A stretch of 64,000 bases of DNA from Candidatus Bathyarchaeia archaeon. GTDB taxonomy: Archaea > Thermoproteota > Bathyarchaeia > Bathyarchaeales > Bathycorpusculaceae. Below are positions 1 to 64,000 of this stretch, one piece after another (within the stretch, counting starts at the first letter, position 1; every line of letters starts with the position of its first letter). The notes beneath the pieces are model-generated. The model did no database searches, was not told where the DNA came from, and saw only the letters and a list, made by a program, of their open reading frames with translations. Location: positions 1-64,000 of the forward strand of contig JAVZNC010000002.1 in NCBI GenBank assembly GCA_038882955.1, in the 5' to 3' direction. A program made the position numbers and the translations under genes.

Positions 1-489
1 TTTTGAACCGGCAACTGCGACGCTTACTGGCCAGTTTAAACCGTTCTGACCACCGCGAGAGACAGAACTCGTGAAATTTGGTTGACCAACCACGATATCT
101 GCCGGAGCATAATTTGTTGTGGGAATTGAATTCCAAATCAGTACTCGATTGTTACAAGTATCCGCGACAAATAGACGCGCGCCATCTATAGCTACGCCCA
201 TAGGATGGTTTAGAAACGATGGCCCCCCACTTTCCTCAAGCCCAACGGGTCCCAACATTAGGTCTGCCGCTTGCCCTGTTGTGAACCAATCGGACGGGTT
301 CTCAAGCAACTGACTTTCTGAAAAGAAGCCAAGTTGCGTGTTTACTTCATTCATGGTTTTCGAAGCTTCAGTGGAAAAATAAGAGGCATTGAGAGCTAAG
401 ACGCTAACAATAAGCATTACTATAGCCAAAATTGGGATGATAACATTCCGTGAACACATCAAATTATCTGCTAACATTTTTCTTTTCAT
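1..489 (-). CDS. Secreted NHL-repeat (beta-propeller) protein, N-terminal part (runs off the window)
   Basis: Not in the ORF track. Manual translation from ATG 489 gives MKRKMLAD...IIPILAIVMLIVSVLA (signal/TM), then NHL-like units FLNHPMGVAIDGARLFVADTCNNRVLIW and ADIVVGQPNF...LNWPVSVAV, open to position 1. Confidence 0.8.
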   Translation of the reverse strand, partial: MKRKMLADNLMCSRNVIIPILAIVMLIVSVLALNASYFSTEASKTMNEVNTQLGFFSESQLLENPSDWFTTGQAADLMLGPVGLEESGGPSFLNHPMGVAIDGARLFVADTCNNRVLIWNSIPTTNYAPADIVVGQPNFTSSVSRGGQNGLNWPVSVAVAGSK

Positions 490-774
490 CCTTTTCAACT
501 AACCTATAAGAATAGTTTAAGAAAAAGAGAAGCCAAGATATCTATTTAATTTGCGAAACTGTAATCTATATTACAATTAAACAGAATATGTTCAAACACC
601 CACAAAAATTGGGCAGCCCAAGATAAGTTTGAATCCTCATCTCATCCACCAAATCATTAAGAAAAACAAACAGTTCCTGAAACCAAAATTCCGAGAATCT
701 AGACCGAGATCTAAACCTAACCCACGCACTTTTCTACGAAACCGCACTCTTATAGAATAATATTTGCAATATGC

Positions 775-802
775 TCTTCCGTTAGTCGCTGTTAACGGAA
801 AA
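775..802 (+). other. Xer/dif-like recombination site 1 (TCTTCCGTTAG-TCGCTG-TTAACGGAAAA)
   Basis: 11-6-11 imperfect palindrome (9/11 arm match); 777-806 matches 4273-4302 at 26/30. Confidence 0.65.
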
Positions 803-840
803 GTTGATTGTCAAGTAACAGAAAAATGGCGTTTAATTAT

Positions 841-3800
841 TTAGGGGGATTTCAATTTCTTCTTATTTACGAATATGATGGCAAGTGTCATGAGAATGAT
901 TAACATTGGTAGAATGATGGTTGATGGAAACTCGGGGATTATAATTAATGGCTCTTCAGTTAATGTGAGATCATTATTTGTTGTATCAATTTCACTTATA
1001 ACTGGCGAGATTTTAGCGTTTAAGATGTAGTTGCCATTATCAAAACCTGTTGTATTCCATACAAGCGAGATCGTTGCAAAAATTCCAGGTTCAAGCGTCA
1101 AGACATGCGATGCCACCGCTTTTGCGTTCGCGTAAATAGTAATGTTTAATGTTTCTGTGTAGGCGCCATGGTTGGCAACTGTAACGCTAACCTTAACCGT
1201 TTCGCCGTGGTTCACCAGATTTGAAGAAGGCGTAAGGTTGGTGACAACTGCGTCATGAATGAAGTTGTTGACGTACACCGTTAGTGATTGGTTGCTGGTA
1301 TTGCCTGTACTGTCATAGACTTTAACGAGGATTTCTGTCGCACCATTCTCAAGAGTTGTTGTGTTGAAATTGAAGCTAAAATATGAAACCGAGTAGGAGC
1401 TGAGGTCAAGCGTATCCACCAAGTTGCTATCTATGTATAGCTCCATTTTTTGAAGGCATAAATTGTCAGTTGCAGTACCGTTAATCTTTATAGTGCCATA
1501 GACTACGCTTTCTTCTAAGGGCCGTTCAACGTAAACTTTTGGTAGTTCAGTGTCGTCTGAAGGAAAGCCTGAAGCGGTGAATTCGACTTCTATAATTTCT
1601 GGAGTAGCTGCATCACCATTCTCTTCTTCCGCCATAATGAGGAATATGAATTTGCTGACTCCAGAAGCATGACTTGTAAAGTTGATACTGGGAATGGTCA
1701 CTGTCCAGTTTCCATCATGGTCTGGGTCAGTCATCTCGAAGCGCTCAAAGTTAGGAACCACAAGCGTGCCATTCGGGTTGGGAGGGCTCCAGTCGGGCGG
1801 TTGCATGTGAACTGCTACATGTGCCAAGTTGGTTTTATTCTCAATTTTAGCCCATAACGTCACGCTTGACGGTGGCGGCCAGGTGAATGTTTGCTTTGCG
1901 ATTGCGTAGCTTATCCATGGATATGGCCATTCGCAGTGCCCTATGTAGGTGTTTGCGGCTAATGCGCCATCGCCGTTGTTGGGTAAATAGCCACAGTGAC
2001 CGATTCTGTCACCGTTATCGTCTAACAGGGGGGTTTGTCCTGGCGATGCCATTCTTTGGCATGCGTAGTTGAAAGCGTCCATAATAGAGTGGCCAGATTT
2101 GATGGTGTTCCAGAAGGGTGTAGAAAATTGTTCCCATCCTCCAATAACCCACGAGGATTGGGACACATCACATGAAGTAACAATGATTCGTCCAGATTTT
2201 GATAGAGAGTTTATAAAAGTGCCACTGTAACAAGCTGCGTATATTACGTGCACAGAGGCGTTTGTCGTGGTTTCAAGATTGTTGATCCAATTGGTCATGA
2301 AATGTGGACGAACTACTTCATCGGGATTGATACAAAACTCAAAACTGCCGCCATGATCAAGGAGATAAATGAATAAAGGTGCAGTGGGGCTTACGCGGCT
2401 CGATGCCCATGATTCGATTGCCCATCGGAGATTCGCTACTGTCGAGTTTGCATCAACATCATTCTGGCCATCGCCATCCACATCTTCAGGGTTATATCGG
2501 GGCTGGTGCATCATGTAAATGTCCTCACCAGTATATCCAACTTGTCTAAGTATCTTGTAGACTTGATTGACTCCATAGTTATTAATGCCAACAATTTCAT
2601 CATCGGGCTTGCTTCCTGCTACAAGTATGCAGCAGCCGTCTCCCATTACGGTCATTGGTTGCATGCTGCCCATCCCATTGTTTATGACTTGCATTTCCTG
2701 AGAGAAACCAGTTATCGTAGATCGTATAACATAATTCTTTGGTTGAAATCCACCTGTTTGCCAAAGAAAAGAAACCTTCTCAATCGTTTGGGCGTCTAAG
2801 GATACGAGTTTTGTTCCAATGACTATATTTTCCGCATATACAGTTACGTTGAATTTTTCAGGATATTCCCCCGTGTTCTCAACCATCACATCTATAATGA
2901 CTGGCTTTCCCATTCGTGTGAGAACCTTGGATGTGCTGACGCTAAGAAGTGTAATCTCATGGGGTTGCCTTTGAAAGGGGGTAATCAAAGGATAATAATC
3001 TATGTTTTCAGTGTTGATTTGATAGGGTGTGTCGCCTATGCCGTCGCTGTTTGCGTCAACACTTGTGTAGTCACTCCAGTAGTTGCCGCTGGTGCTACTG
3101 TTCCATTTGTTGTAGAGGTTGTCGTTGGATAGGAAGAATACTTGATAGTCGATGCTGTAGACGAAGTTGTTGTGGTAGAAAGTGTTGTTGTCAGCATGAT
3201 TGTAGAGCTTTATGCCATAATCGTTATAGGTAAGGTTGTTGCCGAACACCGTGTTCAATGTTGAAACCGATTCGACACGTATGCCCTCCTCGTTATACCA
3301 TAGCTCATTTCCAGAGACAATGTTCTCTGAAGACGCGTACATTGATATACCGGCAGCGTATCGTGTTCTGTTGATTTTATTGCCATTTACCTTGTTCCGG
3401 TCTGATTCAACTAAGTGGATGCCCGCTTGATCAATATAGGTCATGATGTTGTCGCTTACAACGGAATTAGTGCACTGATAGAGATTTATGCCCTTATTGT
3501 TATGATCCAACGTGTTTGCTTGAATGATGTTTCCTGCCGATTGCATGAGGTTGATGCCGACGCCGCTACCAAGATTGGCTATGTTGTTGCAGATTATGGT
3601 GCTGTTGTTATTGAAACCGTAATCTGTGTAAACCCCTTGAAGCCCCCGCATAATCGTGTTGTTGACAATCGTGTTGAAATCTGCATTGCCGTGCAATCCA
3701 ATAGCGTAATTGTCATAGTCAAAGTAGTTGTTGGTGATGTTGCTATACATTGTGTTTTGAAGGAGTACTCCATAACTGTAGTTAATTATTTGAGTGTGCG

Positions 3801-4119
3801 TTATCGTAACGTTGTTCACTCCGTTTATGACGAAGCCGCTTACAGCCACTCCATAAGGCGTATTGTTACCATACAATCTATAACCATCACCATCAAATGT
3901 TATTCCGCTTTTTTGCACTATAATCGTAGCGTTAACGTTGCCAACAAGCGAATAGAGATCGCCAGAATGCACAATCAGTGGTGTAGTCGGGCTAACACTG
4001 CCATCAGGCAAAATGTAAATAGTTTCTATTTCCTCATGCACGCTGCCAATTATATTTACTTTTAATAATATGGAACATAAAACAAACAGAATCATTAAAC
4101 TTACAATACACTTTTTCAT
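841..4119 (-). CDS. Cell-surface multidomain protein: NosD/parallel beta-helix + CARDB + clan CD (C13/legumain-like) cysteine peptidase + Ig-like + CARDB + PEF-CTERM anchor
   Basis: Signal peptide; Asn-rich beta-helix repeats ending GNYWSDY; His-Cys dyad motifs FIYLLDHGG and YAACYSGTF; C-terminal IPEF + TM + basic tail. Confidence 0.8.
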   Translation of the reverse strand: MKKCIVSLMILFVLCSILLKVNIIGSVHEEIETIYILPDGSVSPTTPLIVHSGDLYSLVGNVNATIIVQKSGITFDGDGYRLYGNNTPYGVAVSGFVINGVNNVTITHTQIINYSYGVLLQNTMYSNITNNYFDYDNYAIGLHGNADFNTIVNNTIMRGLQGVYTDYGFNNNSTIICNNIANLGSGVGINLMQSAGNIIQANTLDHNNKGINLYQCTNSVVSDNIMTYIDQAGIHLVESDRNKVNGNKINRTRYAAGISMYASSENIVSGNELWYNEEGIRVESVSTLNTVFGNNLTYNDYGIKLYNHADNNTFYHNNFVYSIDYQVFFLSNDNLYNKWNSSTSGNYWSDYTSVDANSDGIGDTPYQINTENIDYYPLITPFQRQPHEITLLSVSTSKVLTRMGKPVIIDVMVENTGEYPEKFNVTVYAENIVIGTKLVSLDAQTIEKVSFLWQTGGFQPKNYVIRSTITGFSQEMQVINNGMGSMQPMTVMGDGCCILVAGSKPDDEIVGINNYGVNQVYKILRQVGYTGEDIYMMHQPRYNPEDVDGDGQNDVDANSTVANLRWAIESWASSRVSPTAPLFIYLLDHGGSFEFCINPDEVVRPHFMTNWINNLETTTNASVHVIYAACYSGTFINSLSKSGRIIVTSCDVSQSSWVIGGWEQFSTPFWNTIKSGHSIMDAFNYACQRMASPGQTPLLDDNGDRIGHCGYLPNNGDGALAANTYIGHCEWPYPWISYAIAKQTFTWPPPSSVTLWAKIENKTNLAHVAVHMQPPDWSPPNPNGTLVVPNFERFEMTDPDHDGNWTVTIPSINFTSHASGVSKFIFLIMAEEENGDAATPEIIEVEFTASGFPSDDTELPKVYVERPLEESVVYGTIKINGTATDNLCLQKMELYIDSNLVDTLDLSSYSVSYFSFNFNTTTLENGATEILVKVYDSTGNTSNQSLTVYVNNFIHDAVVTNLTPSSNLVNHGETVKVSVTVANHGAYTETLNITIYANAKAVASHVLTLEPGIFATISLVWNTTGFDNGNYILNAKISPVISEIDTTNNDLTLTEEPLIIIPEFPSTIILPMLIILMTLAIIFVNKKKLKSP

Positions 4120-4270
4120 GAAAGCTAACTTTCTTCGGTCTTAATAAAACTTCTGTAACAACTGAATAATTTTAGAAGCTAAAAAAGGAAATACTTGTTT
4201 GTTGTGTAAAAACAATGAAACTCGTGAAATAAAGAACTCCCTGATAGAATTACATAAAGATAATAGGCAA

Positions 4271-4298
4271 CGTTCGGTTAGTTGCAGTTAACGGAAAG
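4271..4298 (+). other. Xer/dif-like recombination site 2 (CGTTCGGTTAG-TTGCAG-TTAACGGAAAG)
   Basis: 11-6-11 layout, conserved right arm TTAACGGAAA. Confidence 0.65.
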
Positions 4299-4361
4299 GT
4301 TGTTTACTTATGGGGTGTAAGTGCTTACGGGAGGGGGACAAATTAACGGCACCTTAACAAT

Positions 4362-4436
4362 AGAATAGAAAAAGGGGGAATGTGCGGGAGAAATCGACAA
4401 CTTCTAATAGATTTGGCCGGACTATACTACCGGAGC
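4362..4436 (-). repeat. Direct repeat copy A: tRNA-Glu 5' fragment plus ~50-nt conserved flank (att-like)
   Basis: About 64/75 identity by manual alignment with 32033-32106. Confidence 0.85.
4413..4436 (-). pseudogene. tRNA-Glu-like 5' fragment (positions 1-21, GCTCCGGTAGTATAGTCCGGCCAA), no downstream tRNA body
   Basis: Acceptor 5' strand GCTCCGG, T8A9, D-stem strand and D-loop with G18G19 typical of archaeal tRNA-Glu; anticodon and T arms absent. Confidence 0.75.
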
Positions 4437-4452
4437 CCTGAACTATACTAGT

Positions 4453-4605
4453 CTATTTTCTTTTTCGATATATGGCCACGCCATCCTTCTCGCTATACCT
4501 TACATATTCAAAGCCAGCTTCTATTAATTTGCTTTCTTCTTCCAAGTTTCTGAAAGTGTGGAGTCGAATCTGTGGTAGTTGTGAAGTTTTCTTGCAATCT
4601 GGCAT
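4453..4605 (-). pseudogene. Tyrosine integrase remnant (internally deleted C-terminal fragment)
   Basis: Manual translation MPDCKKTSQLPQIRLHTFRNLEEESKLIEAGFEYVRYSEKDGVAIYRKRK*. The HxxR box is fused directly to a LIEAGFEYV...RKRK tail; the segment with the second His and catalytic Tyr is missing; IARKLHN lies in another frame just upstream. Confidence 0.7.
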
Positions 4606-4643
4606 TTAAAACCTCGCCTTACAATGATAAAATCCTTAAAATA

Positions 4644-4671
4644 TCTTCTCTTAATCATTGTTAACAGAAAA
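4644..4671 (+). other. Xer/dif-like recombination site 3 (TCTTCTCTTAA-TCATTG-TTAACAGAAAA)
   Basis: 11-6-11 imperfect palindrome (9/11), 22 bp from the stop codon of the terminal island gene. Confidence 0.6.
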
Positions 4672-4693
4672 ATCACTGTTGAACGGGGGCATG

Positions 4694-5599
4694 TCATTTA
4701 AATATTTTGAACAATGGGTGTTCTTTCTCTAAAGGTCTTACTTTTGATTCTTGTGCCAACGTGTATGCAACATAAGCGTCTGCTAGTGCACAGTAAAAGT
4801 AAGCGTTTTTCGCGTGTTCAATCGGTCCGTATAAGATGAAGTTGGCTCCGGCAAATATTGGAAAAACATTGGCTACGGTGCATGCAAGTAGATATTCGGT
4901 TTTTTCGAGTTTACGTCTGTCATTCCATCTGGCAACCGCGTTATGCGTTCCAGCTCCACTAGGCAGTCCGTATCTTTCTTTAATTAAGTAAATGGCTTTG
5001 CTTACGGGGCCTGGATCTGGTAAATCGAGAACCGCGGTGTCCACTAGCATGTTTTCTATGCCGGCCTTTTGGGCTACGCCTATAAGTTCATCCATTACTT
5101 GTAATCTTCCAGAAACTGTGGGATTTTTGGTATTAAGCGCTAGAAGTATTGCAGATTTAATTTTAGCCTCTTTGATTGCCGAGATTTCTTCCTCTTTAAT
5201 GTGGGGCGTTATAGAGTTATAAACCGTTCTTTCAGACAAGCCAGTTTCTTTAACGTATTTTAGCCCAGCGATTCGCACTTCGGCTGTCGCGCCGTCTATT
5301 GTAAATGGTCCTTTTATTGTATTCGCCACGAAATCTAAGAATTTTTCGAAGGCTTCAGGCCAAGAGCAGCAAACGTCAACTATTCTCGGGTTTCCTGTTT
5401 TTTTTGAGACTTCCTCTTCCTCTTTTAGCAGTTCTTCAGCTTTATCCTTATCAAACTCGCCTTTTCTCTCGTCCTTAACTATTTTGTGTTTATGGTAGAA
5501 TATGCTTCCAACCATAACTGTGGGAAGCTGGCCTGGTTGCCCTCCAACTTTTACACCAGATATGTTAAAAATTTTCTGTTCCTTTTCAAATCTGAACAT
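4694..5599 (-). CDS. MtrH-like methyl-corrinoid:tetrahydropterin methyltransferase (MtoA/MtgA-type MT2)
   Basis: N-terminus MFRFEKEQKIFNISGVKVGGQPGQLPTV.VGSIFY and C-terminal HPL motif typical of the MtrH family; no other mtr genes nearby. Confidence 0.85.
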   Translation of the reverse strand: MFRFEKEQKIFNISGVKVGGQPGQLPTVMVGSIFYHKHKIVKDERKGEFDKDKAEELLKEEEEVSKKTGNPRIVDVCCSWPEAFEKFLDFVANTIKGPFTIDGATAEVRIAGLKYVKETGLSERTVYNSITPHIKEEEISAIKEAKIKSAILLALNTKNPTVSGRLQVMDELIGVAQKAGIENMLVDTAVLDLPDPGPVSKAIYLIKERYGLPSGAGTHNAVARWNDRRKLEKTEYLLACTVANVFPIFAGANFILYGPIEHAKNAYFYCALADAYVAYTLAQESKVRPLEKEHPLFKIFK

Positions 5600-5605
5600 T
5601 CTTAA

Positions 5606-7495
5606 TCACCCGTTTAGAAGGCGACTTACTGATGGAAATCTATTTAAATTTTTATGCGGGATTAGCGTTGCTTCTGCAAATTCTTTATTGAAGTTCGGAT
5701 CTGCAGCCAATTCTACATAACGCACCTTCTCCGATATTGCATTAGCTTTTTCTCTGGCATCGATTGAGATTAGAGCCATTTTTGCGCCTACGATTGCTGT
5801 GTTACCAACAAACTCAATTTTATCCACCGGAATGTCTGGTATTAACCCTATAGCTATCGCGTTTTCAGTATCTATATAATTTCCAAAAGCTCCTGCAACG
5901 AAAACCCTATCAATATCTTTCTCTTTCAATTTTTTCTTCTTCATCAGTATTGAACAACCAGCGTATATAGCTGCTTTTGCAAGTTGTATTTCACGTATGT
6001 CCTTTTGTGTCACTGTAATTTCTTTTGCAGTTTTGGCTTCATTCGCCCAAGCAACAACGAATTCCATTTCGCCGTCCTTCTTCCGCAATCTTTCAGTTTT
6101 TATGTTGGGATTAATTTTTCCTCCAGAGTCTATTATTTTACGCTTAAACATTTCTGCCACCAAGTCGATCATAGCTGAACCGCATAATCCAATAGGTTTT
6201 TCATCCCCTATTGTTGTGTATTCAACATCAAAATTTTGATTTATTTGAACTCTCTCTATAGCACCTTTCACAGCCTTTACTCCATGCTTAATGTGAAAGC
6301 CTTCAAATGCTGGGCCGGAAGCGCACGAGCATGAAAGCATATCACGACAGTTACCTACCAATACTTCTGTATTCGTTCCTACATCGATCAGCATGGAAAT
6401 CTCTTCCGAATCACATATTCCGCACGCTAAAGCATCTGCAACGGCATCAGCTCCGACGAATCCAGCTATAACTGGAAGGAGTGTTACGATTCCTGATGGA
6501 TTTATCCTCATTTTTAATTCACTAGCCTTAACGTTTACTTGTTTTTTTACCGCAGGCGTAAAAGGTGACAATGCAACATGTTTTGGCTGAATCCCAAGGA
6601 ACAGGTGGTGCATGGCAGTGTTACCCACAACCACAACTTCATATATCTTATTTGGATCGCGGTTTCTCCTTTTACACACGTCGCCTATTATTCCATTTAT
6701 GGAATCTACAACAACTTTTTGAAGAGATCTCAAATTTTCGGGACGAGTCGCCGCAAAAGTTATTCTACTTATTATATCCTCGCCATAGGCAAGTTGAGGA
6801 TTTTCAAGTGATTCTATGTCAAGGGTTTTGCCGTTCATCAAATCTACCAAATAACACACGATTTTTGAAGTCCCTATATCCACGGCTAAGCCGAGCATTT
6901 CGTTGGATGTATCTCCTGGTTCTATAGAGATCATTTTGCACATATTCCAGATGGTTGCTGTCACGTTGAAGTTTGACTGACGAAGGGTTGTAGGTAACTC
7001 CCTGAGAATTTTATAGTCTATTTCTATGCTATTAGACTTGTAAATGCGTGGCAATGAGTCAACCACTCTTTCGTAATCTGGTCGTATGTCTGATAGCGTA
7101 GGTTCAGGCATTATGACGTGAATTTTTCTTACGGCAGGTTTTGGCGGCAAGGGTTTCTCAATTCCAACAACTTGAATTCTTCTGGTTTTCAGATGACTCT
7201 CAACTGGAAGCATGACGGTTGTATCTCTCAAAACTCTGGCTTGGCACGCCAACCTATAGCCTTGGCGAATTTCAGAAGCAGATAAATGCTTCTTTTCAGA
7301 CTCTGTCAGTTCACTTAAATCCGCGGGTTCTTTAACAACCACCCTACATTTTCCACATAACCCGGCTCCACCACATTCAGATCTAATGCGGATGCCGGCA
7401 TCTCTAGCTGCTGTGAAAATCGTGTTTCCCGCTTGTACTTCAATTTTCTTTGAAATTGGTTCAAACATGACTTTCACATTTTTGTTTAAAGCCAT
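5606..7495 (-). CDS. Reductive activator of corrinoid proteins (RACo/RamA-like; 2Fe-2S ferredoxin + ASKHA ATPase)
   Basis: CGGAGLCGKC...RLAC 2Fe-2S motif; DIGTS, GFVGAD, DVGTNTE, GPAFEG, AGAFG motifs; start refined to ATG 7495. Confidence 0.9.
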   Translation of the reverse strand: MALNKNVKVMFEPISKKIEVQAGNTIFTAARDAGIRIRSECGGAGLCGKCRVVVKEPADLSELTESEKKHLSASEIRQGYRLACQARVLRDTTVMLPVESHLKTRRIQVVGIEKPLPPKPAVRKIHVIMPEPTLSDIRPDYERVVDSLPRIYKSNSIEIDYKILRELPTTLRQSNFNVTATIWNMCKMISIEPGDTSNEMLGLAVDIGTSKIVCYLVDLMNGKTLDIESLENPQLAYGEDIISRITFAATRPENLRSLQKVVVDSINGIIGDVCKRRNRDPNKIYEVVVVGNTAMHHLFLGIQPKHVALSPFTPAVKKQVNVKASELKMRINPSGIVTLLPVIAGFVGADAVADALACGICDSEEISMLIDVGTNTEVLVGNCRDMLSCSCASGPAFEGFHIKHGVKAVKGAIERVQINQNFDVEYTTIGDEKPIGLCGSAMIDLVAEMFKRKIIDSGGKINPNIKTERLRKKDGEMEFVVAWANEAKTAKEITVTQKDIREIQLAKAAIYAGCSILMKKKKLKEKDIDRVFVAGAFGNYIDTENAIAIGLIPDIPVDKIEFVGNTAIVGAKMALISIDAREKANAISEKVRYVELAADPNFNKEFAEATLIPHKNLNRFPSVSRLLNG

Positions 7496-7721
7496 ATTTT
7501 GTCGCCTATCTAAAAGGTGGCTAGGTTTCAACGCTTTTATTATTTTCCTTATTTCGTTCATATTTTCTTTTTAATTCAGCAACTTGTATGAAATGGACAA
7601 CTTTCTTCCCCTTTATACGCTACACTTCATCCGCGTTCATGGATGTTGATGTAAACTTTTAAAAATAAAGGATCTAACCATATATACTTTCCAATCATTG
7701 ATTTACAGGTGGTGTCAAAAC

Positions 7722-8768
7722 TTGGATGAAAAACGCGTGAAAGCTGAGGATTTATTCAATTTTTGTGTAAGCGTTCTTAAACGTGTTGGCGTGAAGGATG
7801 ACGACGCGAAAATAATTGCGGATAATCTAATTTTAGCTAATTTGAGGGGTGTGGATTCACATGGCATTGCAAGGCTACCAACTTATGTTGAAAGGGTCGT
7901 AAGAGGGCATATCAACCCGCAAGGTTCAATAGAGATTGTGAAGGAGCATGGTGCAACGGTGCTTATAGATGCGCATAATAATTTTGGCCAAGTTGCTGCA
8001 ATGCATGCAACCAACCTAGCAGCTCAAAAAGCTAGAAAGTTTGGGGTGTCATCCATTGGAGTTAGAAACGCCAACCATTTTGGCATGGCCGCGTATTATG
8101 CGCTTAAGCTTACTGACCAGAAACTGATAGGCATAGTTTTATCAAATAGTCCACCAGCCATCCCCCCATGGGGAGGAAAAACGCCCATGTTCGGCACCAA
8201 TCCAATCTGCATAGGTTTTCCAATGAGCAAAGGTGATTCCATTATTTTAGATATGGCTATAAGTGCCGCTGCGCGCGGAAAAATACGGCTGGCAGCATTA
8301 AAGGGTGAAAAAATACCTGAAGGCTGGGCCTTTGATGACGAAGGAAATCCAACAACCGATCCGGCGGCTGCTCTCAAGGGGTCGCTTGCCCCGATAGGTG
8401 GACCTAAGGGTTATGGATTGGCTCTTGTGTTGGATTTGCTTTGTGGATTGGTTACTGGTTCATGTTATCTTCGGAATGTTAAAGCGCTTGATGATTTCAG
8501 CGGACGCTCTGGAACTGGCTTCTTTATTGAAGCTATTGACATCGAGTCATTTATTCCCTATAAAGAGTATGAGGAAAAAATTGCTAGCTACGCAAAAGAG
8601 GTTAAAGATTGCCCTAAAAGAGATGGGGTAAATGAAATATTTTTGCCAGGGGAAATTGAGAAAAGGGAGTTGGAGCGCAGAGTTAAACTTGGTATACCGC
8701 TAGATCAAGAAGTTGTATCAGCGTTAAAAAAATTGGCTGAGAGATTTGGCGTAAAGCCTCCAGTTTAA
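7722..8768 (+). CDS. Ldh_2 family 2-hydroxyacid dehydrogenase (ComC/AllD/malate type 2)
   Basis: RGVDSHG, NHFG, GTNP, DMA, GGPKGYGL, PGE motifs; TTG start after a GGTGG RBS. Confidence 0.85.
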   Translation: MDEKRVKAEDLFNFCVSVLKRVGVKDDDAKIIADNLILANLRGVDSHGIARLPTYVERVVRGHINPQGSIEIVKEHGATVLIDAHNNFGQVAAMHATNLAAQKARKFGVSSIGVRNANHFGMAAYYALKLTDQKLIGIVLSNSPPAIPPWGGKTPMFGTNPICIGFPMSKGDSIILDMAISAAARGKIRLAALKGEKIPEGWAFDDEGNPTTDPAAALKGSLAPIGGPKGYGLALVLDLLCGLVTGSCYLRNVKALDDFSGRSGTGFFIEAIDIESFIPYKEYEEKIASYAKEVKDCPKRDGVNEIFLPGEIEKRELERRVKLGIPLDQEVVSALKKLAERFGVKPPV

Positions 8769-8775
8769 ATGGTTC

Positions 8776-10599
8776 TTAAATTCCAAGCTCTTTCAATTTT
8801 TCCTCGGATGGTTTGCCTTCTCTTGTCCATCCACGAATCTCGTAATACTCTCTTAGCATAAGATCCATGTCCGGAACATGCCGCGCGGTGCCTCCATCTT
8901 GGGGTTCCAATAGCCTCTTTGGAAGGGCGTCATCAAGCGATGATACTCCCCATCTGCAGTTGAGAACCCTTTTTAGGTTAAAGCTTCGTTCTCCTGCCAT
9001 CATAAGACCGTTTACGCTCACTTTCTTGCCGGTTACGAGTTCAAAGAACGTTGAAATTTGTGTTAGGCTAAGACCAGCTGATGATGTGTATTTGCATATA
9101 ATTAATAAATCATATAACTCCATCATGTCTTGCATTTTTTTGACGGTTATGGCTTTGCCTTTTGATTCAAATCTGTCGCCTTGTACCGTTATGCCGATTT
9201 CTGGCGCAAGCCTTCCTCTATCTGGATTATGAGGCCAAGCTAGGTGGCATCCGCCTCTGTTCATTGTTGCATAACTTATAGCATGACCGAAAAACGCTCT
9301 TGGATTATGCGCAGCAACCTCAAGGCCCTTAACGTGAACTGCGAATTCCTCGCTTCCGCGGTTTAATTTTTTTGAGGCTACTTTCACCCCATTAGCTAGT
9401 AAATCGCCTATGCTTTGCCTTTTTGCTATAAGCTCCACCAACTTTACCAAATTTTCGGATGGCCCCCATGTGAGCTCAAGTCCTCCAGTGTCGTCCTTTG
9501 TTAGTATTCCCTTTTCGAAGGCTTCTATGGCAAATGCGAGAACCGCGCCTACTGATATTGTGTCCATTCCCAATCTGTTGCATAAATCGTTTAGTTTTGC
9601 AACAAGTGAAAGGTCATCATTAAGTAGGTTTGACCCTAACATGCATAACGTTTCGAATTCTGGACTGTCTGCTCTCAAACTTGCGTGATTCCCTTCTTTT
9701 ATGTGAATTGTCCGCTTACAGCCAATAACACAATTACAGCACGGGGTTACTTCGTCCAAAATCGTCTGGGATATCTTTACGCCACTGATTTTTTCCACTT
9801 TTCCCTCTTCCCAAACGCCGTCTCTATGGTTTCTTATGGGTATATTTCCCATGTGATAATAGGATTCCATGCCTCCACCAGTGCCATACTTGCGAAGACC
9901 TTGAGACGCAGGGCTTTTAGCTAACTGCATCTGCACTCCCTTTGCGAAATCTAATAACTTGCTTTCATTCACAACGGGAATTTTCCCTGTGCCCTTAACA
10001 GCTATGGCTTTTAAGTTCTTTGATCCCATAACTGCGCCCATTCCAGATCTTCCAGCCTTTCCAACGCCAAAAATTATGGACGCGTAGTAAACGCACTTTT
10101 CGCCGGCTGGTCCTATCGCTCCTATTTGGACAGCATTGTCTTTAAGCTTGCTTTTTATCACATCGTATGTTTCGTAAACATCTTTTCCCCACAAATTTTT
10201 TGCGTCGAAAAATGTGACAGAATCATCGTTTATAAATAGGTAAGTTGGACGTTTCGCCTTTCCACTGAATATAATTAAGTCAAAACCTGCCTTCTTAAGT
10301 TGCTGACCAAACAATCCTCCCGCATGAGATTCGCCCCAAATTCCAAGCGGAGATCTTGCGCAGACGCATAACCTTCCAGAAGATGGCGTAGCCGTGCCAG
10401 TAAGAGGCCCCGTAGAAAATATTAGCAATGCTTCGGGGCTTAAGGGGTCAACATCGGTGGGCATTTCGTCATAAATTATTTTTGCAGCTAAACCTGAGCC
10501 GCCTATGTACTTTTCTCGCAGATCTTGAGATAGATTTTCAGTTTTAACTTCCTCGTTCGTGAGGTTTACCCGCAAAATTTTACCCGCATACCCAGTCAT
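8776..10599 (-). CDS. aor: W/Mo-pterin aldehyde:ferredoxin oxidoreductase family
   Basis: GYAGKILRVNL, GRSGMGAVMGSKNLKAI, CxxCxxxC, EFET, DTIS motifs. Confidence 0.9.
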   Translation of the reverse strand: MTGYAGKILRVNLTNEEVKTENLSQDLREKYIGGSGLAAKIIYDEMPTDVDPLSPEALLIFSTGPLTGTATPSSGRLCVCARSPLGIWGESHAGGLFGQQLKKAGFDLIIFSGKAKRPTYLFINDDSVTFFDAKNLWGKDVYETYDVIKSKLKDNAVQIGAIGPAGEKCVYYASIIFGVGKAGRSGMGAVMGSKNLKAIAVKGTGKIPVVNESKLLDFAKGVQMQLAKSPASQGLRKYGTGGGMESYYHMGNIPIRNHRDGVWEEGKVEKISGVKISQTILDEVTPCCNCVIGCKRTIHIKEGNHASLRADSPEFETLCMLGSNLLNDDLSLVAKLNDLCNRLGMDTISVGAVLAFAIEAFEKGILTKDDTGGLELTWGPSENLVKLVELIAKRQSIGDLLANGVKVASKKLNRGSEEFAVHVKGLEVAAHNPRAFFGHAISYATMNRGGCHLAWPHNPDRGRLAPEIGITVQGDRFESKGKAITVKKMQDMMELYDLLIICKYTSSAGLSLTQISTFFELVTGKKVSVNGLMMAGERSFNLKRVLNCRWGVSSLDDALPKRLLEPQDGGTARHVPDMDLMLREYYEIRGWTREGKPSEEKLKELGI

Positions 10600-10658
10600 T
10601 TTTGAACCCTTCGAATCAATTTTGAAGCGTTAAATCTATGTCGAAACAGTAAGATCTG

Positions 10659-11027
10659 CTATTTTTTGGCTCTTTGTCTTATGCTTTTCTCGTCTCCAGG
10701 AGGTGTGTAAACCCACAAAAATTGAAGTTCTTCTTCTCCAGAATTTTCTATGGTGTGTATTTCGTTAGGCGGCAAGTAAACTAGATCGCCGGCCTCGAGG
10801 ATTTGCACTTCTTTCGCGCTTGAAACTTTAGCCTTTCCCTTTAGAATGAAGATTGTTTCTTCGCCCGTATGAGCATGCGGAGCACCTTTCTCGCCTGTTG
10901 GATAAACTGTGAACCCTAAAGCTAGATGTTTTGAGCCTAAAACAGGATCCATCAGTATTTTGGTTACCTTTCTGGATGGTGGAGGCGCAGGAAATGTGGG
11001 GGCATTCTCTTTTCTAACTATTATCAC
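10659..11027 (-). CDS. Cupin_2 domain protein
   Basis: HAHTGEE...G and LPPNEIH metal-binding cupin motifs. Confidence 0.85.
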   Translation of the reverse strand: MIIVRKENAPTFPAPPPSRKVTKILMDPVLGSKHLALGFTVYPTGEKGAPHAHTGEETIFILKGKAKVSSAKEVQILEAGDLVYLPPNEIHTIENSGEEELQFLWVYTPPGDEKSIRQRAKK

Positions 11028-11851
11028 TTTTTACCACCTTTTTCTAATGGAGAGACACCCGGGGGATATTTTGATTTCAATTCCTCTATAAATTCCGATA
11101 GTTTATTAACGACAGCGTTTACTAGTTTTTCGCCTTTCTCACGCGTTGCCTTTGTTGCATCGCCAAGTATGCCTAACTTGTACATTTCAACTTGAAAGAA
11201 AGAGTGGGTGATGTTGTGTCCGGGGAAGCCTCCTTCTTCGGGCATTCCGGTTGGTCCGCCGAACCATTTCCTGTTAACTATACTTGGTGCGGTTTCTTTG
11301 CTGGCCTTACTCATATCAACAAGTTCGGGATACAGCGCAAGAGCCACGGAAGTTTCAGTTTCATCAGCATGCACGAAATGTGTCTCGCAGACCTCGTCGA
11401 TCGTTTTCCTGATGAGTTCCCACCATGTGGCAACTGCGATAAAAGCTTTGGTTTCTAATGCTAGCTCGTGTAAGGCCCCGACGTAAACCCATTGCTGTCC
11501 ATGTCCATTTAATATTATTACCTTCTTAAAGCCGTTCTTTACGAGCCCAGTTACAACATCCTTTACAAACTGTTTGAGCACGTCCGACCTTATGGGAACA
11601 GTTCCTGGAAAACCATATTGCATGTACATGTGGGCGCCATACCATATTGGAGGAGCAACTAGCACCCCTGTTTTTTTCGCCACAAGCTCTGCTATTTTCT
11701 GGCTGTTCAATGAATCTGAACCCACGGGGCAGTGAGGACCATGCATCTCTATTGAGCCAACAGGAACTAAAATAATGTCACAGACTTTAGTGTGCTCGAC
11801 TATCTCGGGCCAGCTTAATTCATGATACCATACACTTTTGTTTTTTAACAC
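11024..11851 (-). CDS. Creatininase-family amidohydrolase (NGHGQ variant)
   Basis: GSIEMHGPH..D, NGHG, HADETETS, G(I)LGD motifs. Confidence 0.85.
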   Translation of the reverse strand: MLKNKSVWYHELSWPEIVEHTKVCDIILVPVGSIEMHGPHCPVGSDSLNSQKIAELVAKKTGVLVAPPIWYGAHMYMQYGFPGTVPIRSDVLKQFVKDVVTGLVKNGFKKVIILNGHGQQWVYVGALHELALETKAFIAVATWWELIRKTIDEVCETHFVHADETETSVALALYPELVDMSKASKETAPSIVNRKWFGGPTGMPEEGGFPGHNITHSFFQVEMYKLGILGDATKATREKGEKLVNAVVNKLSEFIEELKSKYPPGVSPLEKGGKK

Positions 11852-11864
11852 TTTATCTTCGCCT

Positions 11865-12794
11865 TTACTTTGGTATGGCTAAACCTTTTGCTCCTTTTTT
11901 GGATTGAACAGCTTCGGGATAATACTTTTTGACTATCCTATCCACTAAGACGGCTTGGATGGCCATTCTTACGCCTTCATCTTTCGTTGTCGGTACACCG
12001 TGACTTACCAGCGCCGAGTTTCCAGTTTTCAAGTGTATGGGTGCACCTACTTTTACCATTTCTGGCGCTTCATAGGTCCTGATCATTCCACCGGTGGATG
12101 CAGGATTGTCCACGTGTATGTCGATTGGCACCTTAACACTCTGCCGTAGGGCAGCAATCATGGGCAAAGTCAAGTCCCTTACAGGATTTATAGAATCAGC
12201 ACCTAATGATTCCAGCACCTTGAATGACACTGGATTTCCGTGACCGCAGTGGGCAGACAACTTAAAGCTGACATCCTTTGGGATTTCCCCATCCTTCCTC
12301 ATTTCGTTTAGCAACCACAGGAAACCTTCGTCGTAGACCAGTATTCCTCTGCAGCCAAGTTCCACAGCTCTTTTAACATCCTCAACAGCCCTGACAACCT
12401 GTTCCATTCCCCTAAGCCGATAGCCAATTCTACCCGCTTCAGCCGTGCCTGTTGCCCTTTGAGGACTTAAGTCATATGCCGCTCTTGGACCCACTGACAA
12501 GTTGATCTCAACTTTATAATCCTTTGCAAGTTGTATGTACTCTTTTAATTCTTCGTCTGTATGACGCATGATCCCCCGTGTTTCGTCAATCCTGTTAATG
12601 GTCACACCGTATTTCTCAGCGGTTTCAAGAACAGCCCTCATTGTCTCCGCAGAGTTGACAGTAGGAACCTCCAGTCTGTACTGCGCGCCATCAGGAAATC
12701 TTAACTTTGATTCTGGCAATTCGTAAAGGTCGTGATCTGGAAAACCCTTTTTCCTCAAATATGCACGTGTTTCTTTTCCAACTAACATAGGCAT
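11865..12794 (-). CDS. Uncharacterised TIM-barrel protein (U32-peptidase-like family)
   Basis: RFPDGAQYRLEVP, GPRAAYD, GIL.YDEG, GADSINP, PIDIH motifs; no clear function. Confidence 0.55.
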   Translation of the reverse strand: MPMLVGKETRAYLRKKGFPDHDLYELPESKLRFPDGAQYRLEVPTVNSAETMRAVLETAEKYGVTINRIDETRGIMRHTDEELKEYIQLAKDYKVEINLSVGPRAAYDLSPQRATGTAEAGRIGYRLRGMEQVVRAVEDVKRAVELGCRGILVYDEGFLWLLNEMRKDGEIPKDVSFKLSAHCGHGNPVSFKVLESLGADSINPVRDLTLPMIAALRQSVKVPIDIHVDNPASTGGMIRTYEAPEMVKVGAPIHLKTGNSALVSHGVPTTKDEGVRMAIQAVLVDRIVKKYYPEAVQSKKGAKGLAIPK

Positions 12795-12932
12795 ACACTT
12801 TTAAGTAGCGACAAACAGTACAAATATTTAAAGTTTCGCTGACCATAGGCGCATGTTGCTCATTGCCTTTTAAAATTTATGCTTCAAAAGTTGCGTGCTG
12901 CACTTTCTTCCAAAATTCAGGTTTATGCTTGA

Positions 12933-14222
12933 TCATTCAGGATAATTTATCACATCTTTTTCTTTAAGTTCTTCCAACTTTTTCTCGCTTAAGCCGACAA
13001 GTTTTTTCAAAACTTCTTTGGTATCTTCTCCAAGTTTTGGAACACCTTTCCAAATTTTCCCAGGGGTTTTTGAAAATTTGGGGACTATCCCTATTTGCTT
13101 TACTAGTGTTTCAGTCGTGGAGTCCAGAACATCAACTATGTGGCCTCTGGCAATCCAATGTTTGTCTTTTAAGGCGTCGTCGGGAGTTGACACTCTAGAG
13201 CACGGCACATCGTACTTGTTGAAGTGTTCTTCCACCTCTTCTCTTATGCGGCCCTTAAGGTATTCTTTGAGTATTCTGTCTAGTTCCCTTCCCTTTGGAC
13301 TGGCGATAGCTTCTGGGGTTCCGGAGCATTCCTCATATGGAAAATCTTTAGGATTAATGCCCGTGGCTTCAGCAAGGGCTTTTATGAATCTATTATAGGT
13401 TAGTGGTCCAACAGCTCCTATTGCAACCCATCCGTCTTTTGCTTTATAGAGCCCGTAAGGTTGTTGGTTGAAAACGCGATAAACTCCCTCTCCTTCTCTT
13501 AATACACCGAGGTTATAATACATTGTATGGTACATCTCAATTATCCTCGAAATAGCCTCAAACTGTGCTGTATCTACAACTTGTCCTTCCCCAGTTTTTT
13601 GCGCATAAATGTACGCTGCTAATGCTCCGATTGCTCCAAAAAGAGCTGTAATGTAATCTCCAGCGTAGAGAGGCAACCTATAAACTTCGTATTCCGGAGT
13701 TGAGGCTAGTTTACACCATCCTGAGTATGCTTGCGAGATTATATCATAGCTACCCCTTTTACACTTTTTCGGATCTCCGCCGAACTCCGGCCTGCCATAT
13801 CCGCTAACGTGCACTATCACTATTTTTGGATTTGCCTTTAAGATGTCTTCATCTTTTATTCCGAATCGTTCTTCAAGCCAAACTAGGCTTTCAACGAATA
13901 TATCTGATTGTTTGATGAGTGCATAGAAAATTTTCTTTCCCTCTTCGGACTTCATGTCGAGTGCGACGCTAAGTTCATTTCTTCTTACACAGACGAATTC
14001 TCCACCAATCTTTTTACCTTTAGCCTCGTAAAATGGGGGAAGCAGCCGCATGGTATCACCTGTATCTGGCCTTTCAATGTGTAGCACTTCTGCTCCAAGA
14101 TCGCCGAGTAATGTGCCAACAGTTGGCCCAGCGACAATGCTTCCCGCAACTAGTACTCTTATTCCGCTAAGCGGACCATATTTAGGCGAAAAAAGTGGCG
14201 CTGGAATTCTTTCTGTGGTCAT
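12933..14222 (-). CDS. Family III CoA-transferase (CaiB/BaiF)
   Basis: GPLSGIRV..AGP..LGDLGAEV, GD..R, YD..SQ, catalytic Asp in YAGDY, P.LGEDT. Confidence 0.9.
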   Translation of the reverse strand: MTTERIPAPLFSPKYGPLSGIRVLVAGSIVAGPTVGTLLGDLGAEVLHIERPDTGDTMRLLPPFYEAKGKKIGGEFVCVRRNELSVALDMKSEEGKKIFYALIKQSDIFVESLVWLEERFGIKDEDILKANPKIVIVHVSGYGRPEFGGDPKKCKRGSYDIISQAYSGWCKLASTPEYEVYRLPLYAGDYITALFGAIGALAAYIYAQKTGEGQVVDTAQFEAISRIIEMYHTMYYNLGVLREGEGVYRVFNQQPYGLYKAKDGWVAIGAVGPLTYNRFIKALAEATGINPKDFPYEECSGTPEAIASPKGRELDRILKEYLKGRIREEVEEHFNKYDVPCSRVSTPDDALKDKHWIARGHIVDVLDSTTETLVKQIGIVPKFSKTPGKIWKGVPKLGEDTKEVLKKLVGLSEKKLEELKEKDVINYPE

Positions 14223-14269
14223 TTTCTATTTTATACCTCCAAGGCAAAAACTTCCACTATCGATTGCTC

Positions 14270-16234
14270 TTAGAATTGAGGTTTTCTCCTGTACATAAAT
14301 GCTTGTATACCTTCAGCAACACCTTTTGTTAGAGAGATATCACCTGAAACAGTGGATTCTATAAAGCATCCAGACTCTAAATGAGACGTTACCCCTAGGG
14401 CTACTGCCTTCTTTAAGTATCCAACCGCAAGCGGAGGAAGTTCCGCCACCTTCTTAGCGAATTCAATAGCCTTATCCATAAATGCCTCGCTGGGATACAC
14501 TTCAGAAACTAAGCCAAGTTCCAACGCTTGTTGTGCGTCAACATTTTTTCTTAAGAGTATGATTTCTTTAAGCTTTCCAACGCCAACCAGATAAGCCAGC
14601 CGCTGTGTTCCACCCCACCCAGGTGTTATTCCAAGATTGAGTTCTGGAAGTCCAAGAAATGCCTTATCGCTCATTACTCTTAAGTCACAAGCCAGAGCCA
14701 ACTCAAACCCTCCTCCAAGTGCTGGGCCATTTATTGCGGCAATTACTGGTTTTGGATAGAGCTCAATTCTTCTTAGAACTTTGTGGCCTTTTTGGCTTGA
14801 TTCGACAACAGCTTCAGGTTTTCCTGAGGCAAATATTGAGATGTCTGCTCCAGAGCAGAAGTTTCTACCCACTCCTGCAATTATCACAGCTTTTATTTCC
14901 TCGTTGTCTTCAAACATGTCTAGTGCGTCATTAATCTCTGCGAGGAAGGTCAGATTAAGCGCGTTTGCCCTCCTCGGCCTGTTGAGGTATATGATGCCGA
15001 TGTCGCCTAGTTTTTCGACAAGGACAAACTCGTATTTTCCTCGTCCATATTCATAGAAGCCTTCACAAGTTTTTCTTCCAAGCTTGTTTTCTTTAATCAT
15101 TCTCTCAAGCAAGGGGTTAGGCTTGTACCTTTCCTCTTTGTATTTTCCATAAAGTTCTTCCAACTTTGCCACTATCTTGTCGATTCCTATGTCATCAGCC
15201 ATTCTTAGGAGACCTCTTGGATAATTAAGCCCATTTAAAACTGCGAGGTCTATTTCTTCCGCGGTTGTTATGCCTTTTTCAACTAGCCACGCGGCTTCAT
15301 TGACTGCTGGAGCGATAAGCCTAAGTAAATCAAATTTTGCCCCTGCCCTTAGCGGCACCTCGTTCGTTTTTTCCTCACTCCAGTCATAGAAGCCTTTTCC
15401 GGTTTTCTTTCCGTAATGTCCTGCCTTGTAAAGTCTTTCAAAGATTGGTGCAGGTCTATACGTTTCTCCAAGTGTTTTTCTAAAGTATTCTAGAACGTGG
15501 TAGCTGATATCTATGCTTCCTCCGCCAAGAACATCATGAAGCTCAAAGAGACCCATTGGAAGCCCGATTCTATATTTGATTGCTGAATCGATTTCCTCCA
15601 ATGTGCCTTCGCCCATTTCTAAAGCCCAAGCAGCTTCATTTGACATTGTAACGAAAATTCTGTTCACAATGAAACCTGGGACGTCTTTTTTAACGTGAAC
15701 TATGATTCGCTCGATTTCCTTTGCAAAATCTTCTACAATTTTAACGGTTTCTTGGCTGGTTTTTTCACCCCAAACGATTTCAAGCAATTTCAGAATTTTT
15801 GGTGGATTAAAGAAGTGCATTCCTATTACTTTTTCAGGTTTTTTGGTTGCGGTTGCGATTTCGGTTATGCTTAATGACGATGTATTTGTAGCAAATATGG
15901 CGTGCGCTGGAGAGTGCTTTTCAATTTCGCTAAAAACTTTCTTTTTCAAGTCCATTATTTCAGGTACAGCTTCGATTACGATGTCGGCGTCTTTCACAGC
16001 TTCGGCTAAATCTGTGGTTGTCTTTATTCTATTCATGATGTCTTCTATGTTTTCTTTTATGTACCCCTTATCGTAACTGCTCTTGAGTTCTCCTCTTATC
16101 CTTTCAACAGCCTTTTTTAATATTTCCTCGTTTACATCTACCAATTTCACCTGAAAGCCTTTAGTTGCAACCACCTCTGCGATGGCACTTCCCATGGTAC
16201 CCGCGCCTACAATCGCTACATTCTTAATGTTCAA
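14270..16234 (-). CDS. 3-hydroxyacyl-CoA dehydrogenase / enoyl-CoA hydratase fusion
   Basis: GAGTMG, NTSS, GMHFFNP, PGFIVNR; C-terminal crotonase with GGGFE, PE..LG..PGWGGTQR. Confidence 0.92.
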   Translation of the reverse strand: MNIKNVAIVGAGTMGSAIAEVVATKGFQVKLVDVNEEILKKAVERIRGELKSSYDKGYIKENIEDIMNRIKTTTDLAEAVKDADIVIEAVPEIMDLKKKVFSEIEKHSPAHAIFATNTSSLSITEIATATKKPEKVIGMHFFNPPKILKLLEIVWGEKTSQETVKIVEDFAKEIERIIVHVKKDVPGFIVNRIFVTMSNEAAWALEMGEGTLEEIDSAIKYRIGLPMGLFELHDVLGGGSIDISYHVLEYFRKTLGETYRPAPIFERLYKAGHYGKKTGKGFYDWSEEKTNEVPLRAGAKFDLLRLIAPAVNEAAWLVEKGITTAEEIDLAVLNGLNYPRGLLRMADDIGIDKIVAKLEELYGKYKEERYKPNPLLERMIKENKLGRKTCEGFYEYGRGKYEFVLVEKLGDIGIIYLNRPRRANALNLTFLAEINDALDMFEDNEEIKAVIIAGVGRNFCSGADISIFASGKPEAVVESSQKGHKVLRRIELYPKPVIAAINGPALGGGFELALACDLRVMSDKAFLGLPELNLGITPGWGGTQRLAYLVGVGKLKEIILLRKNVDAQQALELGLVSEVYPSEAFMDKAIEFAKKVAELPPLAVGYLKKAVALGVTSHLESGCFIESTVSGDISLTKGVAEGIQAFMYRRKPQF

Positions 16235-16359
16235 CGATCTTCACCTTGTGGGAATCTTGTTTTTAGAGATATATTTCGAGTGCTAATAAAAGTTGTTGAC
16301 ATAAGGTTTAAATCCAAACGTGATTCTCCATAGTTCGAGACGTTGTGGATGTGCATTTT

Positions 16360-17553
16360 ATGCCTGGTGTAAAGGACAAGGTTGCCATAATAGGTATGGG
16401 TTGCACAAAGTTTGCTGAGCATTGGGATAAAAGCGTTAACGATTTAATTGTTGAAGCTTGTTATGAAGCCTTTGAGGATGCCAACATAGATCCTACAGAC
16501 ATTCAAGCTGCGTGGTGGTCGACAGCGAGAAGCGGTGAACTTGGACGCAGCTTATCTTACCCTTTAAAACTTGATTACGTTCCGGTTACACGCGTCGAAA
16601 ATAGATGCGCAAGCGGCCACAATGCTTTCATAGATGCTTGCTATGCTGTTGCTTGCGGTGCGTTTGATATCGTTCTAGTTTGCGGTGCAGAGAAACTCAA
16701 GGATACGGGGTTACCGATACCAGGAGACAGTAATCCTGCAGACCTATACACCAGCAGAGTTGACCCCCGCTTTATGCCAGTGACAGCCTTCGCCCAACTT
16801 GCTTTAAGATATTTTCTACGTTATGACATTCCAATTGATGAAGGCAGGAGAACCCTAGCCAAGATCGCAGTTAAAAACCACTATAATGGCTCTTTGAACC
16901 CTAAAGCGCAGTTCCAACGCAGAATAACCCTTGAAGACGCGTTAAACGCGCCGATAGTTGCTTGGCCTTTAGGACTTTATGATTGTTGCGGAGTTAGTGA
17001 TGGTGCAGCAGCAGCCGTTATTGTTCGCGCTGATCTGGCCAAAAACTATAGGGAGGATTATGTTCTTGTGAAGGGTGTTGGGATGAGTACTGGATTTTAT
17101 CAAGGTCAAGTGCAGGATGATTGGAACTTAACGCACATAGAAGAAAATTTTAGAGCTGCCAAAATGGCTTATTCGGAAGCTGGTATTAATAATCCACGTA
17201 AAGAGTTAGACATGGCTATAGTGCATGACTGCTTCACAATACATGAACTTGTAATATATGAGGATCTTGGCTTCGCTCCTCGAGGCAAAGGGAAGGAGGA
17301 CGTAGATGCGGGAACCTTTGAGTTGAAAGGCGAATTACCCGTAAATACGGATGGAGGGCTGAAATCTTTTGGGCACCCTGTAGGCGCTAGTGGGCTTAGA
17401 ATGATGTACGAAGTTTACAAGCAACTTCAAGGGAAAGCTGGTCAACGCCAGGTAAATATAAGAAAACAATTAGGTCTATCGCACACGTGTGGTGGCACCC
17501 CAGTTGATTCTCAAAATGCCGCCGTAGTTATACTTGGACTTAGGGGGAGCTAG
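16360..17553 (+). CDS. Acetyl-CoA C-acyltransferase (archaeal/SCP-x-type thiolase)
   Basis: ENRCASG, HDCF, GGL.SFGHPVGASG. Confidence 0.9.
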   Translation: MPGVKDKVAIIGMGCTKFAEHWDKSVNDLIVEACYEAFEDANIDPTDIQAAWWSTARSGELGRSLSYPLKLDYVPVTRVENRCASGHNAFIDACYAVACGAFDIVLVCGAEKLKDTGLPIPGDSNPADLYTSRVDPRFMPVTAFAQLALRYFLRYDIPIDEGRRTLAKIAVKNHYNGSLNPKAQFQRRITLEDALNAPIVAWPLGLYDCCGVSDGAAAAVIVRADLAKNYREDYVLVKGVGMSTGFYQGQVQDDWNLTHIEENFRAAKMAYSEAGINNPRKELDMAIVHDCFTIHELVIYEDLGFAPRGKGKEDVDAGTFELKGELPVNTDGGLKSFGHPVGASGLRMMYEVYKQLQGKAGQRQVNIRKQLGLSHTCGGTPVDSQNAAVVILGLRGS

Positions 17554-17554
17554 A

Positions 17555-18946
17555 ATGGTTGGAATATCCGCTTATGGCGTTCACATTCCCATTTGGCGAA
17601 TGAGGCGAGAATTGCTGGGCGAAGGTCTTAGTGGTGAACGTTCAGTAGCTGGTAAGGATGAAGATAGCCTAACGATGGCTGTTGCTGCAGCGTTGGACTG
17701 CGTTGATGGTATGGGAATTGACTCTGTTGATGGCGTTTTCTTTGCTTCTACGACATCCCCGTTCAATGAAAAGAGCGCTTCTGCCACAATAGCTGCGGTT
17801 CTCGGCGTTCGCCGTGACGTTTTTACTGCGGATTTTTCTGGATCGCTAAAGGCAGGCACCAACGCGTTAAAAGTTGCATTTGACATGGTTAAGTCTGGCT
17901 CTGCAAGGCAAATACTCGTTACAGCTGCCGATTGCCGATTAGGAGCGCCGGGCACAAGCCTTGAACAAACATTTGGAGATGGCGCAGCGGCTTTTCTGGT
18001 AGAAAAGGAAGGTAAAATTGCAGATGTGCAATCCAGCAAACATGTCTACGATGAGATATATGACTTGTGGCGCCGGGACGTTGACATATTCGTCAATTCA
18101 TGGGAAGATCGATACGTATACCCATGTGGCTATCTTAGGGTTGTCAAGGAAAACATTTCAAAACTGATCAGCGAGGCAGGGTTAAACGCAAAGGAATTGG
18201 CTAAAGTGGTGCTTCCAGTCCCGGAAATGAGAAGAGGGTTAGAGCTGGCTAGAAGTTTAGGTTTAGACCCCAAGGTTCAACTTCAAGATCCTTTGATGGA
18301 GACTGTTGGCAACACTGGAGTAGCGCAGCCTTTAATGCTGTTTGCAGCAGCGCTAGAAGAAGCAAATTCTGGCGATAAGTTGTTGATGGCTAGCTATGGA
18401 AGTGGCAGCGACGCTTTCCTTTTCAAGGTTAAAGAGAGTGCCAAAAAGCGTAAAATAGCCGCCAAAATTGCAAACAAAAAGGAGTTGCATGATTATGCTA
18501 CATACCTTAAGTGGCGCAAACTCGTTAAATTACCTGAACCAAGAGTGGACATGACCGTCTCTTACCCTAGCGCAGTGGCAATTTGGCGAGAAACCAATAG
18601 AATCTATCCACTGCATGGAGTTAAATGTAAAATATGTGGTGCAGTTCAGTATCCACCACAAAGGGTATGCATCAAATGCCGATCCAAAGACAACTTCGAA
18701 GAAGTTCGACTATGCGACAAGAGGGGCAAACTGTTTTCCTATTCCTTTGATCCACTAAGGGAAAACACGCCTATAGGCTTAATCAACTTGGAAGGCGGAG
18801 GTAGAGTTTTCCTAGACTTAACAGATGTGGAGGCAGAGGAACTGAAAATCGACTTACCAGTAAAGTTAACCTTTCGAAGGGTGGATTTAAGGCGCGAAGA
18901 CGGCATGTACGTTTACTTCTGGAAAGCCACACCGATAAGAGAATGA
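17555..18946 (+). CDS. HMG-CoA-synthase-like fold + DUF35 (Zn-ribbon/OB) fusion, thiolase partner
   Basis: DEDSLTMA, GDGAAA, GNTG, SYGSG; C-terminal CxxC...CxxC and YFWKATP; the usual catalytic Cys appears absent (GSLKAG). Confidence 0.8.
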   Translation: MVGISAYGVHIPIWRMRRELLGEGLSGERSVAGKDEDSLTMAVAAALDCVDGMGIDSVDGVFFASTTSPFNEKSASATIAAVLGVRRDVFTADFSGSLKAGTNALKVAFDMVKSGSARQILVTAADCRLGAPGTSLEQTFGDGAAAFLVEKEGKIADVQSSKHVYDEIYDLWRRDVDIFVNSWEDRYVYPCGYLRVVKENISKLISEAGLNAKELAKVVLPVPEMRRGLELARSLGLDPKVQLQDPLMETVGNTGVAQPLMLFAAALEEANSGDKLLMASYGSGSDAFLFKVKESAKKRKIAAKIANKKELHDYATYLKWRKLVKLPEPRVDMTVSYPSAVAIWRETNRIYPLHGVKCKICGAVQYPPQRVCIKCRSKDNFEEVRLCDKRGKLFSYSFDPLRENTPIGLINLEGGGRVFLDLTDVEAEELKIDLPVKLTFRRVDLRREDGMYVYFWKATPIRE

Positions 18947-19030
18947 ACGTCTACAAACTTCATTAATTTCAAGAGCTCATAGCAGAAAAATTGAAAAACT
19001 TCCAAGTTGCCTATAAAAGCGGTGCACGTC

Positions 19031-20056
19031 ATGAAGGCAATGAGACTGCATGAATATAAACAACCTTTAAGGCTTGATGAAGTGGAAATTCAAAGACCTG
19101 GACCCAAAGATGCTGTAGTAAAGATAGATGCTTGTGGAGTCTGTCACACGGACATTCACCTAGCAGAGGGAGCCCTAACAACTGAAGTGTTCGGCGGTAA
19201 AAGACCATGGATTTTAGGACATGAAATTGCAGGCAAAGTTGTTGAGGTAGGCTCTGAAGTTGCAGATGTAAAAGTCGGTGATTCTGTTTTAATAGATTCT
19301 TGGACGGCATACGCATGCGGTTCTTGTATCATGTGCAGAACAGGGTTTGAGAACTGCTGCTTATACAACAGGCCAATAGGATTTGGCAGAGATGGAGGGT
19401 ACGCTGAATATATAACAGTTCCAGCTAAATCACTTATCAATATTGAAAATTTAATTCCAGAAGATGTTGCGCCTTTAGCTTGTGGTGGAGTTACTGTATT
19501 TAGAGCCATGCGAAAAGCAGCCGTGACGCCAAGCGACATTATCGTAATTTATGGGGCTGGAGGTTTAGGAATTTTTGCAGTTCAAATAGCGAAAGCTATG
19601 GGTTCAAAAGTTATAGCCATAAGCAGGTCTAGGGAAAAGCTGGAAATGGCAAGAAGATTTGGAGCAGATTACACCATTGATGCCACGAGAGACCCAGTTA
19701 AAGAAGTTCTAAAAATAACCGACGGACGAGGAGCAAATGTTGTTCTGGATTTGGTTGGTTTTGAGCAGACATTAGAGAATGGACTGAAAATGCTGGGCAT
19801 GCTGGGGCGATTTTTGGTTATTGGCGTAGGTCCTGGTCCGCTGAAGTGCCTTCCGGACACTGCCGTAAATTATGAACTGACAATATCTGGTGTAAAAGTT
19901 GGCACGCACAAAGATCTTATTGATCTAGTTGAACTAGCCAAAAGAGGTGTAATAAAGTCAATTACAACTAAAATTTTTAAACTTGAAGAAGTTAATGAAG
20001 CCTTTGAACAGATTAAAAGAGGGGAAATATTGGGAAGGTCTGTAGTTAAACCTTAA
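19031..20056 (+). CDS. Zn-dependent alcohol dehydrogenase (MDR family)
   Basis: CHTD, GHE, CGSCIMCxxxxxNC, GAGGLG. Confidence 0.9.
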   Translation: MKAMRLHEYKQPLRLDEVEIQRPGPKDAVVKIDACGVCHTDIHLAEGALTTEVFGGKRPWILGHEIAGKVVEVGSEVADVKVGDSVLIDSWTAYACGSCIMCRTGFENCCLYNRPIGFGRDGGYAEYITVPAKSLINIENLIPEDVAPLACGGVTVFRAMRKAAVTPSDIIVIYGAGGLGIFAVQIAKAMGSKVIAISRSREKLEMARRFGADYTIDATRDPVKEVLKITDGRGANVVLDLVGFEQTLENGLKMLGMLGRFLVIGVGPGPLKCLPDTAVNYELTISGVKVGTHKDLIDLVELAKRGVIKSITTKIFKLEEVNEAFEQIKRGEILGRSVVKP

Positions 20057-20117
20057 AAAGCTGACTAGGTAATAAGAGGACTCACGGTTCAGTGCCAATT
20101 TCCGATTTAAGGATGCA

Positions 20118-20130
20118 ATAAGTTTTATAT
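20118..20130 (+). promoter_or_regulatory. BRE/TATA promoter ATAAGTTTTATAT (rhodanese gene)
   Basis: Identical 13-mer at 21578-21590; 40 bp upstream of the ATG. Confidence 0.6.
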
Positions 20131-20170
20131 GCATTATGCTATGAAAAATTGCGAAATTGAGGAGATTGCG

Positions 20171-21460
20171 ATGGGAAAAAAGGCAACCGCATTTTTAGGC
20201 ATAATCATAATTTCAGCGCTAGTCCTACCATTTTCTATCAAAATCACTTATTCATCTCCAACACGCAGTATTCCCGCCATCGTCTCCACCGACTGGTTAA
20301 ACGCAAATCTCGGTCTTACAAACCTTGTTGTGCTTGACGTTAGAAGCCCAGACCTTTATGATGCTAGCCACATCCCAGGGGCGATAAACGTTCCTGAAGG
20401 CATGTGGTATGCGAATCCTCCTTTTGGCGCTAATTTACCTTGGATGGAAATGCCATCAGAAGATTATCTTTTTGAATTGATTGGCGACGCAGGCATAAAA
20501 AACGATTCTCTTGTGGTTGTGGTTGGCGGCACAAGCGGTCCGCTAGTTCCAATGCCTCTTGCCCTATACAGTATAGCTGGCATAACCAGAGTAGCCATGA
20601 CCCTACTGTATGCTGGCGTTGAAAATGTTGCCATTTTAGATGGAGGATATGACAAATGGGTAGCTGACGGATACTCCACTGAAAGTGGAACGGTTAGGCC
20701 GACTCCTGTAACGTATATTGGCACCGTAAAAAGCGATACGATTGTTGACAAGCAGTATGTAGCCAACAAACTCGGAGAAGCCATAATTATAGACGCCAGA
20801 GACGCCGAAGTCTATTTAGGTTTTATACAAGAACCTTGGGCTGCAAGACCAGGACACATTCCAACTGCCAGAAACTTCCCCACTCCTTGGCTATGGAATC
20901 TTAATCTCAACGTGTCTGGAACAGGCGTGATTTACGGGACATACAAAAATGTCGACATACTTGAAGCCTTTGCTGATTGCATAGTCGGCGCTAATAAGTC
21001 GAAGGAGATAATTGTTTACTGTGGTGTTGGCGGGTATGCAAGCACAATGTATTTTGTGCTTAGCGAAGTACTCAATTATACTAACGTGAAGGTTTATGAT
21101 GGTTCAGCACAAGAATGGACAAGCGACCTAACACTTCCAGTGGTATACGAGGATCTTGGATCCGAATACATGGAACTTCAAAACAACTATGACCAGCTTC
21201 AAAGCAATTATGAGCAACTTAGGCTCAATTATATTATGATTCAAAGTAACCTTACCGAGCTAGTTGGCAAATGTTTTGCGCTTGAAAGCGTCTACAATAC
21301 ACTTTCAGCCAAATATGATGAGTTGGAAGCAAAATACGACGAATTAACCAAAACAACGATGCCCGCATACTTAACATATCTCTTCATCGCGACAACCGTT
21401 GTCTTCGCAGTCATAGCAATATATGTGGCAGGGAAAGTTAAAACAACGACAAAGAGGTAG
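20171..21460 (+). CDS. Exported, membrane-anchored tandem rhodanese (sulfurtransferase) with coiled-coil stalk
   Basis: Signal peptide; SHIPGA, LDGGY..W, GHIP.A, active-site YCGVGGYAS, YDGS.QEW; heptad region and C-terminal TM. Confidence 0.85.
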   Translation: MGKKATAFLGIIIISALVLPFSIKITYSSPTRSIPAIVSTDWLNANLGLTNLVVLDVRSPDLYDASHIPGAINVPEGMWYANPPFGANLPWMEMPSEDYLFELIGDAGIKNDSLVVVVGGTSGPLVPMPLALYSIAGITRVAMTLLYAGVENVAILDGGYDKWVADGYSTESGTVRPTPVTYIGTVKSDTIVDKQYVANKLGEAIIIDARDAEVYLGFIQEPWAARPGHIPTARNFPTPWLWNLNLNVSGTGVIYGTYKNVDILEAFADCIVGANKSKEIIVYCGVGGYASTMYFVLSEVLNYTNVKVYDGSAQEWTSDLTLPVVYEDLGSEYMELQNNYDQLQSNYEQLRLNYIMIQSNLTELVGKCFALESVYNTLSAKYDELEAKYDELTKTTMPAYLTYLFIATTVVFAVIAIYVAGKVKTTTKR

Positions 21461-21577
21461 AACGCCACTTTAGCGCTGTCAAAATTCACATTCTCTTTTT
21501 ATTTTACTTCCGTTATAAGCAATTGAGGCTTCTAATTTATTCCTTGTATTCATTTTGAATCTTGCATTGGTAAGGAC

Positions 21578-21590
21578 ATAAGTTTTATAT
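21578..21590 (+). promoter_or_regulatory. BRE/TATA promoter ATAAGTTTTATAT (ABC binding-protein operon)
   Basis: Identical to 20118-20130; 49 bp upstream of the ATG. Confidence 0.6.
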
Positions 21591-21639
21591 ATGAATTTTA
21601 GAGATTAAAGTTGTACTCGAAAATGGAGGTTTCAATTCG

Positions 21640-22929
21640 ATGAAAAATCCTTTAATTTTAAGTAAACAAGCAATCACCAAAATACAAGCCATAGTAATCG
21701 CCATAATCATTGTTGTCGCAGCTATTGCAGGAGTGGCCTACTACATCTATATGGGTCCAGGGGCACCGCCAGAGAAAACAGAGATACTCATTGGTGTCGT
21801 GCACTCTAAAACTGGAGTTATGTCTCCTCAGATGATTTACCACATCTACCAGATGTGGCTTGTCAATGAAACTAATGCAAACGGTGGTTTATACGTGCCC
21901 GAGTACGGTAAAAAGCTACCTATTAGAGTCATAGAATATGATGACGAAAGTAATCTTGATAGGATGCTTCAGTTGACTGAAAAGCTCATAACAGAAGATA
22001 AAGTTGACCTTATTTTCGCACCTATAAGCACAGCCTTCTGCTTCGCCGCCTTCTCAACCTACGAGAAGTACCACTATCCAGTAATTGCCCTAACGTTTGG
22101 CTCCGACATTGCAGCGGAGAAAATGAGAACAGGTGAATACAAGTATTCATTTTCAGTGCTTGGCATGCCATCTGAAACGGGTAAAGAAGTGGCTGACCTC
22201 CTCGTGAATGTAAACGCAACCAAAACATCAATTTCCAAGATTGGCATACTCTTCCACGCGGATCAGCATGGTGTGGAATACGCCGGAGCTATACAAACAC
22301 ACCTGTTACTAGCAGGTTTCACAGTTCCAGTCTATCAAGGATATGAACCCTACGTAACCGACTTCACCCCAATGATAACAACTCTTAAAAATGCAAATGT
22401 TGATGTTGCAATCATCTGTGGCTACCAGGAAGGCTCAACATTTATAAAACAATGCGAAGCTCAAAACTTTAATCCGAAACTTATATTCACTGGTCCAACA
22501 ATAGAAGTTCCATTCCTAGTATATGGCCCATTCGGGTTCACAAAAGAAGAGCTTAGAGGCGTATGCTACTACGACGGTTGGCCAGCAACAGCCTACAACA
22601 CTCCACAGCTGCAAGCATGGCGCCAAAAGCATGTACAGCATTTTGGTTATGAACCATTCCCCGCATCAGCCGTATTCTACGCTGCAATTGAGTGTCTATT
22701 CCAAGCTGTTGAAAAGGTTGGTCTTGACAGAGAAAAAATTAGAAATGCGCTTGCAACACAAACTTTCAATACCACGGTTGGATTGACTAAGCTTAGGCCA
22801 GGTTACAGTATGCAATGTGAGTTGGCAGGAACGATAACTCAGTGGCAAGGCGGGGATATAATGGAGGTAGTTTGGCCGTTAAGTGCCAAATCAGCAGATA
22901 TAATAGCTCCAAAACCTGCGTGGCCATAG
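21640..22929 (+). CDS. ABC transporter substrate-binding protein, LivK/HAAT family
   Basis: N-terminal TM with class III-like signal (KQAITKIQ); NANGGL, YDDES, DKVDL, QWQ.G....VWP. Confidence 0.85.
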   Translation: MKNPLILSKQAITKIQAIVIAIIIVVAAIAGVAYYIYMGPGAPPEKTEILIGVVHSKTGVMSPQMIYHIYQMWLVNETNANGGLYVPEYGKKLPIRVIEYDDESNLDRMLQLTEKLITEDKVDLIFAPISTAFCFAAFSTYEKYHYPVIALTFGSDIAAEKMRTGEYKYSFSVLGMPSETGKEVADLLVNVNATKTSISKIGILFHADQHGVEYAGAIQTHLLLAGFTVPVYQGYEPYVTDFTPMITTLKNANVDVAIICGYQEGSTFIKQCEAQNFNPKLIFTGPTIEVPFLVYGPFGFTKEELRGVCYYDGWPATAYNTPQLQAWRQKHVQHFGYEPFPASAVFYAAIECLFQAVEKVGLDREKIRNALATQTFNTTVGLTKLRPGYSMQCELAGTITQWQGGDIMEVVWPLSAKSADIIAPKPAWP

Positions 22930-22974
22930 GCCAAAACATAGCCTTCTCTTTTTATTTTTTGGTGGGATAAAATC

Positions 22975-23835
22975 GTGTTGGATATACTTATTGGGGGCGC
23001 AATTTTAGGGGCAATATTTGCCTTAATTTCTGTTGGTCTTAACCTTCAGTATGGTGTTACTAGGATATTGAACATAGCTCACGGAGATTTCCTCATGCTT
23101 GGTGCCTACGTGACTTTCTTTTTCTTCAGTTTTTATGGTGTTAATCCGCTTGTTACTCTATTAATAAGCGGGCCTGTAGTCTTCTTTTTAGGCGTTTTAA
23201 TTCAAGTAGTTGTTTTCCGCAGATTGGTTTACATATCTAAGTCTGCTGAGGAGCTTGAATTTAGATCGCTTCTGGCATGTTTTGGTCTTTCATTTATCAT
23301 TCAAAATGTTGTCAAATTCATATTCGGCCCAACTCCAATAGGCAGTCCATACCTTAGCGAATCTGTAAATATACTTGGGGAAACTTTCCAGTTAAACATG
23401 ATTGTGGCTGCAATTATCTCTGTAGCAATCAGCGTTGCAATGTACTTTTTGCTACGCTCTACAAGAGCCGGGTTGGTTATGAGGGCTACAGTTGAAGAAC
23501 CGACCGGTGCGCAAATAGTTGGAATAAACATCCTCAAGATTCATGCTCTGTCGTTTGGCTTAGGTGCATTCTTAAGTGCAATAGCCGGCTCGTTATGGTC
23601 CATGATTTATTCGGACATAACTCCTTACAAAGGGCCAATTTTTACTTTTATTGCTTTGGCAATTATAGTTCTGGGTGGCATGGGAAGCTTTGTTGGTAGT
23701 TTGGTTGGAGGTTTCTTGTTAGGGTACATTTACTATATCACGTACAAATGGGAACCTCTCTTGTACATGGCGGTGGTGTACATTTTCCTCCTCATAATGT
23801 TAATAGTTAGACCAAAAGGGCTCTTCGGGAAATGA
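22975..23835 (+). CDS. livH: HAAT ABC transporter permease (LivH-like)
   Basis: GL.LQYG....N.AHG, GGMGS, RPKGLFG. Confidence 0.85.
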   Translation: MLDILIGGAILGAIFALISVGLNLQYGVTRILNIAHGDFLMLGAYVTFFFFSFYGVNPLVTLLISGPVVFFLGVLIQVVVFRRLVYISKSAEELEFRSLLACFGLSFIIQNVVKFIFGPTPIGSPYLSESVNILGETFQLNMIVAAIISVAISVAMYFLLRSTRAGLVMRATVEEPTGAQIVGINILKIHALSFGLGAFLSAIAGSLWSMIYSDITPYKGPIFTFIALAIIVLGGMGSFVGSLVGGFLLGYIYYITYKWEPLLYMAVVYIFLLIMLIVRPKGLFGK

Positions 23836-24791
23836 TCATGATGAACAAAACATTGGATGCTTGGAAAGTCTTTCCATTCCCCTTAATAGTTATAGTACTG
23901 GCTTTTGCACCATACTTTCTAAGCGTTTATTATCTGTCACTTTTAAGAACGGTTATTCTCTGGGTGACGCTCTCTGTAAGTTGGCATTTGTTTTCTGGCC
24001 TTACAAAATACGTCGCGTTAGGGTCAGCCGCCTTTTTCGGGTTAGGCTTGTACTTCACTGCAAAAGTCTTAAATTACTGGCCAATTTTGCCTTTTCCTGT
24101 CGTTGTTCTTTTGGCAGGGCTTTTAAATTTTGCAGCAGCTTTACTCATCGGCTTGATATCCCTAAGACTGAAGGGCATATATTTTGCAATAGTTACTTTT
24201 GGGATAAGTGAAATAATAAGAGTTGTCTTTCAATGGTGGGAAATAAGGATAACGGGCACGCGTGGAACGTATATTCCCATTTTCTTTAACGACCGAGAAG
24301 TATATTATGCAATATTGATAACTTCGCTTGCAATAATTTTGCTTGTCACATTTTTGCGCAAATCCAAGTTTGGCATCGCCTTAAGAATGATAGGTGAATG
24401 TGAGGAAGCTGCCGCGCATACAGGCGTAAACACAAGCATATTTAAAACTATAGGCTTCGCCGTTAGCGCCATGTGTATCGGTCTGATGGGAGCTAGTTTC
24501 ATGACCAGATTCACTTATTTGGACACCTCGATAGCCTTTGATTCATTGTATTCGTTTCTGCCTGCAGTAATGACTTTGCTTGGTGGAGCCGGAACGCCTT
24601 ACGGACCTGTGCTAGGTGCGGTGACAATGTCTTTGCTTAGCGAGTATCTCCGTGTTACTTATCCCCATATTTTCTTGATAATTCTTGGGGCAGTGCTGGT
24701 AGCCATTGTTTTGTTTATGCCAAATGGAATAATGGGGATTGTTGAAAAGTTAAAGGCTACACAGAGTATCAAGAAAAAGTTAGAGAGCTAA
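23832..24791 (+). CDS. livM: HAAT ABC transporter permease (LivM-like)
   Basis: LRLKGIYFAI.T, LGG.GT..GP, PNGI.G. Confidence 0.85.
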   Translation: MIMMNKTLDAWKVFPFPLIVIVLAFAPYFLSVYYLSLLRTVILWVTLSVSWHLFSGLTKYVALGSAAFFGLGLYFTAKVLNYWPILPFPVVVLLAGLLNFAAALLIGLISLRLKGIYFAIVTFGISEIIRVVFQWWEIRITGTRGTYIPIFFNDREVYYAILITSLAIILLVTFLRKSKFGIALRMIGECEEAAAHTGVNTSIFKTIGFAVSAMCIGLMGASFMTRFTYLDTSIAFDSLYSFLPAVMTLLGGAGTPYGPVLGAVTMSLLSEYLRVTYPHIFLIILGAVLVAIVLFMPNGIMGIVEKLKATQSIKKKLES

Positions 24792-25492
24792 AGACCCAAA
24801 AAAGCTTCCTTAACATAATCGTTATTCAGAAGATCTACGCCCTTCCCTTCCAGTGTTATTTTTCCAGTCTCCATTACATAGGCGCGGTCAGCACATTTTA
24901 ATGCTTGATTGACGTTTTGTTCTGCAAGTAAAATGCTGACTCCATGCTCTTTAAGTCTTCTTAAAGCTTCAAACACTTCTAAAGTGACTTTTGGCGCCAG
25001 TCCCTGTGATGGCTCATCCAAAATCAACAATTCTGGGTTTGACATTAAACCGCGTGCTATAGCAAGCATCCTCTGCTCTCCCCCGCTTAACGTGACAGTT
25101 ACTTGTTTTTCCCTATCCTTCAATACTGGAAAAAGCTGATAAACTTGTTTGATTGTTTCCTCTTTAGAGCCCTTTCCTCTAGAGCTGTAAGCGCCTAGAA
25201 TCAAGTTTTCACGAACCGTCATGCCAGCGAAAAGTTTTCTGTCTTCAGGTATAAACGCTATCCCTAAATCTACAATTTTGTACGGAGGCATGTTGTTAAT
25301 TTCTTTGCCGTTAAATCGAATAACTCCCGACGCTGGTTTTAATATTCCAGCAATTGCGCTTAAAAGACTTGTTTTTCCAGCTCCATTAGCGCCCACTAGC
25401 GTCACAAACTCGCCTTTTTCAACGTGAACAGAAACATCCCATAAAACCTGAATTTTACCGCGCAAAACATTTAACTGTTTAACTTCAAGCAC
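24788..25492 (-). CDS. livF: HAAT ABC transporter ATPase (LivF-like)
   Basis: GANGAGKT, PEDRKLF, LSGGEQRML, DEPS.GLAP; start refined to GTG 25492. Confidence 0.9.
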   Translation of the reverse strand: MLEVKQLNVLRGKIQVLWDVSVHVEKGEFVTLVGANGAGKTSLLSAIAGILKPASGVIRFNGKEINNMPPYKIVDLGIAFIPEDRKLFAGMTVRENLILGAYSSRGKGSKEETIKQVYQLFPVLKDREKQVTVTLSGGEQRMLAIARGLMSNPELLILDEPSQGLAPKVTLEVFEALRRLKEHGVSILLAEQNVNQALKCADRAYVMETGKITLEGKGVDLLNNDYVKEAFLGL

Positions 25493-26213
25493 AGCCTTCA
25501 CCCAAAAAAGCTTCAATGACCGACGGTTCCTTGGTTATTTCACAAGGCTTCCCCTCAGCTATCTTCATGCCTTGGTGAAGCGCCATAATACGATCCGTTA
25601 CCTCCATTATGGCGCGCATGTTGTGTTCAACCATAAAAATTGTGATTCCCTCGTCATCACGCAATCGTCTAATCACCTTAAGCAGCTGTACAGTTTCAGT
25701 TGGGTTTAAACCCGCCATCACTTCGTCTAATAATAGGAGTTCGGGTTTTATTGAAAGTGCTCGGGCAATTTCAAGCATTCTAAGCTGGAAAATTGTTAAG
25801 CTTGAAGCGGGCATCATGCTCTTTTCAGCTAATCCAAATTTTTCAAGTATCACATTGAGTTCACGTTTAAGGTCGGAAAACTTGCCTTTAGCACATCCAA
25901 AAAGAGCCGCCGCGTAAACATTCTCATAAACCGTCATGTTAAGGAAAGGTTTCGGTATTTGAAATGTTCTTCCGATGCCTAGCTTACAAATTTTGTGCGG
26001 CTTAAGACCAGTTATGTCTATACCTTTAAACTTTATTGTTCCAGAAGTTGGGCGAAACGCTCCAGATATCACGTTAAAAAGCGTGCTCTTTCCAGCTCCA
26101 TTAGGACCTATCAGACCAACTATTTCTCCTTCGCTTAAACTAAAATCCACGTTGTTTAGAGCAGTTAGCCCTCCGAATTTCTTTGTAACTTTTGTTCCTT
26201 CAATAAATTCCAA
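25485..26213 (-). CDS. livG: HAAT ABC transporter ATPase (LivG-like)
   Basis: FGGL.A, GPNGAGKS, RTFQ, DE..AGL, VEH. Confidence 0.9.
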   Translation of the reverse strand: MEFIEGTKVTKKFGGLTALNNVDFSLSEGEIVGLIGPNGAGKSTLFNVISGAFRPTSGTIKFKGIDITGLKPHKICKLGIGRTFQIPKPFLNMTVYENVYAAALFGCAKGKFSDLKRELNVILEKFGLAEKSMMPASSLTIFQLRMLEIARALSIKPELLLLDEVMAGLNPTETVQLLKVIRRLRDDEGITIFMVEHNMRAIMEVTDRIMALHQGMKIAEGKPCEITKEPSVIEAFLGEGCA

Positions 26214-26233
26214 GGTATTTTCCCCACAAATTG

Positions 26234-27556
26234 TTATTTGTACACGCCATACTTTTTAGTAGCGTCAATCATCGCCTTAACATTTTCAGGTTTTGCCTTA
26301 TCAATAACCGCTCCATTCATCAAAATAAATCCTCCGCCTTCGCCAGCAACATCTATAAGCGTCCTTACATATTCTTCCACATCTTTAGGAGTACCTACTT
26401 GCAACAATGCGCTCGGCACGTTACCTCCGATGCAAGCCACATCACCCAAGATTTCCTTGGCTTTGCCCATGTCAGTCTGATCAAAACCCCACAATGTCTT
26501 GCCCTTAGGCAAGTCTCTAATTATTTCTAGACGCGATCCATAGCCTCCTTCAGCCCATGGAAAAGGCACACATCCTTCATTAATTAAGCCTATGATAACT
26601 TTCTTGAGGGTGGGCCAGTAGAAAGTTTCAAACTGTTTTGTGGACATAAATCCGTCTGCACCCTTATGCAAGGGTATGAAAACTATTGGGTTTCCATTCA
26701 TCTTCGCTGCTGAAGCACCCATTTTAATCATTAAGGGCGTCATAACTTCCATTGCTTGTAAGAGCTTATCCTTATTGCGGTACATGTCAAGCATTATCCC
26801 TTTTGTTCCTCTTAGGGTATCGCCAAGCGTGTCGAATGGCGCTTTGGTTCCTCCACCCCAAAAGTTGGGAAAACCAGCAGCGGTAATTTCCTTCTCCCAC
26901 GTCGCTACGTGTCCTATCCACTTTAGGACTTCGTTTCCTGCATCCATCATTGCCTTCAAGGCAGCTTGGACGTCGGGGAAGCCGAATGGTATGAAATTGG
27001 CTGGGGTAAAGCCTCCATACATTTCCAGTACGTTAGTGAACTGTGGAAGCTTCTTGAAAGGCTCTAAAGCGCCAAATACCCTTGGAAAATAGGTTGTTAA
27101 GAAGAAGTTTGTTGGATCTTGAATCAAAAGGTCATATTCATCAGCCTTCATGTACTCGCCTTCAATGCATTGATAAGAATGTTCTGGAGAAACTCCATGT
27201 CCAGGCCAAGCATATAACTTGTAGTCAAGAATTTCGAAGAATTTTCCGGGGCCGGGACCTATCGCTCCTCCATGAGCGTCAGGCTCAAAGTCTAAAACAT
27301 ATTTTTTAAACGCGAAAGTAAGCTTTTCATAGTCATACATCATATCATAAGCAGTTAAGCCAACATAATAGGCTGGGAAAAACCCTACTATTGGATAAAC
27401 AGGCACTCGATCGGGCAATTTTTTCAACTGAATAGCGTCCTTTATCCTAGTCACTCTCTTCTTATAATCGTTTTCAGCTTTTTCGCTGGCAAAAGTTACG
27501 CCAGCAGGAGAAAGCCATCGTTTGAACAATTCCTCTCTTTTTTCATCTGCCGACAA
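26234..27556 (-). CDS. URO-D-superfamily substrate:corrinoid methyltransferase (MtoB/MtgB-like putative O-demethylase, MT1)
   Basis: PDRVP, YMK.DEYD, APFD.LGD.LRG.KG, PLHKG..GFMS, EG.Y..RLE, FD.TD, GNVP; immediately downstream of a corrinoid protein. Confidence 0.8.
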   Translation of the reverse strand: MSADEKREELFKRWLSPAGVTFASEKAENDYKKRVTRIKDAIQLKKLPDRVPVYPIVGFFPAYYVGLTAYDMMYDYEKLTFAFKKYVLDFEPDAHGGAIGPGPGKFFEILDYKLYAWPGHGVSPEHSYQCIEGEYMKADEYDLLIQDPTNFFLTTYFPRVFGALEPFKKLPQFTNVLEMYGGFTPANFIPFGFPDVQAALKAMMDAGNEVLKWIGHVATWEKEITAAGFPNFWGGGTKAPFDTLGDTLRGTKGIMLDMYRNKDKLLQAMEVMTPLMIKMGASAAKMNGNPIVFIPLHKGADGFMSTKQFETFYWPTLKKVIIGLINEGCVPFPWAEGGYGSRLEIIRDLPKGKTLWGFDQTDMGKAKEILGDVACIGGNVPSALLQVGTPKDVEEYVRTLIDVAGEGGGFILMNGAVIDKAKPENVKAMIDATKKYGVYK

Positions 27557-27559
27557 CTT

Positions 27560-28198
27560 TCACTCCACTCCTACCCACTTTTTTGCTAAAGATACCGCGT
27601 CCATTGCGTCTTTACCATAAGCATCAGCACCGACATATCGCCGTATCTCCTCGGTTATCTGGCCGCCTCCAATCATGATCTTTACTTTGTCCCTTAAACC
27701 CGCTTTTTCAATGGCTTCTACCGTCCTTTTCATAGATTCAAAGGCTAGTGTTAAGAAACCGCTTAGGCCAACAATTGTGGCGCCAGTCTCCTTTATTTTT
27801 TCAACAAACTTCTCCTCTGGAACATCCACGCCTAAGTCGTAAACTTCAAAGCCGTTAACCTCTAGCATGAAAACCACTATGTCTTTACCAATATCGTGTA
27901 TGTCGCCAGCAACTGTTCCAAAAACTATCTTGCCCAGACGTTTGATTTGTGTTTTCTTGGCTAGTTTAGGCTTTATCATAGCTGTTATTGTTTTAAGTAT
28001 CTCGCCAGCGTAGAGAAGGTCAGATATGAAGTATTCGCTATTGGCAAAACGGTTACCAACAATCTCCATTGCTCGGCGAATGTACTCCATTATCTTAAAT
28101 GGATCCTCGCCTGCCTTAAGCATGTCATTAACCATTTTAACAGCTTCTTCTTCCTTCAAGTCTGCCAAAGCATTAACGAATTCTTCTGAATTTACCAT
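27560..28198 (-). CDS. Methyltransferase corrinoid protein (MtoC/MtgC-like)
   Basis: B12 motif GDIHDIGK, LGVDV, GLSG, IGGG; start refined to ATG 28198. Confidence 0.92.
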   Translation of the reverse strand: MVNSEEFVNALADLKEEEAVKMVNDMLKAGEDPFKIMEYIRRAMEIVGNRFANSEYFISDLLYAGEILKTITAMIKPKLAKKTQIKRLGKIVFGTVAGDIHDIGKDIVVFMLEVNGFEVYDLGVDVPEEKFVEKIKETGATIVGLSGFLTLAFESMKRTVEAIEKAGLRDKVKIMIGGGQITEEIRRYVGADAYGKDAMDAVSLAKKWVGVE

Positions 28199-28390
28199 GG
28201 TCATCATCACTCGTGTTGATAATCTTTGTACGATAAAAAATTTGCTCTTAAAAGTTTTGGATCCAACATAAACCGTAATTATGCCGATCGTATATTTCTC
28301 GAAAAAGCACATGTGAAATTAAAGTATCCCTATGAAAAACTTAAAATTATCAGTTAGCATGACAAGCGAATAATGGTTGAGGGGGCACAC

Positions 28391-30259
28391 ATGAATAAAA
28401 ATCCTAATTCTTGGTCTGGCTATATGGGGCAAGTTTTAAGGGTAAATTTGACGCGCCGCAAATTCATCGTAGAACCATTGAAGAAGAATTTTGTCGAAAG
28501 ATTTGTTGGCGGTCGCGGATTCGGCATCAAGGTGCTATTCGATGAAGTGCTAAAAGGAACCGATCCGCTGAGCCCAGAAAATAAGCTGGTTTTATCAGTA
28601 GGTCCATTAACTGGCACCAAGGCGCAGTCGGCGAGCAGGTGGATTGCACAATTTAAATCTCCACTTACAGATGCGTACTGCAGAAGTGTTGGAGGAGGAT
28701 TTTTCGGGGCTGAACTCAAGTTTGCCGGGTATGACGCAATAATCGTTGAGGGTGCCTCTGAAAAACCTGTTTACCTGTGGATAAACGATGACAAGGTTGA
28801 ATTCATGGATGCTTCCAAAGTTTGGGGTATGACAACCCTAGCTGCTCGCGATTTTATCCGCGATGATACAGATGAAAAGGCTAGAATGATTATGATAGGT
28901 CCAGCAGGAGAAAGACTTGTAAAAATCTCAGCCATTGTGACGGATGACATGCGAACCGCGGCGAGGGGTGGCGGCGGCGCAGTTATGGGGTCCAAAAAAC
29001 TTAAGGCCATAGTCGTGAAAGGCTCTAAGCGACCAACGATTTATAACGATAAAGCCTTTGATAGCGCGGTGAAAGCGCAAGTAGAAGCTTACCGCAGAAA
29101 CCCGGGCTTTGAGGGGTTTAGAAGCCTAGGTACAAACGGCATAGTATACTTGTTCTATACCATGGGCAACTTTCCAACATATAACTTCAAACAGCTCCCG
29201 TTTGAAGGAGCTCAGAGGTTTACACCAGATGTTTTAGCTAGCTACGTGGTTAAACATGATGGTTGCTACGGCTGCATGATTAGGTGCTGGAAGAAATTCA
29301 AAATTACAAAGGGGCCCTACGCTGGAATCGCTTGGGATTTTCCCGAATACGAAACTCACTGGTCGTATGGCGGAGCCATTGGAAACAGCAATATAGAGGC
29401 AATATCTTATGCCAACATGCTTTCAGACCTTTATGGCTTGGACACCATATCCACTGGAGTAGCAATAGCCTTTGCCACCGAACTCTACGAGAAAGGCATC
29501 ATAGGAAAAAGTGAAACGGGAGGTCTTGAGCTTAGATGGGGCGATCCAGAAGTTTTAGTTGAGCTTGTGAAGCGCATTGCCCTAAGAATAGGCATAGGCG
29601 AACTGCTTGGAGAGGGGGTCAAAAGAGCCGCTGAAGTTATAGGGAGAGGCGCCGAAAAGTACGCCATGCACGTTAAGGGTCTTGAATTTCCCGCCTACGA
29701 TCCGCGCTCACTAAAAGCTCACGGATTAAGCTTCGCCACCTCGCCAATAGGCGCAAGTCACTGCATTGGCTGGAACAAATTTGAGATATTGGGTGTTCCA
29801 AGAAAGGTTGACCCTTTTGCTACTAAAGGCAAGGGAGAAATAACCAAGTACGTGCAAGATGAAATCGCAGCGGCTGAAACAGCGGTTTTCTGTTCTTTCC
29901 CGATCAGCAACGATATGATAACTTTAGAATTGTATAGTGAGTTATTATATTCTGCCACTGGCATTGAAAAATTCAAAGATCCAAAGTATCTGTGGCTAGT
30001 AGGAGAAAGAATCTTTAACCTTGAAAAGGCATTCATAGCCAGAGAAGGTTTTGATGTTAATTACGATTCAATGCCCGAAAGGATACTTAAAGAACCAGTG
30101 CCTAGAGAACCCTCCAAAGGGCAAATCTTCGAGCTTGATGTGCTCCTTAAAGAATACTACAAAACTAGAGGCTGGAACAAACTGGGCGTGCCCACAAAGG
30201 AGAAACTTGCCGAGCTAGGATTAGTGGAAGCAGCTAATGAGCTCTATAATTCACCATAA
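28391..30259 (+). CDS. aor: W/Mo-pterin aldehyde:ferredoxin oxidoreductase family (second copy)
   Basis: ARGGGGAVMGSKKLKAI, CYGCMIRC, PEYET, LDTIS, YDPR. Confidence 0.9.
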   Translation: MNKNPNSWSGYMGQVLRVNLTRRKFIVEPLKKNFVERFVGGRGFGIKVLFDEVLKGTDPLSPENKLVLSVGPLTGTKAQSASRWIAQFKSPLTDAYCRSVGGGFFGAELKFAGYDAIIVEGASEKPVYLWINDDKVEFMDASKVWGMTTLAARDFIRDDTDEKARMIMIGPAGERLVKISAIVTDDMRTAARGGGGAVMGSKKLKAIVVKGSKRPTIYNDKAFDSAVKAQVEAYRRNPGFEGFRSLGTNGIVYLFYTMGNFPTYNFKQLPFEGAQRFTPDVLASYVVKHDGCYGCMIRCWKKFKITKGPYAGIAWDFPEYETHWSYGGAIGNSNIEAISYANMLSDLYGLDTISTGVAIAFATELYEKGIIGKSETGGLELRWGDPEVLVELVKRIALRIGIGELLGEGVKRAAEVIGRGAEKYAMHVKGLEFPAYDPRSLKAHGLSFATSPIGASHCIGWNKFEILGVPRKVDPFATKGKGEITKYVQDEIAAAETAVFCSFPISNDMITLELYSELLYSATGIEKFKDPKYLWLVGERIFNLEKAFIAREGFDVNYDSMPERILKEPVPREPSKGQIFELDVLLKEYYKTRGWNKLGVPTKEKLAELGLVEAANELYNSP

Positions 30260-30283
30260 AAATTCACTTTCATGTGATTCAAA

Positions 30284-30544
30284 ATGAAAGTTCGCGTTAA
30301 ATTTGCAGGAGCTGCGCACAAAAGGTTCAGTTTAACAGACATCTGGCTTTTTTTACATGATTATGCTACGGTTGAAGATGCTTTTATAAAACTTAAGGAA
30401 CAAGGAGTTGACATAAAACCAGGAGATGCCACCATAACGGTTTTGGTGAATGGAAGACGCATAGAATTTATTGGCGGACTCAAAACAAAACTCAAAGATA
30501 TGGACGAAATTGTTTTGATGCCCATAATTGCTGGAGGGCTCTAA
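30284..30544 (+). CDS. MoaD/SAMP ubiquitin-like protein (ends GGL)
   Basis: Beta-grasp pattern VLVNGR...L.D.DEI.LMP.IAGG; follows aor. Confidence 0.8.
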   Translation: MKVRVKFAGAAHKRFSLTDIWLFLHDYATVEDAFIKLKEQGVDIKPGDATITVLVNGRRIEFIGGLKTKLKDMDEIVLMPIIAGGL

Positions 30545-30593
30545 ATTAAATCTGAATGTTGTTTCGCAAGAATAATATTGGGAGTTAAAGGGT

Positions 30594-31934
30594 TTATGCT
30601 TTTACTAGCGTTATTGCTTTGACGGGGCAAACCATGGCGCATAGTCCGCATCCTATGCACTTGTCAGAAACCATGATTTTGTTGTCTTTTAAGTAGAGCG
30701 CTGCGCAGATGTTGTCAACGCATGTTTTGCATAATGTGCACTTTGCTTCATCGACTTTTGCTTTGGCAGTTACGTCCACCGCTTCATCCGCGGTTTTTAG
30801 CTGTTTAATTCCAACTTTTCGTATTTCTTCTATGCTGTCGTAGCCCTGCTCCGTCATGAATCTTTTAATAAATTCAAGTTCAGACCTCAGGAAGCGGATT
30901 CCCTTGAAGAATACGGTGGCGCATTGTCCTGCGGCCTTTGCTCCAAGCATTATTATCTGGATTATGTGTTCTGCGTTCATTAGGCCTCCCATAGCCAGTA
31001 TGTCCAGCTCTGGTACGAACATGCTTATGGCAGCAACATGTTTGCGTATAATTGGTCTTAGTGGCTCGCCTCCATATCCGATAAGTGGATTTCCATCTGT
31101 GAATGGCAATGTCGTTTTCCCTTTGTTGTAGATGTCTGGTGGCGGAATAGTTACACCCATGTTGGCAGTGGTAATGAAAGATGCACCAGCCTTTTTTGCT
31201 CTTCTCGCAATTTCTACGACCCTTGGAAAACCTGTTTCTGGCGTAAGTTTGACCCCCACAGGGATGCTTACCTCTTGAGTAACTTCTTTAACTACATCCT
31301 CTATGAATTCAGGGGAGTCGCCCATAATGGCACCCATATTTGCGAATATGAATTTTCCATCTAGAAACGCATTTATGTTTCCTCTAACCGTGGCGAAGAA
31401 GGGACATGACACGTTTAACTCAATCATATCAAGACCTGCCTCTTCCGCCTTCTTTGAAGCTATTCGGAAAGATTCTGGGTCTCCCGCGGCTTCAATATTG
31501 GCGATCAGCGGAACGTCTGGAGGTTTGTTTTTCTTTAGCATGTTGATGATGGGCATTTTAAGCTCCAATGACTTTGCAAAACCCTCTATCGGAATGCCAT
31601 AGGGCGTCATAGCTCCTAACCTATGTAGGAAGCATCCTTCTCCATCCTTCATCCATCGCCTCACTGGTCTACCACCGAAATGTTTCCGTATAATTTCTCG
31701 CCATTCCTGCGACGAAACCTCCTTTTTCTTTTTCTGAACGTATTCCTCTGGAAGAGAACAAAGCGCTCCTACCGAAATATATCCTGCACCAGCCTCGGCA
31801 GATTTAAGTAATATTTTCGCTACATCCTCGTCAGGTATCGAGCTGCCCATAAAAGTTGCTATCGCACCAATGCCTATCGGGCTAGGAAGCCTTATCCCCG
31901 CAAAATCAACAGATAATCTCTCATCCCTTGTCAT
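30594..31934 (-). CDS. Dihydroorotate/dihydropyrimidine dehydrogenase (PreA-like) FMN enzyme with C-terminal 4Fe-4S dicluster
   Basis: ELNVSCP, VKLTP, GG, CxxCxxC...C and CIGCGLC..VCP. Confidence 0.8.
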   Translation of the reverse strand: MTRDERLSVDFAGIRLPSPIGIGAIATFMGSSIPDEDVAKILLKSAEAGAGYISVGALCSLPEEYVQKKKKEVSSQEWREIIRKHFGGRPVRRWMKDGEGCFLHRLGAMTPYGIPIEGFAKSLELKMPIINMLKKNKPPDVPLIANIEAAGDPESFRIASKKAEEAGLDMIELNVSCPFFATVRGNINAFLDGKFIFANMGAIMGDSPEFIEDVVKEVTQEVSIPVGVKLTPETGFPRVVEIARRAKKAGASFITTANMGVTIPPPDIYNKGKTTLPFTDGNPLIGYGGEPLRPIIRKHVAAISMFVPELDILAMGGLMNAEHIIQIIMLGAKAAGQCATVFFKGIRFLRSELEFIKRFMTEQGYDSIEEIRKVGIKQLKTADEAVDVTAKAKVDEAKCTLCKTCVDNICAALYLKDNKIMVSDKCIGCGLCAMVCPVKAITLVKA

Positions 31935-32008
31935 AGACGTCCTCCAACTTGTTGAATAAATGACTGTTCAAGGACTTATATATTAATCTTTTATTAGAGT
32001 TTTGAGAA

Positions 32009-32036
32009 TTTTTTGTTAGTTGCGGTTAAAGGAGAA
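32009..32036 (+). other. Xer/dif-like recombination site 4 (TTTTTTGTTAG-TTGCGG-TTAAAGGAGAA)
   Basis: Core GTTAG-TTGCRG-TTAA shared with site 2; abuts repeat B. Confidence 0.55.
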
Positions 32037-32106
32037 TAGAAAAAGGGGATGTTGCTGGAGAAATCGGCAATGTTTAGTAGATTTGACCGGACTATACTAC
32101 CGGAGC
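32033..32106 (-). repeat. Direct repeat copy B: tRNA-Glu 5' fragment plus conserved flank (att-like)
   Basis: About 85% identical to 4362-4436. Confidence 0.85.
32083..32106 (-). pseudogene. tRNA-Glu-like 5' fragment (GCTCCGGTAGTATAGTCCGGTCAA)
   Basis: 23/24 identical to 4413-4436; ends at tRNA position 21. Confidence 0.75.
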
Positions 32107-32172
32107 TTTTCCAGTAGTACTTTTGGTTTTTGGGTTTTGAAAAAGGGTTTGGAGAAAAGTTTGGAGGTGGTG

Positions 32173-34497
32173 TTATTTTCGGTTTTGTTTTCTTTTGTAT
32201 AGTAGTGTTGTGAGTGTTAGTGCCATTAGCGCTGCTAGCATTATTTGTAGGATGAATTCTGGTATTGTGAATGGCAAGATTATTGTTACTTCTTTGTTTC
32301 CATTCATTGTCACGGTTGCGCTGTTGTGGTATCCTTCGTAGTCTGTTTCTATCGTGTATGGTCCAAATTCGTATTCTATACCAGTTGCGTTGACAATTTT
32401 TTCTAGCAGAGTGAAGACTGCCCAGCCGTTTGATTGTGTTTTGCCATAAGCGACGGTGCCAAATCCCGAGGCGGTTATTGTCACGTTTGCGTTCGGGACA
32501 TCGTTTGGAGGTTGGGCTTGGTCTATCACGTGTATATTTAGCCACCAGCCTACGTAGAGCTTGGCGTTATTGGAAATGTTTGGAGTGGTGTGTATTGTTG
32601 CGTTGAAAGCCCAGACTTTTGAGTCACCATACAAGTACAGGTAATATGTTTCTGTATTTTCTAGATAGCAACTAGCGTATTCATTTGTGCATATGAAGAC
32701 GGTGACTTTTGAATCGTAAATTCCAGCCTTTGTTGACTCGTAGAAGTAGAGATTAAGGAGCGTGGATCTGAAGATTGTTATGTTTGAGGAGCCATAGCTG
32801 CTTAAACCTAATCCGTCAGCAATGCATGTTTCGCTTATTGTTATGTTTGGGGCATAACCTGTCGGGCAGACGTTAACCGAGCAGTTTTCCAGAAAATTCC
32901 AGTAGTTTATGTATCCTGGTTCTAAATTCGCCATTGTGACGTTTGCAGAAGACACTGTTATGGTTATCCAGTCGTTTATTGTGCAGTTAGACAGAACACA
33001 TTCTGCGTTGTTGAAGACTGCCACGCTTCTGTCTATTGTGCAGTTAACAGCAGAAACTTTCGCGTAATTGTAAGCGTACAAATTTCTTTGCAGCACTGAG
33101 TTAGTGATGTTTGCTGACGAGTAGTGCAGGAAGGTGAGGATGTAAGCGTTCGTTAATAGCCCATCTATTGTTGCTGTGCTATTTTCTTCAAAGTTTATCA
33201 TAAATGAATAATATGATGTTATGTTACTGTTTTCCGCTATTAGTCTAGCGCTTCCTCGGCACGTCATTGTGAACTGGTCATTACTTGTTTGTGTGAAGTT
33301 TATCCACGCATCACGCAGTATTAGCGTCGCGTTTTCTTCGGCTATTATGCTTCCGTTGAGGTTAAGCAGTCCATTAACGCATAAACATTCGTTGTCTTTG
33401 AGAATTATGTCTCCATTGTAGCTTGCGGGGTAATTGTAAAATACGTTTAATTTTACTTCTATTTCCGTATTGCCGTACATGTTTACTGATGTTGAATTTG
33501 AGCATTTCATATAGTAAGCAACAACTGTGTATGCTCCAGTCCAGTAAAAGCCTGTTTCGTTGACGAAACCCTTCATTAACGCTAACCGCGCCTTTCCATC
33601 AATTTCGGTTAGCTTTGAATCCATTAGAACGTTTTCAGAGTCGTATGCGGTTACGTTTGCTGACGGAACATCTTGCCCAACAAGGTCTGTTACGTGAACA
33701 TCAAGGTAGTAATATAAATAGGCAATAGAACTGTCGTATACTGCTCCATTAGTAATTGTTGTGTTAAAAAGCCATACTCTCGCATTATCATATAATGTTG
33801 CATTGGTAAAAACCGAATCGTAAATGTAGCATTTTGAATTATGACATGCTTCCGCGTTGCTTACCTCACAATTTAAAATCGTGAGTTCAGAGTTGACGCT
33901 AGCGGAGATTTCATCGAAAATTTCTGTGCCACTTATAGTAGCCTTCGCATTACCACTCAAGAAAACATAATTTATCCAAGCATTTGTCATGTGGAGAACT
34001 GCGTTAGCGTAAACATAAATGCTCCAAAATTCGGATTCAGTGATGTTGGCAAAAGAAGAGTCAAAGAAATTAAAAATGACCCTGTCAGGAGTAGCTGCTT
34101 GATAAGCCTCTAACGTGCTGTTGCCGTAAAAATACAGCATTAAAGCATAGCCATTTCCTGCTATGCCGCTGTAATTTTCAATTATGAGTCGCGGGTTTCC
34201 ATTGGCTGGGTTTTTAAGTGTCACGTTAAATTGGCTGCTGTATTGTTGTGTGAAGTTTATGCCTCCATGGTTGCGTATTATCAGCGTGGCGTTTTCTGTT
34301 ATGATTATGCTGCCGTTTATGTGGAGGATTTGATTTTCGATGATGGTGACGTTGTTTCCGCTAAGTATCAAGTCTCCTTCGTGGAATATATCTGCAGCTC
34401 TAACAGATGGAACATTCATGTTCGAAATAACCGTCAAAGACAAGAATAAGGAGACAATGGCAAAAAGTGCAGCGTACTTTCTCATTTTTACCACCAT
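32173..34497 (-). CDS. PEF-CTERM cell-surface glycoprotein with internally duplicated beta-helix + carboxypeptidase-regulatory-like modules
   Basis: Signal peptide; two copies of GD.IL...NGSII..ENATLI.R..INFTQ and L..HV.D...DVP.ANVT; many NxS/T sequons; IPEF-TM-basic tail. Confidence 0.8.
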   Translation of the reverse strand: MVVKMRKYAALFAIVSLFLSLTVISNMNVPSVRAADIFHEGDLILSGNNVTIIENQILHINGSIIITENATLIIRNHGGINFTQQYSSQFNVTLKNPANGNPRLIIENYSGIAGNGYALMLYFYGNSTLEAYQAATPDRVIFNFFDSSFANITESEFWSIYVYANAVLHMTNAWINYVFLSGNAKATISGTEIFDEISASVNSELTILNCEVSNAEACHNSKCYIYDSVFTNATLYDNARVWLFNTTITNGAVYDSSIAYLYYYLDVHVTDLVGQDVPSANVTAYDSENVLMDSKLTEIDGKARLALMKGFVNETGFYWTGAYTVVAYYMKCSNSTSVNMYGNTEIEVKLNVFYNYPASYNGDIILKDNECLCVNGLLNLNGSIIAEENATLILRDAWINFTQTSNDQFTMTCRGSARLIAENSNITSYYSFMINFEENSTATIDGLLTNAYILTFLHYSSANITNSVLQRNLYAYNYAKVSAVNCTIDRSVAVFNNAECVLSNCTINDWITITVSSANVTMANLEPGYINYWNFLENCSVNVCPTGYAPNITISETCIADGLGLSSYGSSNITIFRSTLLNLYFYESTKAGIYDSKVTVFICTNEYASCYLENTETYYLYLYGDSKVWAFNATIHTTPNISNNAKLYVGWWLNIHVIDQAQPPNDVPNANVTITASGFGTVAYGKTQSNGWAVFTLLEKIVNATGIEYEFGPYTIETDYEGYHNSATVTMNGNKEVTIILPFTIPEFILQIMLAALMALTLTTLLYKRKQNRK

Positions 34498-34621
34498 TTC
34501 TTTCAATTTTCCCACTTTTTCAAAAATTTCCGTATATATGCTTTATGAATTATTACTATGAGGCGAACTCAAAATCGGGAACAGATTGCGAGCAGAAAAA
34601 GGGGATTATTTAAAAATTGGT

Positions 34622-36274
34622 TTAGTATTCTTCGCTTTCGCCTTCACCTGGCGGTTTTTCTGGTCCCTTCTCTTCTTTTGGTTTTGTTGCCGCTATCACG
34701 TCGTCTATACGCAGTATCATTGAAGCGGATTCTGCGGCGCTTTTTACTGCTTGCTCCTTCACGACTAATGGTTCAACTACGCCGTTTTCGCGCATGTTTT
34801 CAACTTTCCCTGTGAAGACGTTTACGCCCATGTGCGCGCCGTCTTTTTTCTCGTGGTTCGCTCTCAGTTCCACAATTATGTCTATTGGTTCCAGCCCAGC
34901 GTTTTCAGCCAGCGTTTTTGGTATTATTTCTATTGCGTCTGCAAAGGCTTCTATGGCTAGTTGTTCGCGTCCGCCGACTTTTGTGGCGTAGTCGCGGAGT
35001 TCCTTTGCTATTTCAATTTCCACTGCGCCTCCACCCGCGACGATTTTGTTGTTTTCGATAACGTCTGAAACCACTGATAGGGCGTCTGTTAGGGCTCTTT
35101 CTGCCTCGTCAACCATTCTTTCGAGTCCAGCGCGTATGAGTATCGCCACTGAACGTGGGTCTCGACATTTTTCCACGAAAATCATTTTGTCTTCGCCGAT
35201 TTTTCGCTCTTCAACCAGCCCAGCTTCGCCGAGATCTTGCCTTGTTAGGTCATCTAGGTCTGTGATTATTCTTCCGCCTGTTGCTCTTGCAAGTTTCTCC
35301 ATGTCTGACTGTTTTACGCGTCTGGCTGCGAGTATTCCTTCTTTTGCTAGGAAGTGTTGCGCCATGTCATCTATGCCTTTTTGGCAGAAGACCACGTTTG
35401 CGCCTGAAGCCTTTATTTTGTCAACCATTTCTTTGAGCATCTTTGTTTCTTGGTCCAGGAAGGCTTTCATTTGGGTTGGGTCGCGTATGCGGATTTCTGC
35501 GCTGAACTCTGTCTTTTCAATTTCTAGTGGGCAGTCCAAGAGTGCAATTTTCGCGTTTTCCACTTTTTTGGGCATTCCTGGGTGGACGACTTCCTTGTCT
35601 ATTATTAAGCCTCTGACGAGTTGGGATTCGAAGAGGCTTTTTCCGGTTTTCTTTATGATTTGGATGTTGTCTATGTCTGCGACCATGCGTTCTCCGCGTT
35701 TTTCTGCTATTTGCTTGACTGCGTCTATGGCTATTTCTGCTAGGTGCTCTTTTGCTGGTCCAACGGCTTTGCTTGACATTGATGTTAATGCTACTTTTTT
35801 GAGTGTTTCTCTGTCTTCGATGTCCACTGGCGTGGCGATTTTGTTTATTACTTCCATTGCTTTTTGGGCTGCTTTGCGGTAGCCGCTTACGATTATTGTT
35901 GGGTGTATGTTTTGGTCAAGGAGCTCTTCTGCCTTCTTGAGTAGTTCGCCGGCCAAAACTACGGCTGTTGTTGTTCCGTCTCCAACCATGTCGTCTTGGG
36001 TTTTTGCTATTTCAACCATCATTTTTGCTGCTGGGTGCTCCACTTCTATTTCGTCTAGGATTGCTGCGCCGTCGTTGGTTATTGTTATGTCGCCTAGGCT
36101 GTCGATGAGCATTTTGTCCATTCCGCGTGGTCCAAGTGTGGTTTTTAGGACTTCGCCTATGATGCGTGCTGCCATTATGTTGTTTCTTTGGGCTTCTCTT
36201 CCTCGGCTACGGGTTGTTCCTTCTTTTAGGATGAGTACTGGTTGTCCCGACTGTGTTGTTGTTAAGTAAGCCAT
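34622..36274 (-). CDS. ths: Thermosome (group II chaperonin) subunit
   Basis: [28 protein letters not shown]; start refined to ATG 36274. Confidence 0.97.
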
Positions 36275-36434
36275 ACAAGGTTCCTCCAATTACTTTAGAA
36301 TGTTTTTCAGCTATTCCGATAACCAAAATGCACTAAAATATAAACTTTTACCCAGCTTTTTGGCGGAACGCATACATTTTTCTGTAACAGTTAAATTTAT
36401 GACTTGCACGGATACTTTCTTGAGGGTTTGCGCC

Positions 36435-36728
36435 ATGCGGGTTTCGGTGCGTTTCTTCACAAGCCTAAGAGAGATTGTTGGTAAGCGAGAAGAAACTTTA
36501 GAGTTTTCCGATGGCGAAAGGGTTACGGTGAATACTGTTCTTAAGCGGTTGAGTGAGCGTTATGGAAAGGATTTTGATGATTACCTTTATGATGGTAAGA
36601 CTGGCGAGGTTAAGGGTTTCTTGCAGTTTCTAATTAATGGCAGAAGCGCTTCTACGCTTAAGGGTTTGGAGACTGAACTTTCTGATGGGGATGTTTTGGC
36701 AATAATTCCGCCAGTGGGCGGCGGATAA
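36435..36728 (+). CDS. MoaD/SAMP ubiquitin-like protein
   Basis: C-terminal DGDVLAIIPPVGGG; start refined to ATG 36435. Confidence 0.88.
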   Translation: MRVSVRFFTSLREIVGKREETLEFSDGERVTVNTVLKRLSERYGKDFDDYLYDGKTGEVKGFLQFLINGRSASTLKGLETELSDGDVLAIIPPVGGG

Positions 36729-36826
36729 CCTTAGGAATTTGGATTGTTTTTCAGTTTTATTTTCTCTACCCTCTCCCTCTATAGGTTTTTAGGCTTGTTT
36801 TGCTTTTTTTCATTTTTGAGTTTGTT

Positions 36827-37939
36827 ATGGGAAAATGCAAAGTTTGCGGCGAAGAATCGCCTATAATCTCTGATGGTGTTGGCGTCTGCCTAAAATGTAT
36901 TAGGGAAAAGCCTCAACAAGCCTTGGAAATTACTAAGCGCGTTCACGCTGAAAGCCGCGGTGGTTTTGGTTTGCCGGCTGAACCACCGCGTGATTCTGGT
37001 GGACTTGCGTGTGGTGTCTGCGCCAACAACTGTGTTATTGGTGTTGGCAAGTGTGGTTTTTGTGGGCTTGTTTGGAATGTTGGTGGGCGTTTGGTACGTT
37101 TTGGCGGCACGGCGGAAAAGGGCGTTTTAGAATGGTATTATGATGGTTTGCCAACCAACTGCGTTAGCTGGTGGTTTTGTCCCGGCTGCACTGGCGCTGG
37201 TTATCCGCGTTTTGCTTATGCGCCAGAAGCCGAGTACGGCTACGCGAATTTGGCTGTTTTTTACGGCGCTTGCAGCTACGACTGCCTATACTGTCAGAAC
37301 TGGCATTATCGTAGGCTTTCTGTTAAGCATAAGCCCGTCTTGAGCGCTGCCGATTTAGCCTCAAAAGTGGATAAGCATGTTTCGTGCATATGCTATTTTG
37401 GCGGTGACCCTTCGCCGCAGATGCCCCATTCGCTTGAAACGAGCCGTTTGGCTTTGGAGAAGGCGAAAGCTGAAAAGCGTATTTTGCGTGTTTGCTGGGA
37501 AACCAATGGCTACATGAACACGCAGTTGGCTGAAAGGGCAGCGGAGTACGCGCTTGAAAGCGGCGGCAACATAAAATTCGACTTAAAAGCGTACAGCGAA
37601 GAACTATCAATTGCGCTATGCGGCGTGTCCAACAAGCCTTCGCTTGAGAACTTTCGTCTAATAGGAGAAAAATACTACAGCAAGCGCGAAGAACTGCCAG
37701 TGCTAACGGCGAGCACTTTGCTTGTGCCAGGCTACGTGGACGCTGAGGAAGTGGAGAAAATAGCGCAGTTCATAAGCCAAGTAAACCCGAATATTCCGTA
37801 CACGCTTTTGGCTTTTTATCCATGCTACTTGATGAATGATTTGCCAACAACCAGCAAAAAACAAGCCCTAGAATGCCAAAAAACAGCACAAAAACACCTA
37901 AAAAACACACAAATAGGAAACATACACCTGCTAACATGA
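36827..37939 (+). CDS. Radical SAM protein (PflA/AmmeMemoRadiSAM-like)
   Basis: CSYDCLYCQN, GGDP, ETNG, DLKA; N-terminal Cys clusters. Confidence 0.85.
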   Translation: MGKCKVCGEESPIISDGVGVCLKCIREKPQQALEITKRVHAESRGGFGLPAEPPRDSGGLACGVCANNCVIGVGKCGFCGLVWNVGGRLVRFGGTAEKGVLEWYYDGLPTNCVSWWFCPGCTGAGYPRFAYAPEAEYGYANLAVFYGACSYDCLYCQNWHYRRLSVKHKPVLSAADLASKVDKHVSCICYFGGDPSPQMPHSLETSRLALEKAKAEKRILRVCWETNGYMNTQLAERAAEYALESGGNIKFDLKAYSEELSIALCGVSNKPSLENFRLIGEKYYSKREELPVLTASTLLVPGYVDAEEVEKIAQFISQVNPNIPYTLLAFYPCYLMNDLPTTSKKQALECQKTAQKHLKNTQIGNIHLLT

Positions 37940-38017
37940 ATGCAATTGAATAATATTTATTGATACAGAATACTTTTTTACTTCCTATTGAGTTTAATGG
38001 GTAGGAGGTAAAATAGC

Positions 38018-38245
38018 TTGAAAGAGATTCGTATTCGGTGGATTAAAAGAAATGACCCTAAACGTTTACCGTATGGTTGCGTTTGGGTCGTCAAGGTTCC
38101 TGAAAATATGTGGCCGGAAGTTTCCAAATGGTATAAAAGATACATAAGTCGTTCCGGAGTCTCGGAAAAACATCATCGCATATGGGTTCGGACACTTGGT
38201 CATCTAATGGATTTGATACGAAAAATAACCGAAATCTCTGAATAA
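38018..38245 (+). CDS. Small basic Trp-rich hypothetical protein
   Basis: 75-aa ORF, TTG start after a GGAGGT RBS. Confidence 0.55.
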   Translation: MKEIRIRWIKRNDPKRLPYGCVWVVKVPENMWPEVSKWYKRYISRSGVSEKHHRIWVRTLGHLMDLIRKITEISE

Positions 38246-38325
38246 TTTTTACCTGATTGAATGTAGTTATTGGATAGAAAAAAGTTTAAATATTTAGTAA
38301 TACTTGGTTTATTTGGTTGGTGTAT

Positions 38326-39000
38326 ATGGGAAAAATTGGAAAATACGATTATCCGGATGTATCCTTAAGCGAGTCAATAAAAGATGCCAAAAAAATTTAT
38401 GACCGATTTAAAGACGAGGCTGTGGATGCCACTCTTATATCCGAAACAATCGGTTATAAAGGAGGTACTTTTTTTCAAAGGCTATCTTCTTTAAGAAAAT
38501 ATGGGTTGGTAACAAGTAAAGGTAAAGTAGGAATAACCGAGTTGGGCAAAAGGATAACATATCCTGCCAACAAGGATGAGGAGTTGGAGGCTATAAAAGA
38601 GGCTATAGGAAATGTAGAATTGTTTAGAGCCCTTTATGAGAAATTTGATTTGCAATTACCAAAAGAAAAGTTTTGGGTAAATCTTGTAAGTATAACTGGT
38701 GCGGAAGCTCCGGATGCGCAGGCTAAAGCCGACGTTATCCGGAAAATTTTTGAAGAGTCAGTAGCTCCATTAGCAGTAAAGCCTGAAAAGGCAAGGGAAA
38801 TAACTCCTTCAAAAATCATAGGTCAGCCAGATTTTGCTGTATTTGAGACCGATGATTTTGTTATCCGAGTTCGCAAGGACTTAAATTCAATAAGGTTCGT
38901 CAAGGAGCAACTAATGGAAACTATTAAACATTGGTTAGATCACGTTGAATATAAAGTAAAAGTTGAATCTAAGGAAAGCTCTGGTGAAAAAAATGCCTAA
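38326..39000 (+). CDS. Hypothetical protein with probable winged-helix domain
   Basis: YP..SL...AKKIY...IGY....F...LSSLRKYGL......ITELG pattern; TATA (TTTAAATA) at ~38284. Confidence 0.65.
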   Translation: MGKIGKYDYPDVSLSESIKDAKKIYDRFKDEAVDATLISETIGYKGGTFFQRLSSLRKYGLVTSKGKVGITELGKRITYPANKDEELEAIKEAIGNVELFRALYEKFDLQLPKEKFWVNLVSITGAEAPDAQAKADVIRKIFEESVAPLAVKPEKAREITPSKIIGQPDFAVFETDDFVIRVRKDLNSIRFVKEQLMETIKHWLDHVEYKVKVESKESSGEKNA

Positions 39001-39568
39001 GAAATTGATGATTTTCATAGATGGGCAAAACTTGTTCTTCGGCTGTAAAGGTTTTGATAAAGATTTTAAGTACGATATTGATAAACTAGTGGAAGTTTTA
39101 AAGTCACTAGAGCCTGATTGTGAACTAGTTGAAGTTTTTTATTACAGTTCAATTAAGCCACCAGATCCTAGTGTGGAAGAGGATGATAGGCGTTTTCAAA
39201 AGCAACAAAGATTTTATGAAGGATTGAAGTTTAAATATCAAGTTTACATTAAAAGAACAAAAATGAAAGAAATAAAATGTAAACTGTGTGGTCGAACGTT
39301 CTCAGAACCTAAAGAGAAAGGAATAGATGTTGCAGTGGCGACAGATTTTCTGTTGTATGGACTTGTCGGTGAATATGATGTGGCAATAATAGTAAGTGGT
39401 GACTCAGATCTGGCTCCCGTTATTAAAAAACTAAGAGAAAGAAAACCTTCATTAAGAATTTACGTTGCTCAGTTCAAGCATATGGTGGGCGTCGAATTAA
39501 GGCAAGTTTGTCATAAATTCTTTCAGTTAGATGAGATAGCTAAGACCTTTGAGATGGAAGAAAAGTAG
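38993..39568 (+). CDS. NYN-domain (LabA/DUF88, PIN-like) nuclease with CxxC insert
   Basis: IFIDGQNL, EKGIDV, SGDSDL.P acidic motifs; start refined to ATG 38993 after a GGTGA RBS. Confidence 0.9.
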   Translation: MPKKLMIFIDGQNLFFGCKGFDKDFKYDIDKLVEVLKSLEPDCELVEVFYYSSIKPPDPSVEEDDRRFQKQQRFYEGLKFKYQVYIKRTKMKEIKCKLCGRTFSEPKEKGIDVAVATDFLLYGLVGEYDVAIIVSGDSDLAPVIKKLRERKPSLRIYVAQFKHMVGVELRQVCHKFFQLDEIAKTFEMEEK

Positions 39569-39576
39569 TTGTTATA

Positions 39577-39613
39577 GGTAGGTGATATAACATATTATGT
39601 TATATCACCTACC
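39577..39613. repeat. Perfect 18-1-18 palindrome GGTAGGTGATATAACATA-T-TATGTTATATCACCTACC
   Basis: Arms are exact reverse complements; lies between convergent NYN and infB genes. Confidence 0.95.
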
Positions 39614-39713
39614 GAATTGTTATTCAAAAGTGAATGAGCAAGAACTGTCTTATAAATTTTATGAAGAATTACAAATTAATTTTCGTAAAAGTTAACGAAA
39701 TGATGTTTAATCA

Positions 39714-41495
39714 CTATGTTGTCCAGTGTGGTGTTTTCTTTTTCATTATGTTTACGTACTCGTTTAGTGCTTCCTGCTCTTCCGCTGTCAGCTTGTCTAT
39801 GAACGTTGTCTGCAAAGCCCTTGCGTGTTGTTCTGGCACCTTCACGTACAAAATGTCCTTCTCAAAAATATGCCTACCAACCGTTGGCTTGTCTAGGCTT
39901 ATAGCTACCTGCATACCCTTACTCGCTTCTGAAAGCGCTTGTCCCTTCTCTTGGATTTGCAGTATTTCGCCTATTTCCTCGCCATCCTCCGCTCTTATTA
40001 GCGTTAGTTTTGGCTTTATTTTTCCCGCTAGCACTTCGACGCCTACAATTGCTGGTTTAGCCCTTCTGAAAACGTAGCCTTCCAAAATGCGGATTTTCGC
40101 TGGTTTAACCAGATTCGCAAATTCCTGCTCAATCTTTGCTTCACTTTGCGCTTTAAGCCAAGACAAATAATTATCTATCAAATGATAAATTATTCGTTCT
40201 TGAAAAATCTGTACGCCCTTATTCTTTGCTTCTTCTTCAGCGTCTGGCAAAACCTTAACGTTAAAGGCTAAAATAGCCCCGTAAAATGGCTGGTGCTCCT
40301 TAACAATAGCTGCCTCCGTAACCTCACGCTTTGAAACGTCCCCAACATCAGCCATCCTAATCGGCACATTGTTACGCTTCAAATGTTCGGCAATAGCCTC
40401 CAAAGAACCCAGCGTATCAGCCTTCAAAATAACCCCGTCAACGTCAGTAGCAATCCTTATACGCTCAATCTCTTCGGAAACAGCCCTAACATACTTGTCG
40501 ACGCTTTCGCCCTCGCCAACAGCATACAAAGGCGCCCCAGCTAACGCACCTTCCAAATCAGGCGCGACGATTTTTACACCAGCCGCCGCAGAAACAGAAT
40601 CCACAGAAGAAAAACGGTCACGAGGGTCCCTAATTTCATCAAGCGGTTTAGGCACCAAAATAGCTCTAATCCGCGTTACGATAGGCTTTTCTTTGCCGCC
40701 AACAACAATCAAATCATCTTTGCGTAGTGTTCCATCATAAACAATCGTGTTAAGCGTCAAACCAAGACCAGGCTCCTCCTTGACCTCCAAAACCGTGCCC
40801 TTGGCTGGTCCCTCGGTTGTCTGTAAACGCTTCTTCAAGTACTGCTGCGTCAAACCAACCAAAACCATGAGAAGCTCTGTTATGCCCTCTCCAGTCTTGG
40901 CGCTTGTAGGCACAATAGCCACGGTCTTCGTAAAATCCTTTATATGGTCAAAACGGTCCGCTCTAAAGCCTAAACGCGAAAAAATCCCAATAATGTCATA
41001 AAGCCGGTTATCCAAATCCTCGCGCACGTAAGGGTCCTGCATCTGATAAGCCTTCATGAAAGGCACGTCTGGAAGAGACTTCCAACCTGGAATGCGGTCA
41101 ATCTTGTTAGCAGCAACAAGAAAAGGCGTCTTACGCGCCTTCAAAATCTCAAGACACTCGTAAGTCTGCGCCTCAAAACCACGCAGCACATCAATAACGA
41201 GAATGGCGATGTCGGCAACGCTTCCGCCACGCTTACGCAAATTCGTAAAGGCTTCATGTCCAGGCGTGTCAATGACGAGCAGCCCTGGAATCTCAATTTC
41301 GCCCTTAACCATCGACAAAAGCGGACCAACAAGCTGTTTAAGCGTGTCAACTGGAAAGAAACTGGCGCCGATGTGCTGTGTGATTCCGCCAACTTCCCTA
41401 GCCTGGACGCTTGTCTTACGAATCTTATCCAAAAGCAAAGTCTTACCCGTATCCACATGACCGAGAACGCAAACTATTGGCTGACGAATAGACAT
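39714..41495 (-). CDS. infB: Translation initiation factor aIF5B (IF-2)
   Basis: RQPIV.VLGHVD.GKT, GGITQHIGA, DTPGHEAF, NKID. Confidence 0.97.
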   Translation of the reverse strand: MSIRQPIVCVLGHVDTGKTLLLDKIRKTSVQAREVGGITQHIGASFFPVDTLKQLVGPLLSMVKGEIEIPGLLVIDTPGHEAFTNLRKRGGSVADIAILVIDVLRGFEAQTYECLEILKARKTPFLVAANKIDRIPGWKSLPDVPFMKAYQMQDPYVREDLDNRLYDIIGIFSRLGFRADRFDHIKDFTKTVAIVPTSAKTGEGITELLMVLVGLTQQYLKKRLQTTEGPAKGTVLEVKEEPGLGLTLNTIVYDGTLRKDDLIVVGGKEKPIVTRIRAILVPKPLDEIRDPRDRFSSVDSVSAAAGVKIVAPDLEGALAGAPLYAVGEGESVDKYVRAVSEEIERIRIATDVDGVILKADTLGSLEAIAEHLKRNNVPIRMADVGDVSKREVTEAAIVKEHQPFYGAILAFNVKVLPDAEEEAKNKGVQIFQERIIYHLIDNYLSWLKAQSEAKIEQEFANLVKPAKIRILEGYVFRRAKPAIVGVEVLAGKIKPKLTLIRAEDGEEIGEILQIQEKGQALSEASKGMQVAISLDKPTVGRHIFEKDILYVKVPEQHARALQTTFIDKLTAEEQEALNEYVNIMKKKTPHWTT

Positions 41496-41588
41496 GGCAA
41501 ACGCCCTTCTTCATGGTGTCCTTCAAAAATAATGCTGCATACCCTAATAAACACTTTTAAGTCTCAGCGTTCCCACTAGGATTGGACG

Positions 41589-41915
41589 GTGAAAAAGTTG
41601 CCATACTGCCCAAAATGTGGAGCAAAACTGAAAGATGAAGACAAATTCTGCTATGCCTGCGGCGCCCCAACCGCAAAAATCACGCGGGAAGAATTTTCAG
41701 TTTCCGCAGACGACCTAATTGAAAGGGTGAAGCAACTCCTACGGGAAGGAAACATAACGCGGATAATCGTCAAAGACGAAAAGGGAAGCGTGCTGCTTGA
41801 GATACCGGCAACAGTTGGCGTTATTGGCGCTGTTTTGGCTCCGTGGCTTGCAGCCCTAGGCGTAATAGCAGCACTCGCAACAAAATGTAAAATAGTCGTC
41901 GAAAAAAGAGAATAA
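41589..41915 (+). CDS. Zinc-ribbon + DUF4342-like protein
   Basis: CPKCG...FCYACG; EGN.TRI.VK...LEIP, hydrophobic C-terminal part. Confidence 0.7.
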   Translation: MKKLPYCPKCGAKLKDEDKFCYACGAPTAKITREEFSVSADDLIERVKQLLREGNITRIIVKDEKGSVLLEIPATVGVIGAVLAPWLAALGVIAALATKCKIVVEKRE

Positions 41916-41921
41916 AAGCTT

Positions 41922-42122
41922 TCACTCCGTCTTGGCGGTTATCAATAACATTCCAAGCGCAAGCATGAAGATTGATAGGAAGCCGAAAAGCCAAATGTAG
42001 TTTCCCAAATCTCCGATGCTTGTGAAAGTATAGTAGCTTGTGAGAGCACCAACAATAAGCAGTAATAACCCGAAAAACTTTTCAGCCAACGTTAAGCCGA
42101 AACCGCCGCCCTCTTCGCTCAT
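41922..42122 (-). CDS. Small two-TM membrane protein
   Basis: 66-aa ORF with two hydrophobic helices. Confidence 0.6.
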   Translation of the reverse strand: MSEEGGGFGLTLAEKFFGLLLLIVGALTSYYTFTSIGDLGNYIWLFGFLSIFMLALGMLLITAKTE

Positions 42123-42193
42123 AACTGAACCATCCAGTTCACTGAATGTTTTACATCATAAACGTGAACAGTTATTTTAAACTTCCCTTCCGT

Positions 42194-43255
42194 TTACCGT
42201 GTCTCTTCAAGTTTTGCCGGTAAATACTCGTCAACAATGTATGTCAAACCGTATCTGCTGAAAGCCTCCTGCTCTGCCTTCCGCTTGATTTTCATGAAAG
42301 TTTTGATTTCCCTCTGCCAAAGCGGATCCTTGTAGCGCGGGTCTCGCTGCAACTCATAAAGCCTCTTCATGTCCACGTCGTCCAACGGGTCGGTTGGCAA
42401 CTTATAATTAACAATGTCAGTCGCCCAAACGCCACTCCACTTCGCGTCTGGCGTGTTCAATTCGCGTAGGTGCGCGGCGTTTGCAGAACCAGAAATTATC
42501 ACCATGGCTATGTGCATTCCCCAAGGGTCGCCATCCGTGAAAATGTAAACTGGGAGCTTTAGTTCGCTGTTTAACCGCCTAATGAAATGTCTCGTAGCCC
42601 TAGGAGCTTGTCCGGCAGTCAAAACAAGTATGGCGTTAAACTTCTTATGCACATTTTCCTCGATGAAACGTGTGAATAAGCCTCCCTTCTCTATGGCTAT
42701 GACTTTGTCCGCTGTGGTTTTAACGAACTCTGCGGAAGTTAAGGCTGGTCCGATGAGGACGCCGTCTGGGTGCGAAGTCAAGTTTAGGGTTCTGCCCTCG
42801 TAGCCTGGCACAGTATACTCTATGGTTAGGTCTCCGAACACTGCTGAACGTTCTTCTGGAAAAATATTGAAGTCTTCCCTTGAAAATCCTAGCACTGTTT
42901 CCAAGTCCGTTATTATGTTGTTTGATTCTTGCTGGTCTGTGAAAGTCATCTCGTAGGCTTGTGCGGAATAGTAAACATCCCTCAAGGTTGAGGTTTTCCT
43001 CTGTGATGTCAACTCGTGTGAGAAGGCTGCTGCCCAGACGAGTTGCGTGAACGGTTTTATGTGGCGTATGTTGCGTGTGCTTCTGCGTATTCGCCTATCA
43101 CCGAGAACAAACTGCCTCAAATTTGGGTCATAGTAAATGTTTTCTATCGAGCGGCTAGGCATGTCCACCGTTGGAAAATATCCATTATCCATCTGATTGT
43201 AAATTCTCAACCCCAAATTTTGCAGACTTGACAAAACTTCTTTCTTTTTCTCCAT
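42194..43255 (-). CDS. top6A: DNA topoisomerase VI subunit A
   Basis: TLRDVYY (catalytic Tyr), IEK, DGDPWG, KAEQEA. Confidence 0.95.
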   Translation of the reverse strand: MEKKKEVLSSLQNLGLRIYNQMDNGYFPTVDMPSRSIENIYYDPNLRQFVLGDRRIRRSTRNIRHIKPFTQLVWAAAFSHELTSQRKTSTLRDVYYSAQAYEMTFTDQQESNNIITDLETVLGFSREDFNIFPEERSAVFGDLTIEYTVPGYEGRTLNLTSHPDGVLIGPALTSAEFVKTTADKVIAIEKGGLFTRFIEENVHKKFNAILVLTAGQAPRATRHFIRRLNSELKLPVYIFTDGDPWGMHIAMVIISGSANAAHLRELNTPDAKWSGVWATDIVNYKLPTDPLDDVDMKRLYELQRDPRYKDPLWQREIKTFMKIKRKAEQEAFSRYGLTYIVDEYLPAKLEETR

Positions 43256-43265
43256 TATGCTACTT

Positions 43266-44807
43266 TTAAACTTCTTCTGCTCCAAACTTTTCCACACTCC
43301 TTAAGAGCTTCTCAACATCTGGAAGCCTATCCTTACCCGCCAACTTGGTTGAAAACTCAGCTATTTTTGGAAGGTACTTGCTGAAAACCCCCAAGCGTTT
43401 CCGTTGCCTATCCACGTGCTCCCGCTTTGTTAGAAAATGTTGAAGTTGACGGGCAACCTCGCGCAGTCCATTTGCAACCTCCCTCCGCACTTCTGGTCTG
43501 TCGGCGATAAACTCTTTCCCAACAGTCTTGTATGGAACTTTCGTGCTGCAAATATGCACAAGTATGGCGATTGGCATGTCAGGCGTGGCCTTGTACCTAC
43601 GCCAGTTCATGGCGTTAATCACTTTAACCGAAACGTCGCTTGCCTCGTCGTAAAGCAGCGGAATACGATTGGCGAAACGGTAAATTAGGAAGTTTCCCTT
43701 CTTTGGGATTTCTCCGCCATAAGCAATGCCAACCTCGATTATAAATGGATGTCCAGCATATGTTGCTGGCTTACGCTGGTGAACAGCTACAAACTCTGGT
43801 TTCAACTCTTTTAATATTCCGACTTTTAACAGTTCTTCGCCAAGTGGCGATAGGCAACTCGCATCTGGCGGTAGAAAATCCTTAAACTTTTTAAGCATCT
43901 GCATTAGCCTAACTATTTCTTCATGCGAAAGTTTCTTCGGGTTTTTTGTTGGGCTTATGTTGCTGAAATCAAGAAACTTTTGCGCGGTTACCTCTCCAAC
44001 TCTGTGGAAATGATTTTTCAGAAAATCAAGCATGTTCTTGTGAGGAGTAAGCTGTATAAGCCTTTGAAGAAGCTCAACGTCAACGCCATACGGATGCGGC
44101 AAAGTTTCTTTTGGCGGTTCAGGCATCTCCTTTGTAACCCTTGTGAACTTGTACAGTCTTCCCTTCGGGTCTACGAAGGTTAAGTTCGCGTATGGATTGA
44201 CAAGGGCTGTCTGCTTGAAATAATCCAAAATTTTAGGCATCGCCCTAAGATAGTCGCCTTCAAGGCAAAATTCTACGATTGTTCCCCGCCACCCTTCCTT
44301 GTTCAAAAAAACTTTCCTATCAACTATTATCGGGCGGTTCCTTTGGATGTCGATCATGAGCTTATACATGTAAATTCTGGACATGCCAGTGCTTGATATT
44401 ATGCAGGCTGGCTGATGCGTGGTTATCTGCCCGTACAGTATTGCCATTTTTCCGCCTAAGCCGAAGGTTCCTCTCTGCTGTTTCAGCTTATATTTTGAGC
44501 CGAAGAGCACTTGTCCGAAGGCTGATGGTATGTGTCTCGGCGGGACACCAGTGCCGTTGTCTTCTACGCGTAGTTTGTAGATTTGGGTTTCTTTGCTTGC
44601 TTCGCCTTCATAGGAGAGCCGCACATAAATGTCTGGAGGCGCCTTTATGCTTTCGGCGGCGTCAAGCGAGTTCTCAACAAGTTCTCTTATTGCCGCGAAT
44701 ACGGCTCTTGAAGGGTTTGTGAAGCCCGCTATGTCCCTGTTTCGGTAGAAGAAGTCTGAAGCGCTGATTTCCTCGAAGGTTACTTGAGCCACGTTGAGCT
44801 TCACCAA
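43266..44807 (-). CDS. top6B: DNA topoisomerase VI subunit B
   Basis: GHKL motifs ELVENSLDA, DNGTG, RGTFGLG; RFANRIPL. Confidence 0.95.
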   Translation of the reverse strand: MVKLNVAQVTFEEISASDFFYRNRDIAGFTNPSRAVFAAIRELVENSLDAAESIKAPPDIYVRLSYEGEASKETQIYKLRVEDNGTGVPPRHIPSAFGQVLFGSKYKLKQQRGTFGLGGKMAILYGQITTHQPACIISSTGMSRIYMYKLMIDIQRNRPIIVDRKVFLNKEGWRGTIVEFCLEGDYLRAMPKILDYFKQTALVNPYANLTFVDPKGRLYKFTRVTKEMPEPPKETLPHPYGVDVELLQRLIQLTPHKNMLDFLKNHFHRVGEVTAQKFLDFSNISPTKNPKKLSHEEIVRLMQMLKKFKDFLPPDASCLSPLGEELLKVGILKELKPEFVAVHQRKPATYAGHPFIIEVGIAYGGEIPKKGNFLIYRFANRIPLLYDEASDVSVKVINAMNWRRYKATPDMPIAILVHICSTKVPYKTVGKEFIADRPEVRREVANGLREVARQLQHFLTKREHVDRQRKRLGVFSKYLPKIAEFSTKLAGKDRLPDVEKLLRSVEKFGAEEV

Positions 44808-44865
44808 CGCCTTTCTACTGCTTTTCTAGGGATAATGTTTTGCCCACACTTTAATTTAACTACGC

Positions 44866-45318
44866 TTAACGGGCGTTTCTCACATATCTTTTAAAGGGAG
44901 AAGGCAACAACTCCTCAAGAGTCTTTACTTTAACAGCCTCAAATAGGACTTCACCGTTTTCCACTTTTGCCATAACAATTTTAATTTTGGAATTTTCGGC
45001 AAAATCCGCAATGTACTGTAAACATGCACCACACGGTTTCGGGTCTTCGCTGTTCTCTTTTTCCATAACTAGAGCCACCGCTTTGATTCTTCTATTTCCA
45101 TGCAATACTGCATGGTTGACAGCACATCTTTCAGCGCATATGCCAAGTCCAGAAACCCAACTCTCCACGTTGCAACCATCATAAATTTTTCCGTCTTCGC
45201 CAAGCACAGCAGCGCCAACCCTGAAACCCCAAAGCACATATGCCTTGTAAAGCGCCTTTGCAGCAAACTCCAAAAGCATCTTTTCCTCTTTTCCAATGTT
45301 AACCATAAATCCACTCAC
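44866..45318 (-). CDS. cdd: Cytidine deaminase
   Basis: GCNVE, CAE, PCGAC. Confidence 0.88.
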   Translation of the reverse strand: MSGFMVNIGKEEKMLLEFAAKALYKAYVLWGFRVGAAVLGEDGKIYDGCNVESWVSGLGICAERCAVNHAVLHGNRRIKAVALVMEKENSEDPKPCGACLQYIADFAENSKIKIVMAKVENGEVLFEAVKVKTLEELLPSPFKRYVRNAR

Positions 45319-47105
45319 TCTTTATCCAATGAACGAACATAATAATATTCTCCAATCTCCTGTTGAAACTTGTCAAGCTTCGAGCCTTCCTTGTTAACTC
45401 TAGGTCGTCTTGTAGTAGGATCTCTTCGGAAAGTGACACCCATTTCCTTCAAGAACACGTTCATACCGTCCCTCAGCGTTGTCGGCGAATTTGCAAAACC
45501 TCTAACGCCTGGTTCTCCAGTGAAAACCATTAGGCGGTCTGCGATGAAGTCTTGGGCAACTACGTCGTGTTCGACTACGAAGGCTGCTGCGTTGTAGTTT
45601 TCAATGACTCTACGGATAGCTCTAGCCATGTTTAGTCTTTCTTCAACGTCCAAGTATGCGCTTGGCTCGTCAAGCAAATAAAGCTCTGCTTGCCTTGATA
45701 GGCATGTTGCTATGGTTACTTTCTGAAGTTCGCCGCCGCTTAGCTCATTGACTTTTCGGTCAAAGAGAAAATCCAGCTTGAAGGGGTTAATTATCTCCGT
45801 TCTGTACCAGCTTGAAGTGAAGTTCTCCTTTGCCACGCTCATTAGGAGTTCTTGAACTGTTCCTTCGTATTCGGCTGATATGTACTGTGGCTTGTAACTT
45901 ACTTTAAGTGTGTCGAACTTTTTGCCACCGTCAGCTTCTTCGATTCCAGCAAGAATCTTGATGAACGTTGTCTTGCCTATGCCGTTAGCTCCCAAAATTC
46001 CAATTATTTCTCCGCGTTTCACTTCGCCGGCACCCGCAACAAGCCTAAACTCCTCATAAGTTTTTTCAATTTTATCCCATTTCAGCATTGTTTCGCCAAC
46101 ACCGAAGCTTGCTGTTGGCGGCTTCTCATGAAAAATTATCGATTCTTTCCTGAAACGAACATTTTCATCTGGAATATAACCCTGCAAGTAAATGTTTATG
46201 CCAACCCTTACGCCGTGAACGTTTGAAACCACACCGTAAACGCCTGGCTCCCCATAAAAGAGGCATATGTTGTCTGAAAGGTAATCGATTATGGCGAGGT
46301 CATGTTCTGCAACAATTATCGTCTTTCCATCGTCTTTCAAGCTTCTTATGGCTTTGGCTACCTCAAGCCTCTGCTTCACATCCAAGTAACTTGAAGGCTC
46401 ATCAAACAGGTAAACATCTGCTTCTCGGCAGATTGCCGCGGCAACCGCAACCCGTTGAAGCTCGCCTCCACTTAAAACTTCAAGTGGGCGGTTCCAAAGC
46501 GGTTTGAGTTCAAGCTGTTCGGCTATTTTTGCCATTTTTCCCCTTTCATCCACCTTTTCTAGGAGTTCTCCAACGTTGCCCGAAACAGCTTTGGGAATCT
46601 TATCCACATACTGCGGTTTATGCACAACCTTAAGCTTTCCATCAGCCATCTTCGCAAAGTAATCTTGAAGCGTTGAGCCCCTAAAATGCGTGATGATTTC
46701 TTCCCAGCTTGGCGGTTCAGCGTATCTTCCAAGGTTTAGTTTTATCTCGCTAGAAAGTATCTTTAGCGTTGTTGTTTTGCCAATACCGTTCTGTCCAAGC
46801 AGTCCCAGAACCGCTCCTTCCGACGGTGTTGGCAGCCTATAAAGTTTGAATGTGTTTTCTCCGAAGCGGTGGCTGCAATCCTTTTCTAACTCGTCTGGAA
46901 GGTTGACTATGGATATCGCCTTGAATGGACATTTTTTTACGCAGATTCCGCATCCAGTGCATAGAGACTCAACAATTACTGGTTTGTCATTTTCAAATTT
47001 TATGGCTTCTACGCGGCTCCTGACGATTGGGCAGAAGCGATGGCATAGTCTACCGCAACGTTTTGGCTTACACTTGTCTGCGTCCAACACCGCTACGCGT
47101 GTCAT
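45315..47105 (-). CDS. rli: Ribosome recycling ATPase ABCE1 (RLI)
   Basis: N-terminal Fe-S domain, two ABC cassettes (GxNGIGKT, LSGGELQ). Confidence 0.97.
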   Translation of the reverse strand: MTRVAVLDADKCKPKRCGRLCHRFCPIVRSRVEAIKFENDKPVIVESLCTGCGICVKKCPFKAISIVNLPDELEKDCSHRFGENTFKLYRLPTPSEGAVLGLLGQNGIGKTTTLKILSSEIKLNLGRYAEPPSWEEIITHFRGSTLQDYFAKMADGKLKVVHKPQYVDKIPKAVSGNVGELLEKVDERGKMAKIAEQLELKPLWNRPLEVLSGGELQRVAVAAAICREADVYLFDEPSSYLDVKQRLEVAKAIRSLKDDGKTIIVAEHDLAIIDYLSDNICLFYGEPGVYGVVSNVHGVRVGINIYLQGYIPDENVRFRKESIIFHEKPPTASFGVGETMLKWDKIEKTYEEFRLVAGAGEVKRGEIIGILGANGIGKTTFIKILAGIEEADGGKKFDTLKVSYKPQYISAEYEGTVQELLMSVAKENFTSSWYRTEIINPFKLDFLFDRKVNELSGGELQKVTIATCLSRQAELYLLDEPSAYLDVEERLNMARAIRRVIENYNAAAFVVEHDVVAQDFIADRLMVFTGEPGVRGFANSPTTLRDGMNVFLKEMGVTFRRDPTTRRPRVNKEGSKLDKFQQEIGEYYYVRSLDKE

Positions 47106-47227
47106 TGTAAACTCGAAAGTGAAGAAAACAATTGCTGGTTATAAATATGTGCCCAAAAACAGCAAAATTAGAACGAAATTTTGATGAAAGAAAAAACAAA
47201 ACTGCTTGGAAGTGTAAGCCTAAAAGC

Positions 47228-47302
47228 TTACCATTCTTCCTCTTCCCACTCTTCATCTTCTTCCCACTCTTCTTCTTCCCAGTCTTCCTCTTCTTCTCGC
47301 AT
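47228..47302 (-). CDS. Putative 24-aa acidic Trp-repeat peptide MREEEEDWEEEEWEEDEEWEEEEW
   Basis: Below the ORF-track cutoff; GGAGGTG RBS 8 nt upstream; TTAAAA/BRE-like promoter ~55 bp upstream; ordered Glu/Trp codon repeats. Confidence 0.55.
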   Translation of the reverse strand: MREEEEDWEEEEWEEDEEWEEEEW

Positions 47303-47421
47303 CCCATTTTCACCTCCTAAACTTTTGTCGGTGCGTAGTGAAGCACCACAACAACGTTTTAAGCATTTTTCTTCGGCAAATGTCGATAAACAAGTCATCA
47401 AAGCGAGTTTTCACATACAAC

Positions 47422-48396
47422 CTATAAACTTTCTTTCACTATTTTCGCGGTTAAAGAGACCACTGGCTCAGGAGTTTCCGATGTAACATAAGCCCAGCAA
47501 AGATTAGGCGAATTATGCGCTGCGCCAAACCTGCCATGAACGTCAACTGCAATCAAACCCATGTGGTTGTAAACTCCAGTTATCCGTCTATTAACAAGTT
47601 TTATCGCCATCTCAACAGCCTCCTGTGCTGTCTTGCCACTCTCCATGTAATTGCAAACAGTTTTCGCCAAAACAAGTCTTATCGCCACTTCGCCTACGCC
47701 CGTAGCTGAGCAAGCTCCAGAATTGTTGTCCGCGTAGGTGCCACATCCAATTGAAGGCGAATCCCCAATTCTTCCAGGAAGCTTGAGTGGAAAACCGCCC
47801 GTAGAGGTTGCAGCTGCAACGTTGCCATCCTTGTCTAGGGCGACCGCCCCAACAGTTTCAAGTTTAAACACTTCTGGAAAACTCTTTACAAGCTCATGAA
47901 GCCTTGGCAACTCGTATTTTCCTTCAAGCAGAGCCTTCTTGTACGTCTCGTAATACTTCAACCTAAGCTCCGTCAGCGGGTTTCTCCTCTCAAGATTATA
48001 AATCCTCGCAAGTCTTTCAGCGCCCTCGCCAACAACAAAAACGTGGTCTGTTTTCTCCATAACTATCCTCGCCAAACGAACTGGATTCCTAATATCCCTC
48101 AAAAGCCCAGCAGCACCAGCGCTTAGAGTTTTCCCATCCATAACAGAAGCTTCCATCTCAACTTCCCGCTCAATGTTCAGGCTCGAACCGTAACCAGCAT
48201 TAAACGAACCGTCGTCTTCTAAAACAGCAACAGCTTCCACGACGCTGTCAACAGCGCTGCCGCCACCATCCAAAACGTCAAAACCAGTTTTCGCCGCACG
48301 TTTAACGCCTTCCAGCCCAGACTGGCTTCGTTCTGGATGCCAAGTTCCAGCGCCACCATGAACAACAATTATGGGTTTAGATGCCTTTTTCAACAC
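47422..48396 (-). CDS. Isoaspartyl peptidase/L-asparaginase (Ntn hydrolase)
   Basis: VHGGAG, FNAGYGS, nucleophile ETVGAVA, ATSTGG, GRIGDSP. Confidence 0.92.
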   Translation of the reverse strand: MLKKASKPIIVVHGGAGTWHPERSQSGLEGVKRAAKTGFDVLDGGGSAVDSVVEAVAVLEDDGSFNAGYGSSLNIEREVEMEASVMDGKTLSAGAAGLLRDIRNPVRLARIVMEKTDHVFVVGEGAERLARIYNLERRNPLTELRLKYYETYKKALLEGKYELPRLHELVKSFPEVFKLETVGAVALDKDGNVAAATSTGGFPLKLPGRIGDSPSIGCGTYADNNSGACSATGVGEVAIRLVLAKTVCNYMESGKTAQEAVEMAIKLVNRRITGVYNHMGLIAVDVHGRFGAAHNSPNLCWAYVTSETPEPVVSLTAKIVKESL

Positions 48397-48505
48397 GTGC
48401 CCACTTCCTTCGCCTTTTAGACAAGTGCAATTGCACCCCACAAATTTAAGTTTAACGTCTAACAAATTCAAAACAAATAAATCTTTGTGATGGCATTTAT
48501 CTGTT

Positions 48506-48570
48506 GGGATGATGTGAGGCGACGGCTAAGAGCCGCAAGCTGTGAAAAAGCCACTAACCTGCACTGACCT
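48506..48570 (+). ncRNA. Candidate C/D-box sRNA
   Basis: C-like ATGATGT (48509), D box CTGA (48564), ~60 nt, T-run after; 11-nt segment complementary to a conserved 16S helix-34 sequence; C'/D' boxes weak. Confidence 0.45.
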
Positions 48571-48631
48571 CTTTTAAGCAGCGAAAATAATAATAAAAAT
48601 AATATTTTGACTTATTACTTGGGGCAGCTTT

Positions 48632-49156
48632 ATGATTCGAGATTTTAACCTCTTGGTTACAACTTCGAGAGGTAATGAGGATGAGTGTTGTTCTGAGCTT
48701 TGGTATCTTCTAGGCGAAATAGGCGATTCCGCGCCTGTTGTTGACAAGACGGGTGTTGCCGGCTTGGTTGCCGTAAAAACTGTTTTAAACCCATTTGAGG
48801 CTGTAGAGAAGCTGCGCAAAATTCTACATGAACGACCATACGAGTTCCGTTATACGCTTAGGGTTATCCCCATCGAAAAAGTTGTACGCACAGACCTCGG
48901 CGAAATTCAGCGGACAGCCACAGAGCTAAGCTCAAAAATCGGCGAAAACGAAACATTTAGGGTTACAGTGGAAAAACGTTTTACGGAAACCTCAACCCGC
49001 GATATTATTGAGGCGACCGCAGCAAACATTGAACGGAAAGTGGACCTAAACAAGCCCGACAAGATACTTTTAGTCGAGGTTGTTGGCGGCTTGACTGGAA
49101 TATCCGTAATAAAGCCAGACGACATCTTAGCCGTTATCAAAGAGAAGATTTTGTAA
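48632..49156 (+). CDS. THUMP-domain RNA-binding protein
   Basis: RVIP, ETFRVTVEKR, VDL..PD. Confidence 0.85.
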   Translation: MIRDFNLLVTTSRGNEDECCSELWYLLGEIGDSAPVVDKTGVAGLVAVKTVLNPFEAVEKLRKILHERPYEFRYTLRVIPIEKVVRTDLGEIQRTATELSSKIGENETFRVTVEKRFTETSTRDIIEATAANIERKVDLNKPDKILLVEVVGGLTGISVIKPDDILAVIKEKIL

Positions 49157-49159
49157 AAG

Positions 49160-49723
49160 CTAAATTTGCGTTGCCAAAAGCGCCATGCGCTCTATCACAA
49201 TATCGATTAAAGCCTTCTTTAAGTCGCCCTTCTCAATAACCGCTTCAAGCTCCAAGTCTGAAATTTTAAATATTTCACGTATGCCAACGATTTTTTCCTC
49301 TGTCAACTCGAGAACTTCGTCGTTTCTTTTTGCTTTGGCAACACGTACCACAGTGTTCAAAGCAGATTTTATAGTTCTGGGCTCATCTCCCACCATTACC
49401 AACGCCACTTCTGTGGTTCCAAGCTTGATTCCAAGTTTTCCTAACGCCTTTTTGATTTGGCGTTGTGCCGAGGCATAAAGGATTGTTTCCATGGCTAGGT
49501 TTTTTGAAATGCTACGCTTGTTCTTGAAGGCTGTTAGTGCATTTAAAACTGCAAAGTAAAGGTGTTGCCAGCCAGCAACAAAGCGTGCATCAAAAAATTG
49601 AATCTCTACGCCAAGGCTTTCTTTGCTGAATCTTTTTAGGAACTTTTCCGTATCCTCAATCTTTACGTCTTTCAAACCAGCAATAAGCACGTATTTTCCG
49701 AACTCTTCAATATGCTTTAACAA
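49160..49723 (-). CDS. cgi121: KEOPS complex subunit Cgi121
   Basis: HL..A...A, E.ILYASAQRQI..A, ERMALL. Confidence 0.85.
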   Translation of the reverse strand: MLKHIEEFGKYVLIAGLKDVKIEDTEKFLKRFSKESLGVEIQFFDARFVAGWQHLYFAVLNALTAFKNKRSISKNLAMETILYASAQRQIKKALGKLGIKLGTTEVALVMVGDEPRTIKSALNTVVRVAKAKRNDEVLELTEEKIVGIREIFKISDLELEAVIEKGDLKKALIDIVIERMALLATQI

Positions 49724-50313
49724 TTTTCTTCCCTAAGCGCCTCTTTCAAAAATTTTTTGACAAGTTTTTTCTGCGCTCCAGCCGCGATAAGTTTTGCAAT
49801 CTCGCTATCTATGGACTTTTTAGTTTCCCTACATTTCTTAACAATTTTCTTAACTGTTTCATTTGTTTCCCATGGAAAAACAACCCAACGCCGCGTTTCC
49901 CTCTCATAATAGTCTGGCTTCACTATGCTCCAAGGCTTATAGTACACTGTGGCAATTTTAACTTCTTTCGCACCATTCGCTATCAAATGCTCCTTAACAA
50001 CTCTCAAACTTTTACCCGTATCCGCGATTTCATCAACAACGAGCACTTTTTTCCCAGATACGTCAACTGAAACTGGCTGCGTTAAGACTGGCTCACCCTT
50101 TGTTTCAGCCACGCCCAGATAAAATTCAGCCTTGACATTGGCAATGTTTGGGTTGTTCAGTAGGTCTGATAGGACTCTGGCTGGAGGCCAACCTCCGCGT
50201 GATACTCCTACAATTACGTCTGGTTTGAATCCATTTTTTCTTATTTTTTCAGCGAGGTTTAACAGCATTTTGTATATTAGGTTCCATGTTGGAACTTCAA
50301 ATTCAATATTCAA
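49717..50313 (-). CDS. Purine phosphoribosyltransferase (Hpt/Gpt-like)
   Basis: GVSRGG, PRPP loop VLVVDEIADTGKS, W.VFPWE. Confidence 0.88.
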   Translation of the reverse strand: MNIEFEVPTWNLIYKMLLNLAEKIRKNGFKPDVIVGVSRGGWPPARVLSDLLNNPNIANVKAEFYLGVAETKGEPVLTQPVSVDVSGKKVLVVDEIADTGKSLRVVKEHLIANGAKEVKIATVYYKPWSIVKPDYYERETRRWVVFPWETNETVKKIVKKCRETKKSIDSEIAKLIAAGAQKKLVKKFLKEALREENC

Positions 50314-50393
50314 GCCATTTTTCTCCTAGACAGCGCTTGTTCTGTTTGAGAAGCTTTCAAAAATAAAAAATTTGGGATTTAAAAGTACGTGGT

Positions 50394-51353
50394 TTATGCT
50401 TGTGGTGGTGCTTTTGGTTTTCTCCACGCGTATACTATGGCTGCAAGACCGAAGAACATGAAGCCCAAACCAAAGATTGCAAGCGCAACGGCGTTGATAA
50501 CCATGGCTTGTGCAAGCGCGTTCGCCTCAATCAATCTTGCTGTGGCATTCGCGTTTATTGCATTTGCTTCTGCTTGAAGCGCATCTGCTTCAGCCTTATC
50601 CTTGTTCAGTTTATTTTCGTCATATTCAGCTTTTATGCCTATGTAGACTGTCCATGCTTGCTTTATCAAGTTTATTGCCGTCTGATAGTGCTGTAATGAG
50701 ACGTTAAACTCGCCTTGCGTGTAAGAATATAGTGCCGTGTTTGCTTCTGTTTCTGCTTGGACGTATAGGCTGAAGGATTCTGCGTAATCATCAACATAAG
50801 TGCTTACGGTGCTCTTTAGGAGTGAGTATTCCCAAGAGGCTTGTGAGACATCATATTGTGTTTGTGTTAAAACTGCGAATCGGTCGCCGTCATAAGTCCA
50901 CGAGTCTTTTACGGTTGCTGGTACCCCTCCACTTACGGTTGTGTATTCAAATTCTATGTAGATTCTGTATCGATGGGTGAAGAGGTTCGAAGCGATTGTT
51001 GTCAGTTCTGTTGTGCCGTTAATGGTAAACAAGTATTCGTCATTGTATTTTATTAGAACGTCTTTTGTTGTGTTGTAAAACTTGTTCCAGTCAAACCACA
51101 CCGCAATGTTTTTAACTGTTATGTCTACTGGGTGCCCAGTTGCGTTACGTTCAGTGTTTCTAACCCAAATATTAATTATCCATGTCGTATTTTCAATGTA
51201 CGCTATGTCGACGCTGCCTAGAAATGGGTCAGTTCTATTTTTCCATACTGGTTTTATCCATGTTAGGCTGGTTATGCCTGCGCTTGCTGGCGCAACAAAA
51301 GAAATGCATAATATTATTGCCAGCGAAATTATTGCTGCGTGTGATTTTTTCAT
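50394..51353 (-). CDS. Exported protein with helical stalk and C-terminal TM anchor
   Basis: Signal peptide, Ala-rich helix, TM + basic tail. Confidence 0.7.
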   Translation of the reverse strand: MKKSHAAIISLAIILCISFVAPASAGITSLTWIKPVWKNRTDPFLGSVDIAYIENTTWIINIWVRNTERNATGHPVDITVKNIAVWFDWNKFYNTTKDVLIKYNDEYLFTINGTTELTTIASNLFTHRYRIYIEFEYTTVSGGVPATVKDSWTYDGDRFAVLTQTQYDVSQASWEYSLLKSTVSTYVDDYAESFSLYVQAETEANTALYSYTQGEFNVSLQHYQTAINLIKQAWTVYIGIKAEYDENKLNKDKAEADALQAEANAINANATARLIEANALAQAMVINAVALAIFGLGFMFFGLAAIVYAWRKPKAPPQA

Positions 51354-51519
51354 TAAATCACCTTAAACGGTAGGTGTCATAGCATATGCAATATATAATT
51401 TTCGGAACACATCATACGCGAGCGCAACCGCGTGAAAGGGAAAACATTTTCTTTCCCCACAATACACTTATCTCATCCGCCATCACTGTAGCGTTTACAC
51501 TTAAAAGGAAGGGTTCCAA

Positions 51520-52440
51520 ATGGTTTGCGTAATAGAATGCGTACCCAACTTCAGCACTTCCAACCCGAAAGTTGTTGAGTCAATAATTAATGAAATTAGG
51601 AATACTCCGAAAGCTTTCCTTTTGGACTACACGTTTGACGATTATTACAATAGACTTGTGGTTTCTTTTGTTGGCGACAAGAAATCCGTGCTTGAAGCCG
51701 CCCTAAAAGCTTCTTTCAAAGCAATAGAGCTTATCGACATGCGTCAGCATAAAGGGCAGCATCCGCGGATTGGCGCTGTGGACGTTGTTCCATTCATACC
51801 ATTAAGAAACGCCATGATGGAAGATTGCGTTAAGCTTGCAAGGGAATTTGGTGAAACGCTCGCAAAAAAGTGCAACGTGCCCGTCTATCTTTATGGCGAA
51901 GCGGCAACAAGCATCGAAAGAAAGGATTTGGACTGGATTCGTGAAGGCGAGTATGAACGGCTCGCAGAAATGATTGCCAAGCCCGAGCGGAAACCAGATT
52001 TTGGTCCAGCATCACCACATCCAACGGCTGGTGCTACGATTACTGGTGCGCGGAAGGTTATGGCTGGGTTTAACGTTAACCTAGGCACTTCAGACTTGAG
52101 CATCGCCAAAAAGATTGCCAAGGCTTTACATGCGAAGAAGGGTGGCTTTTCAACTGTTAAGGCTATGGCTGCCCACATTCCAGAAAAGAATATTACACAG
52201 ATTGGGATGAGCATATCCGATTTTGAGAGAACCCCCCTTTACCGCGTTTTCGAAATGATTCGAGTTGAGTGTGAACGCTATAATGTTCCAATAGTTGGCT
52301 CTGAATTTTGCGGCTTGGCTCCCTTAAAGGCGCTTGTTGACGTTGCCGCATACTACCTAAAAATTGACAATTTAACCGAAGATAGGGTTTTGGAAATGGC
52401 GGTTTACAAAGCCATGGAAAAGGGCGGTGCCTTTGAGTAA
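51520..52440 (+). CDS. ftcD: Glutamate formiminotransferase
   Basis: IECVPNFS, H.G.HPRIGA.DVVPF, RxGEYE, GAR. Confidence 0.92.
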   Translation: MVCVIECVPNFSTSNPKVVESIINEIRNTPKAFLLDYTFDDYYNRLVVSFVGDKKSVLEAALKASFKAIELIDMRQHKGQHPRIGAVDVVPFIPLRNAMMEDCVKLAREFGETLAKKCNVPVYLYGEAATSIERKDLDWIREGEYERLAEMIAKPERKPDFGPASPHPTAGATITGARKVMAGFNVNLGTSDLSIAKKIAKALHAKKGGFSTVKAMAAHIPEKNITQIGMSISDFERTPLYRVFEMIRVECERYNVPIVGSEFCGLAPLKALVDVAAYYLKIDNLTEDRVLEMAVYKAMEKGGAFE

Positions 52441-53752
52441 GAGCATTAAAACTAAAGCTAGAGAAAAAGTTGACTTGCTCATAGTGAATGCCAACGAACT
52501 TGTCACGCTTGCTGGAGGAAACGAGAAGCCCCGCATTGGCAAGCATATGCGAGAGCTAGGAATAATCCACAATGGTGGCTTGGCAATAAAGGACGGAAAG
52601 ATAGCCGCAGTTGGAAAAACTTCTGAAATAACAAAAGCCTTTAGGGCTGAAACAATAATAAGCGCGAATGGAAAAACTGTTTTGCCAGGCTTTGTTGATC
52701 CTCACACGCATCTTGTTTTTGCTGGTTCGCGTGAAGATGAATTTCAGATGCGCGTTGAAGGCGCCTATTACATGGAGATTCTAAGCGCTGGCGGCGGCAT
52801 ACTAAAAACTGTTAGGGAAACACGGAGAGCAAGCATCGACAAGATTGTTGATTTTGGATTGAAAACCCTCGACGTCATGTTAGAGTATGGAACAACTACG
52901 GTTGAAGCCAAAAGTGGTTATGGATTAACCACAAAGGATGAGTTGAAGCTTCTGGAAGCCATAAAACGTCTTGCACAACTGCATTCAGTCGACGTTGTGC
53001 CAACTTTTATGGGCGCACATGCAATCCCCACCGAATACAAGAATGCACCATCAGATTACGTTAACGTCGTTGTTGAGGAGATGATTCCCGCGGTGGCGGA
53101 GAAGAAGCTTGCTGAATTTTGCGATGTCTTTTGCGAGAAAGGCGTTTTCACGTTAGAGCAGAGCAAACGCATCTTGCTAGCAGGAAAAAATTATGGCTTA
53201 AGCCCGAAAATTCATGCCGACGAAATGAGCATGTGCGGCGGAACGGAACTTGCAGCAGAAGTTGAAGCAGTTTCTGCCGAACATTTGCTTTATGCATCTG
53301 ACGAGGGCATTAAAGCCCTTGCAAACAAGGGTGTAATTGCGGTTCTGTTGCCTGCTGCTTCCTTCAGTTTGATGGGTGCGCAGCATGCAGATGCAAGGAA
53401 AATGATTGAAGGTGGGGTTCCAGTTGCTCTTGGAACAGATTTTAACCCGAGTTGCTGGGTGGAAAACATGCAATTAGTAATAGCTTTTGCATGTCATTTT
53501 TTGAGGTTAACTGTAGCAGAAGCCATAACCGCGGCGACGATTAACGCGGCGCACGCCATTAAAAGGGCTCATGAAGTTGGAAGTTTAGAAGCGGGGAAAA
53601 AAGCTGACGTTGTTATTTTGGATGTGCCCAATCACAAGTTTCTCGGCTACCGTTTTGGGGCGAACCTTATTGACAAAGTTATTAAAAATGGGAGACTGGT
53701 TGTTGACAGAGAAAAATGCTATGAACCCGTGATTCCAAGTGAAACCGAATGA
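52427..53752 (+). CDS. hutI: Imidazolonepropionase
   Basis: DPHTHLVFAG.R, EAKSGYGL, DVFCE, HADE, TDFNP. Confidence 0.95.
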   Translation: MPLSKSIKTKAREKVDLLIVNANELVTLAGGNEKPRIGKHMRELGIIHNGGLAIKDGKIAAVGKTSEITKAFRAETIISANGKTVLPGFVDPHTHLVFAGSREDEFQMRVEGAYYMEILSAGGGILKTVRETRRASIDKIVDFGLKTLDVMLEYGTTTVEAKSGYGLTTKDELKLLEAIKRLAQLHSVDVVPTFMGAHAIPTEYKNAPSDYVNVVVEEMIPAVAEKKLAEFCDVFCEKGVFTLEQSKRILLAGKNYGLSPKIHADEMSMCGGTELAAEVEAVSAEHLLYASDEGIKALANKGVIAVLLPAASFSLMGAQHADARKMIEGGVPVALGTDFNPSCWVENMQLVIAFACHFLRLTVAEAITAATINAAHAIKRAHEVGSLEAGKKADVVILDVPNHKFLGYRFGANLIDKVIKNGRLVVDREKCYEPVIPSETE

Positions 53753-53773
53753 GACAATTAGCAATTGTGCCGT

Positions 53774-54013
53774 TTACTTTTTCAATGCCTTTTTGCCGAA
53801 CGTGAAGATAAGCCATATTACAACGCCGTAGATTATTCCATTGAATATTGCTGACAACAGCGTTTTCACGGCCAACCCACTCCACTCCAATGTGGGGTCT
53901 ATGCCCATAGAATCGCTAATCGAGTTGCCTGGAGGTAGGTCAGCATAAGCAAAGGTTGCAGCCAAGAATATTATGAAAACTATTACGAAAACTATTGCTC
54001 CTTCACCTTTCAT
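53774..54013 (-). CDS. Small two-TM membrane protein
   Basis: 79-aa hydrophobic ORF with RBS. Confidence 0.6.
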   Translation of the reverse strand: MKGEGAIVFVIVFIIFLAATFAYADLPPGNSISDSMGIDPTLEWSGLAVKTLLSAIFNGIIYGVVIWLIFTFGKKALKK

Positions 54014-54108
54014 TCATTTTCTCCTCATTAACCCACCGTATGATGAAACCTCTTCTAATAAACTTGGTGGTGCAGTAAAAATTATAATTCACTTTTACAT
54101 TCTGGTGC

Positions 54109-55782
54109 ATGGTGAAAACGGTAATGCTGAAAATTGAAAAGCCCGTCAAATGTTTGACTGGTTCTACGCTTCATTGTAAGAACTGGCAAATTGAAGGAAT
54201 TCTCCGCATGCTTTTTAATGTTGTCGACCCCGAGGTGGCGAAAGACCCCGAAAGGCTTATTGTTTATGGTGGAACTGGCAAGGCTGCGCGGAACTGGGAG
54301 TGCTTCGAGAAAATTGTTGAAACTTTAATTGAGCTTGAACCAGATGAAACAATGCTTGTCCAAAGTGGTAAACCAGTTGCAGTTTTTAAAACTCACAAGT
54401 GGGCTCCAAGAGCCTTAATCGTCAACGCCATGCTTGTGCCAAAATGGGCAACGTGGGACTACTTCTACGAGCTTGAACAGAAAGGCTTAATCATGTTTGG
54501 ACAGATGACCGCTGGCTCTTGGGCATACATTGGAACACAAGGCATATTGCAAGGCACGTATGAAACGCTTGCAGCAGTTGCCAAAGAACATTTTGGCGGT
54601 TCCTTGAAGGGCAGACTTGTTTTAACCGCTGGTTTAGGCGAGATGGGCGGCGCCCAACCCTTGGCTGTCACAATGAACGAGGGCGTTGCTTTGGTTGTTG
54701 AAATTGACAAGAGAGCAATTGAAAGAAGGCTCCGGCATGGATATTTGGAAATGTGGACAGACGATTTGGACGAAGCCGTTAAACTAGCTGTAGAAGCAAA
54801 AAGGGAAGGCTTTCCAAGGAGCATAGGCTTGTTGGGCAACGCGGCAGAAGTGCATTCCGAATTACTGCGAAGAGGCATAATACCAGACGTTTTAACAGAC
54901 CAAACATCCGCCCACGACCCGTTAAACGGCTATTATCCAGCGGGCTTATCCAAGGAAGAAGCGGACGAACTTAGAAAAAATGACCCACAAGAATATTTGC
55001 ACCGCGCAAGCGAGAGCATGCGCCTACAAGTAGAGACAATGGTTAAAATGATGAAAAAAGGCGCCATAACATTCGAGTACGGCAACAACCTCCGCCAACA
55101 AGCATACAACGCTGGCTTCAAAGAAGCATTTACATATCCGGGCTTTGTCCAACGCTATATTAGACCAATGTTCTGCGAGGGAAAGGGGCCGTTCCGTTGG
55201 ACATCGCTTGTTGGAAGTGCTGAAGACATTTACACTCTTGACGACGTTATTTTGGACAAGTTCGCCTATAACAAGGAGTTGTGCCGATGGATAAGAAAAG
55301 CCAAAGAACAAGTTAAGTTTCAAGGCTTGCCCGCAAGGGTTTGCTGGCTTGGCTTCGGCGAGAGGGCGCGCTTCGGCAAAATCATGAATGACATGGTGGC
55401 AAGTGGCAAAATTAGCGGTCCAGTGTGGATTGGACGCGACCACCTAGACGGCGGAAGCGTTGCATCGCCAAACCGCGAAACAGAAGGCATGATGGACGGA
55501 AGCGACGCAATCGCGGACTGGCCAATACTTAACGCTTTAATTAACGCTGTAGGCGGAGCAACATGGGTCAGCGTTCATCACGGCGGAGGCGTAGGTATAG
55601 GCTATAGCATACATGCTGGCATGTGCTTGGTGGCTGACGGCACAAAAGAAGCAGAAAAACGCATAACAACAGTCTTAACAACAGACCCTGGAACAGCTAT
55701 AGTAAGGCATGCGGATGCGGGCTATGAGAAAGCGCAGAAAATAGCTAAAGAAAAGGGCATTAAAATGCCGATGTTAAAGTAG
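54109..55782 (+). CDS. hutU: Urocanate hydratase
   Basis: [42 protein letters not shown]. Confidence 0.97.
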
Positions 55783-56037
55783 ACTGTATGCCGCTTTCGC
55801 CAGTAAAACTATAATCGCGGTTATTGCAGTCCAGAACAAAAAGTCAAGGAGAAACTCGTAGTACAAGATTTTTTCGCCTACAAACGCGTCGCTTATCCGC
55901 CAAATCATTGGGAATCCGTAATACTTGTTTTCCGGGATAATCACGCCGCTTGGCGTGTTTTCGACAAAGCCAGTAAATGATGTTATGCAAACGCCGATTG
56001 TTACGGCTAAAACCAAGATTCGCCAATTAACCTTCAA
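55774..56037 (-). CDS. Small membrane protein
   Basis: Two TMs with a YGFP loop. Confidence 0.6.
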
Positions 56038-56149
56038 ATATTCTTCACTTTAATAAAAACTTGAAAGCATAGCATAAAACTTTTTAGTAAAAAACCAAGT
56101 TGTGAAACCTATTGTGACAGAAAAATTGTGGAGAAATGAAATGGAGGCT

Positions 56150-57799
56150 TTAGTCTTCGCCGAACTCTGAAGGTTCTTTGGATGGCTTCTTTCCTTCCTT
56201 CTCCTTCTCCATGCCCTTGGCAGCAATCAAATCGTCGATCTTCAGTATCATGTTGGCGGCTTCGGTTGCTGACTTAATAACTTGCTGTTTAACCCTTAAC
56301 GGTTCAACAATGTTTAGTTCCAGCATGTCCCTGATTTTTCCAGAGAAAACGTCAACGCCGTATGATGGGCTTGCAGCGCTTTCATGTTTGGCTCTTAATG
56401 CCACCATTATGTCGATTGGGTCCAATCCAGCATTTTCCGCCAATATCAACGGAATGGATTCGACAGCGTCCGCGAACGCCTCTATAGCTAGTTGTTCTCT
56501 TCCGCCCACTTTAACAGCGTAATCTCTAAGCTTTTTGGCGACCTCTGCTTCTGGCGCGCCGCCGCCTGGAACTATTTTGCCGTCTTCGATGGCGTTTCTT
56601 ACAACACAAAGTGCGTCGTGGAGTGAACGTTCGGCTTCGTCTATAACGTGTTCTGTTCCGCCTCTGATGACTATGGTTACAGCCTTTGGATTCTTGCATT
56701 CACGCACATATACAAGCTTGTCTTCGCCGATTTTAACTTCCTCGACGGTTTTTGCTTCTCCAAGCATGTCAGATGTTAACTCCTTGACGCTTGCAACGAT
56801 TTTTCCGCCAGTGGCTTTGGATAGTTTCTCCATGTCGCTGCTGCTCACGTTCTTAACGGCTAAAATGCCTCGTTTTGCCAAGAAGTGCAATGCAACATCA
56901 TCAATGCCTTTTTCGCAGAATACTACGTTGGCGCCTGCCTCTGCAATTTTGTCAACCATCTCTTTGAGCATGCGCTCTTCTTCGTCCAAGAAAAGCTTCA
57001 TCTGCTCTGGAGTTTCGATGTTTATTTTTGCGTCGAACTCTGTCTTCTCAATTTCTAGTTTCGCGTTTAGCAAAGCAATTTTCGCATTATTAACAATCTT
57101 GGGCATCTGCGGATGCGCAACTTCCTTGTCGATGACCATGCCCTTGACAAGTTCAGTTTCATCCAAGCTTTTTCCATGCTTCTTTAGAACCTTTATTAGG
57201 TCAATGTCCGCTTTTATCTTTCCATCTTTCTCTTCTGCAACTTGTTTGACGGCTTCAACCGCAAGCCTTGCAAAGTGTTCTTTCGCAACTGTTATTCCTT
57301 TGCTTCCCATCGATGTCACTGCAACATCCATCAAACGCTTTTCGTCGTTAATGCTCACTGGAATTGCCATTTTCTCTAGGATTTCCTGCGCTTTTTCGCT
57401 TGCCTTCTTGTAGCCGTCAATAATTACTGTTGGATGAATGTTCTGGTCGAGAAGGTTTTCAGCCTTTGAAAGCAATTCGCCAGCCAAAACCACCGCTGTT
57501 GTTGTTCCGTCGCCAACCTCGTTGTCCTGTGCCTTGGCTACCTCGACAAGCATTTTTGCTGCTGGATGTTGCACGTCAAGCTCCTTCATTATTGTTGCGC
57601 CGTCGTTTGTTATTGACACGTCGCCGAAGCTGCTGACAAGCATCTTGTCCATTCCACGCGGTCCAAGCGTGGTTTTTATGGTTTCAGCTATTATTTTTGC
57701 AGCTGTAATGTTGTTTCTTTGGGCTTCTCTTCCACTTGTTCTGCTTGTTCCTTCCTTCAATATTAAAACTGGAACTGTTCCAGAAGGGGCAACAGCCAT
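56150..57799 (-). CDS. ths: Thermosome (group II chaperonin) subunit, second paralog
   Basis: [31 protein letters not shown]. Confidence 0.97.
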
Positions 57800-57805
57800 T
57801 ACTCA

Positions 57806-57878
57806 TCACCTCCACACTTCTAGGTGTGATAGGTGAGTTAGCAAGCAAAATTTTAGACGGAAGACGCTTCTATATAAA
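57806..57878 (-). promoter_or_regulatory. Thermosome promoter (TTTATATA 57871-57878) and 5'UTR hairpin covering the SD
   Basis: Transcript UCACCU-A-UCACAC-cuagaa-GUGUGG-AGGUGA pairs over GGAGGUGA. Confidence 0.6.
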
Positions 57879-57908
57879 CATTTCTAGGCGTGATTCTGGC
57901 AGCCAAAC

Positions 57909-58967
57909 TTAAGCCTTAACAATTCTGTATCCAGCAGCCTTGCGAAGCCTATTCATAACAGCCAAACCAAGTCCTTGAGACGGCACACCTTCTGCAATTA
58001 TAATGTCAACCTTTTCCATGTCAAACTCCCTCAAAAGCCTAAACAGGTTTTTGGCGATTATCGCTAAGTCGCTTCTGCTTCCCAGAGATTTTACAATGTA
58101 ACCTTCATAATGGGCAGCTGTTTCGTCTGTCGCAAGGATGCCAACCCTCAAACCCTCTTTTGCGTATTGTTCCGCCAGCTCTCTCGCTTTCTTTACAATC
58201 GCTTGAGCTTCTCCCTCAACAACAATAACTTCGGCTTTGGGCGCATAATGCTTGTGTTTGACGCCTGGCGAGCGGGCTTTCTCGACTGGCACTTCCCTAT
58301 CCGCAACTGCAACTGGATGAATCGCCACTTTTCCGAGAACTTCCTTCAATTCTTCGTATGGTGTTCCCCCTGGACGGAGAACCTGCGGAGGGTCGCTTGT
58401 CAAATCCAGAACTGTTGATTCCACACCAATGTTTGTTGGTCCAGCATCCAAAACTGCGTCTATTCTCCCATTTAAATCTTCTAGGACATGTTCGGCGCTT
58501 GTTGGACTTGGCTTTCCAGCAAGGTTTGCGCTTGGGGCCGCTATTGGGCAGCCGCTTTCCCTAAGCAAAGCCAAAGCCACATTGTGTCGTGGCATTCGAA
58601 TCGCTATAGTGTCCAATCCAGCCACGGTTACGCTTGGAACAATTTCTGAACGCTTAAAAATTAGCGTTAATGGTCCAGGCCAAAACCTTTCCATTAGCTT
58701 TTCAGCTTTTTGTGGAACATATCGCGTCAATTTGTAGACTTCCCCGATTTTTCCAACATGAACTATCGGTGGGTTGTCCAACGGTCTTCTTTTTGCTTCG
58801 AATAGGGCTAGAACCGCTGTTGGGTTTAGCGCATCTGCCCCCAAGCCGTAGACAGTTTCGGTTGGAAAGGCAACCAAGCCGCCTTTCTTGATGAAGTCTG
58901 CTGCTATGCGTATTTTTTCTGGTTCTGGACTTTGTGAATCAACTTTTAGTACTAATGTTTGCTTCAC
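57909..58967 (-). CDS. sua5: Threonylcarbamoyl-AMP synthase Sua5
   Basis: PTETVYGL, K.RP.DNP.IVH, APSAN, ESTV, SPG..KHYAP. Confidence 0.95.
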   Translation of the reverse strand: MKQTLVLKVDSQSPEPEKIRIAADFIKKGGLVAFPTETVYGLGADALNPTAVLALFEAKRRPLDNPPIVHVGKIGEVYKLTRYVPQKAEKLMERFWPGPLTLIFKRSEIVPSVTVAGLDTIAIRMPRHNVALALLRESGCPIAAPSANLAGKPSPTSAEHVLEDLNGRIDAVLDAGPTNIGVESTVLDLTSDPPQVLRPGGTPYEELKEVLGKVAIHPVAVADREVPVEKARSPGVKHKHYAPKAEVIVVEGEAQAIVKKARELAEQYAKEGLRVGILATDETAAHYEGYIVKSLGSRSDLAIIAKNLFRLLREFDMEKVDIIIAEGVPSQGLGLAVMNRLRKAAGYRIVKA

Positions 58968-59032
58968 GTTTGCCCCAAATTAATGCGGTTTGGGAGGCAT
59001 TTAAGCTTCTTGCGTCAAAACAAAAGGCGAAG

Positions 59033-59521
59033 TTATACAACGTAATAGTCTATGACTTTTTTGATGCTTTTTGGAGGGGCTTGTCTTGCGGCGAGCTGTT
59101 TAAGTATTTTTATCATTTGAGGTTGGAAACGCGCTATGTCAGTTAAAGAGACTAAACCCACTAGACGTTTTCCTTCGACAACAGGCAGCTTCTTAATTTT
59201 CATTTGAAACATTAGTCTCACGGCTTCTTCCAAGTCCATGTTTGGCTCAACAACAACCAGCGGGCTTGACATAATATCCTTAACTTTTGTTTTGCTTGCG
59301 TCTCTTGCTTCTGCAACAACCCTTTTCAGAAGGTCTCTTTCGGTTATTATACCCATGGCTTTCCCTTTCCTAACAGCAATTAAGCAGCCGATTTCAAATT
59401 TGTTCATTATTTCTGCAGCCTCTTTAACCGTGGCGTTCTCGTCTATCGTTATGACTTCTTTTATCATTACGTCGCTGACTTTTAACGTAAGCCCGCTTTC
59501 CTCTTCCGTTTCTTCAGACAA
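59033..59521 (-). CDS. CBS-pair protein
   Basis: Two CBS repeats (GIITERD, GLVSLTD); start moved to TTG 59521 because the listed GTG directly abuts the TATA box. Confidence 0.85.
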   Translation of the reverse strand: MSEETEEESGLTLKVSDVMIKEVITIDENATVKEAAEIMNKFEIGCLIAVRKGKAMGIITERDLLKRVVAEARDASKTKVKDIMSSPLVVVEPNMDLEEAVRLMFQMKIKKLPVVEGKRLVGLVSLTDIARFQPQMIKILKQLAARQAPPKSIKKVIDYYVV

Positions 59522-59584
59522 CAAACCACCAGCTTCCTCTATCTCTTCTGTAGAAGTCACATATATAAAATGGTGTGCGACTTT

Positions 59585-60931
59585 CTACTTCACCGTTTTT
59601 AACAGCTTTTCTAACAGCTTTTCGACGCTTTTACTTGTTGGTATTTTTGCTCTTTCAAACTTTTCTTTAGGCTTATTGAACGGCCTTGTGGCGTCGATAC
59701 CCATTTTAGTCGTTAACCCAGTTTCTTGGTCTGCGGATGAATCCAAGGTGGAGCCGCGCGCGTTGCTTATGACAATTAGGTCTTCGGATGCTTGAAAGCG
59801 TGTTGCAATGGCCCATTCAACATCGCTAACGTCAAAGACGTTTATGTCTGAATCCACAACAATAGCGTGTTTTAGGCTTGGATGCGCTGCAAAAGCGGCT
59901 AACAAAGCGTTTTTGCCGTCTCCATCAAGCTGTTTTTCGATGGATATAATTGCGTGAAGCCATCCGCTTCCGCCTTGCGAGAGGTTTACCGCGCAAACTT
60001 TTGGCACAACCTTTGAAACAGCCTCCCAAATGAGCACCTCGTGTGGCAGACCCATCAAAATTTTGTGTTCAGCCCCGGAAGGCAGAAGAGCTTGGTAAAT
60101 ATAGTCCTTTCTGTGCATTGCACCAATTATTTCAACGATGGGCTGTTTTCGCTGTATGTCATACGTCCCAGTTATGTCAACAAATGGTCCCTCTGCGACC
60201 TCTTTTGTTGTGGAAATTATGCCTTCAAGAACAAGCTCCGCGTCTGCGGGTGCATACGCGTCAACATGCTCGCATTGCGTTAGGCGAAGCTTGCCATCCA
60301 TAAGCGTATTTGCTACCCCGAACTCGCTGACGCCGAACGGTAAAGGCGAAGAAGCTGCCAGCATGACCGCTGGATGTACGCCAACAGAGATTGAAACTTC
60401 CAAGTCTTTATTTGCCTCTTTTGCCATTTGCCAAAGCTTAAAAAGATGCCTAGGAACCAAACGAATAGCCACATGATTCTTATCCAAAACTTGAAGTCTA
60501 TGCACAGAAACATTTTCAATTGTACCGTCAACACTTTTTGCATAAACAACTGCCGAAGTAAAATATGAACCAGCATCCTTTTCGAAATGAGTTAAAACGG
60601 GAATGCTTGACAAATCCTTTTCCGCAACCTCTTTTACTGGACCTTCTGAAACTATTTTCGGCTTTTTTGGCGAAAGCCAAGCGCTAGCCAAATGTGAATA
60701 AAGTTTTTCTTGGTTGATGCCAAGCGCTTTACAAATTCTTTCTCTTTTCCCGCAAACGTTTGCAACAACTTTCGCCTTATAATTCTTGACCCTTTCAAAG
60801 AGAAGGATTGGACCTTGATTGTCAAACTGATTCATCACGTAGGAGATTTCAAACTTTGTTGAAACCTCGTCCTTTACATGCAAAATTTCCTTTTCATTTT
60901 CCATTTTTTCCAGAAAATCTCTGAGACTCAT
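59585..60931 (-). CDS. ubiD: UbiD-family prFMN decarboxylase (possibly anhydromevalonate-phosphate decarboxylase)
   Basis: HR..V, RHL, EGPF.D..G.Y, VDSDI, WA..TR, LD.S, KMGIDAT. Confidence 0.85.
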   Translation of the reverse strand: MSLRDFLEKMENEKEILHVKDEVSTKFEISYVMNQFDNQGPILLFERVKNYKAKVVANVCGKRERICKALGINQEKLYSHLASAWLSPKKPKIVSEGPVKEVAEKDLSSIPVLTHFEKDAGSYFTSAVVYAKSVDGTIENVSVHRLQVLDKNHVAIRLVPRHLFKLWQMAKEANKDLEVSISVGVHPAVMLAASSPLPFGVSEFGVANTLMDGKLRLTQCEHVDAYAPADAELVLEGIISTTKEVAEGPFVDITGTYDIQRKQPIVEIIGAMHRKDYIYQALLPSGAEHKILMGLPHEVLIWEAVSKVVPKVCAVNLSQGGSGWLHAIISIEKQLDGDGKNALLAAFAAHPSLKHAIVVDSDINVFDVSDVEWAIATRFQASEDLIVISNARGSTLDSSADQETGLTTKMGIDATRPFNKPKEKFERAKIPTSKSVEKLLEKLLKTVK

Positions 60932-61299
60932 GCTGTTGTTCCCTCTTTTTCGGATGTTTGATAAGTGACCTTTTCGATTAGGCGCATAAAAATTGACTGT
61001 GCTTGCATTTCGCTGAGTGTTTCCAAGTAAACCGAAACAAGTGCTATCTTCTTCTTTCTCGAAGCCATATACTCTGCGAACATGCGGGCTGAAATCGCAT
61101 TTTTGTCGCCTAGAAGGATGGATGAGGAAACCGGTCCTGGGATGTCTCCAGTTTTCGGAACTGCCACAGCGAGCGTTCCAAGTTTATCTTCTCTTTCGCT
61201 TAATAGGATTAGACACGCGTTTTTTGTCTCCATGTATATAGCCAAAAAATGCATGTTCTGCTCAACAATCTCTTCTTTTACGACTTTTGCGCGTTCCAT
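60928..61299 (-). CDS. Hypothetical protein (possibly proteasome assembly chaperone PAC4-like)
   Basis: LGTLAVA.P...SS..LG pattern; overlaps the ubiD start. Confidence 0.5.
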   Translation of the reverse strand: MERAKVVKEEIVEQNMHFLAIYMETKNACLILLSEREDKLGTLAVAVPKTGDIPGPVSSSILLGDKNAISARMFAEYMASRKKKIALVSVYLETLSEMQAQSIFMRLIEKVTYQTSEKEGTTA

Positions 61300-61373
61300 G
61301 CGGCTTGTTCTCCGTTGCTTATTTATAGCTTTATGATTCACTATTTATTATTTTCAAATGTTGGGACAAGCAC

Positions 61374-62036
61374 ATGACCAAAGAGAGAGCTGAAAAGATA
61401 CTCCAAATTCTGCGTAAATCGTTCACAAAGCCAAAGTGGGTTTCTTCGCGGAGCGACCCCTTTGAAACGTTGATTATAACGATAATTTCACAGAATACTG
61501 CTGATAGAAACACTGCTAGGGCTTTCGAAAACCTTTCGAAGCATTTTCAGATAAAGCCCGAAGTTTTGGCGAAGGCTGAAACACGGCAAATTGAAGAATA
61601 TCTAAAAGTGGCTGGTTTGTATAGGAACAAAGCCAAGACAATAAAAAACGTGTCAAAAATAATATCTGAAAAATTTCACGGCGACATGAACCAAATATTA
61701 TCACTGCCACTAGCAGAAGCACGCAAAACACTTTTGCAACTCCCAGGGGTTGGACCTAAAACGGCGGATGTTGTTCTTCTTTTCTGTTCGAAAAAGCCTA
61801 CAATACCAGTTGACACGCACGTTAACCGCGTTGCAAGAAGACTTGGTTTAGCCCCTCAGGTTGGCGACTACGAGGTTGTGCGCGAATCTCTGCAGTCGCT
61901 TTATGACTCGAAAGATTATTTGGATGTGCACGTTTTGTTTATTTTGCTTGGAAGGAAGTATTGTAAGGCAAGACAACCGTTGTGTGCAGAGTGTGTGCTG
62001 GACGCCCTCTGTCCGAAAATTTTTGAAAAACGTTAA
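61374..62036 (+). CDS. nth: Endonuclease III
   Basis: HhH LPGVGPKTA, VDTHV.R, C-x6-C-x2-C-x5-C. Confidence 0.95.
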   Translation: MTKERAEKILQILRKSFTKPKWVSSRSDPFETLIITIISQNTADRNTARAFENLSKHFQIKPEVLAKAETRQIEEYLKVAGLYRNKAKTIKNVSKIISEKFHGDMNQILSLPLAEARKTLLQLPGVGPKTADVVLLFCSKKPTIPVDTHVNRVARRLGLAPQVGDYEVVRESLQSLYDSKDYLDVHVLFILLGRKYCKARQPLCAECVLDALCPKIFEKR

Positions 62037-62044
62037 CCGCGTTT

Positions 62045-63358
62045 TCAGAGTTTTTGTATGAATGTGAAATTTTGTTGACTCTCATCTTCGAAAAATGGGA
62101 TTTCCTTCAAATTCTTGTCGAGCTTAATCTTTCCAACAACGATTGTTGCAATTTCCTTGGACACTGGTGTGAGAATTTTCAAGGTTTTTCTGATATAGTC
62201 AACTTCTTGCAGTACGCCTATTCCTAAAAATTTTCTTTCGCCATCGTATAGGGCTGTAAGGGCACCTTCTTCCTGCCCCTTTCGGATTACTTCAACCCGT
62301 TTTTCAACAAACTGCTCAACTTTCCGAATGTTTTCATCGCTTATCCATCTACCTCTTCCTATAACAACGTAAACTTTATCTTTCAACTCCACAAAATGCA
62401 AGGGTTTCATTCCCAGCAGATCGTAAATGATTCTCGCTCTCTTGCTTTTCTCGGAAATTTTGCTTATGTTGAGAAGCTCACTCCCTTCAATGTTAACCCA
62501 ATTTAACGGGATAGACTGCACCTTAGCATTTTTCAAATACTTTATATATCCAAGCTCCCTTAGGCTTTTGCGTCTTTCTCTGCTTCTCTGTTTTATGGCT
62601 GGAGGTGATTCGACAACAAGTTTTCTGAAGCTTTCTATGGCGTTTACCAAGGGCATTATTTCCTCGCCTTGTTTTATGCATAGAACCATGTTGGGCAATA
62701 GTTCATTCACAAGTCTAATTTTGTAGTTGACGGCGTCTTCGCCTTCAATCCAACCGTCAGTATTTACGACAATAAAGTCTGGGTTACCATCAAGGATCTC
62801 CCTTTTTAGCGAAACCAAGCCTTCAATTACCTTGTCGATTGCTGAACTTGGAGATGCCACTCCAACGAAAAAAGCGTTTTTCGTCTCTAGATTGAAGAGG
62901 TCTGTCACTGGTTTTGCCACGAAGTTGTAGGCGACCGAACATGGTGGTCCTATGTCTGACTGCCCCAAATCACCATCCAAAACTGCAACCTTGTGTTTTT
63001 CATTCAAAAGCTTATTTACAATGTAGGTGCAGAAGCTTGACTTTCCAGAGTCCACGTTTCCAATGACCATTATTAAGGCTGGTCTTTCCTGAATCTCCAA
63101 AACTTCGTTGGACGCTTCAATCCAAGATGGGGGAATTGTGCTTCCTTCAACCTCTTCCACGCTTGCGCTTTCACCAATGGAAATGTCAAACTCCGTTTTC
63201 TCTTCTGTGGCGAACGGCAGCCTTTTTCCTTCACGTATCACAACTTTGCCTTTTCCACTTATCACCGCGCCGAACACATCCACTACGCCAGACGTAACTG
63301 TAACGGATGCTGGTCCGTCAACCAACAATGTTCTGCCCTTTTCAACCACCTTAATCAT
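62045..63358 (-). CDS. Clp1/Grc3-family polynucleotide 5'-hydroxyl kinase
   Basis: GNVDSGKS, DGDLGQSDIGPP, NTDGW, R.R..R..LR. Confidence 0.88.
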   Translation of the reverse strand: MIKVVEKGRTLLVDGPASVTVTSGVVDVFGAVISGKGKVVIREGKRLPFATEEKTEFDISIGESASVEEVEGSTIPPSWIEASNEVLEIQERPALIMVIGNVDSGKSSFCTYIVNKLLNEKHKVAVLDGDLGQSDIGPPCSVAYNFVAKPVTDLFNLETKNAFFVGVASPSSAIDKVIEGLVSLKREILDGNPDFIVVNTDGWIEGEDAVNYKIRLVNELLPNMVLCIKQGEEIMPLVNAIESFRKLVVESPPAIKQRSRERRKSLRELGYIKYLKNAKVQSIPLNWVNIEGSELLNISKISEKSKRARIIYDLLGMKPLHFVELKDKVYVVIGRGRWISDENIRKVEQFVEKRVEVIRKGQEEGALTALYDGERKFLGIGVLQEVDYIRKTLKILTPVSKEIATIVVGKIKLDKNLKEIPFFEDESQQNFTFIQKL

Positions 63359-63995
63359 GCGTTTTCCTCCTCGGAAATTTTTGTCCACTTCTTCCAGCAA
63401 TTCTTATTGCTGACACTATGTCTCTTAACCCGCGTCTATGTTTTGTTCTGCTTAGGTAGCGGTCTGTTCCAACCTCGCTAACGCTTTCTAATGTAACGCT
63501 TGGAGGTAAAGCATCATCAAGCGACTCTAAAAGCTTTTCCTTGTAGGCTGGCACTCCATCACCAACCTTCACGGAAACGGAGGCGACAGAAATCTTTCCA
63601 AAGTTCTTCAAAAACTTGATTATCTTATTAACTGTTTCTTCAACACTGAAGCAGTTTTCAGTCTCAACAACCTTTCCGTCAGCCAAAACTGCAAGTCCGA
63701 AAATTTCGCCCGGGTCAACACCTATAACTAGCCTTTCGTATTCTTCTTTTCCGTGAATGAAGCGCAGCGCCTCGTTTACAAGTTCCTCTGGTTCTGTTCC
63801 TTCCTTGTAGACTAAAACGTTTTCGTGCTTTATGAGTGGGCGCTCATTCTCGGTGGTTAAAACGATTTTTATTTCTGCTGGAATTTCCTCGTTTGGAATT
63901 AAGCTCAAAAAGGGCAAATTTCTCCGCTTTAATTCGTTTACAATTAGGTAATATGCCTTTCCCGATGTCGTTGCAACCGCGATGTTTGCTTTCAT
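63351..63995 (-). CDS. Conserved archaeal protein with an RNase H-like (YqgF-type) domain
   Basis: IGVDPG..GLA, VGDG, V.E.GT, D..SA..IA. Confidence 0.6.
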   Translation of the reverse strand: MKANIAVATTSGKAYYLIVNELKRRNLPFLSLIPNEEIPAEIKIVLTTENERPLIKHENVLVYKEGTEPEELVNEALRFIHGKEEYERLVIGVDPGEIFGLAVLADGKVVETENCFSVEETVNKIIKFLKNFGKISVASVSVKVGDGVPAYKEKLLESLDDALPPSVTLESVSEVGTDRYLSRTKHRRGLRDIVSAIRIAGRSGQKFPRRKTHD

Positions 63996-64000
63996 AACAT

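Follow-up and report, generated by a model that had tools for sequence, protein, structure and literature searches.

We found that the 28-bp sites in a Candidatus Bathyarchaeia contig are members of a family of recombination-type sites that is widespread in Bathyarchaeia. Four of them lie in the window, by which we mean the whole 64,000-nucleotide stretch of DNA that was analysed. Across genomes the sites fall into six classes that have common arms and different central spacers, follow one another in a fixed order inside tRNA-integrated elements, and stand at mosaic junctions between unrelated gene blocks. We consider it fairly probable that they are heterospecific sites of the tyrosine-recombinase type that permit cargo to be exchanged between elements.

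Four sites and two tandem elements in the window

Each site consists of two 11-bp imperfect inverted arms, with inner ends TTA/TAA, on either side of a 6-bp spacer (Table 1). A preliminary description of the window, made from the letters alone, had given the strings and positions of four such sites and their distances to neighboring genes. The strings and positions matched exactly for all four, and the distances (38 bp from a stop codon, 22 bp from another stop and 74 bp from a start) were as claimed. The housekeeping half of the window was said to lack full sites; it does so, because the best remaining match to the weight matrix in the window, at 62486, scores just 12.1, and nothing else scores ≥15. 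Site 4 is the weakest, with two mismatches to the core defined below, yet it was called by an arms-only weight matrix.

Table 1. Features of the window
Feature	Position	Strand	Description
NHL-repeat surface protein gene	1..498	-	Truncated by contig end; beyond site A
Site 1	775..802	+	Class A, spacer TCGCTG; divides NHL-repeat gene side from NosD-like cassette
A-E slot cargo	841..4119	-	1092-aa secreted or surface-type protein; NosD, Beta_helix and Big_7 matches
Site 2	4271..4298	+	Class E, spacer TTGCAG; terminal site of array, adjoins element arm and att
Element arm	4299..4416		From site E to att core
att1 core	4417..4460	-	44 nt identical to tRNA-Glu(CTC) region on contig C5
Integrase C-terminal remnant	4453..4605	-	50 aa plus stop
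Site 3	4644..4671	+	Class B-like, spacer TCATTG (1 mismatch to TCATCG)
27-kb cargo between B and E'	4694..31934		Metabolic genes, listed in the text
Site 4	32009..32036	+	Class E-like, spacer TTGCGG; weakest arms
Arm copy and att2 core	32037..32106	-	att2 = 32083-32106, first 24 nt of tRNA-Glu
Thermosome gene	34622..36289	-	Conserved chromosomal flank

The window contains two tandem elements at tRNA-Glu(CTC). The younger one reads A, NosD-like gene, E, arm and att1, and continues to the left of A. The older, decayed one reads integrase remnant, B, 27-kb cargo, E', arm and att2, with site 4 as its terminal site next to the arm and att2. The repeat previously described as an att repeat is a 5' fragment of tRNA-Glu(CTC) plus element arm: the att1 identity covers 24 nt upstream of the tRNA gene and its first 20 nt, and the att-proximal ~55 nt of the arm (4362-4416) recur in the copy at 32033-32082. 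The 50-aa open reading frame had rightly been taken for an integrase remnant. It lies 39 bp from site 3, its last ~30 aa equal the 3' end of the integrase that abuts tRNA-Glu on contig C5, and an intact 425-aa homologue adjoins tRNA-Glu in the relative G011 (G011:C1:935557-936834).

The 27-kb cargo encodes MtrH, RACo, two AFORs, a CoA-transferase, a hydroxyacyl-CoA dehydrogenase/hydratase, a thiolase, an ADH, an ABC transporter and others. This module had been described as delimited by sites 3 and 4. The two tRNA-Glu att copies are simpler bounds, and the module is more simply explained by tandem integration by the integrase, with sites 3 and 4 internal and near its ends. G011 has no syntenic counterpart of the cargo between its thermosome gene and tRNA-Glu; its thermosome gene lies ~90 bp from an att-like fragment and an E site.

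The NHL-repeat gene has 97% nucleotide identity to G011:C1:1177486-1178209, and the match stops just before the A site of G011. Homology to G006 begins at 776, within site 1, and the 1092-aa NosD-like protein has 80% amino acid identity to the protein encoded next to the A site in that genome. The NosD-like gene, which lies between sites 1 and 2 and had been called a peptidase gene, matches no peptidase family. Site 2 and the arm have 95% identity to G011:C1:903515-903674.

A family of sites that clusters in islands

The minimal pattern TTAR-N6-TTAA gave 15 matches against 12.97 expected, which is not above chance. A fuller core, TTCNNTTARNNNNNNTTAANNGAA, had 16 strand matches in the genome and 0 in an order-3 Markov shuffle, or 44 and 3, respectively, when one mismatch was allowed. 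With the arms-only weight matrix we called 25 sites in the 1.54-Mb genome and 1 in the shuffle. Twenty-one of the 25 sites are outside any open reading frame of ≥100 aa, although such frames cover 89.7% of the genome (P=1.5e-17), and 21 lie ≤8 kb from a contig end (P=1.3e-11). The proposed clustering in islands was borne out; the sites are neither spread over the whole genome nor placed at a fixed distance from promoters.

The exact core is present in 44 of 151 genomes of the family (reversed-pattern control: 13 matches in 9 genomes). G011 has at least 8 sites in five separate regions, 4 of them class A. A class-A pattern found 46 stretches among 185,579 species genomes, where ~1 is estimated by chance, nearly all of them in sequences titled Bathyarchaeia or Bathyarchaeota, and at least 120 stretches in metagenome contigs.

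Six spacer classes in a fixed order

The central 6 bp form discrete classes: A (TCGCTG), B (TCATCG), C (TGTCTC), D (TAACGT), E (TTGCAG) and F. The arms are common to all classes, whereas the spacers differ and are conserved: arm positions 6-7 and 22-23 vary, while the spacer is held within a class across genera. For class A this conservation is partly due to ascertainment, because the sites were collected with a pattern that fixes the spacer.

Across genera the classes recur as F+ D- C+ B+ A+ E+, with this order and orientation seen at about 25 loci in about 17 genomes. In the 94 loci with at least two sites there were 115 forward transitions, 12 within the same class and 7 backward, and no orientation flips among A, B, C and E; D is the only inverted class. 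Since neighbors carry different, conserved spacers in a fixed order, they should not recombine with one another.

Host elements and cargo

The arrays sit inside elements that are integrated at tRNA genes and contain both an integrase and a primase module. As in tRNA-integrating archaeal integrative elements of the tyrosine-integrase type, the integrase abuts a tRNA gene and a partial copy of the tRNA forms a direct repeat at the far end. A typical element runs from the integrase through replication genes, among them one for an AEP primase, and in many cases a ~170-aa putative ribbon-helix-helix gene, to F, D, C, B, A and E, and finally the arm and att. The element in G007 is 12.9 kb long, contains an integrase and is bounded by 30-nt direct repeats of the 3' end of tRNA-Cys; that in G011 has an integrase and tRNA-Glu, with an att-like copy 33 kb away.

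As the preliminary description held, the sites bound cassettes. The slots range from 0.2 to 27 kb and hold unrelated cargo, including surface proteins, restriction enzymes and metabolic operons. The window has the NosD-like gene in its A-E slot; the same slot contains a Type IIG restriction-modification gene in contig C7, a gene for a Peptidase_C39 protein in G011 and a 91-aa open reading frame in G007. The slot between F and D holds a 470-aa gene in contig C4 but is empty in G011, where it measures 95-120 bp. Genomes of different families share, at 87.5% nucleotide identity, a block that is bounded by C and B and contains an O-methyltransferase gene, and for one B-A cassette both outer flanks are unrelated. 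Flanks are 95-97% identical in nucleotides between genera whose thermosome genes are 82% identical; high flank identity against this divergence suggests recent transfer.

Mosaic junctions at site centers

The expected breaks in gene content and homology at the sites were seen both in relatives and in other metagenomes. Contigs from other hot-spring runs carried the NosD cassette or its neighbors and then different sequence past 801 (run X2) in site 1, and past 4273 and 4291 (runs X4 and X7) in site 2. No circular intermediate was seen in the run evidence, which consists of assembled contigs rather than raw reads.

To locate the junctions we compared 154 class-A sites, with the caveat that many of the compared pairs are not independent. 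Sites that share one flank share that arm only. Among pairs sharing the right flank only (n=60), the right arm was identical in 55 and the left arm in 0; among pairs sharing the left flank only (n=15), the left arm was identical in 14 and the right arm in 2. The same held by family: the left arm was invariant in 11 of the 12 left-flank families with at least two right partners. For the 15 right-flank families with at least two left partners, the right arm was invariant in 11 and the left arms differed in all 15. Over the inner 9 nt, right-only pairs were 93% identical on the proximal side and 22% identical on the distal side (background, 24-26%). Left-only pairs resolve the breakpoint poorly because the distal inner arm was often identical (9 of 13, above the 26% background). 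The junction trend in classes B, C and D was in the same direction as in class A.

By sequence comparison, unrelated gene blocks are thus joined at site centers. Because one-flank sharers keep one arm, the exchange is placed within the invariant central 14 bp. Resolution just to 14 bp means that short-homology recombination at a conserved site of protein binding would give the same mosaic.

Proposed mechanism

In the mechanism that we favor, the 28-bp sites would be the crossover sites of conservative site-specific recombination, with enzymatic strand exchange in the spacer, and would be carried by the tRNA-integrating elements. The six classes, with common arms and distinct spacers, would be heterospecific, so that neighboring sites would not recombine, the order of the array would be kept, and the cargo between sites would not be deleted. 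Sites of the same class on two elements, either resident and incoming or co-resident, would recombine. A single crossover would fuse the two elements, and a second one at a site of another class would swap the intervening segment, as in recombinase-mediated cassette exchange (RMCE). A circle with one site could integrate and give same-class duplicates. More tentatively, the arrays may constitute a natural RMCE platform, in which six orthogonal, ordered spacer classes serve as addressable docking points for the element-encoded integrase or an unrecognised enzyme.

The element-type tyrosine integrase, the candidate recombinase, is the sole recombinase family present in all inspected array-bearing genomes. 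It is also common in site-free genomes, and its att cores are, by eye, unlike the 28-bp sites. Our search for tyrosine recombinases used PF00589, and the matches compared were element integrases, XerA-like proteins and one divergent family, which occurs in 13 of the 44 genomes with sites and in 23 of the 107 without. Same-class sites recur within genomes, where an unregulated recombinase would rearrange them. The genome of the window encodes two XerA-like paralogues of 318 aa; among solved structures, XerA 5hxy and 4a8e are their best relatives. On contig C23, one of these paralogues is 177 bp away from a site of class E.

We also considered serine recombinases of the invertase/resolvase type and rejected them: a PF00239 search found nothing in G000, G011, G007 and G044, one match above the cut-off in G006 and one below threshold in G104, so this enzyme family is not general among the genomes tested.

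Alternative explanations

A less likely explanation, which retains some weight, is that the sites are operators or architectural binding sites of an element-encoded DNA-binding protein, for instance the ~170-aa putative ribbon-helix-helix protein next to F or the MarR-like one. Their role would be to regulate cargo modules or to insulate them, and to assist in forming an attP complex near E; the class order would reflect common descent, and mosaics would arise by short-homology recombination at the sole conserved stretches. An F-type site does lie 169-190 bp upstream of the start of the ~170-aa gene at 5 loci, and 14 of 15 genomes with this gene also have sites, but 30 of 44 site-positive genomes are without it (E≤1e-8). 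The distance from E to the att core is always 47-119 bp, where arm-type or accessory sites are expected, and contig C7 has, next to E, a mini-palindrome in which the arms of the sites are separated by 4 nt. A dimeric operator, however, predicts the reverse of discrete spacers held while arms vary, and the sites separate convergent genes and can flank a gene of either strand at either end. The 14-bp resolution of the crossover suits this explanation, whereas an identity of 14-24 bp is short for many independent exchanges (27 flank families).

The preliminary description had read the sites as Xer/dif-like. Its recombination reading stood with regard to tyrosine-recombinase core geometry, cassette bounds and breaks; the parts concerning Xer, dif and integron- or pdif-like shuffling did not. 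It is improbable that host XerA acts on these sites as on dif and shuffles the arrays as Xer-exploiting modules of the IMEX or pdif-like kind. The 11-6-11 geometry with TTA/TAA inner arm ends fits, dif being 28 bp with 11-bp arms and a 6-bp spacer as described in PMC2958812 and PMC8371274. The two paralogues in this genome, one of them near a site, fit as well. But the XerA-like 318-aa protein had matches in just 2 of 41 relatives (G000 and G026) at E≤1e-20, and none at that threshold in the array-bearing G011, G006, G007, G009 and G031; the G011 assembly is 98% complete in 2 contigs. dif occurs once per chromosome, rarely twice, in the replication terminus, versus about 25 copies here within integrated elements. 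Spacers are conserved but differ between adjacent sites, their order is fixed, and the sites are co-oriented rather than arranged as alternating pdif pairs.

Replication signals of the element (primase or single-strand initiation or fork-polar sites, oriented by replication direction from an origin near D/F) are very improbable: they would fit the strict co-orientation of C, B, A and E, the inversion of D near the replication module and the AEP primase in the element backbone, but would leave the position-specific conserved spacers and the site-centered homology breaks unexplained, and arrays survive where a decayed element has no replication genes, as is the case for the older element of the window.

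Comparison with known systems

Engineered RMCE (loxP/lox511, FRT/F3, orthogonal Bxb1 att) likewise uses sites with common arms that differ only in the spacer. There, two unlike sites flank a cassette that is stable to excision and exchangeable; in Bathyarchaeia we see this structure and propose the exchange. Engineered RMCE is a laboratory design, whereas here six ordered classes occur in natural mobile elements. The papers found on heterospecific-site exchange concerned engineering, with no natural counterpart among them.

Sites of 28 bp with an 11-6-11 layout also delimit accessory modules in Acinetobacter, where they lie at mosaic junctions. These pdif sites alternate in orientation and depend on the XerC/XerD of the host, and IMEX are flanked by compatible dif copies of their own. 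The Bathyarchaeia sites differ in being co-oriented, with spacers that appear heterospecific, inside integrase-bearing elements and without a conserved Xer among the 41 relatives. Integrons, including archaeal ones, resemble the arrays in that co-oriented sites split promoter-poor cassettes and a tyrosine recombinase is expected. Integron attC sites are compatible with one another and follow no set order. Unlike attC-type folding sites, the sites described here are duplex-type palindromes of 28 bp, they fall into six ordered classes, and by eye their arms show little compensatory variation. According to Ghaly et al. 2022 (PMC9668308), integrons require IntI, attI and attC, the last recognised by single-strand folding. 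The hotspots HS1-HS5 of SXT/R391 ICEs likewise hold variable cargo at fixed backbone positions. They lie between conserved backbone genes and exchange by homologous recombination, whereas here the 28-bp site is the only conserved thing between slots.

To our knowledge, the sites of known cassette systems (integrons, pdif modules, shufflons) are mutually compatible. Ordered heterospecific sites would be a different design, in which the array is stable and each segment is still replaceable. The sites mark hypervariable islands that break metagenome assemblies, and the six 28-mers are directly testable substrates for an enzyme search, with a possible use as orthogonal, thermostable genome-engineering sites. 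If the proposed mechanism is correct, it would provide such a thermophilic site set ready-made and would represent a new way of exchanging genes in modules, which would account for the intergenus exchange of surface proteins, restriction systems, CRISPR parts and entire catabolic operons. An RMCE platform of this kind would reassort surface-protein, defense and metabolic modules of 0.2-27 kb between elements and genera in hot springs.

A family of recombination-like sites in the genome

We found the four 28-bp sites quoted in the preliminary description, each with an 11-6-11 layout, to be exact in the window (sites 1 to 4; see table). The feature it had stressed, TTAR-N6-TTAA, was not enriched when taken alone, with 15 matches compared to 12.97 expected. 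The proposed scan with a weight matrix built from the four sites did yield numerous additional strong copies on other contigs of the source genome (1.54 Mb in 31 contigs, the window being C2:1-64000), and the observation of the four sites is confirmed and much extended. The sites have the common core TTCYGTTA-GTnnCnGT-TAACRGAA. The pattern TTCNNTTARNNNNNNTTAANNGAA had 16 strand matches in the genome and none in an order-3 Markov shuffle; with one mismatch allowed there were 44 matches, representing 24 places, versus 3 in the order-3 Markov shuffle. A spacer-blind matrix of the arms only, at a threshold of 16, identified 25 sites versus one in the shuffle. Twenty-one of the 25 overlapped any ORF of at least 100 aa by no more than 5 nt, and such ORFs make up 89.7% of the genome (P = 1.5e-17). 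Likewise, 21 of the 25 were less than 8 kb from a contig end, in zones that account for 20.1% of the genome (P = 1.3e-11). Within the window, no site beyond the four scored 15 or more, the next best (score 12.1) being at 62486.

Features of the window and of other contigs of the source genome
Feature	Location	Strand	Remark
NHL-repeat ORF	window 1-498
Site 1	window 775		class A
NosD/beta-helix/Big_7 gene, 1092 aa	window 841-4119	minus	between sites 1 and 2
Site 2	window 4271		class E
Integrase remnant, 50-aa ORF	window 4453-4605	minus
Site 3	window 4644		B-like
Site 4	window 32009		E-like
tRNA-Glu(CTC) gene	C5:258-335
Site	C7:1032		between convergent genes
Site	C6:1463		between convergent genes
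Site	C6:79027		between convergent genes
Site	C8:13097		between convergent genes
Site	C12:373		between convergent genes

Spacer classes, distribution and fixed order

The exact core was present in 12 of 41 relative genomes, and a sample of the family had it in 44 of 151 genomes, from 21 of 70 genera. The reversed pattern, used as a control on the same family sample, gave 13 strand hits in 9 genomes. Sites were classified by the central 6-bp spacer as A (TCGCTG), B (TCATCG), C (TGTCTC), D (TAACGT or TAATGT), E (TTGCAG, with variants) and F (several variants, in near-palindromic sites). Using class references from the source genome, we found the layout F+ D- C+ B+ A+ E+, or its reverse complement, in ~25 fetched loci from ~17 other genomes, with few exceptions (locus L049 and same-class duplicates).

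Transitions between neighboring sites were counted in 94 loci with at least two sites, on genome and metagenome contigs ascertained via class A. Among the matches listed, these were B to A (56), C to B (22), C to A (12), D- to C (10), D- to A (6), A to E (5), F to D- (2), D- to B (2), A to A (11) and C to C (1), with 7 backward transitions and no orientation flips among A, B, C and E. The class-A pattern was found in 46 stretches of one-genome-per-species contigs, nearly all titled Bathyarchaeia or Bathyarchaeota, where about one would be expected by chance (estimated for 20 fixed bases on both strands of 596 Gb). There were at least 120 stretches in metagenome contigs and none in viral contigs.

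The window holds two tandem integrated elements

No RNA genes were detected in the window by ARAGORN or Rfam. All 44 nt of window 4417-4460 are identical to C5:277-234, which comprises 24 nt upstream of the tRNA-Glu(CTC) gene and its first 20 nt, and the initial 24 nt of this gene recur at window 32083-32106. The repeat previously described as att was explained only through this match to the tRNA gene on C5. After each copy comes a ~50-nt non-tRNA stretch common to the two (the element arm), and then an E-class site. The reported integrase remnant was also borne out, its final ~30 residues matching an integrase C-terminus on C5 that runs off the contig start, carries an LGH...Y motif and adjoins tRNA-Glu. 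The supposed peptidase gene between sites 1 and 2 instead encodes the NosD-like protein, with no recognizable peptidase.

Along the tRNA direction, the order of the locus is thermosome gene, 780-aa gene, att2, element arm, E' (site 4), 27-kb cargo, B (site 3), integrase remnant, att1, element arm, E (site 2), NosD-like gene, A (site 1), NHL gene and contig end, then the integrase 3' end and tRNA-Glu on C5. The locus is two tandem integrated elements, the older of which has lost its backbone. The 27-kb cargo is catabolic and includes MtrH, RACo, Ldh_2, two AFORs, a creatininase-like protein, CoA-transferase, 3-hydroxyacyl-CoA dehydrogenase/enoyl-CoA hydratase, thiolase, ADH, a rhodanese protein and a binding-protein transporter. 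Elsewhere in the source genome (locus L001, C7 ~7141-7160), a mini-palindrome has the same half-sites, TTCTGTTA and AACAGAA, with a gap of only ~4 nt; it lies 25 nt after an E site and precedes arm-like sequence resembling window 4375-4400.

Arrays inside integrated elements of relatives

An element of 12.9 kb in the relative G007 ends in 30-nt direct repeats of the tRNA-Cys 3' end and has the order att, E, A, C, C, D, x, 505-aa gene, 118-aa gene, integrase, tRNA-Cys. In G011 (two contigs, 98% complete), a 33-kb element begins at an att-like copy ~90 bp from the thermosome gene (903.5 kb), carries sites E, A, B and C (903.6-912.9 kb), D (928.0 kb) and F (931.2 kb), and finishes with a ~170-aa gene, an intact integrase and tRNA-Glu (936.85 kb). 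Its C-D slot contains ~15 kb of Mrp/NUBPL, hydrogenase, radical-SAM, VIT1 and ABC genes. Around the G011 element at 16-23 kb, a search for direct repeats was negative.

Recurrent backbone genes encode the integrase (400-490 aa), an AEP primase (PF22548), a 592-aa protein, a 97-118-aa protein, a MarR-like protein and the ~170-aa protein. In 5 loci, the start of the ~170-aa gene is preceded by an F-type site at a distance of 169-190 bp. The gene is present in 15 of 151 genomes, 14 of them site-positive, and is absent from 30 site-positive genomes. The N-terminus of its product has a ribbon-helix-helix pattern, by eye only. The protein had no Pfam match above cut-off and no PHROG family, and a Foldseek search of the PDB returned only coiled-coil rows, none of them at E ≤ 0.001. 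Its AlphaFold model (mean pLDDT 73) has a disordered N-terminus and then two helices, a fit to ribbon-helix-helix by eye.

Two further loci of the source genome carry element genes. At L002 (C2 ~279036-279455), the ~170-aa gene family is represented by a copy that contains an in-frame TGA and adjoins a 395-aa gene with a weak PF00589 match (277777-278964), at the F/D end of the far-end C-B-A array. At L011 (C12), two adjacent element genes (7206-8597 and 8590-9921) lie beside an integrase gene (9914-11335). The 463-aa protein weakly resembles GHKL ATPases (HATPase_c, E = 0.0016); the 443-aa protein hits phrog_6247 'DNA topoisomerase' (E = 4.9e-50), with a further weak match to the Top6A/Spo11 Toprim domain (E = 0.09). 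Judged by these matches, the two may form a type IIB topoisomerase-like pair belonging to a mobile element.

Homology breaks at the sites

The idea that the sites are cassette boundaries was supported by comparisons with relatives, in which homology breaks at the sites. The match of G006 to window 776-2580 (81%, BLASTN) starts at the outer edge of site A, and that of G011:C1:1177486-1178209 to window 1-724 (97% nt, BLASTN) ends 2 bp before the G011 A site. The thermosome genes of G011 and the window genome, which belong to different genera, are 82% identical, and the comparison of 97% with 82% indicates that the surface-protein gene segment was transferred recently. The block of E site, element arm and att is 95% identical between these genomes. 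A block consisting of a C site, a 180-aa O-methyltransferase gene and a B site is 87.5% identical between G011 and G031, which are in different families, from a few bp inside the C site to the outer edge of B. Two G011 arrays have a methyltransferase beside B in common, and the match stops at the B edge. Contig C8 and G011 share a 402-aa gene at 90% identity, with the match ending 2 bp before a D site. Contig C4 carries a 470-aa gene in its F-D slot, and the corresponding slot of G011 is empty. The thermosome gene and genes beyond it are syntenic with G011 (74-93% aa); from the thermosome gene to tRNA-Glu, G011 has no counterpart of the 27-kb genes. For one B-A cassette and the C-B block, both outer flanks are unrelated, and in the slot analysis the four flank positions each recombine independently.

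Among the matches listed, 166 loci around A sites (L056-L221, on contigs of genomes and metagenomes) had as recurrent cargo Kelch/PKD/NosD large surface proteins (47), the Type IIG restriction-modification gene also present on C7 (13), ABC ATPases (8), Csa1 (7) and Cas1 (5). Window 685-735 (~50 nt, upstream of the NHL gene) recurs with 88-91% identity at several positions of G011 and G006, in some cases beside A sites, and may be a common promoter or leader of surface-protein genes.

The runs containing the stretch were hot-spring metagenomes from 7 studies. Four runs were compared over window 1-9000 as contigs, which show the presence of alternative joints without frequencies; neither gaps in coverage nor differences in depth counted as evidence. 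The contigs of these runs carry the NosD cassette (807-4291). X2 has the NHL flank and the A site followed by unlike sequence past 801, X4 has unlike sequence before E, from 4273, and X7 diverges past 4291. X2 and X4 have 7-11 other nt instead of window 717-776 (the 55-60 nt just left of site A), a short form that agrees with G011, where the flank abuts the A site.

Each arm is linked to its own flank

Joints were located more closely with 165 unique class-A sites among the matches listed, 154 of which had 60-nt flanks on both sides. Pairs sharing one flank were defined by at least 85% on the shared side versus at most 45% on the other. Among the matches listed, the 15 pairs sharing only the left flank had identical left arms in 14 cases and identical right arms in 2; for the 60 pairs sharing only the right flank, the right arm was identical in 55 and the left arm in none. 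Among the same matches, the left arm was invariant in 11 of 12 left-flank families with at least two right partners, and 15 right-flank families with at least two left partners had an invariant right arm in 11 and differing left arms in all 15. In the inner 9 nt, again among the matches listed, the proximal side was identical in 50 of 54 right-only pairs and the distal side in 12 of 54 (background 24-26%); left-only pairs were less clear (12/13 proximal, 9/13 distal). Classes B, C and D went in the same direction, with few pairs. Therefore, the joints lie between arm positions 7 and 22, within the invariant TTAG-spacer-TTAA.

Candidate recombinases

Of 11 PF00589 matches in the source genome, two are 318-aa XerA-like proteins, 80% identical to each other, and one of their genes is 177 bp from an E site. 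The genes (C7:52314-53270 and C23:387-1343) each follow a tRNA-Leu gene and an ORF of 182 or 185 aa. Of 41 genomes searched, only 2 had this protein, namely the source genome and, with two copies, G026. The gene looks sporadic, possibly mobile, rather than core. Serine recombinases were not found in G000 (the source genome), G011, G007 and G044 and are not general. A divergent tyrosine recombinase (of the type at locus L228 of G011) lies near some arrays and is present in 36 of 151 genomes, with no enrichment in site-positive genomes. The element integrase family was present in all inspected array-bearing genomes, and in G006 it accounts for both of just two PF00589 genes; it occurs in 33 of 41 genomes, with or without sites. 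We infer that this family is the default candidate for the recombinase.

Interpretation and relation to known systems

The geometry of the sites, the conservation of the spacer, the fixed order and orientation, and the site-centered joints argue for site-specific recombination, with the spacer setting partner compatibility. The spacer is conserved above arm positions 6-7 and 22-23, a comparison subject to the caveat that class-A sites were collected through their spacer. The main alternative is that the sites are binding sites of an element protein where short-homology exchange happens, with which the resolution of the joints, only to 14 bp, is consistent. A promoter-operator reading came from TATA-like boxes seen by eye, on the minus strand, after the four window sites. 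It was contradicted by other copies and was dropped because some of these sit between convergent genes and the downstream sequences do not align. The sites cluster in islands and have no fixed distance from promoters; on C7, co-oriented sites at 3945 and 7090 flank a 1003-aa Type IIG restriction-modification gene on the strand opposite to that of the window NosD gene. A reading as an RNA or DNA hairpin was rejected, with little compensatory change at arm positions by eye.

Site-specific recombination at these arrays would differ from pdif modules, whose sites alternate in orientation. The logic proposed for the arrays is like that of engineered cassette exchange, of which the literature portions covered by our search gave no natural example. 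Archaeal integrons differ, having IntI and structured attC sites in the part of the source consulted (PMC9668308), and the integron label of the preliminary description is unsupported. The Xer/dif label is likewise unsupported, given the rarity of XerA-like proteins among relatives and the description of Xer/dif, in the consulted parts of the sources, as a single terminus site with host XerA (PMC2958812, PMC8371274). Because neighboring sites differ in spacer, an array should be stable, and exchange is expected between like sites of different elements: like-class sites on different elements would exchange, and neighboring sites, with unlike spacers, would leave the array intact.

Follow-up and report, generated by a model that had tools for sequence, protein, structure and literature searches.

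Two 24-nt tRNA-Glu fragments in a Bathyarchaeia genome as probable junctions of successive integrations at the 5' end of a tRNA gene

The stretch of DNA analysed here (the window) is 64,000 nt long and is the beginning of contig C2 of a Bathyarchaeia assembly of 31 contigs (G000). A motif search found GCTCCGGTAGTATAGTCCGG(C/T)CAA twice on its minus strand, in what we call fragments A and B (Table 1), and the number of matches expected from 100 shuffles was 0, even with 3 mismatches tolerated. The two copies are where the preliminary description of this DNA had placed them, and each corresponds to nt 1-24 of the intact tRNA-Glu(CTC) gene on another contig (C5:258-335), fragment A being identical to it at 24 of 24 positions (C5:258-281) and fragment B at 23 of 24, the exception being nt 21 (C for T). 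The 24th nucleotide of the tRNA is the last base of the D-loop, which we take to be position 21 in the standard tRNA numbering. Neither ARAGORN nor Rfam predicted a tRNA within the window, and base composition shows no shift at 32 kb.

Table 1. Features at and around the two tRNA-Glu fragments (window positions)
Feature	Position	Strand	Remarks
Left part of putative element 2, cut by the contig end	1-4275	-	No collinear match in congeners
T arm, conserved left arm of putative element 2: trailer, T-run, GTAAGCACTTAC palindrome, CCGTTAACTGCAACTAAC	4276-4412	-	
Fragment B, copy of the putative att core; probable hybrid junction of element 1 right end and element 2 left end	4413-4436	-	
16-nt spacer between integrase stop codon and core	4437-4452	-	Degenerate copy of tRNA nt 5-20
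Integrase pseudogene stub, 50 codons and stop codon	4453-4605	-	
Island 1, 23 ORFs, all metabolic or transport	4694-31942	.	Pfam scans
T' arm, element side, behind fragment A: trailer GATTTCTCC...CCCCTTTTTCTATTCT, then TTTAACCGCAACTAAC	32015-32082	-	
Fragment A, copy of the putative att core; probable left junction (attL) behind native upstream flank	32083-32106	-	24/24 to C5:258-281
Native left flank: 780-aa gene (32173-34515) and thermosome gene (34622-36289)	32173-36289	-	86-89% collinear with G003

The 27 kb between the fragments hold only metabolic genes and the integrase remnant. Island 1 includes genes for MtrH, RACo, two AFOR, a corrinoid protein and a URO-D/MtaA-like protein, together with beta-oxidation enzymes, a branched-chain amino-acid ABC transporter and ThiS, and the Pfam scans found no integrase, replication, virus or other mobile-element genes among its ORFs. 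It is collinear with clusters in two other genomes (G047:C2 and G015:C4) at 75-83%, the same divergence as that of core genes, and neither cluster has a tRNA-Glu or an integrase beside it. On the far side of fragment B, putative element 2 carries a gene for a NosD/beta-helix/Big_7 surface-type protein (4119-841) and an open gene for an NHL-repeat protein (498-1).

Each fragment is followed by a homologous stretch, as had been noted before: positions 4362-4436 align to 32033-32106 with 86.8% identity over 76 nt. Further downstream the two loci share a direct match (CCGTTAACTGCAACTAAC at ~4293-4276 and TTTAACCGCAACTAAC at ~32030-32015), which is part of a ~160-nt arm conserved in related elements; the arm of fragment B, core included, is 95.6% identical over ~160 nt to the arms in two genomes of other genera (G011 and G077), and the T' arm, read by eye from the alignments, resembles the fragment B arm minus ~85 nt from its middle. 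The dif-like site that was thought to follow each trailer found no support: an inverted-repeat search of 4230-4420 and 31935-32090 gave nothing common to both regions and only weak, different palindromes, GTTAAC-centred in one and ATATAT-centred in the other. A Xer/dif site would have a pair of inverted arms flanking a short spacer, alike in both copies, and none appeared in this search, which went by inverted repeats alone. The trailers were also considered as decayed 3' parts of the tRNA, and local alignment was no better than with shuffles (p = 0.78 and 0.39). The trailer motif is present elsewhere without a tRNA fragment, with an integrase remnant nearby in 1 of 14 such loci searched.

The gene at C5:258-335 is the sole tRNA-Glu(CTC) that ARAGORN predicted in the 31 contigs (Rfam tRNA, 62.2 bits); an intact tRNA-Glu(TTC) is present as well. 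It stands at the very beginning of C5, 16 nt behind the stop codon of a tyrosine recombinase gene of which the last 79 codons remain (C5:2-238), containing LLGH...Y, presumably the usual catalytic His and Tyr of these enzymes. The 79 codons are 100% identical to the C-terminal end of a 425-aa integrase in G011 (PF00589 match of 63.9 bits against a cut-off of 27.1). The 116 nt upstream of the intact tRNA are ~96% identical to the 116 nt upstream of fragment B, and with the core included the two loci align over 140 nt at 96.4%. The stub before fragment B consists of QIRLHTFR joined to the final 32 residues, which agree at all 32 positions with residues 394-425 in the G011 protein; it lacks residues 346-393, the segment with LLGH...Y, and everything before ~residue 328. 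The same 16-nt spacer precedes the intact tRNA in C5, G011 and G065 and a hybrid junction in G120, and variants of it precede the intact tRNA in G002 and G047.

An intact tRNA-Glu next to an integrase had been predicted to lie left of the window. The pair does exist; left of the window there is an assembly gap, because the window is the beginning of its contig, and C2 and C5, though unjoined in the assembly, are probably neighbours. Contig-end overlaps with C2:1 or C5:1 were not found at k = 21-55. Integrase residues 1-346 and a D5-like helicase are absent from the assembly, and tblastn found no close copy of the G011 helicase or integrase in it. The assembly has 11 PF00589 matches, and paralogues of this integrase end beside tRNA genes, one with a classical 3' pair at tRNA-Cys.

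A relative in the same genus (G003) lacks the island and has a full tRNA-Glu downstream of the 780-aa gene, as the preliminary description had suggested that such a relative might. There, an orthologue of that gene (81% identity) is followed by the same upstream flank as that of fragment A and then by intact tRNA-Glu(CTC), with no integrase. Collinearity with G003 extends over window positions 32127-39914; in all three congeners (G001-G003), positions 1-32082 yield short scattered matches only, none of them collinear. Before fragment A, ~25 nt of the native upstream flank are missing in G000, including an A/T-rich stretch present in G003. Behind the G003 tRNA stands TTTCTATTCT-TTTAACCG, a match to the distal part of fragment A's T' arm that a simple integration model leaves unexplained. 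On the right of tRNA-Glu(CTC), the flank differs from genus to genus.

In three other genera the 24-nt fragment with its trailer is paired with an integrase and intact tRNA at distances of 1.6 to 33 kb. The order in G011 is thermosome gene, 24-nt fragment and arm, 33.3 kb, D5_N/DUF5906 primase-helicase, 425-aa integrase and intact tRNA; this full element also carries NosD/beta-helix proteins, with ~29 kb of cellular-type cargo. The pairs in G065 and G047 are spaced by 3.6 kb and 1.6 kb. Of six genomes examined, three have both ends, two have the left junction only, near a contig end, and one (G120) has the hybrid junction, G120:C66 showing the same succession of integrase, spacer, core and arm as fragment B. 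That contig was considered as a free circular element, and it has no terminal overlap and carries chromosomal genes. Core and trailer occur together in at least 11 other genomes among the matches listed in a search of a family of 120 genomes. In G011, G065, G077 and G047 the gene immediately before the tRNA-Glu junction is that of the thermosome, which is only 82-84% identical between our genome and those other genera, whereas C5:1-257 reaches 98.4% identity with G011 and 98.0% with G065. Arms and integrase ends at 96-98% against a thermosome gene at 82-84% mark recent element mobility and gene flow among hot-spring Bathyarchaeia genera.

With three junctions, an unoccupied site in a congener, complete pairs elsewhere, and an arm and an integrase end that hardly differ from one genus to another, we consider it highly probable that both fragments are junctions of successive site-specific integrations of related elements at the 5' end of tRNA-Glu(CTC). 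Direct repeats of part of the tRNA bound the insert in C2/C5, G011, G065 and G047, a tyrosine recombinase adjoins one junction, and the site is unoccupied in the close relative G003, though with an odd downstream flank. The free element would carry, in this order, the integrase gene, its stop codon, the 16-nt spacer, a copy of tRNA nt 1-24 and the ~160-nt conserved arm, and the tyrosine integrase would recombine that copy with the chromosomal gene, the crossover probably falling 5' of nt 21. On the left this would leave native upstream flank, 24-nt fragment and element arm, fragment A being such a junction; on the right it would leave integrase, spacer and a complete tRNA, now transcribed from element DNA, with a promoter that probably lies within the 3' end of the integrase gene. 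The T-run of the arm may halt transcripts that begin at the orphaned promoter of the tRNA. If another element then inserted into the rebuilt gene, the outcome would be the hybrid junction at fragment B, with the intact gene left behind the second integrase, at C5:258-335. The earlier proposal of att cores of two related elements in tandem is in this respect supported, by the intact tRNA with its integrase, by the empty site in G003 and by the lack of a 3' half.

As regards two related elements, the att junctions stand, and the first 'element' (32082-4437) has lost its backbone, leaving a metabolic cluster and a dead integrase stub. That the first element brought the 27-kb cluster with it as cargo, its integrase decaying afterwards, seems to us about as probable as not. 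Island 1 is without mobile genes and is collinear elsewhere at core-like divergence, both of which tell against delivery by an element. A substantial possibility, albeit one that we slightly disfavour, is that only the junctions are element-derived and that a native 27-kb cluster was placed between the fragment A scar and the stub by deletion, inversion or translocation. This would fit the count of 0 mobile-element genes in 23 ORFs, the position of the collinear G047 and G015 clusters away from tRNA-Glu, the internal deletions in both the T' arm and the integrase stub, and the part of the T' arm behind the G003 tRNA, which shows extra events at the locus. It fits less well with the cluster filling the interval almost exactly (~70 nt from the T' arm end and ~90 nt from the stub), with 1-32082 having no collinear match in any of the three congeners, and with the full G011 element likewise having ~29 kb of cellular-type cargo.

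The remaining alternatives concern the fragments themselves. Fragment and trailer could be a functional small RNA made from the orphaned tRNA promoter and conserved for itself, since the trailer motif is conserved across genera even where no tRNA fragment accompanies it. We think this highly improbable: nothing in the window matches an Rfam family at gathering score, a search at looser thresholds around fragment B gave one chance-level match (IMES-5, 18 bits against a cut-off of 96.1), no fold is better than that of shuffles, ~25 nt of the upstream flank, the A/T-rich stretch among them, are gone before fragment A, and a role as recombination arm or terminator explains the conservation equally well. 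It is very unlikely that the fragments are assembly or binning artefacts, chimeric joins of community repeats, even though spacer and core are a multi-copy community repeat (in sequencing run X1 their contig has a depth of 172 against ~41 for the flanks), bin contamination is 6.09% and duplicated tRNAs stand on small contigs; against this, the same junction types recur in other genera, in genomes that are independent of this one and of which one has only 2 contigs, and the X1 contigs flanking fragment B on both sides are equal in depth (40.5 and 41-41.7). The depth of the X1 spacer-and-core contig, and its continuation into full-length integrase sequence, also speak for integration by an element. 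The sequencing-run contigs examined contain no joint of an excised or empty form, though contigs cannot show absence. In run X2 most of 4807-8000 is without a contig, which proves nothing.

Split tRNA genes are found in Nanoarchaeum equitans and Caldivirga maquilingensis, and like them the window has stand-alone tRNA 5' pieces followed by trailers. The alternative of the preliminary description, that the fragments are 5' halves of trans-spliced tRNAs whose trailers pair with the leaders of distant 3' halves, draws on the trailer and T-run at each fragment and on the part of the native upstream flank kept at fragment A, and is scarcely credible because there is no complementary 3' half and intact genes are present for both tRNA-Glu(CTC) and tRNA-Glu(TTC): a search for a T-arm followed by CCGGAGC gave nine matches, of which only the two complete tRNA-Glu combine a tRNA-like arm with the exact acceptor strand (seven are different tRNAs or no tRNA at all), the trailers match nothing longer than 18 nt in the rest of the assembly, never at E < 0.01, and have no leader complementary to them above chance, the trailers have no stable fold (z of -1.1 to +0.4), and in other genera fragment and trailer are paired with integrase and intact tRNA.

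For annotation, the two tRNA-like pieces are thus best treated as probable integration junctions, neither genes nor split tRNAs, and the left 32 kb of the window as a strain-specific insertion hotspot. The only assembled tRNA-Glu(CTC) of the host appears to rely on element DNA for its promoter, which would tie the host to the element remnant. A broader proposal, which we advance tentatively and rather doubt, is that a family of Bathyarchaeia elements, equipped with a D5-like primase-helicase and a tyrosine integrase that is not split, has the 5' end of tRNA-Glu(CTC) as its insertion site and replaces the promoter of that tRNA, has recently crossed hot-spring genera and here delivered and fixed a 27-kb methyl-corrinoid/aldehyde/fatty-acid cluster; if so, metabolic modules of Bathyarchaeia that look like core genes would spread on such elements. 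The complete left and right pairs in several genera could be substrates for biochemistry. Archaeal elements that integrate at tRNA 5' ends are rare and have been described before; the passages of PMC10848311, PMC11697101 and PMC11705971 drawn on here describe none at tRNA-Glu in Bathyarchaeia, and their supplementary tables may list such sites.

Like the classical tRNA-targeting elements (pNOB8, pT26-2), those described here have an intact tyrosine integrase by the att site and a flanking direct repeat of part of the tRNA. Classical elements usually copy the 3' end, so that the tRNA keeps its own promoter, whereas here the 5' end is copied; the paralogue at tRNA-Cys in G000 has the usual 3' core. 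Bacterial tRNA-targeting islands were reportedly surveyed by Williams in 2002. Arrays of classical elements arise by re-use of the site, according to the part of PMC6563490 used here, which also describes CalSub-E1 of Ca. Caldiarchaeum subterraneum at the 5'-distal region of a tRNA-Ser as a single case; that element differs from ours in tRNA and in host. A close parallel is offered by the pTN3-like (SSV-family, 'suicidal') integrases of Thermococcales, including TKV4, for which attB is, in the section of PMC8371274 concerned, the 5' part of a tRNA gene and the complete tRNA is rebuilt at the integrase side and hence expressed from element sequence. Here likewise the core is tRNA nt 1-24, and the whole tRNA would be restored on the integrase side. 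The hosts, however, are Bathyarchaeia, the name under which sources list homologous integrases, and while the pTN3-like att lies within the integrase ORF, which is split on integration, the core here lies 16 nt past the stop codon and G011 retains an unbroken 425-aa ORF in its integrated element, which sets it apart from the SSV-type 'suicidal' class with att inside the ORF. Few archaeal elements are on record as using tRNA 5' ends as targets, and one with a non-split integrase would join them here.

The core, nucleotides 1-24 of tRNA-Glu(CTC), was found at two sites in the window and nowhere else in it with up to 3 mismatches, with 0 expected from 100 shuffles, and the stretches running from core through trailer at the two sites align with 86.8% identity over 76 nt, so that the two tRNA-Glu 5' fragments with homologous trailers noted in the preliminary description are real. 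No tRNA was called by ARAGORN or Rfam within the window, the initial 64 kb of contig C2. Across all contigs of the assembly of the genome under study, G000 (31 contigs, 1.54 Mb, completeness 95.6%, contamination 6.09%), ARAGORN called a tRNA-Glu with anticodon TTC at C2:131137-131212 and a single one with CTC at C5:258-335, the latter with Rfam support of 62.2 bits. Fragment A is the first 24 nt of this tRNA-Glu(CTC), and fragment B differs from it at nucleotide 21 only. An intact tRNA-Glu beside an integrase had been predicted, and the one on C5 does indeed begin 16 nt past the stop codon of a tyrosine recombinase.

Features of the tRNA-Glu(CTC) sites in G000 and arrangement of the corresponding loci in the other genomes inspected
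Feature	Location	Strand	Sequence or arrangement	Evidence
Fragment B core	window 4436-4413	-	GCTCCGGTAGTATAGTCCGGCCAA	sequence match
Fragment A core	window 32106-32083	-	GCTCCGGTAGTATAGTCCGGTCAA	sequence match
Tyrosine recombinase, last 79 residues	C5:2-238		ending ...LLGHKKLENTDFYTQ...AIYRKRK, then stop codon	
16-nt spacer, integrase stop codon to tRNA/core	window 4437-4452; C5:242-257		ACTAGTATAGTTCAGG	
Locus in G011	2-contig genome		thermosome, fragment + arm, 33.3 kb, D5_N/DUF5906 primase-helicase, 425-aa integrase, spacer, intact tRNA	
Locus in G065			fragment/intact tRNA pair as in G011, 3.6 kb apart	
Locus in G047			fragment/intact tRNA pair as in G011, 1.6 kb apart	
Loci in G077 and G044	close to contig end		left junction only	
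Locus in G120			hybrid junction as at fragment B	

The 16-nt spacer is a degenerate copy of tRNA nucleotides 5-20, and G011 and G065 keep it ahead of the intact tRNA, as does G120 in its hybrid junction (right end of one element joined to left end of the next); G002 and G047 have variants. C5:142-281 and window 4552-4413 share 96.4% identity, and the integrase copy in the window is a 50-codon stub in which QIRLHTFR is joined directly to the last 32 residues, the LLGH...Y segment and everything before about residue 328 being absent.

The alternative that the fragments are 5' exons of trans-spliced split tRNAs was rejected, as searches for an orphan 3' half and for a complementary leader found neither and an intact tRNA-Glu(CTC) exists; the trailers fold no better than shuffles. 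Reading the trailer as a decayed tRNA 3' part was also rejected, and the dif-like site proposed behind each trailer was not borne out, there being no repeat common to both copies.

Searching with fragment B plus its trailer, core and trailer were found together in at least 11 of 120 other family genomes among the matches listed (163 further matches lie outside that list), and six of these (G011, G065, G047, G077, G044 and G120) were inspected. The left neighbour is a thermosome gene in G011, G065, G077 and G047, the conserved arm extends about 160 nt counted from the core, and the G011 integrase carries a zinc ribbon and PF00589. The G065 tRNA-Glu(CTC) behind the integrase is interrupted past its anticodon by an intron of about 22 nt (L060 c[3964-4063]), because of which ARAGORN labels it tRNA-Ser(cga). 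The trailer motif (GATTTCTCCCGCAC...CCCCCTTTTTCT) is also present in many family genomes at places where no tRNA-Glu fragment accompanies it (L025, L037, L039, L042, L044, L055, L057), and at G002:C12:1313-1342 (L025) it directly follows a protein gene stop codon, where synteny with G000 C1:51135 ends. Both G000 copies of the motif lie behind the tRNA fragments, that of fragment B fitting the 30-nt motif ungapped and that of fragment A having diverged.

In the integrated G011 copy the integrase ORF is whole and the core begins past its stop codon, thus, in contrast to the SSV or pTN3 type, the integrase gene stays in one piece. With an element integrated at the tRNA 5' end, the native promoter would be left with only a 24-nt stump and the T-run-bearing arm, and transcription of the complete tRNA behind the integrase would have to start in the integrase 3' end or the spacer; about 30-37 nt ahead of this tRNA there is an A/T-rich CATATATCG. 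Nucleotide 21 is C in the left junction and T in the tRNA for both G000 fragment B and G047, and an exchange 5' of nucleotide 21 would fit this difference.

A relative lacking the island was expected to carry a full tRNA-Glu immediately downstream of the 780-aa gene (32173-34515), and in the congener G003 an orthologue of that gene (81% identity) is followed downstream by the common upstream flank and an intact tRNA-Glu(CTC). Collinearity with G003, at 86-89%, covers window 32127-39914, and window 1-32082 gives no more than short scattered matches to the congeners G001, G002 and G003. Behind the intact G003 tRNA comes TTTCTATTCT-TTTAACCG, which is the distal stretch of the T' arm (the element-side arm behind fragment A); additional events must have taken place at that locus. 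This arm-like sequence gives way to the final codons of a TatD-like gene, which is whole in G000 (C1:360325-361100); the G003 tRNA has no encoded CCA (L023:7699-7730) and the orthologue contains one in-frame TGA (L012, G003:C3:127207-129525). The order in G002 is thermosome, about 5 kb with two integrase remnants, spacer and tRNA-Glu(CTC), showing that this site has been used repeatedly.

C5:1-257 is 98.4% identical to G011 and 98.0% to G065, the arm is 95.6% identical to those of G011 and G077, and the C-terminal 79 integrase residues of G000 and G011 are identical, against 82-84% identity for thermosome genes; from these comparisons the pattern is read as recent transfer. Homologous integrases carry Bathyarchaeia names in their sources, and the sequencing runs containing the window stretch are labelled hot springs metagenomes. 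In one run, X1, the contig holding spacer plus core has a depth of 172 against 40.5 and ~41-41.7 for the flanks and extends into full-length integrase sequence. The att region is thus repeated in multiple copies across the community, and this accounts for the contig breaks.

All 23 ORFs of island 1 (4694-31942), between the two fragments, match metabolic or transport families (one, 11865-12794, as a weak Peptidase_U32 below the curated cut-off only), including MtrH, RACo, a corrinoid protein, a URO-D-like protein, two AFOR, beta-oxidation enzymes and a branched-chain amino-acid ABC transporter. Three genera share this ~27-kb cluster in collinear order, G047:C2 (~163093-189425) and G015:C4 (~31422-52271) matching at 75-83%, and it occupies a different chromosomal place in each; no tRNA-Glu or integrase end was found by the clusters in those two genomes. 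Its divergence equals that of core genes, so recent transfer of the cluster is not indicated, and it may have been placed either as element cargo or by rearrangement.

Other G000 tRNA loci were also noted. The 3' end of an intact tRNA-Cys (C1:225224-225296) is repeated over 37 nt at a distance of 6.3 kb (C1:231537-231573), which looks like a classical 3'-type att pair, and the small contig C12 holds a second tRNA-Cys and an integrase. The 5' geometry of tRNA-Glu recurs at C4:117995-119444, where about 42 nt separate the end of an integrase from a downstream tRNA-Asp that has an intron and lies on the same strand; a second tRNA-Asp 5' end was not found in the assembly. The small contigs C9-C23 carry further copies of several tRNAs, namely Trp (C3/C10), Ala-TGC (C4/C9/C17), Cys (C1/C12), Thr-CGT (C2/C11) and Arg-CCT (C2/C23), and some of these contigs also hold an integrase; at 6.09% contamination they may represent mobile elements, or the bin may include a second strain. 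At C4:9317-10299 ARAGORN places a tRNA-Phe(gaa) whose 'intron' spans 888 nt; the call may be wrong, or an insertion may have broken the gene.

Several archaeal cases, and arrays at re-used sites, are cited in passages of PMC6563490. In passages of PMC8371274, pTN3-like integrases are said to be the only archaeal ones that use the tRNA 5' half, the tRNA being expressed from the integrase promoter. The arrangement at tRNA-Glu(CTC) belongs to a known kind of tRNA integration and differs from the pTN3-like case in that the integrase is unsplit and the host belongs to the Bathyarchaeia.
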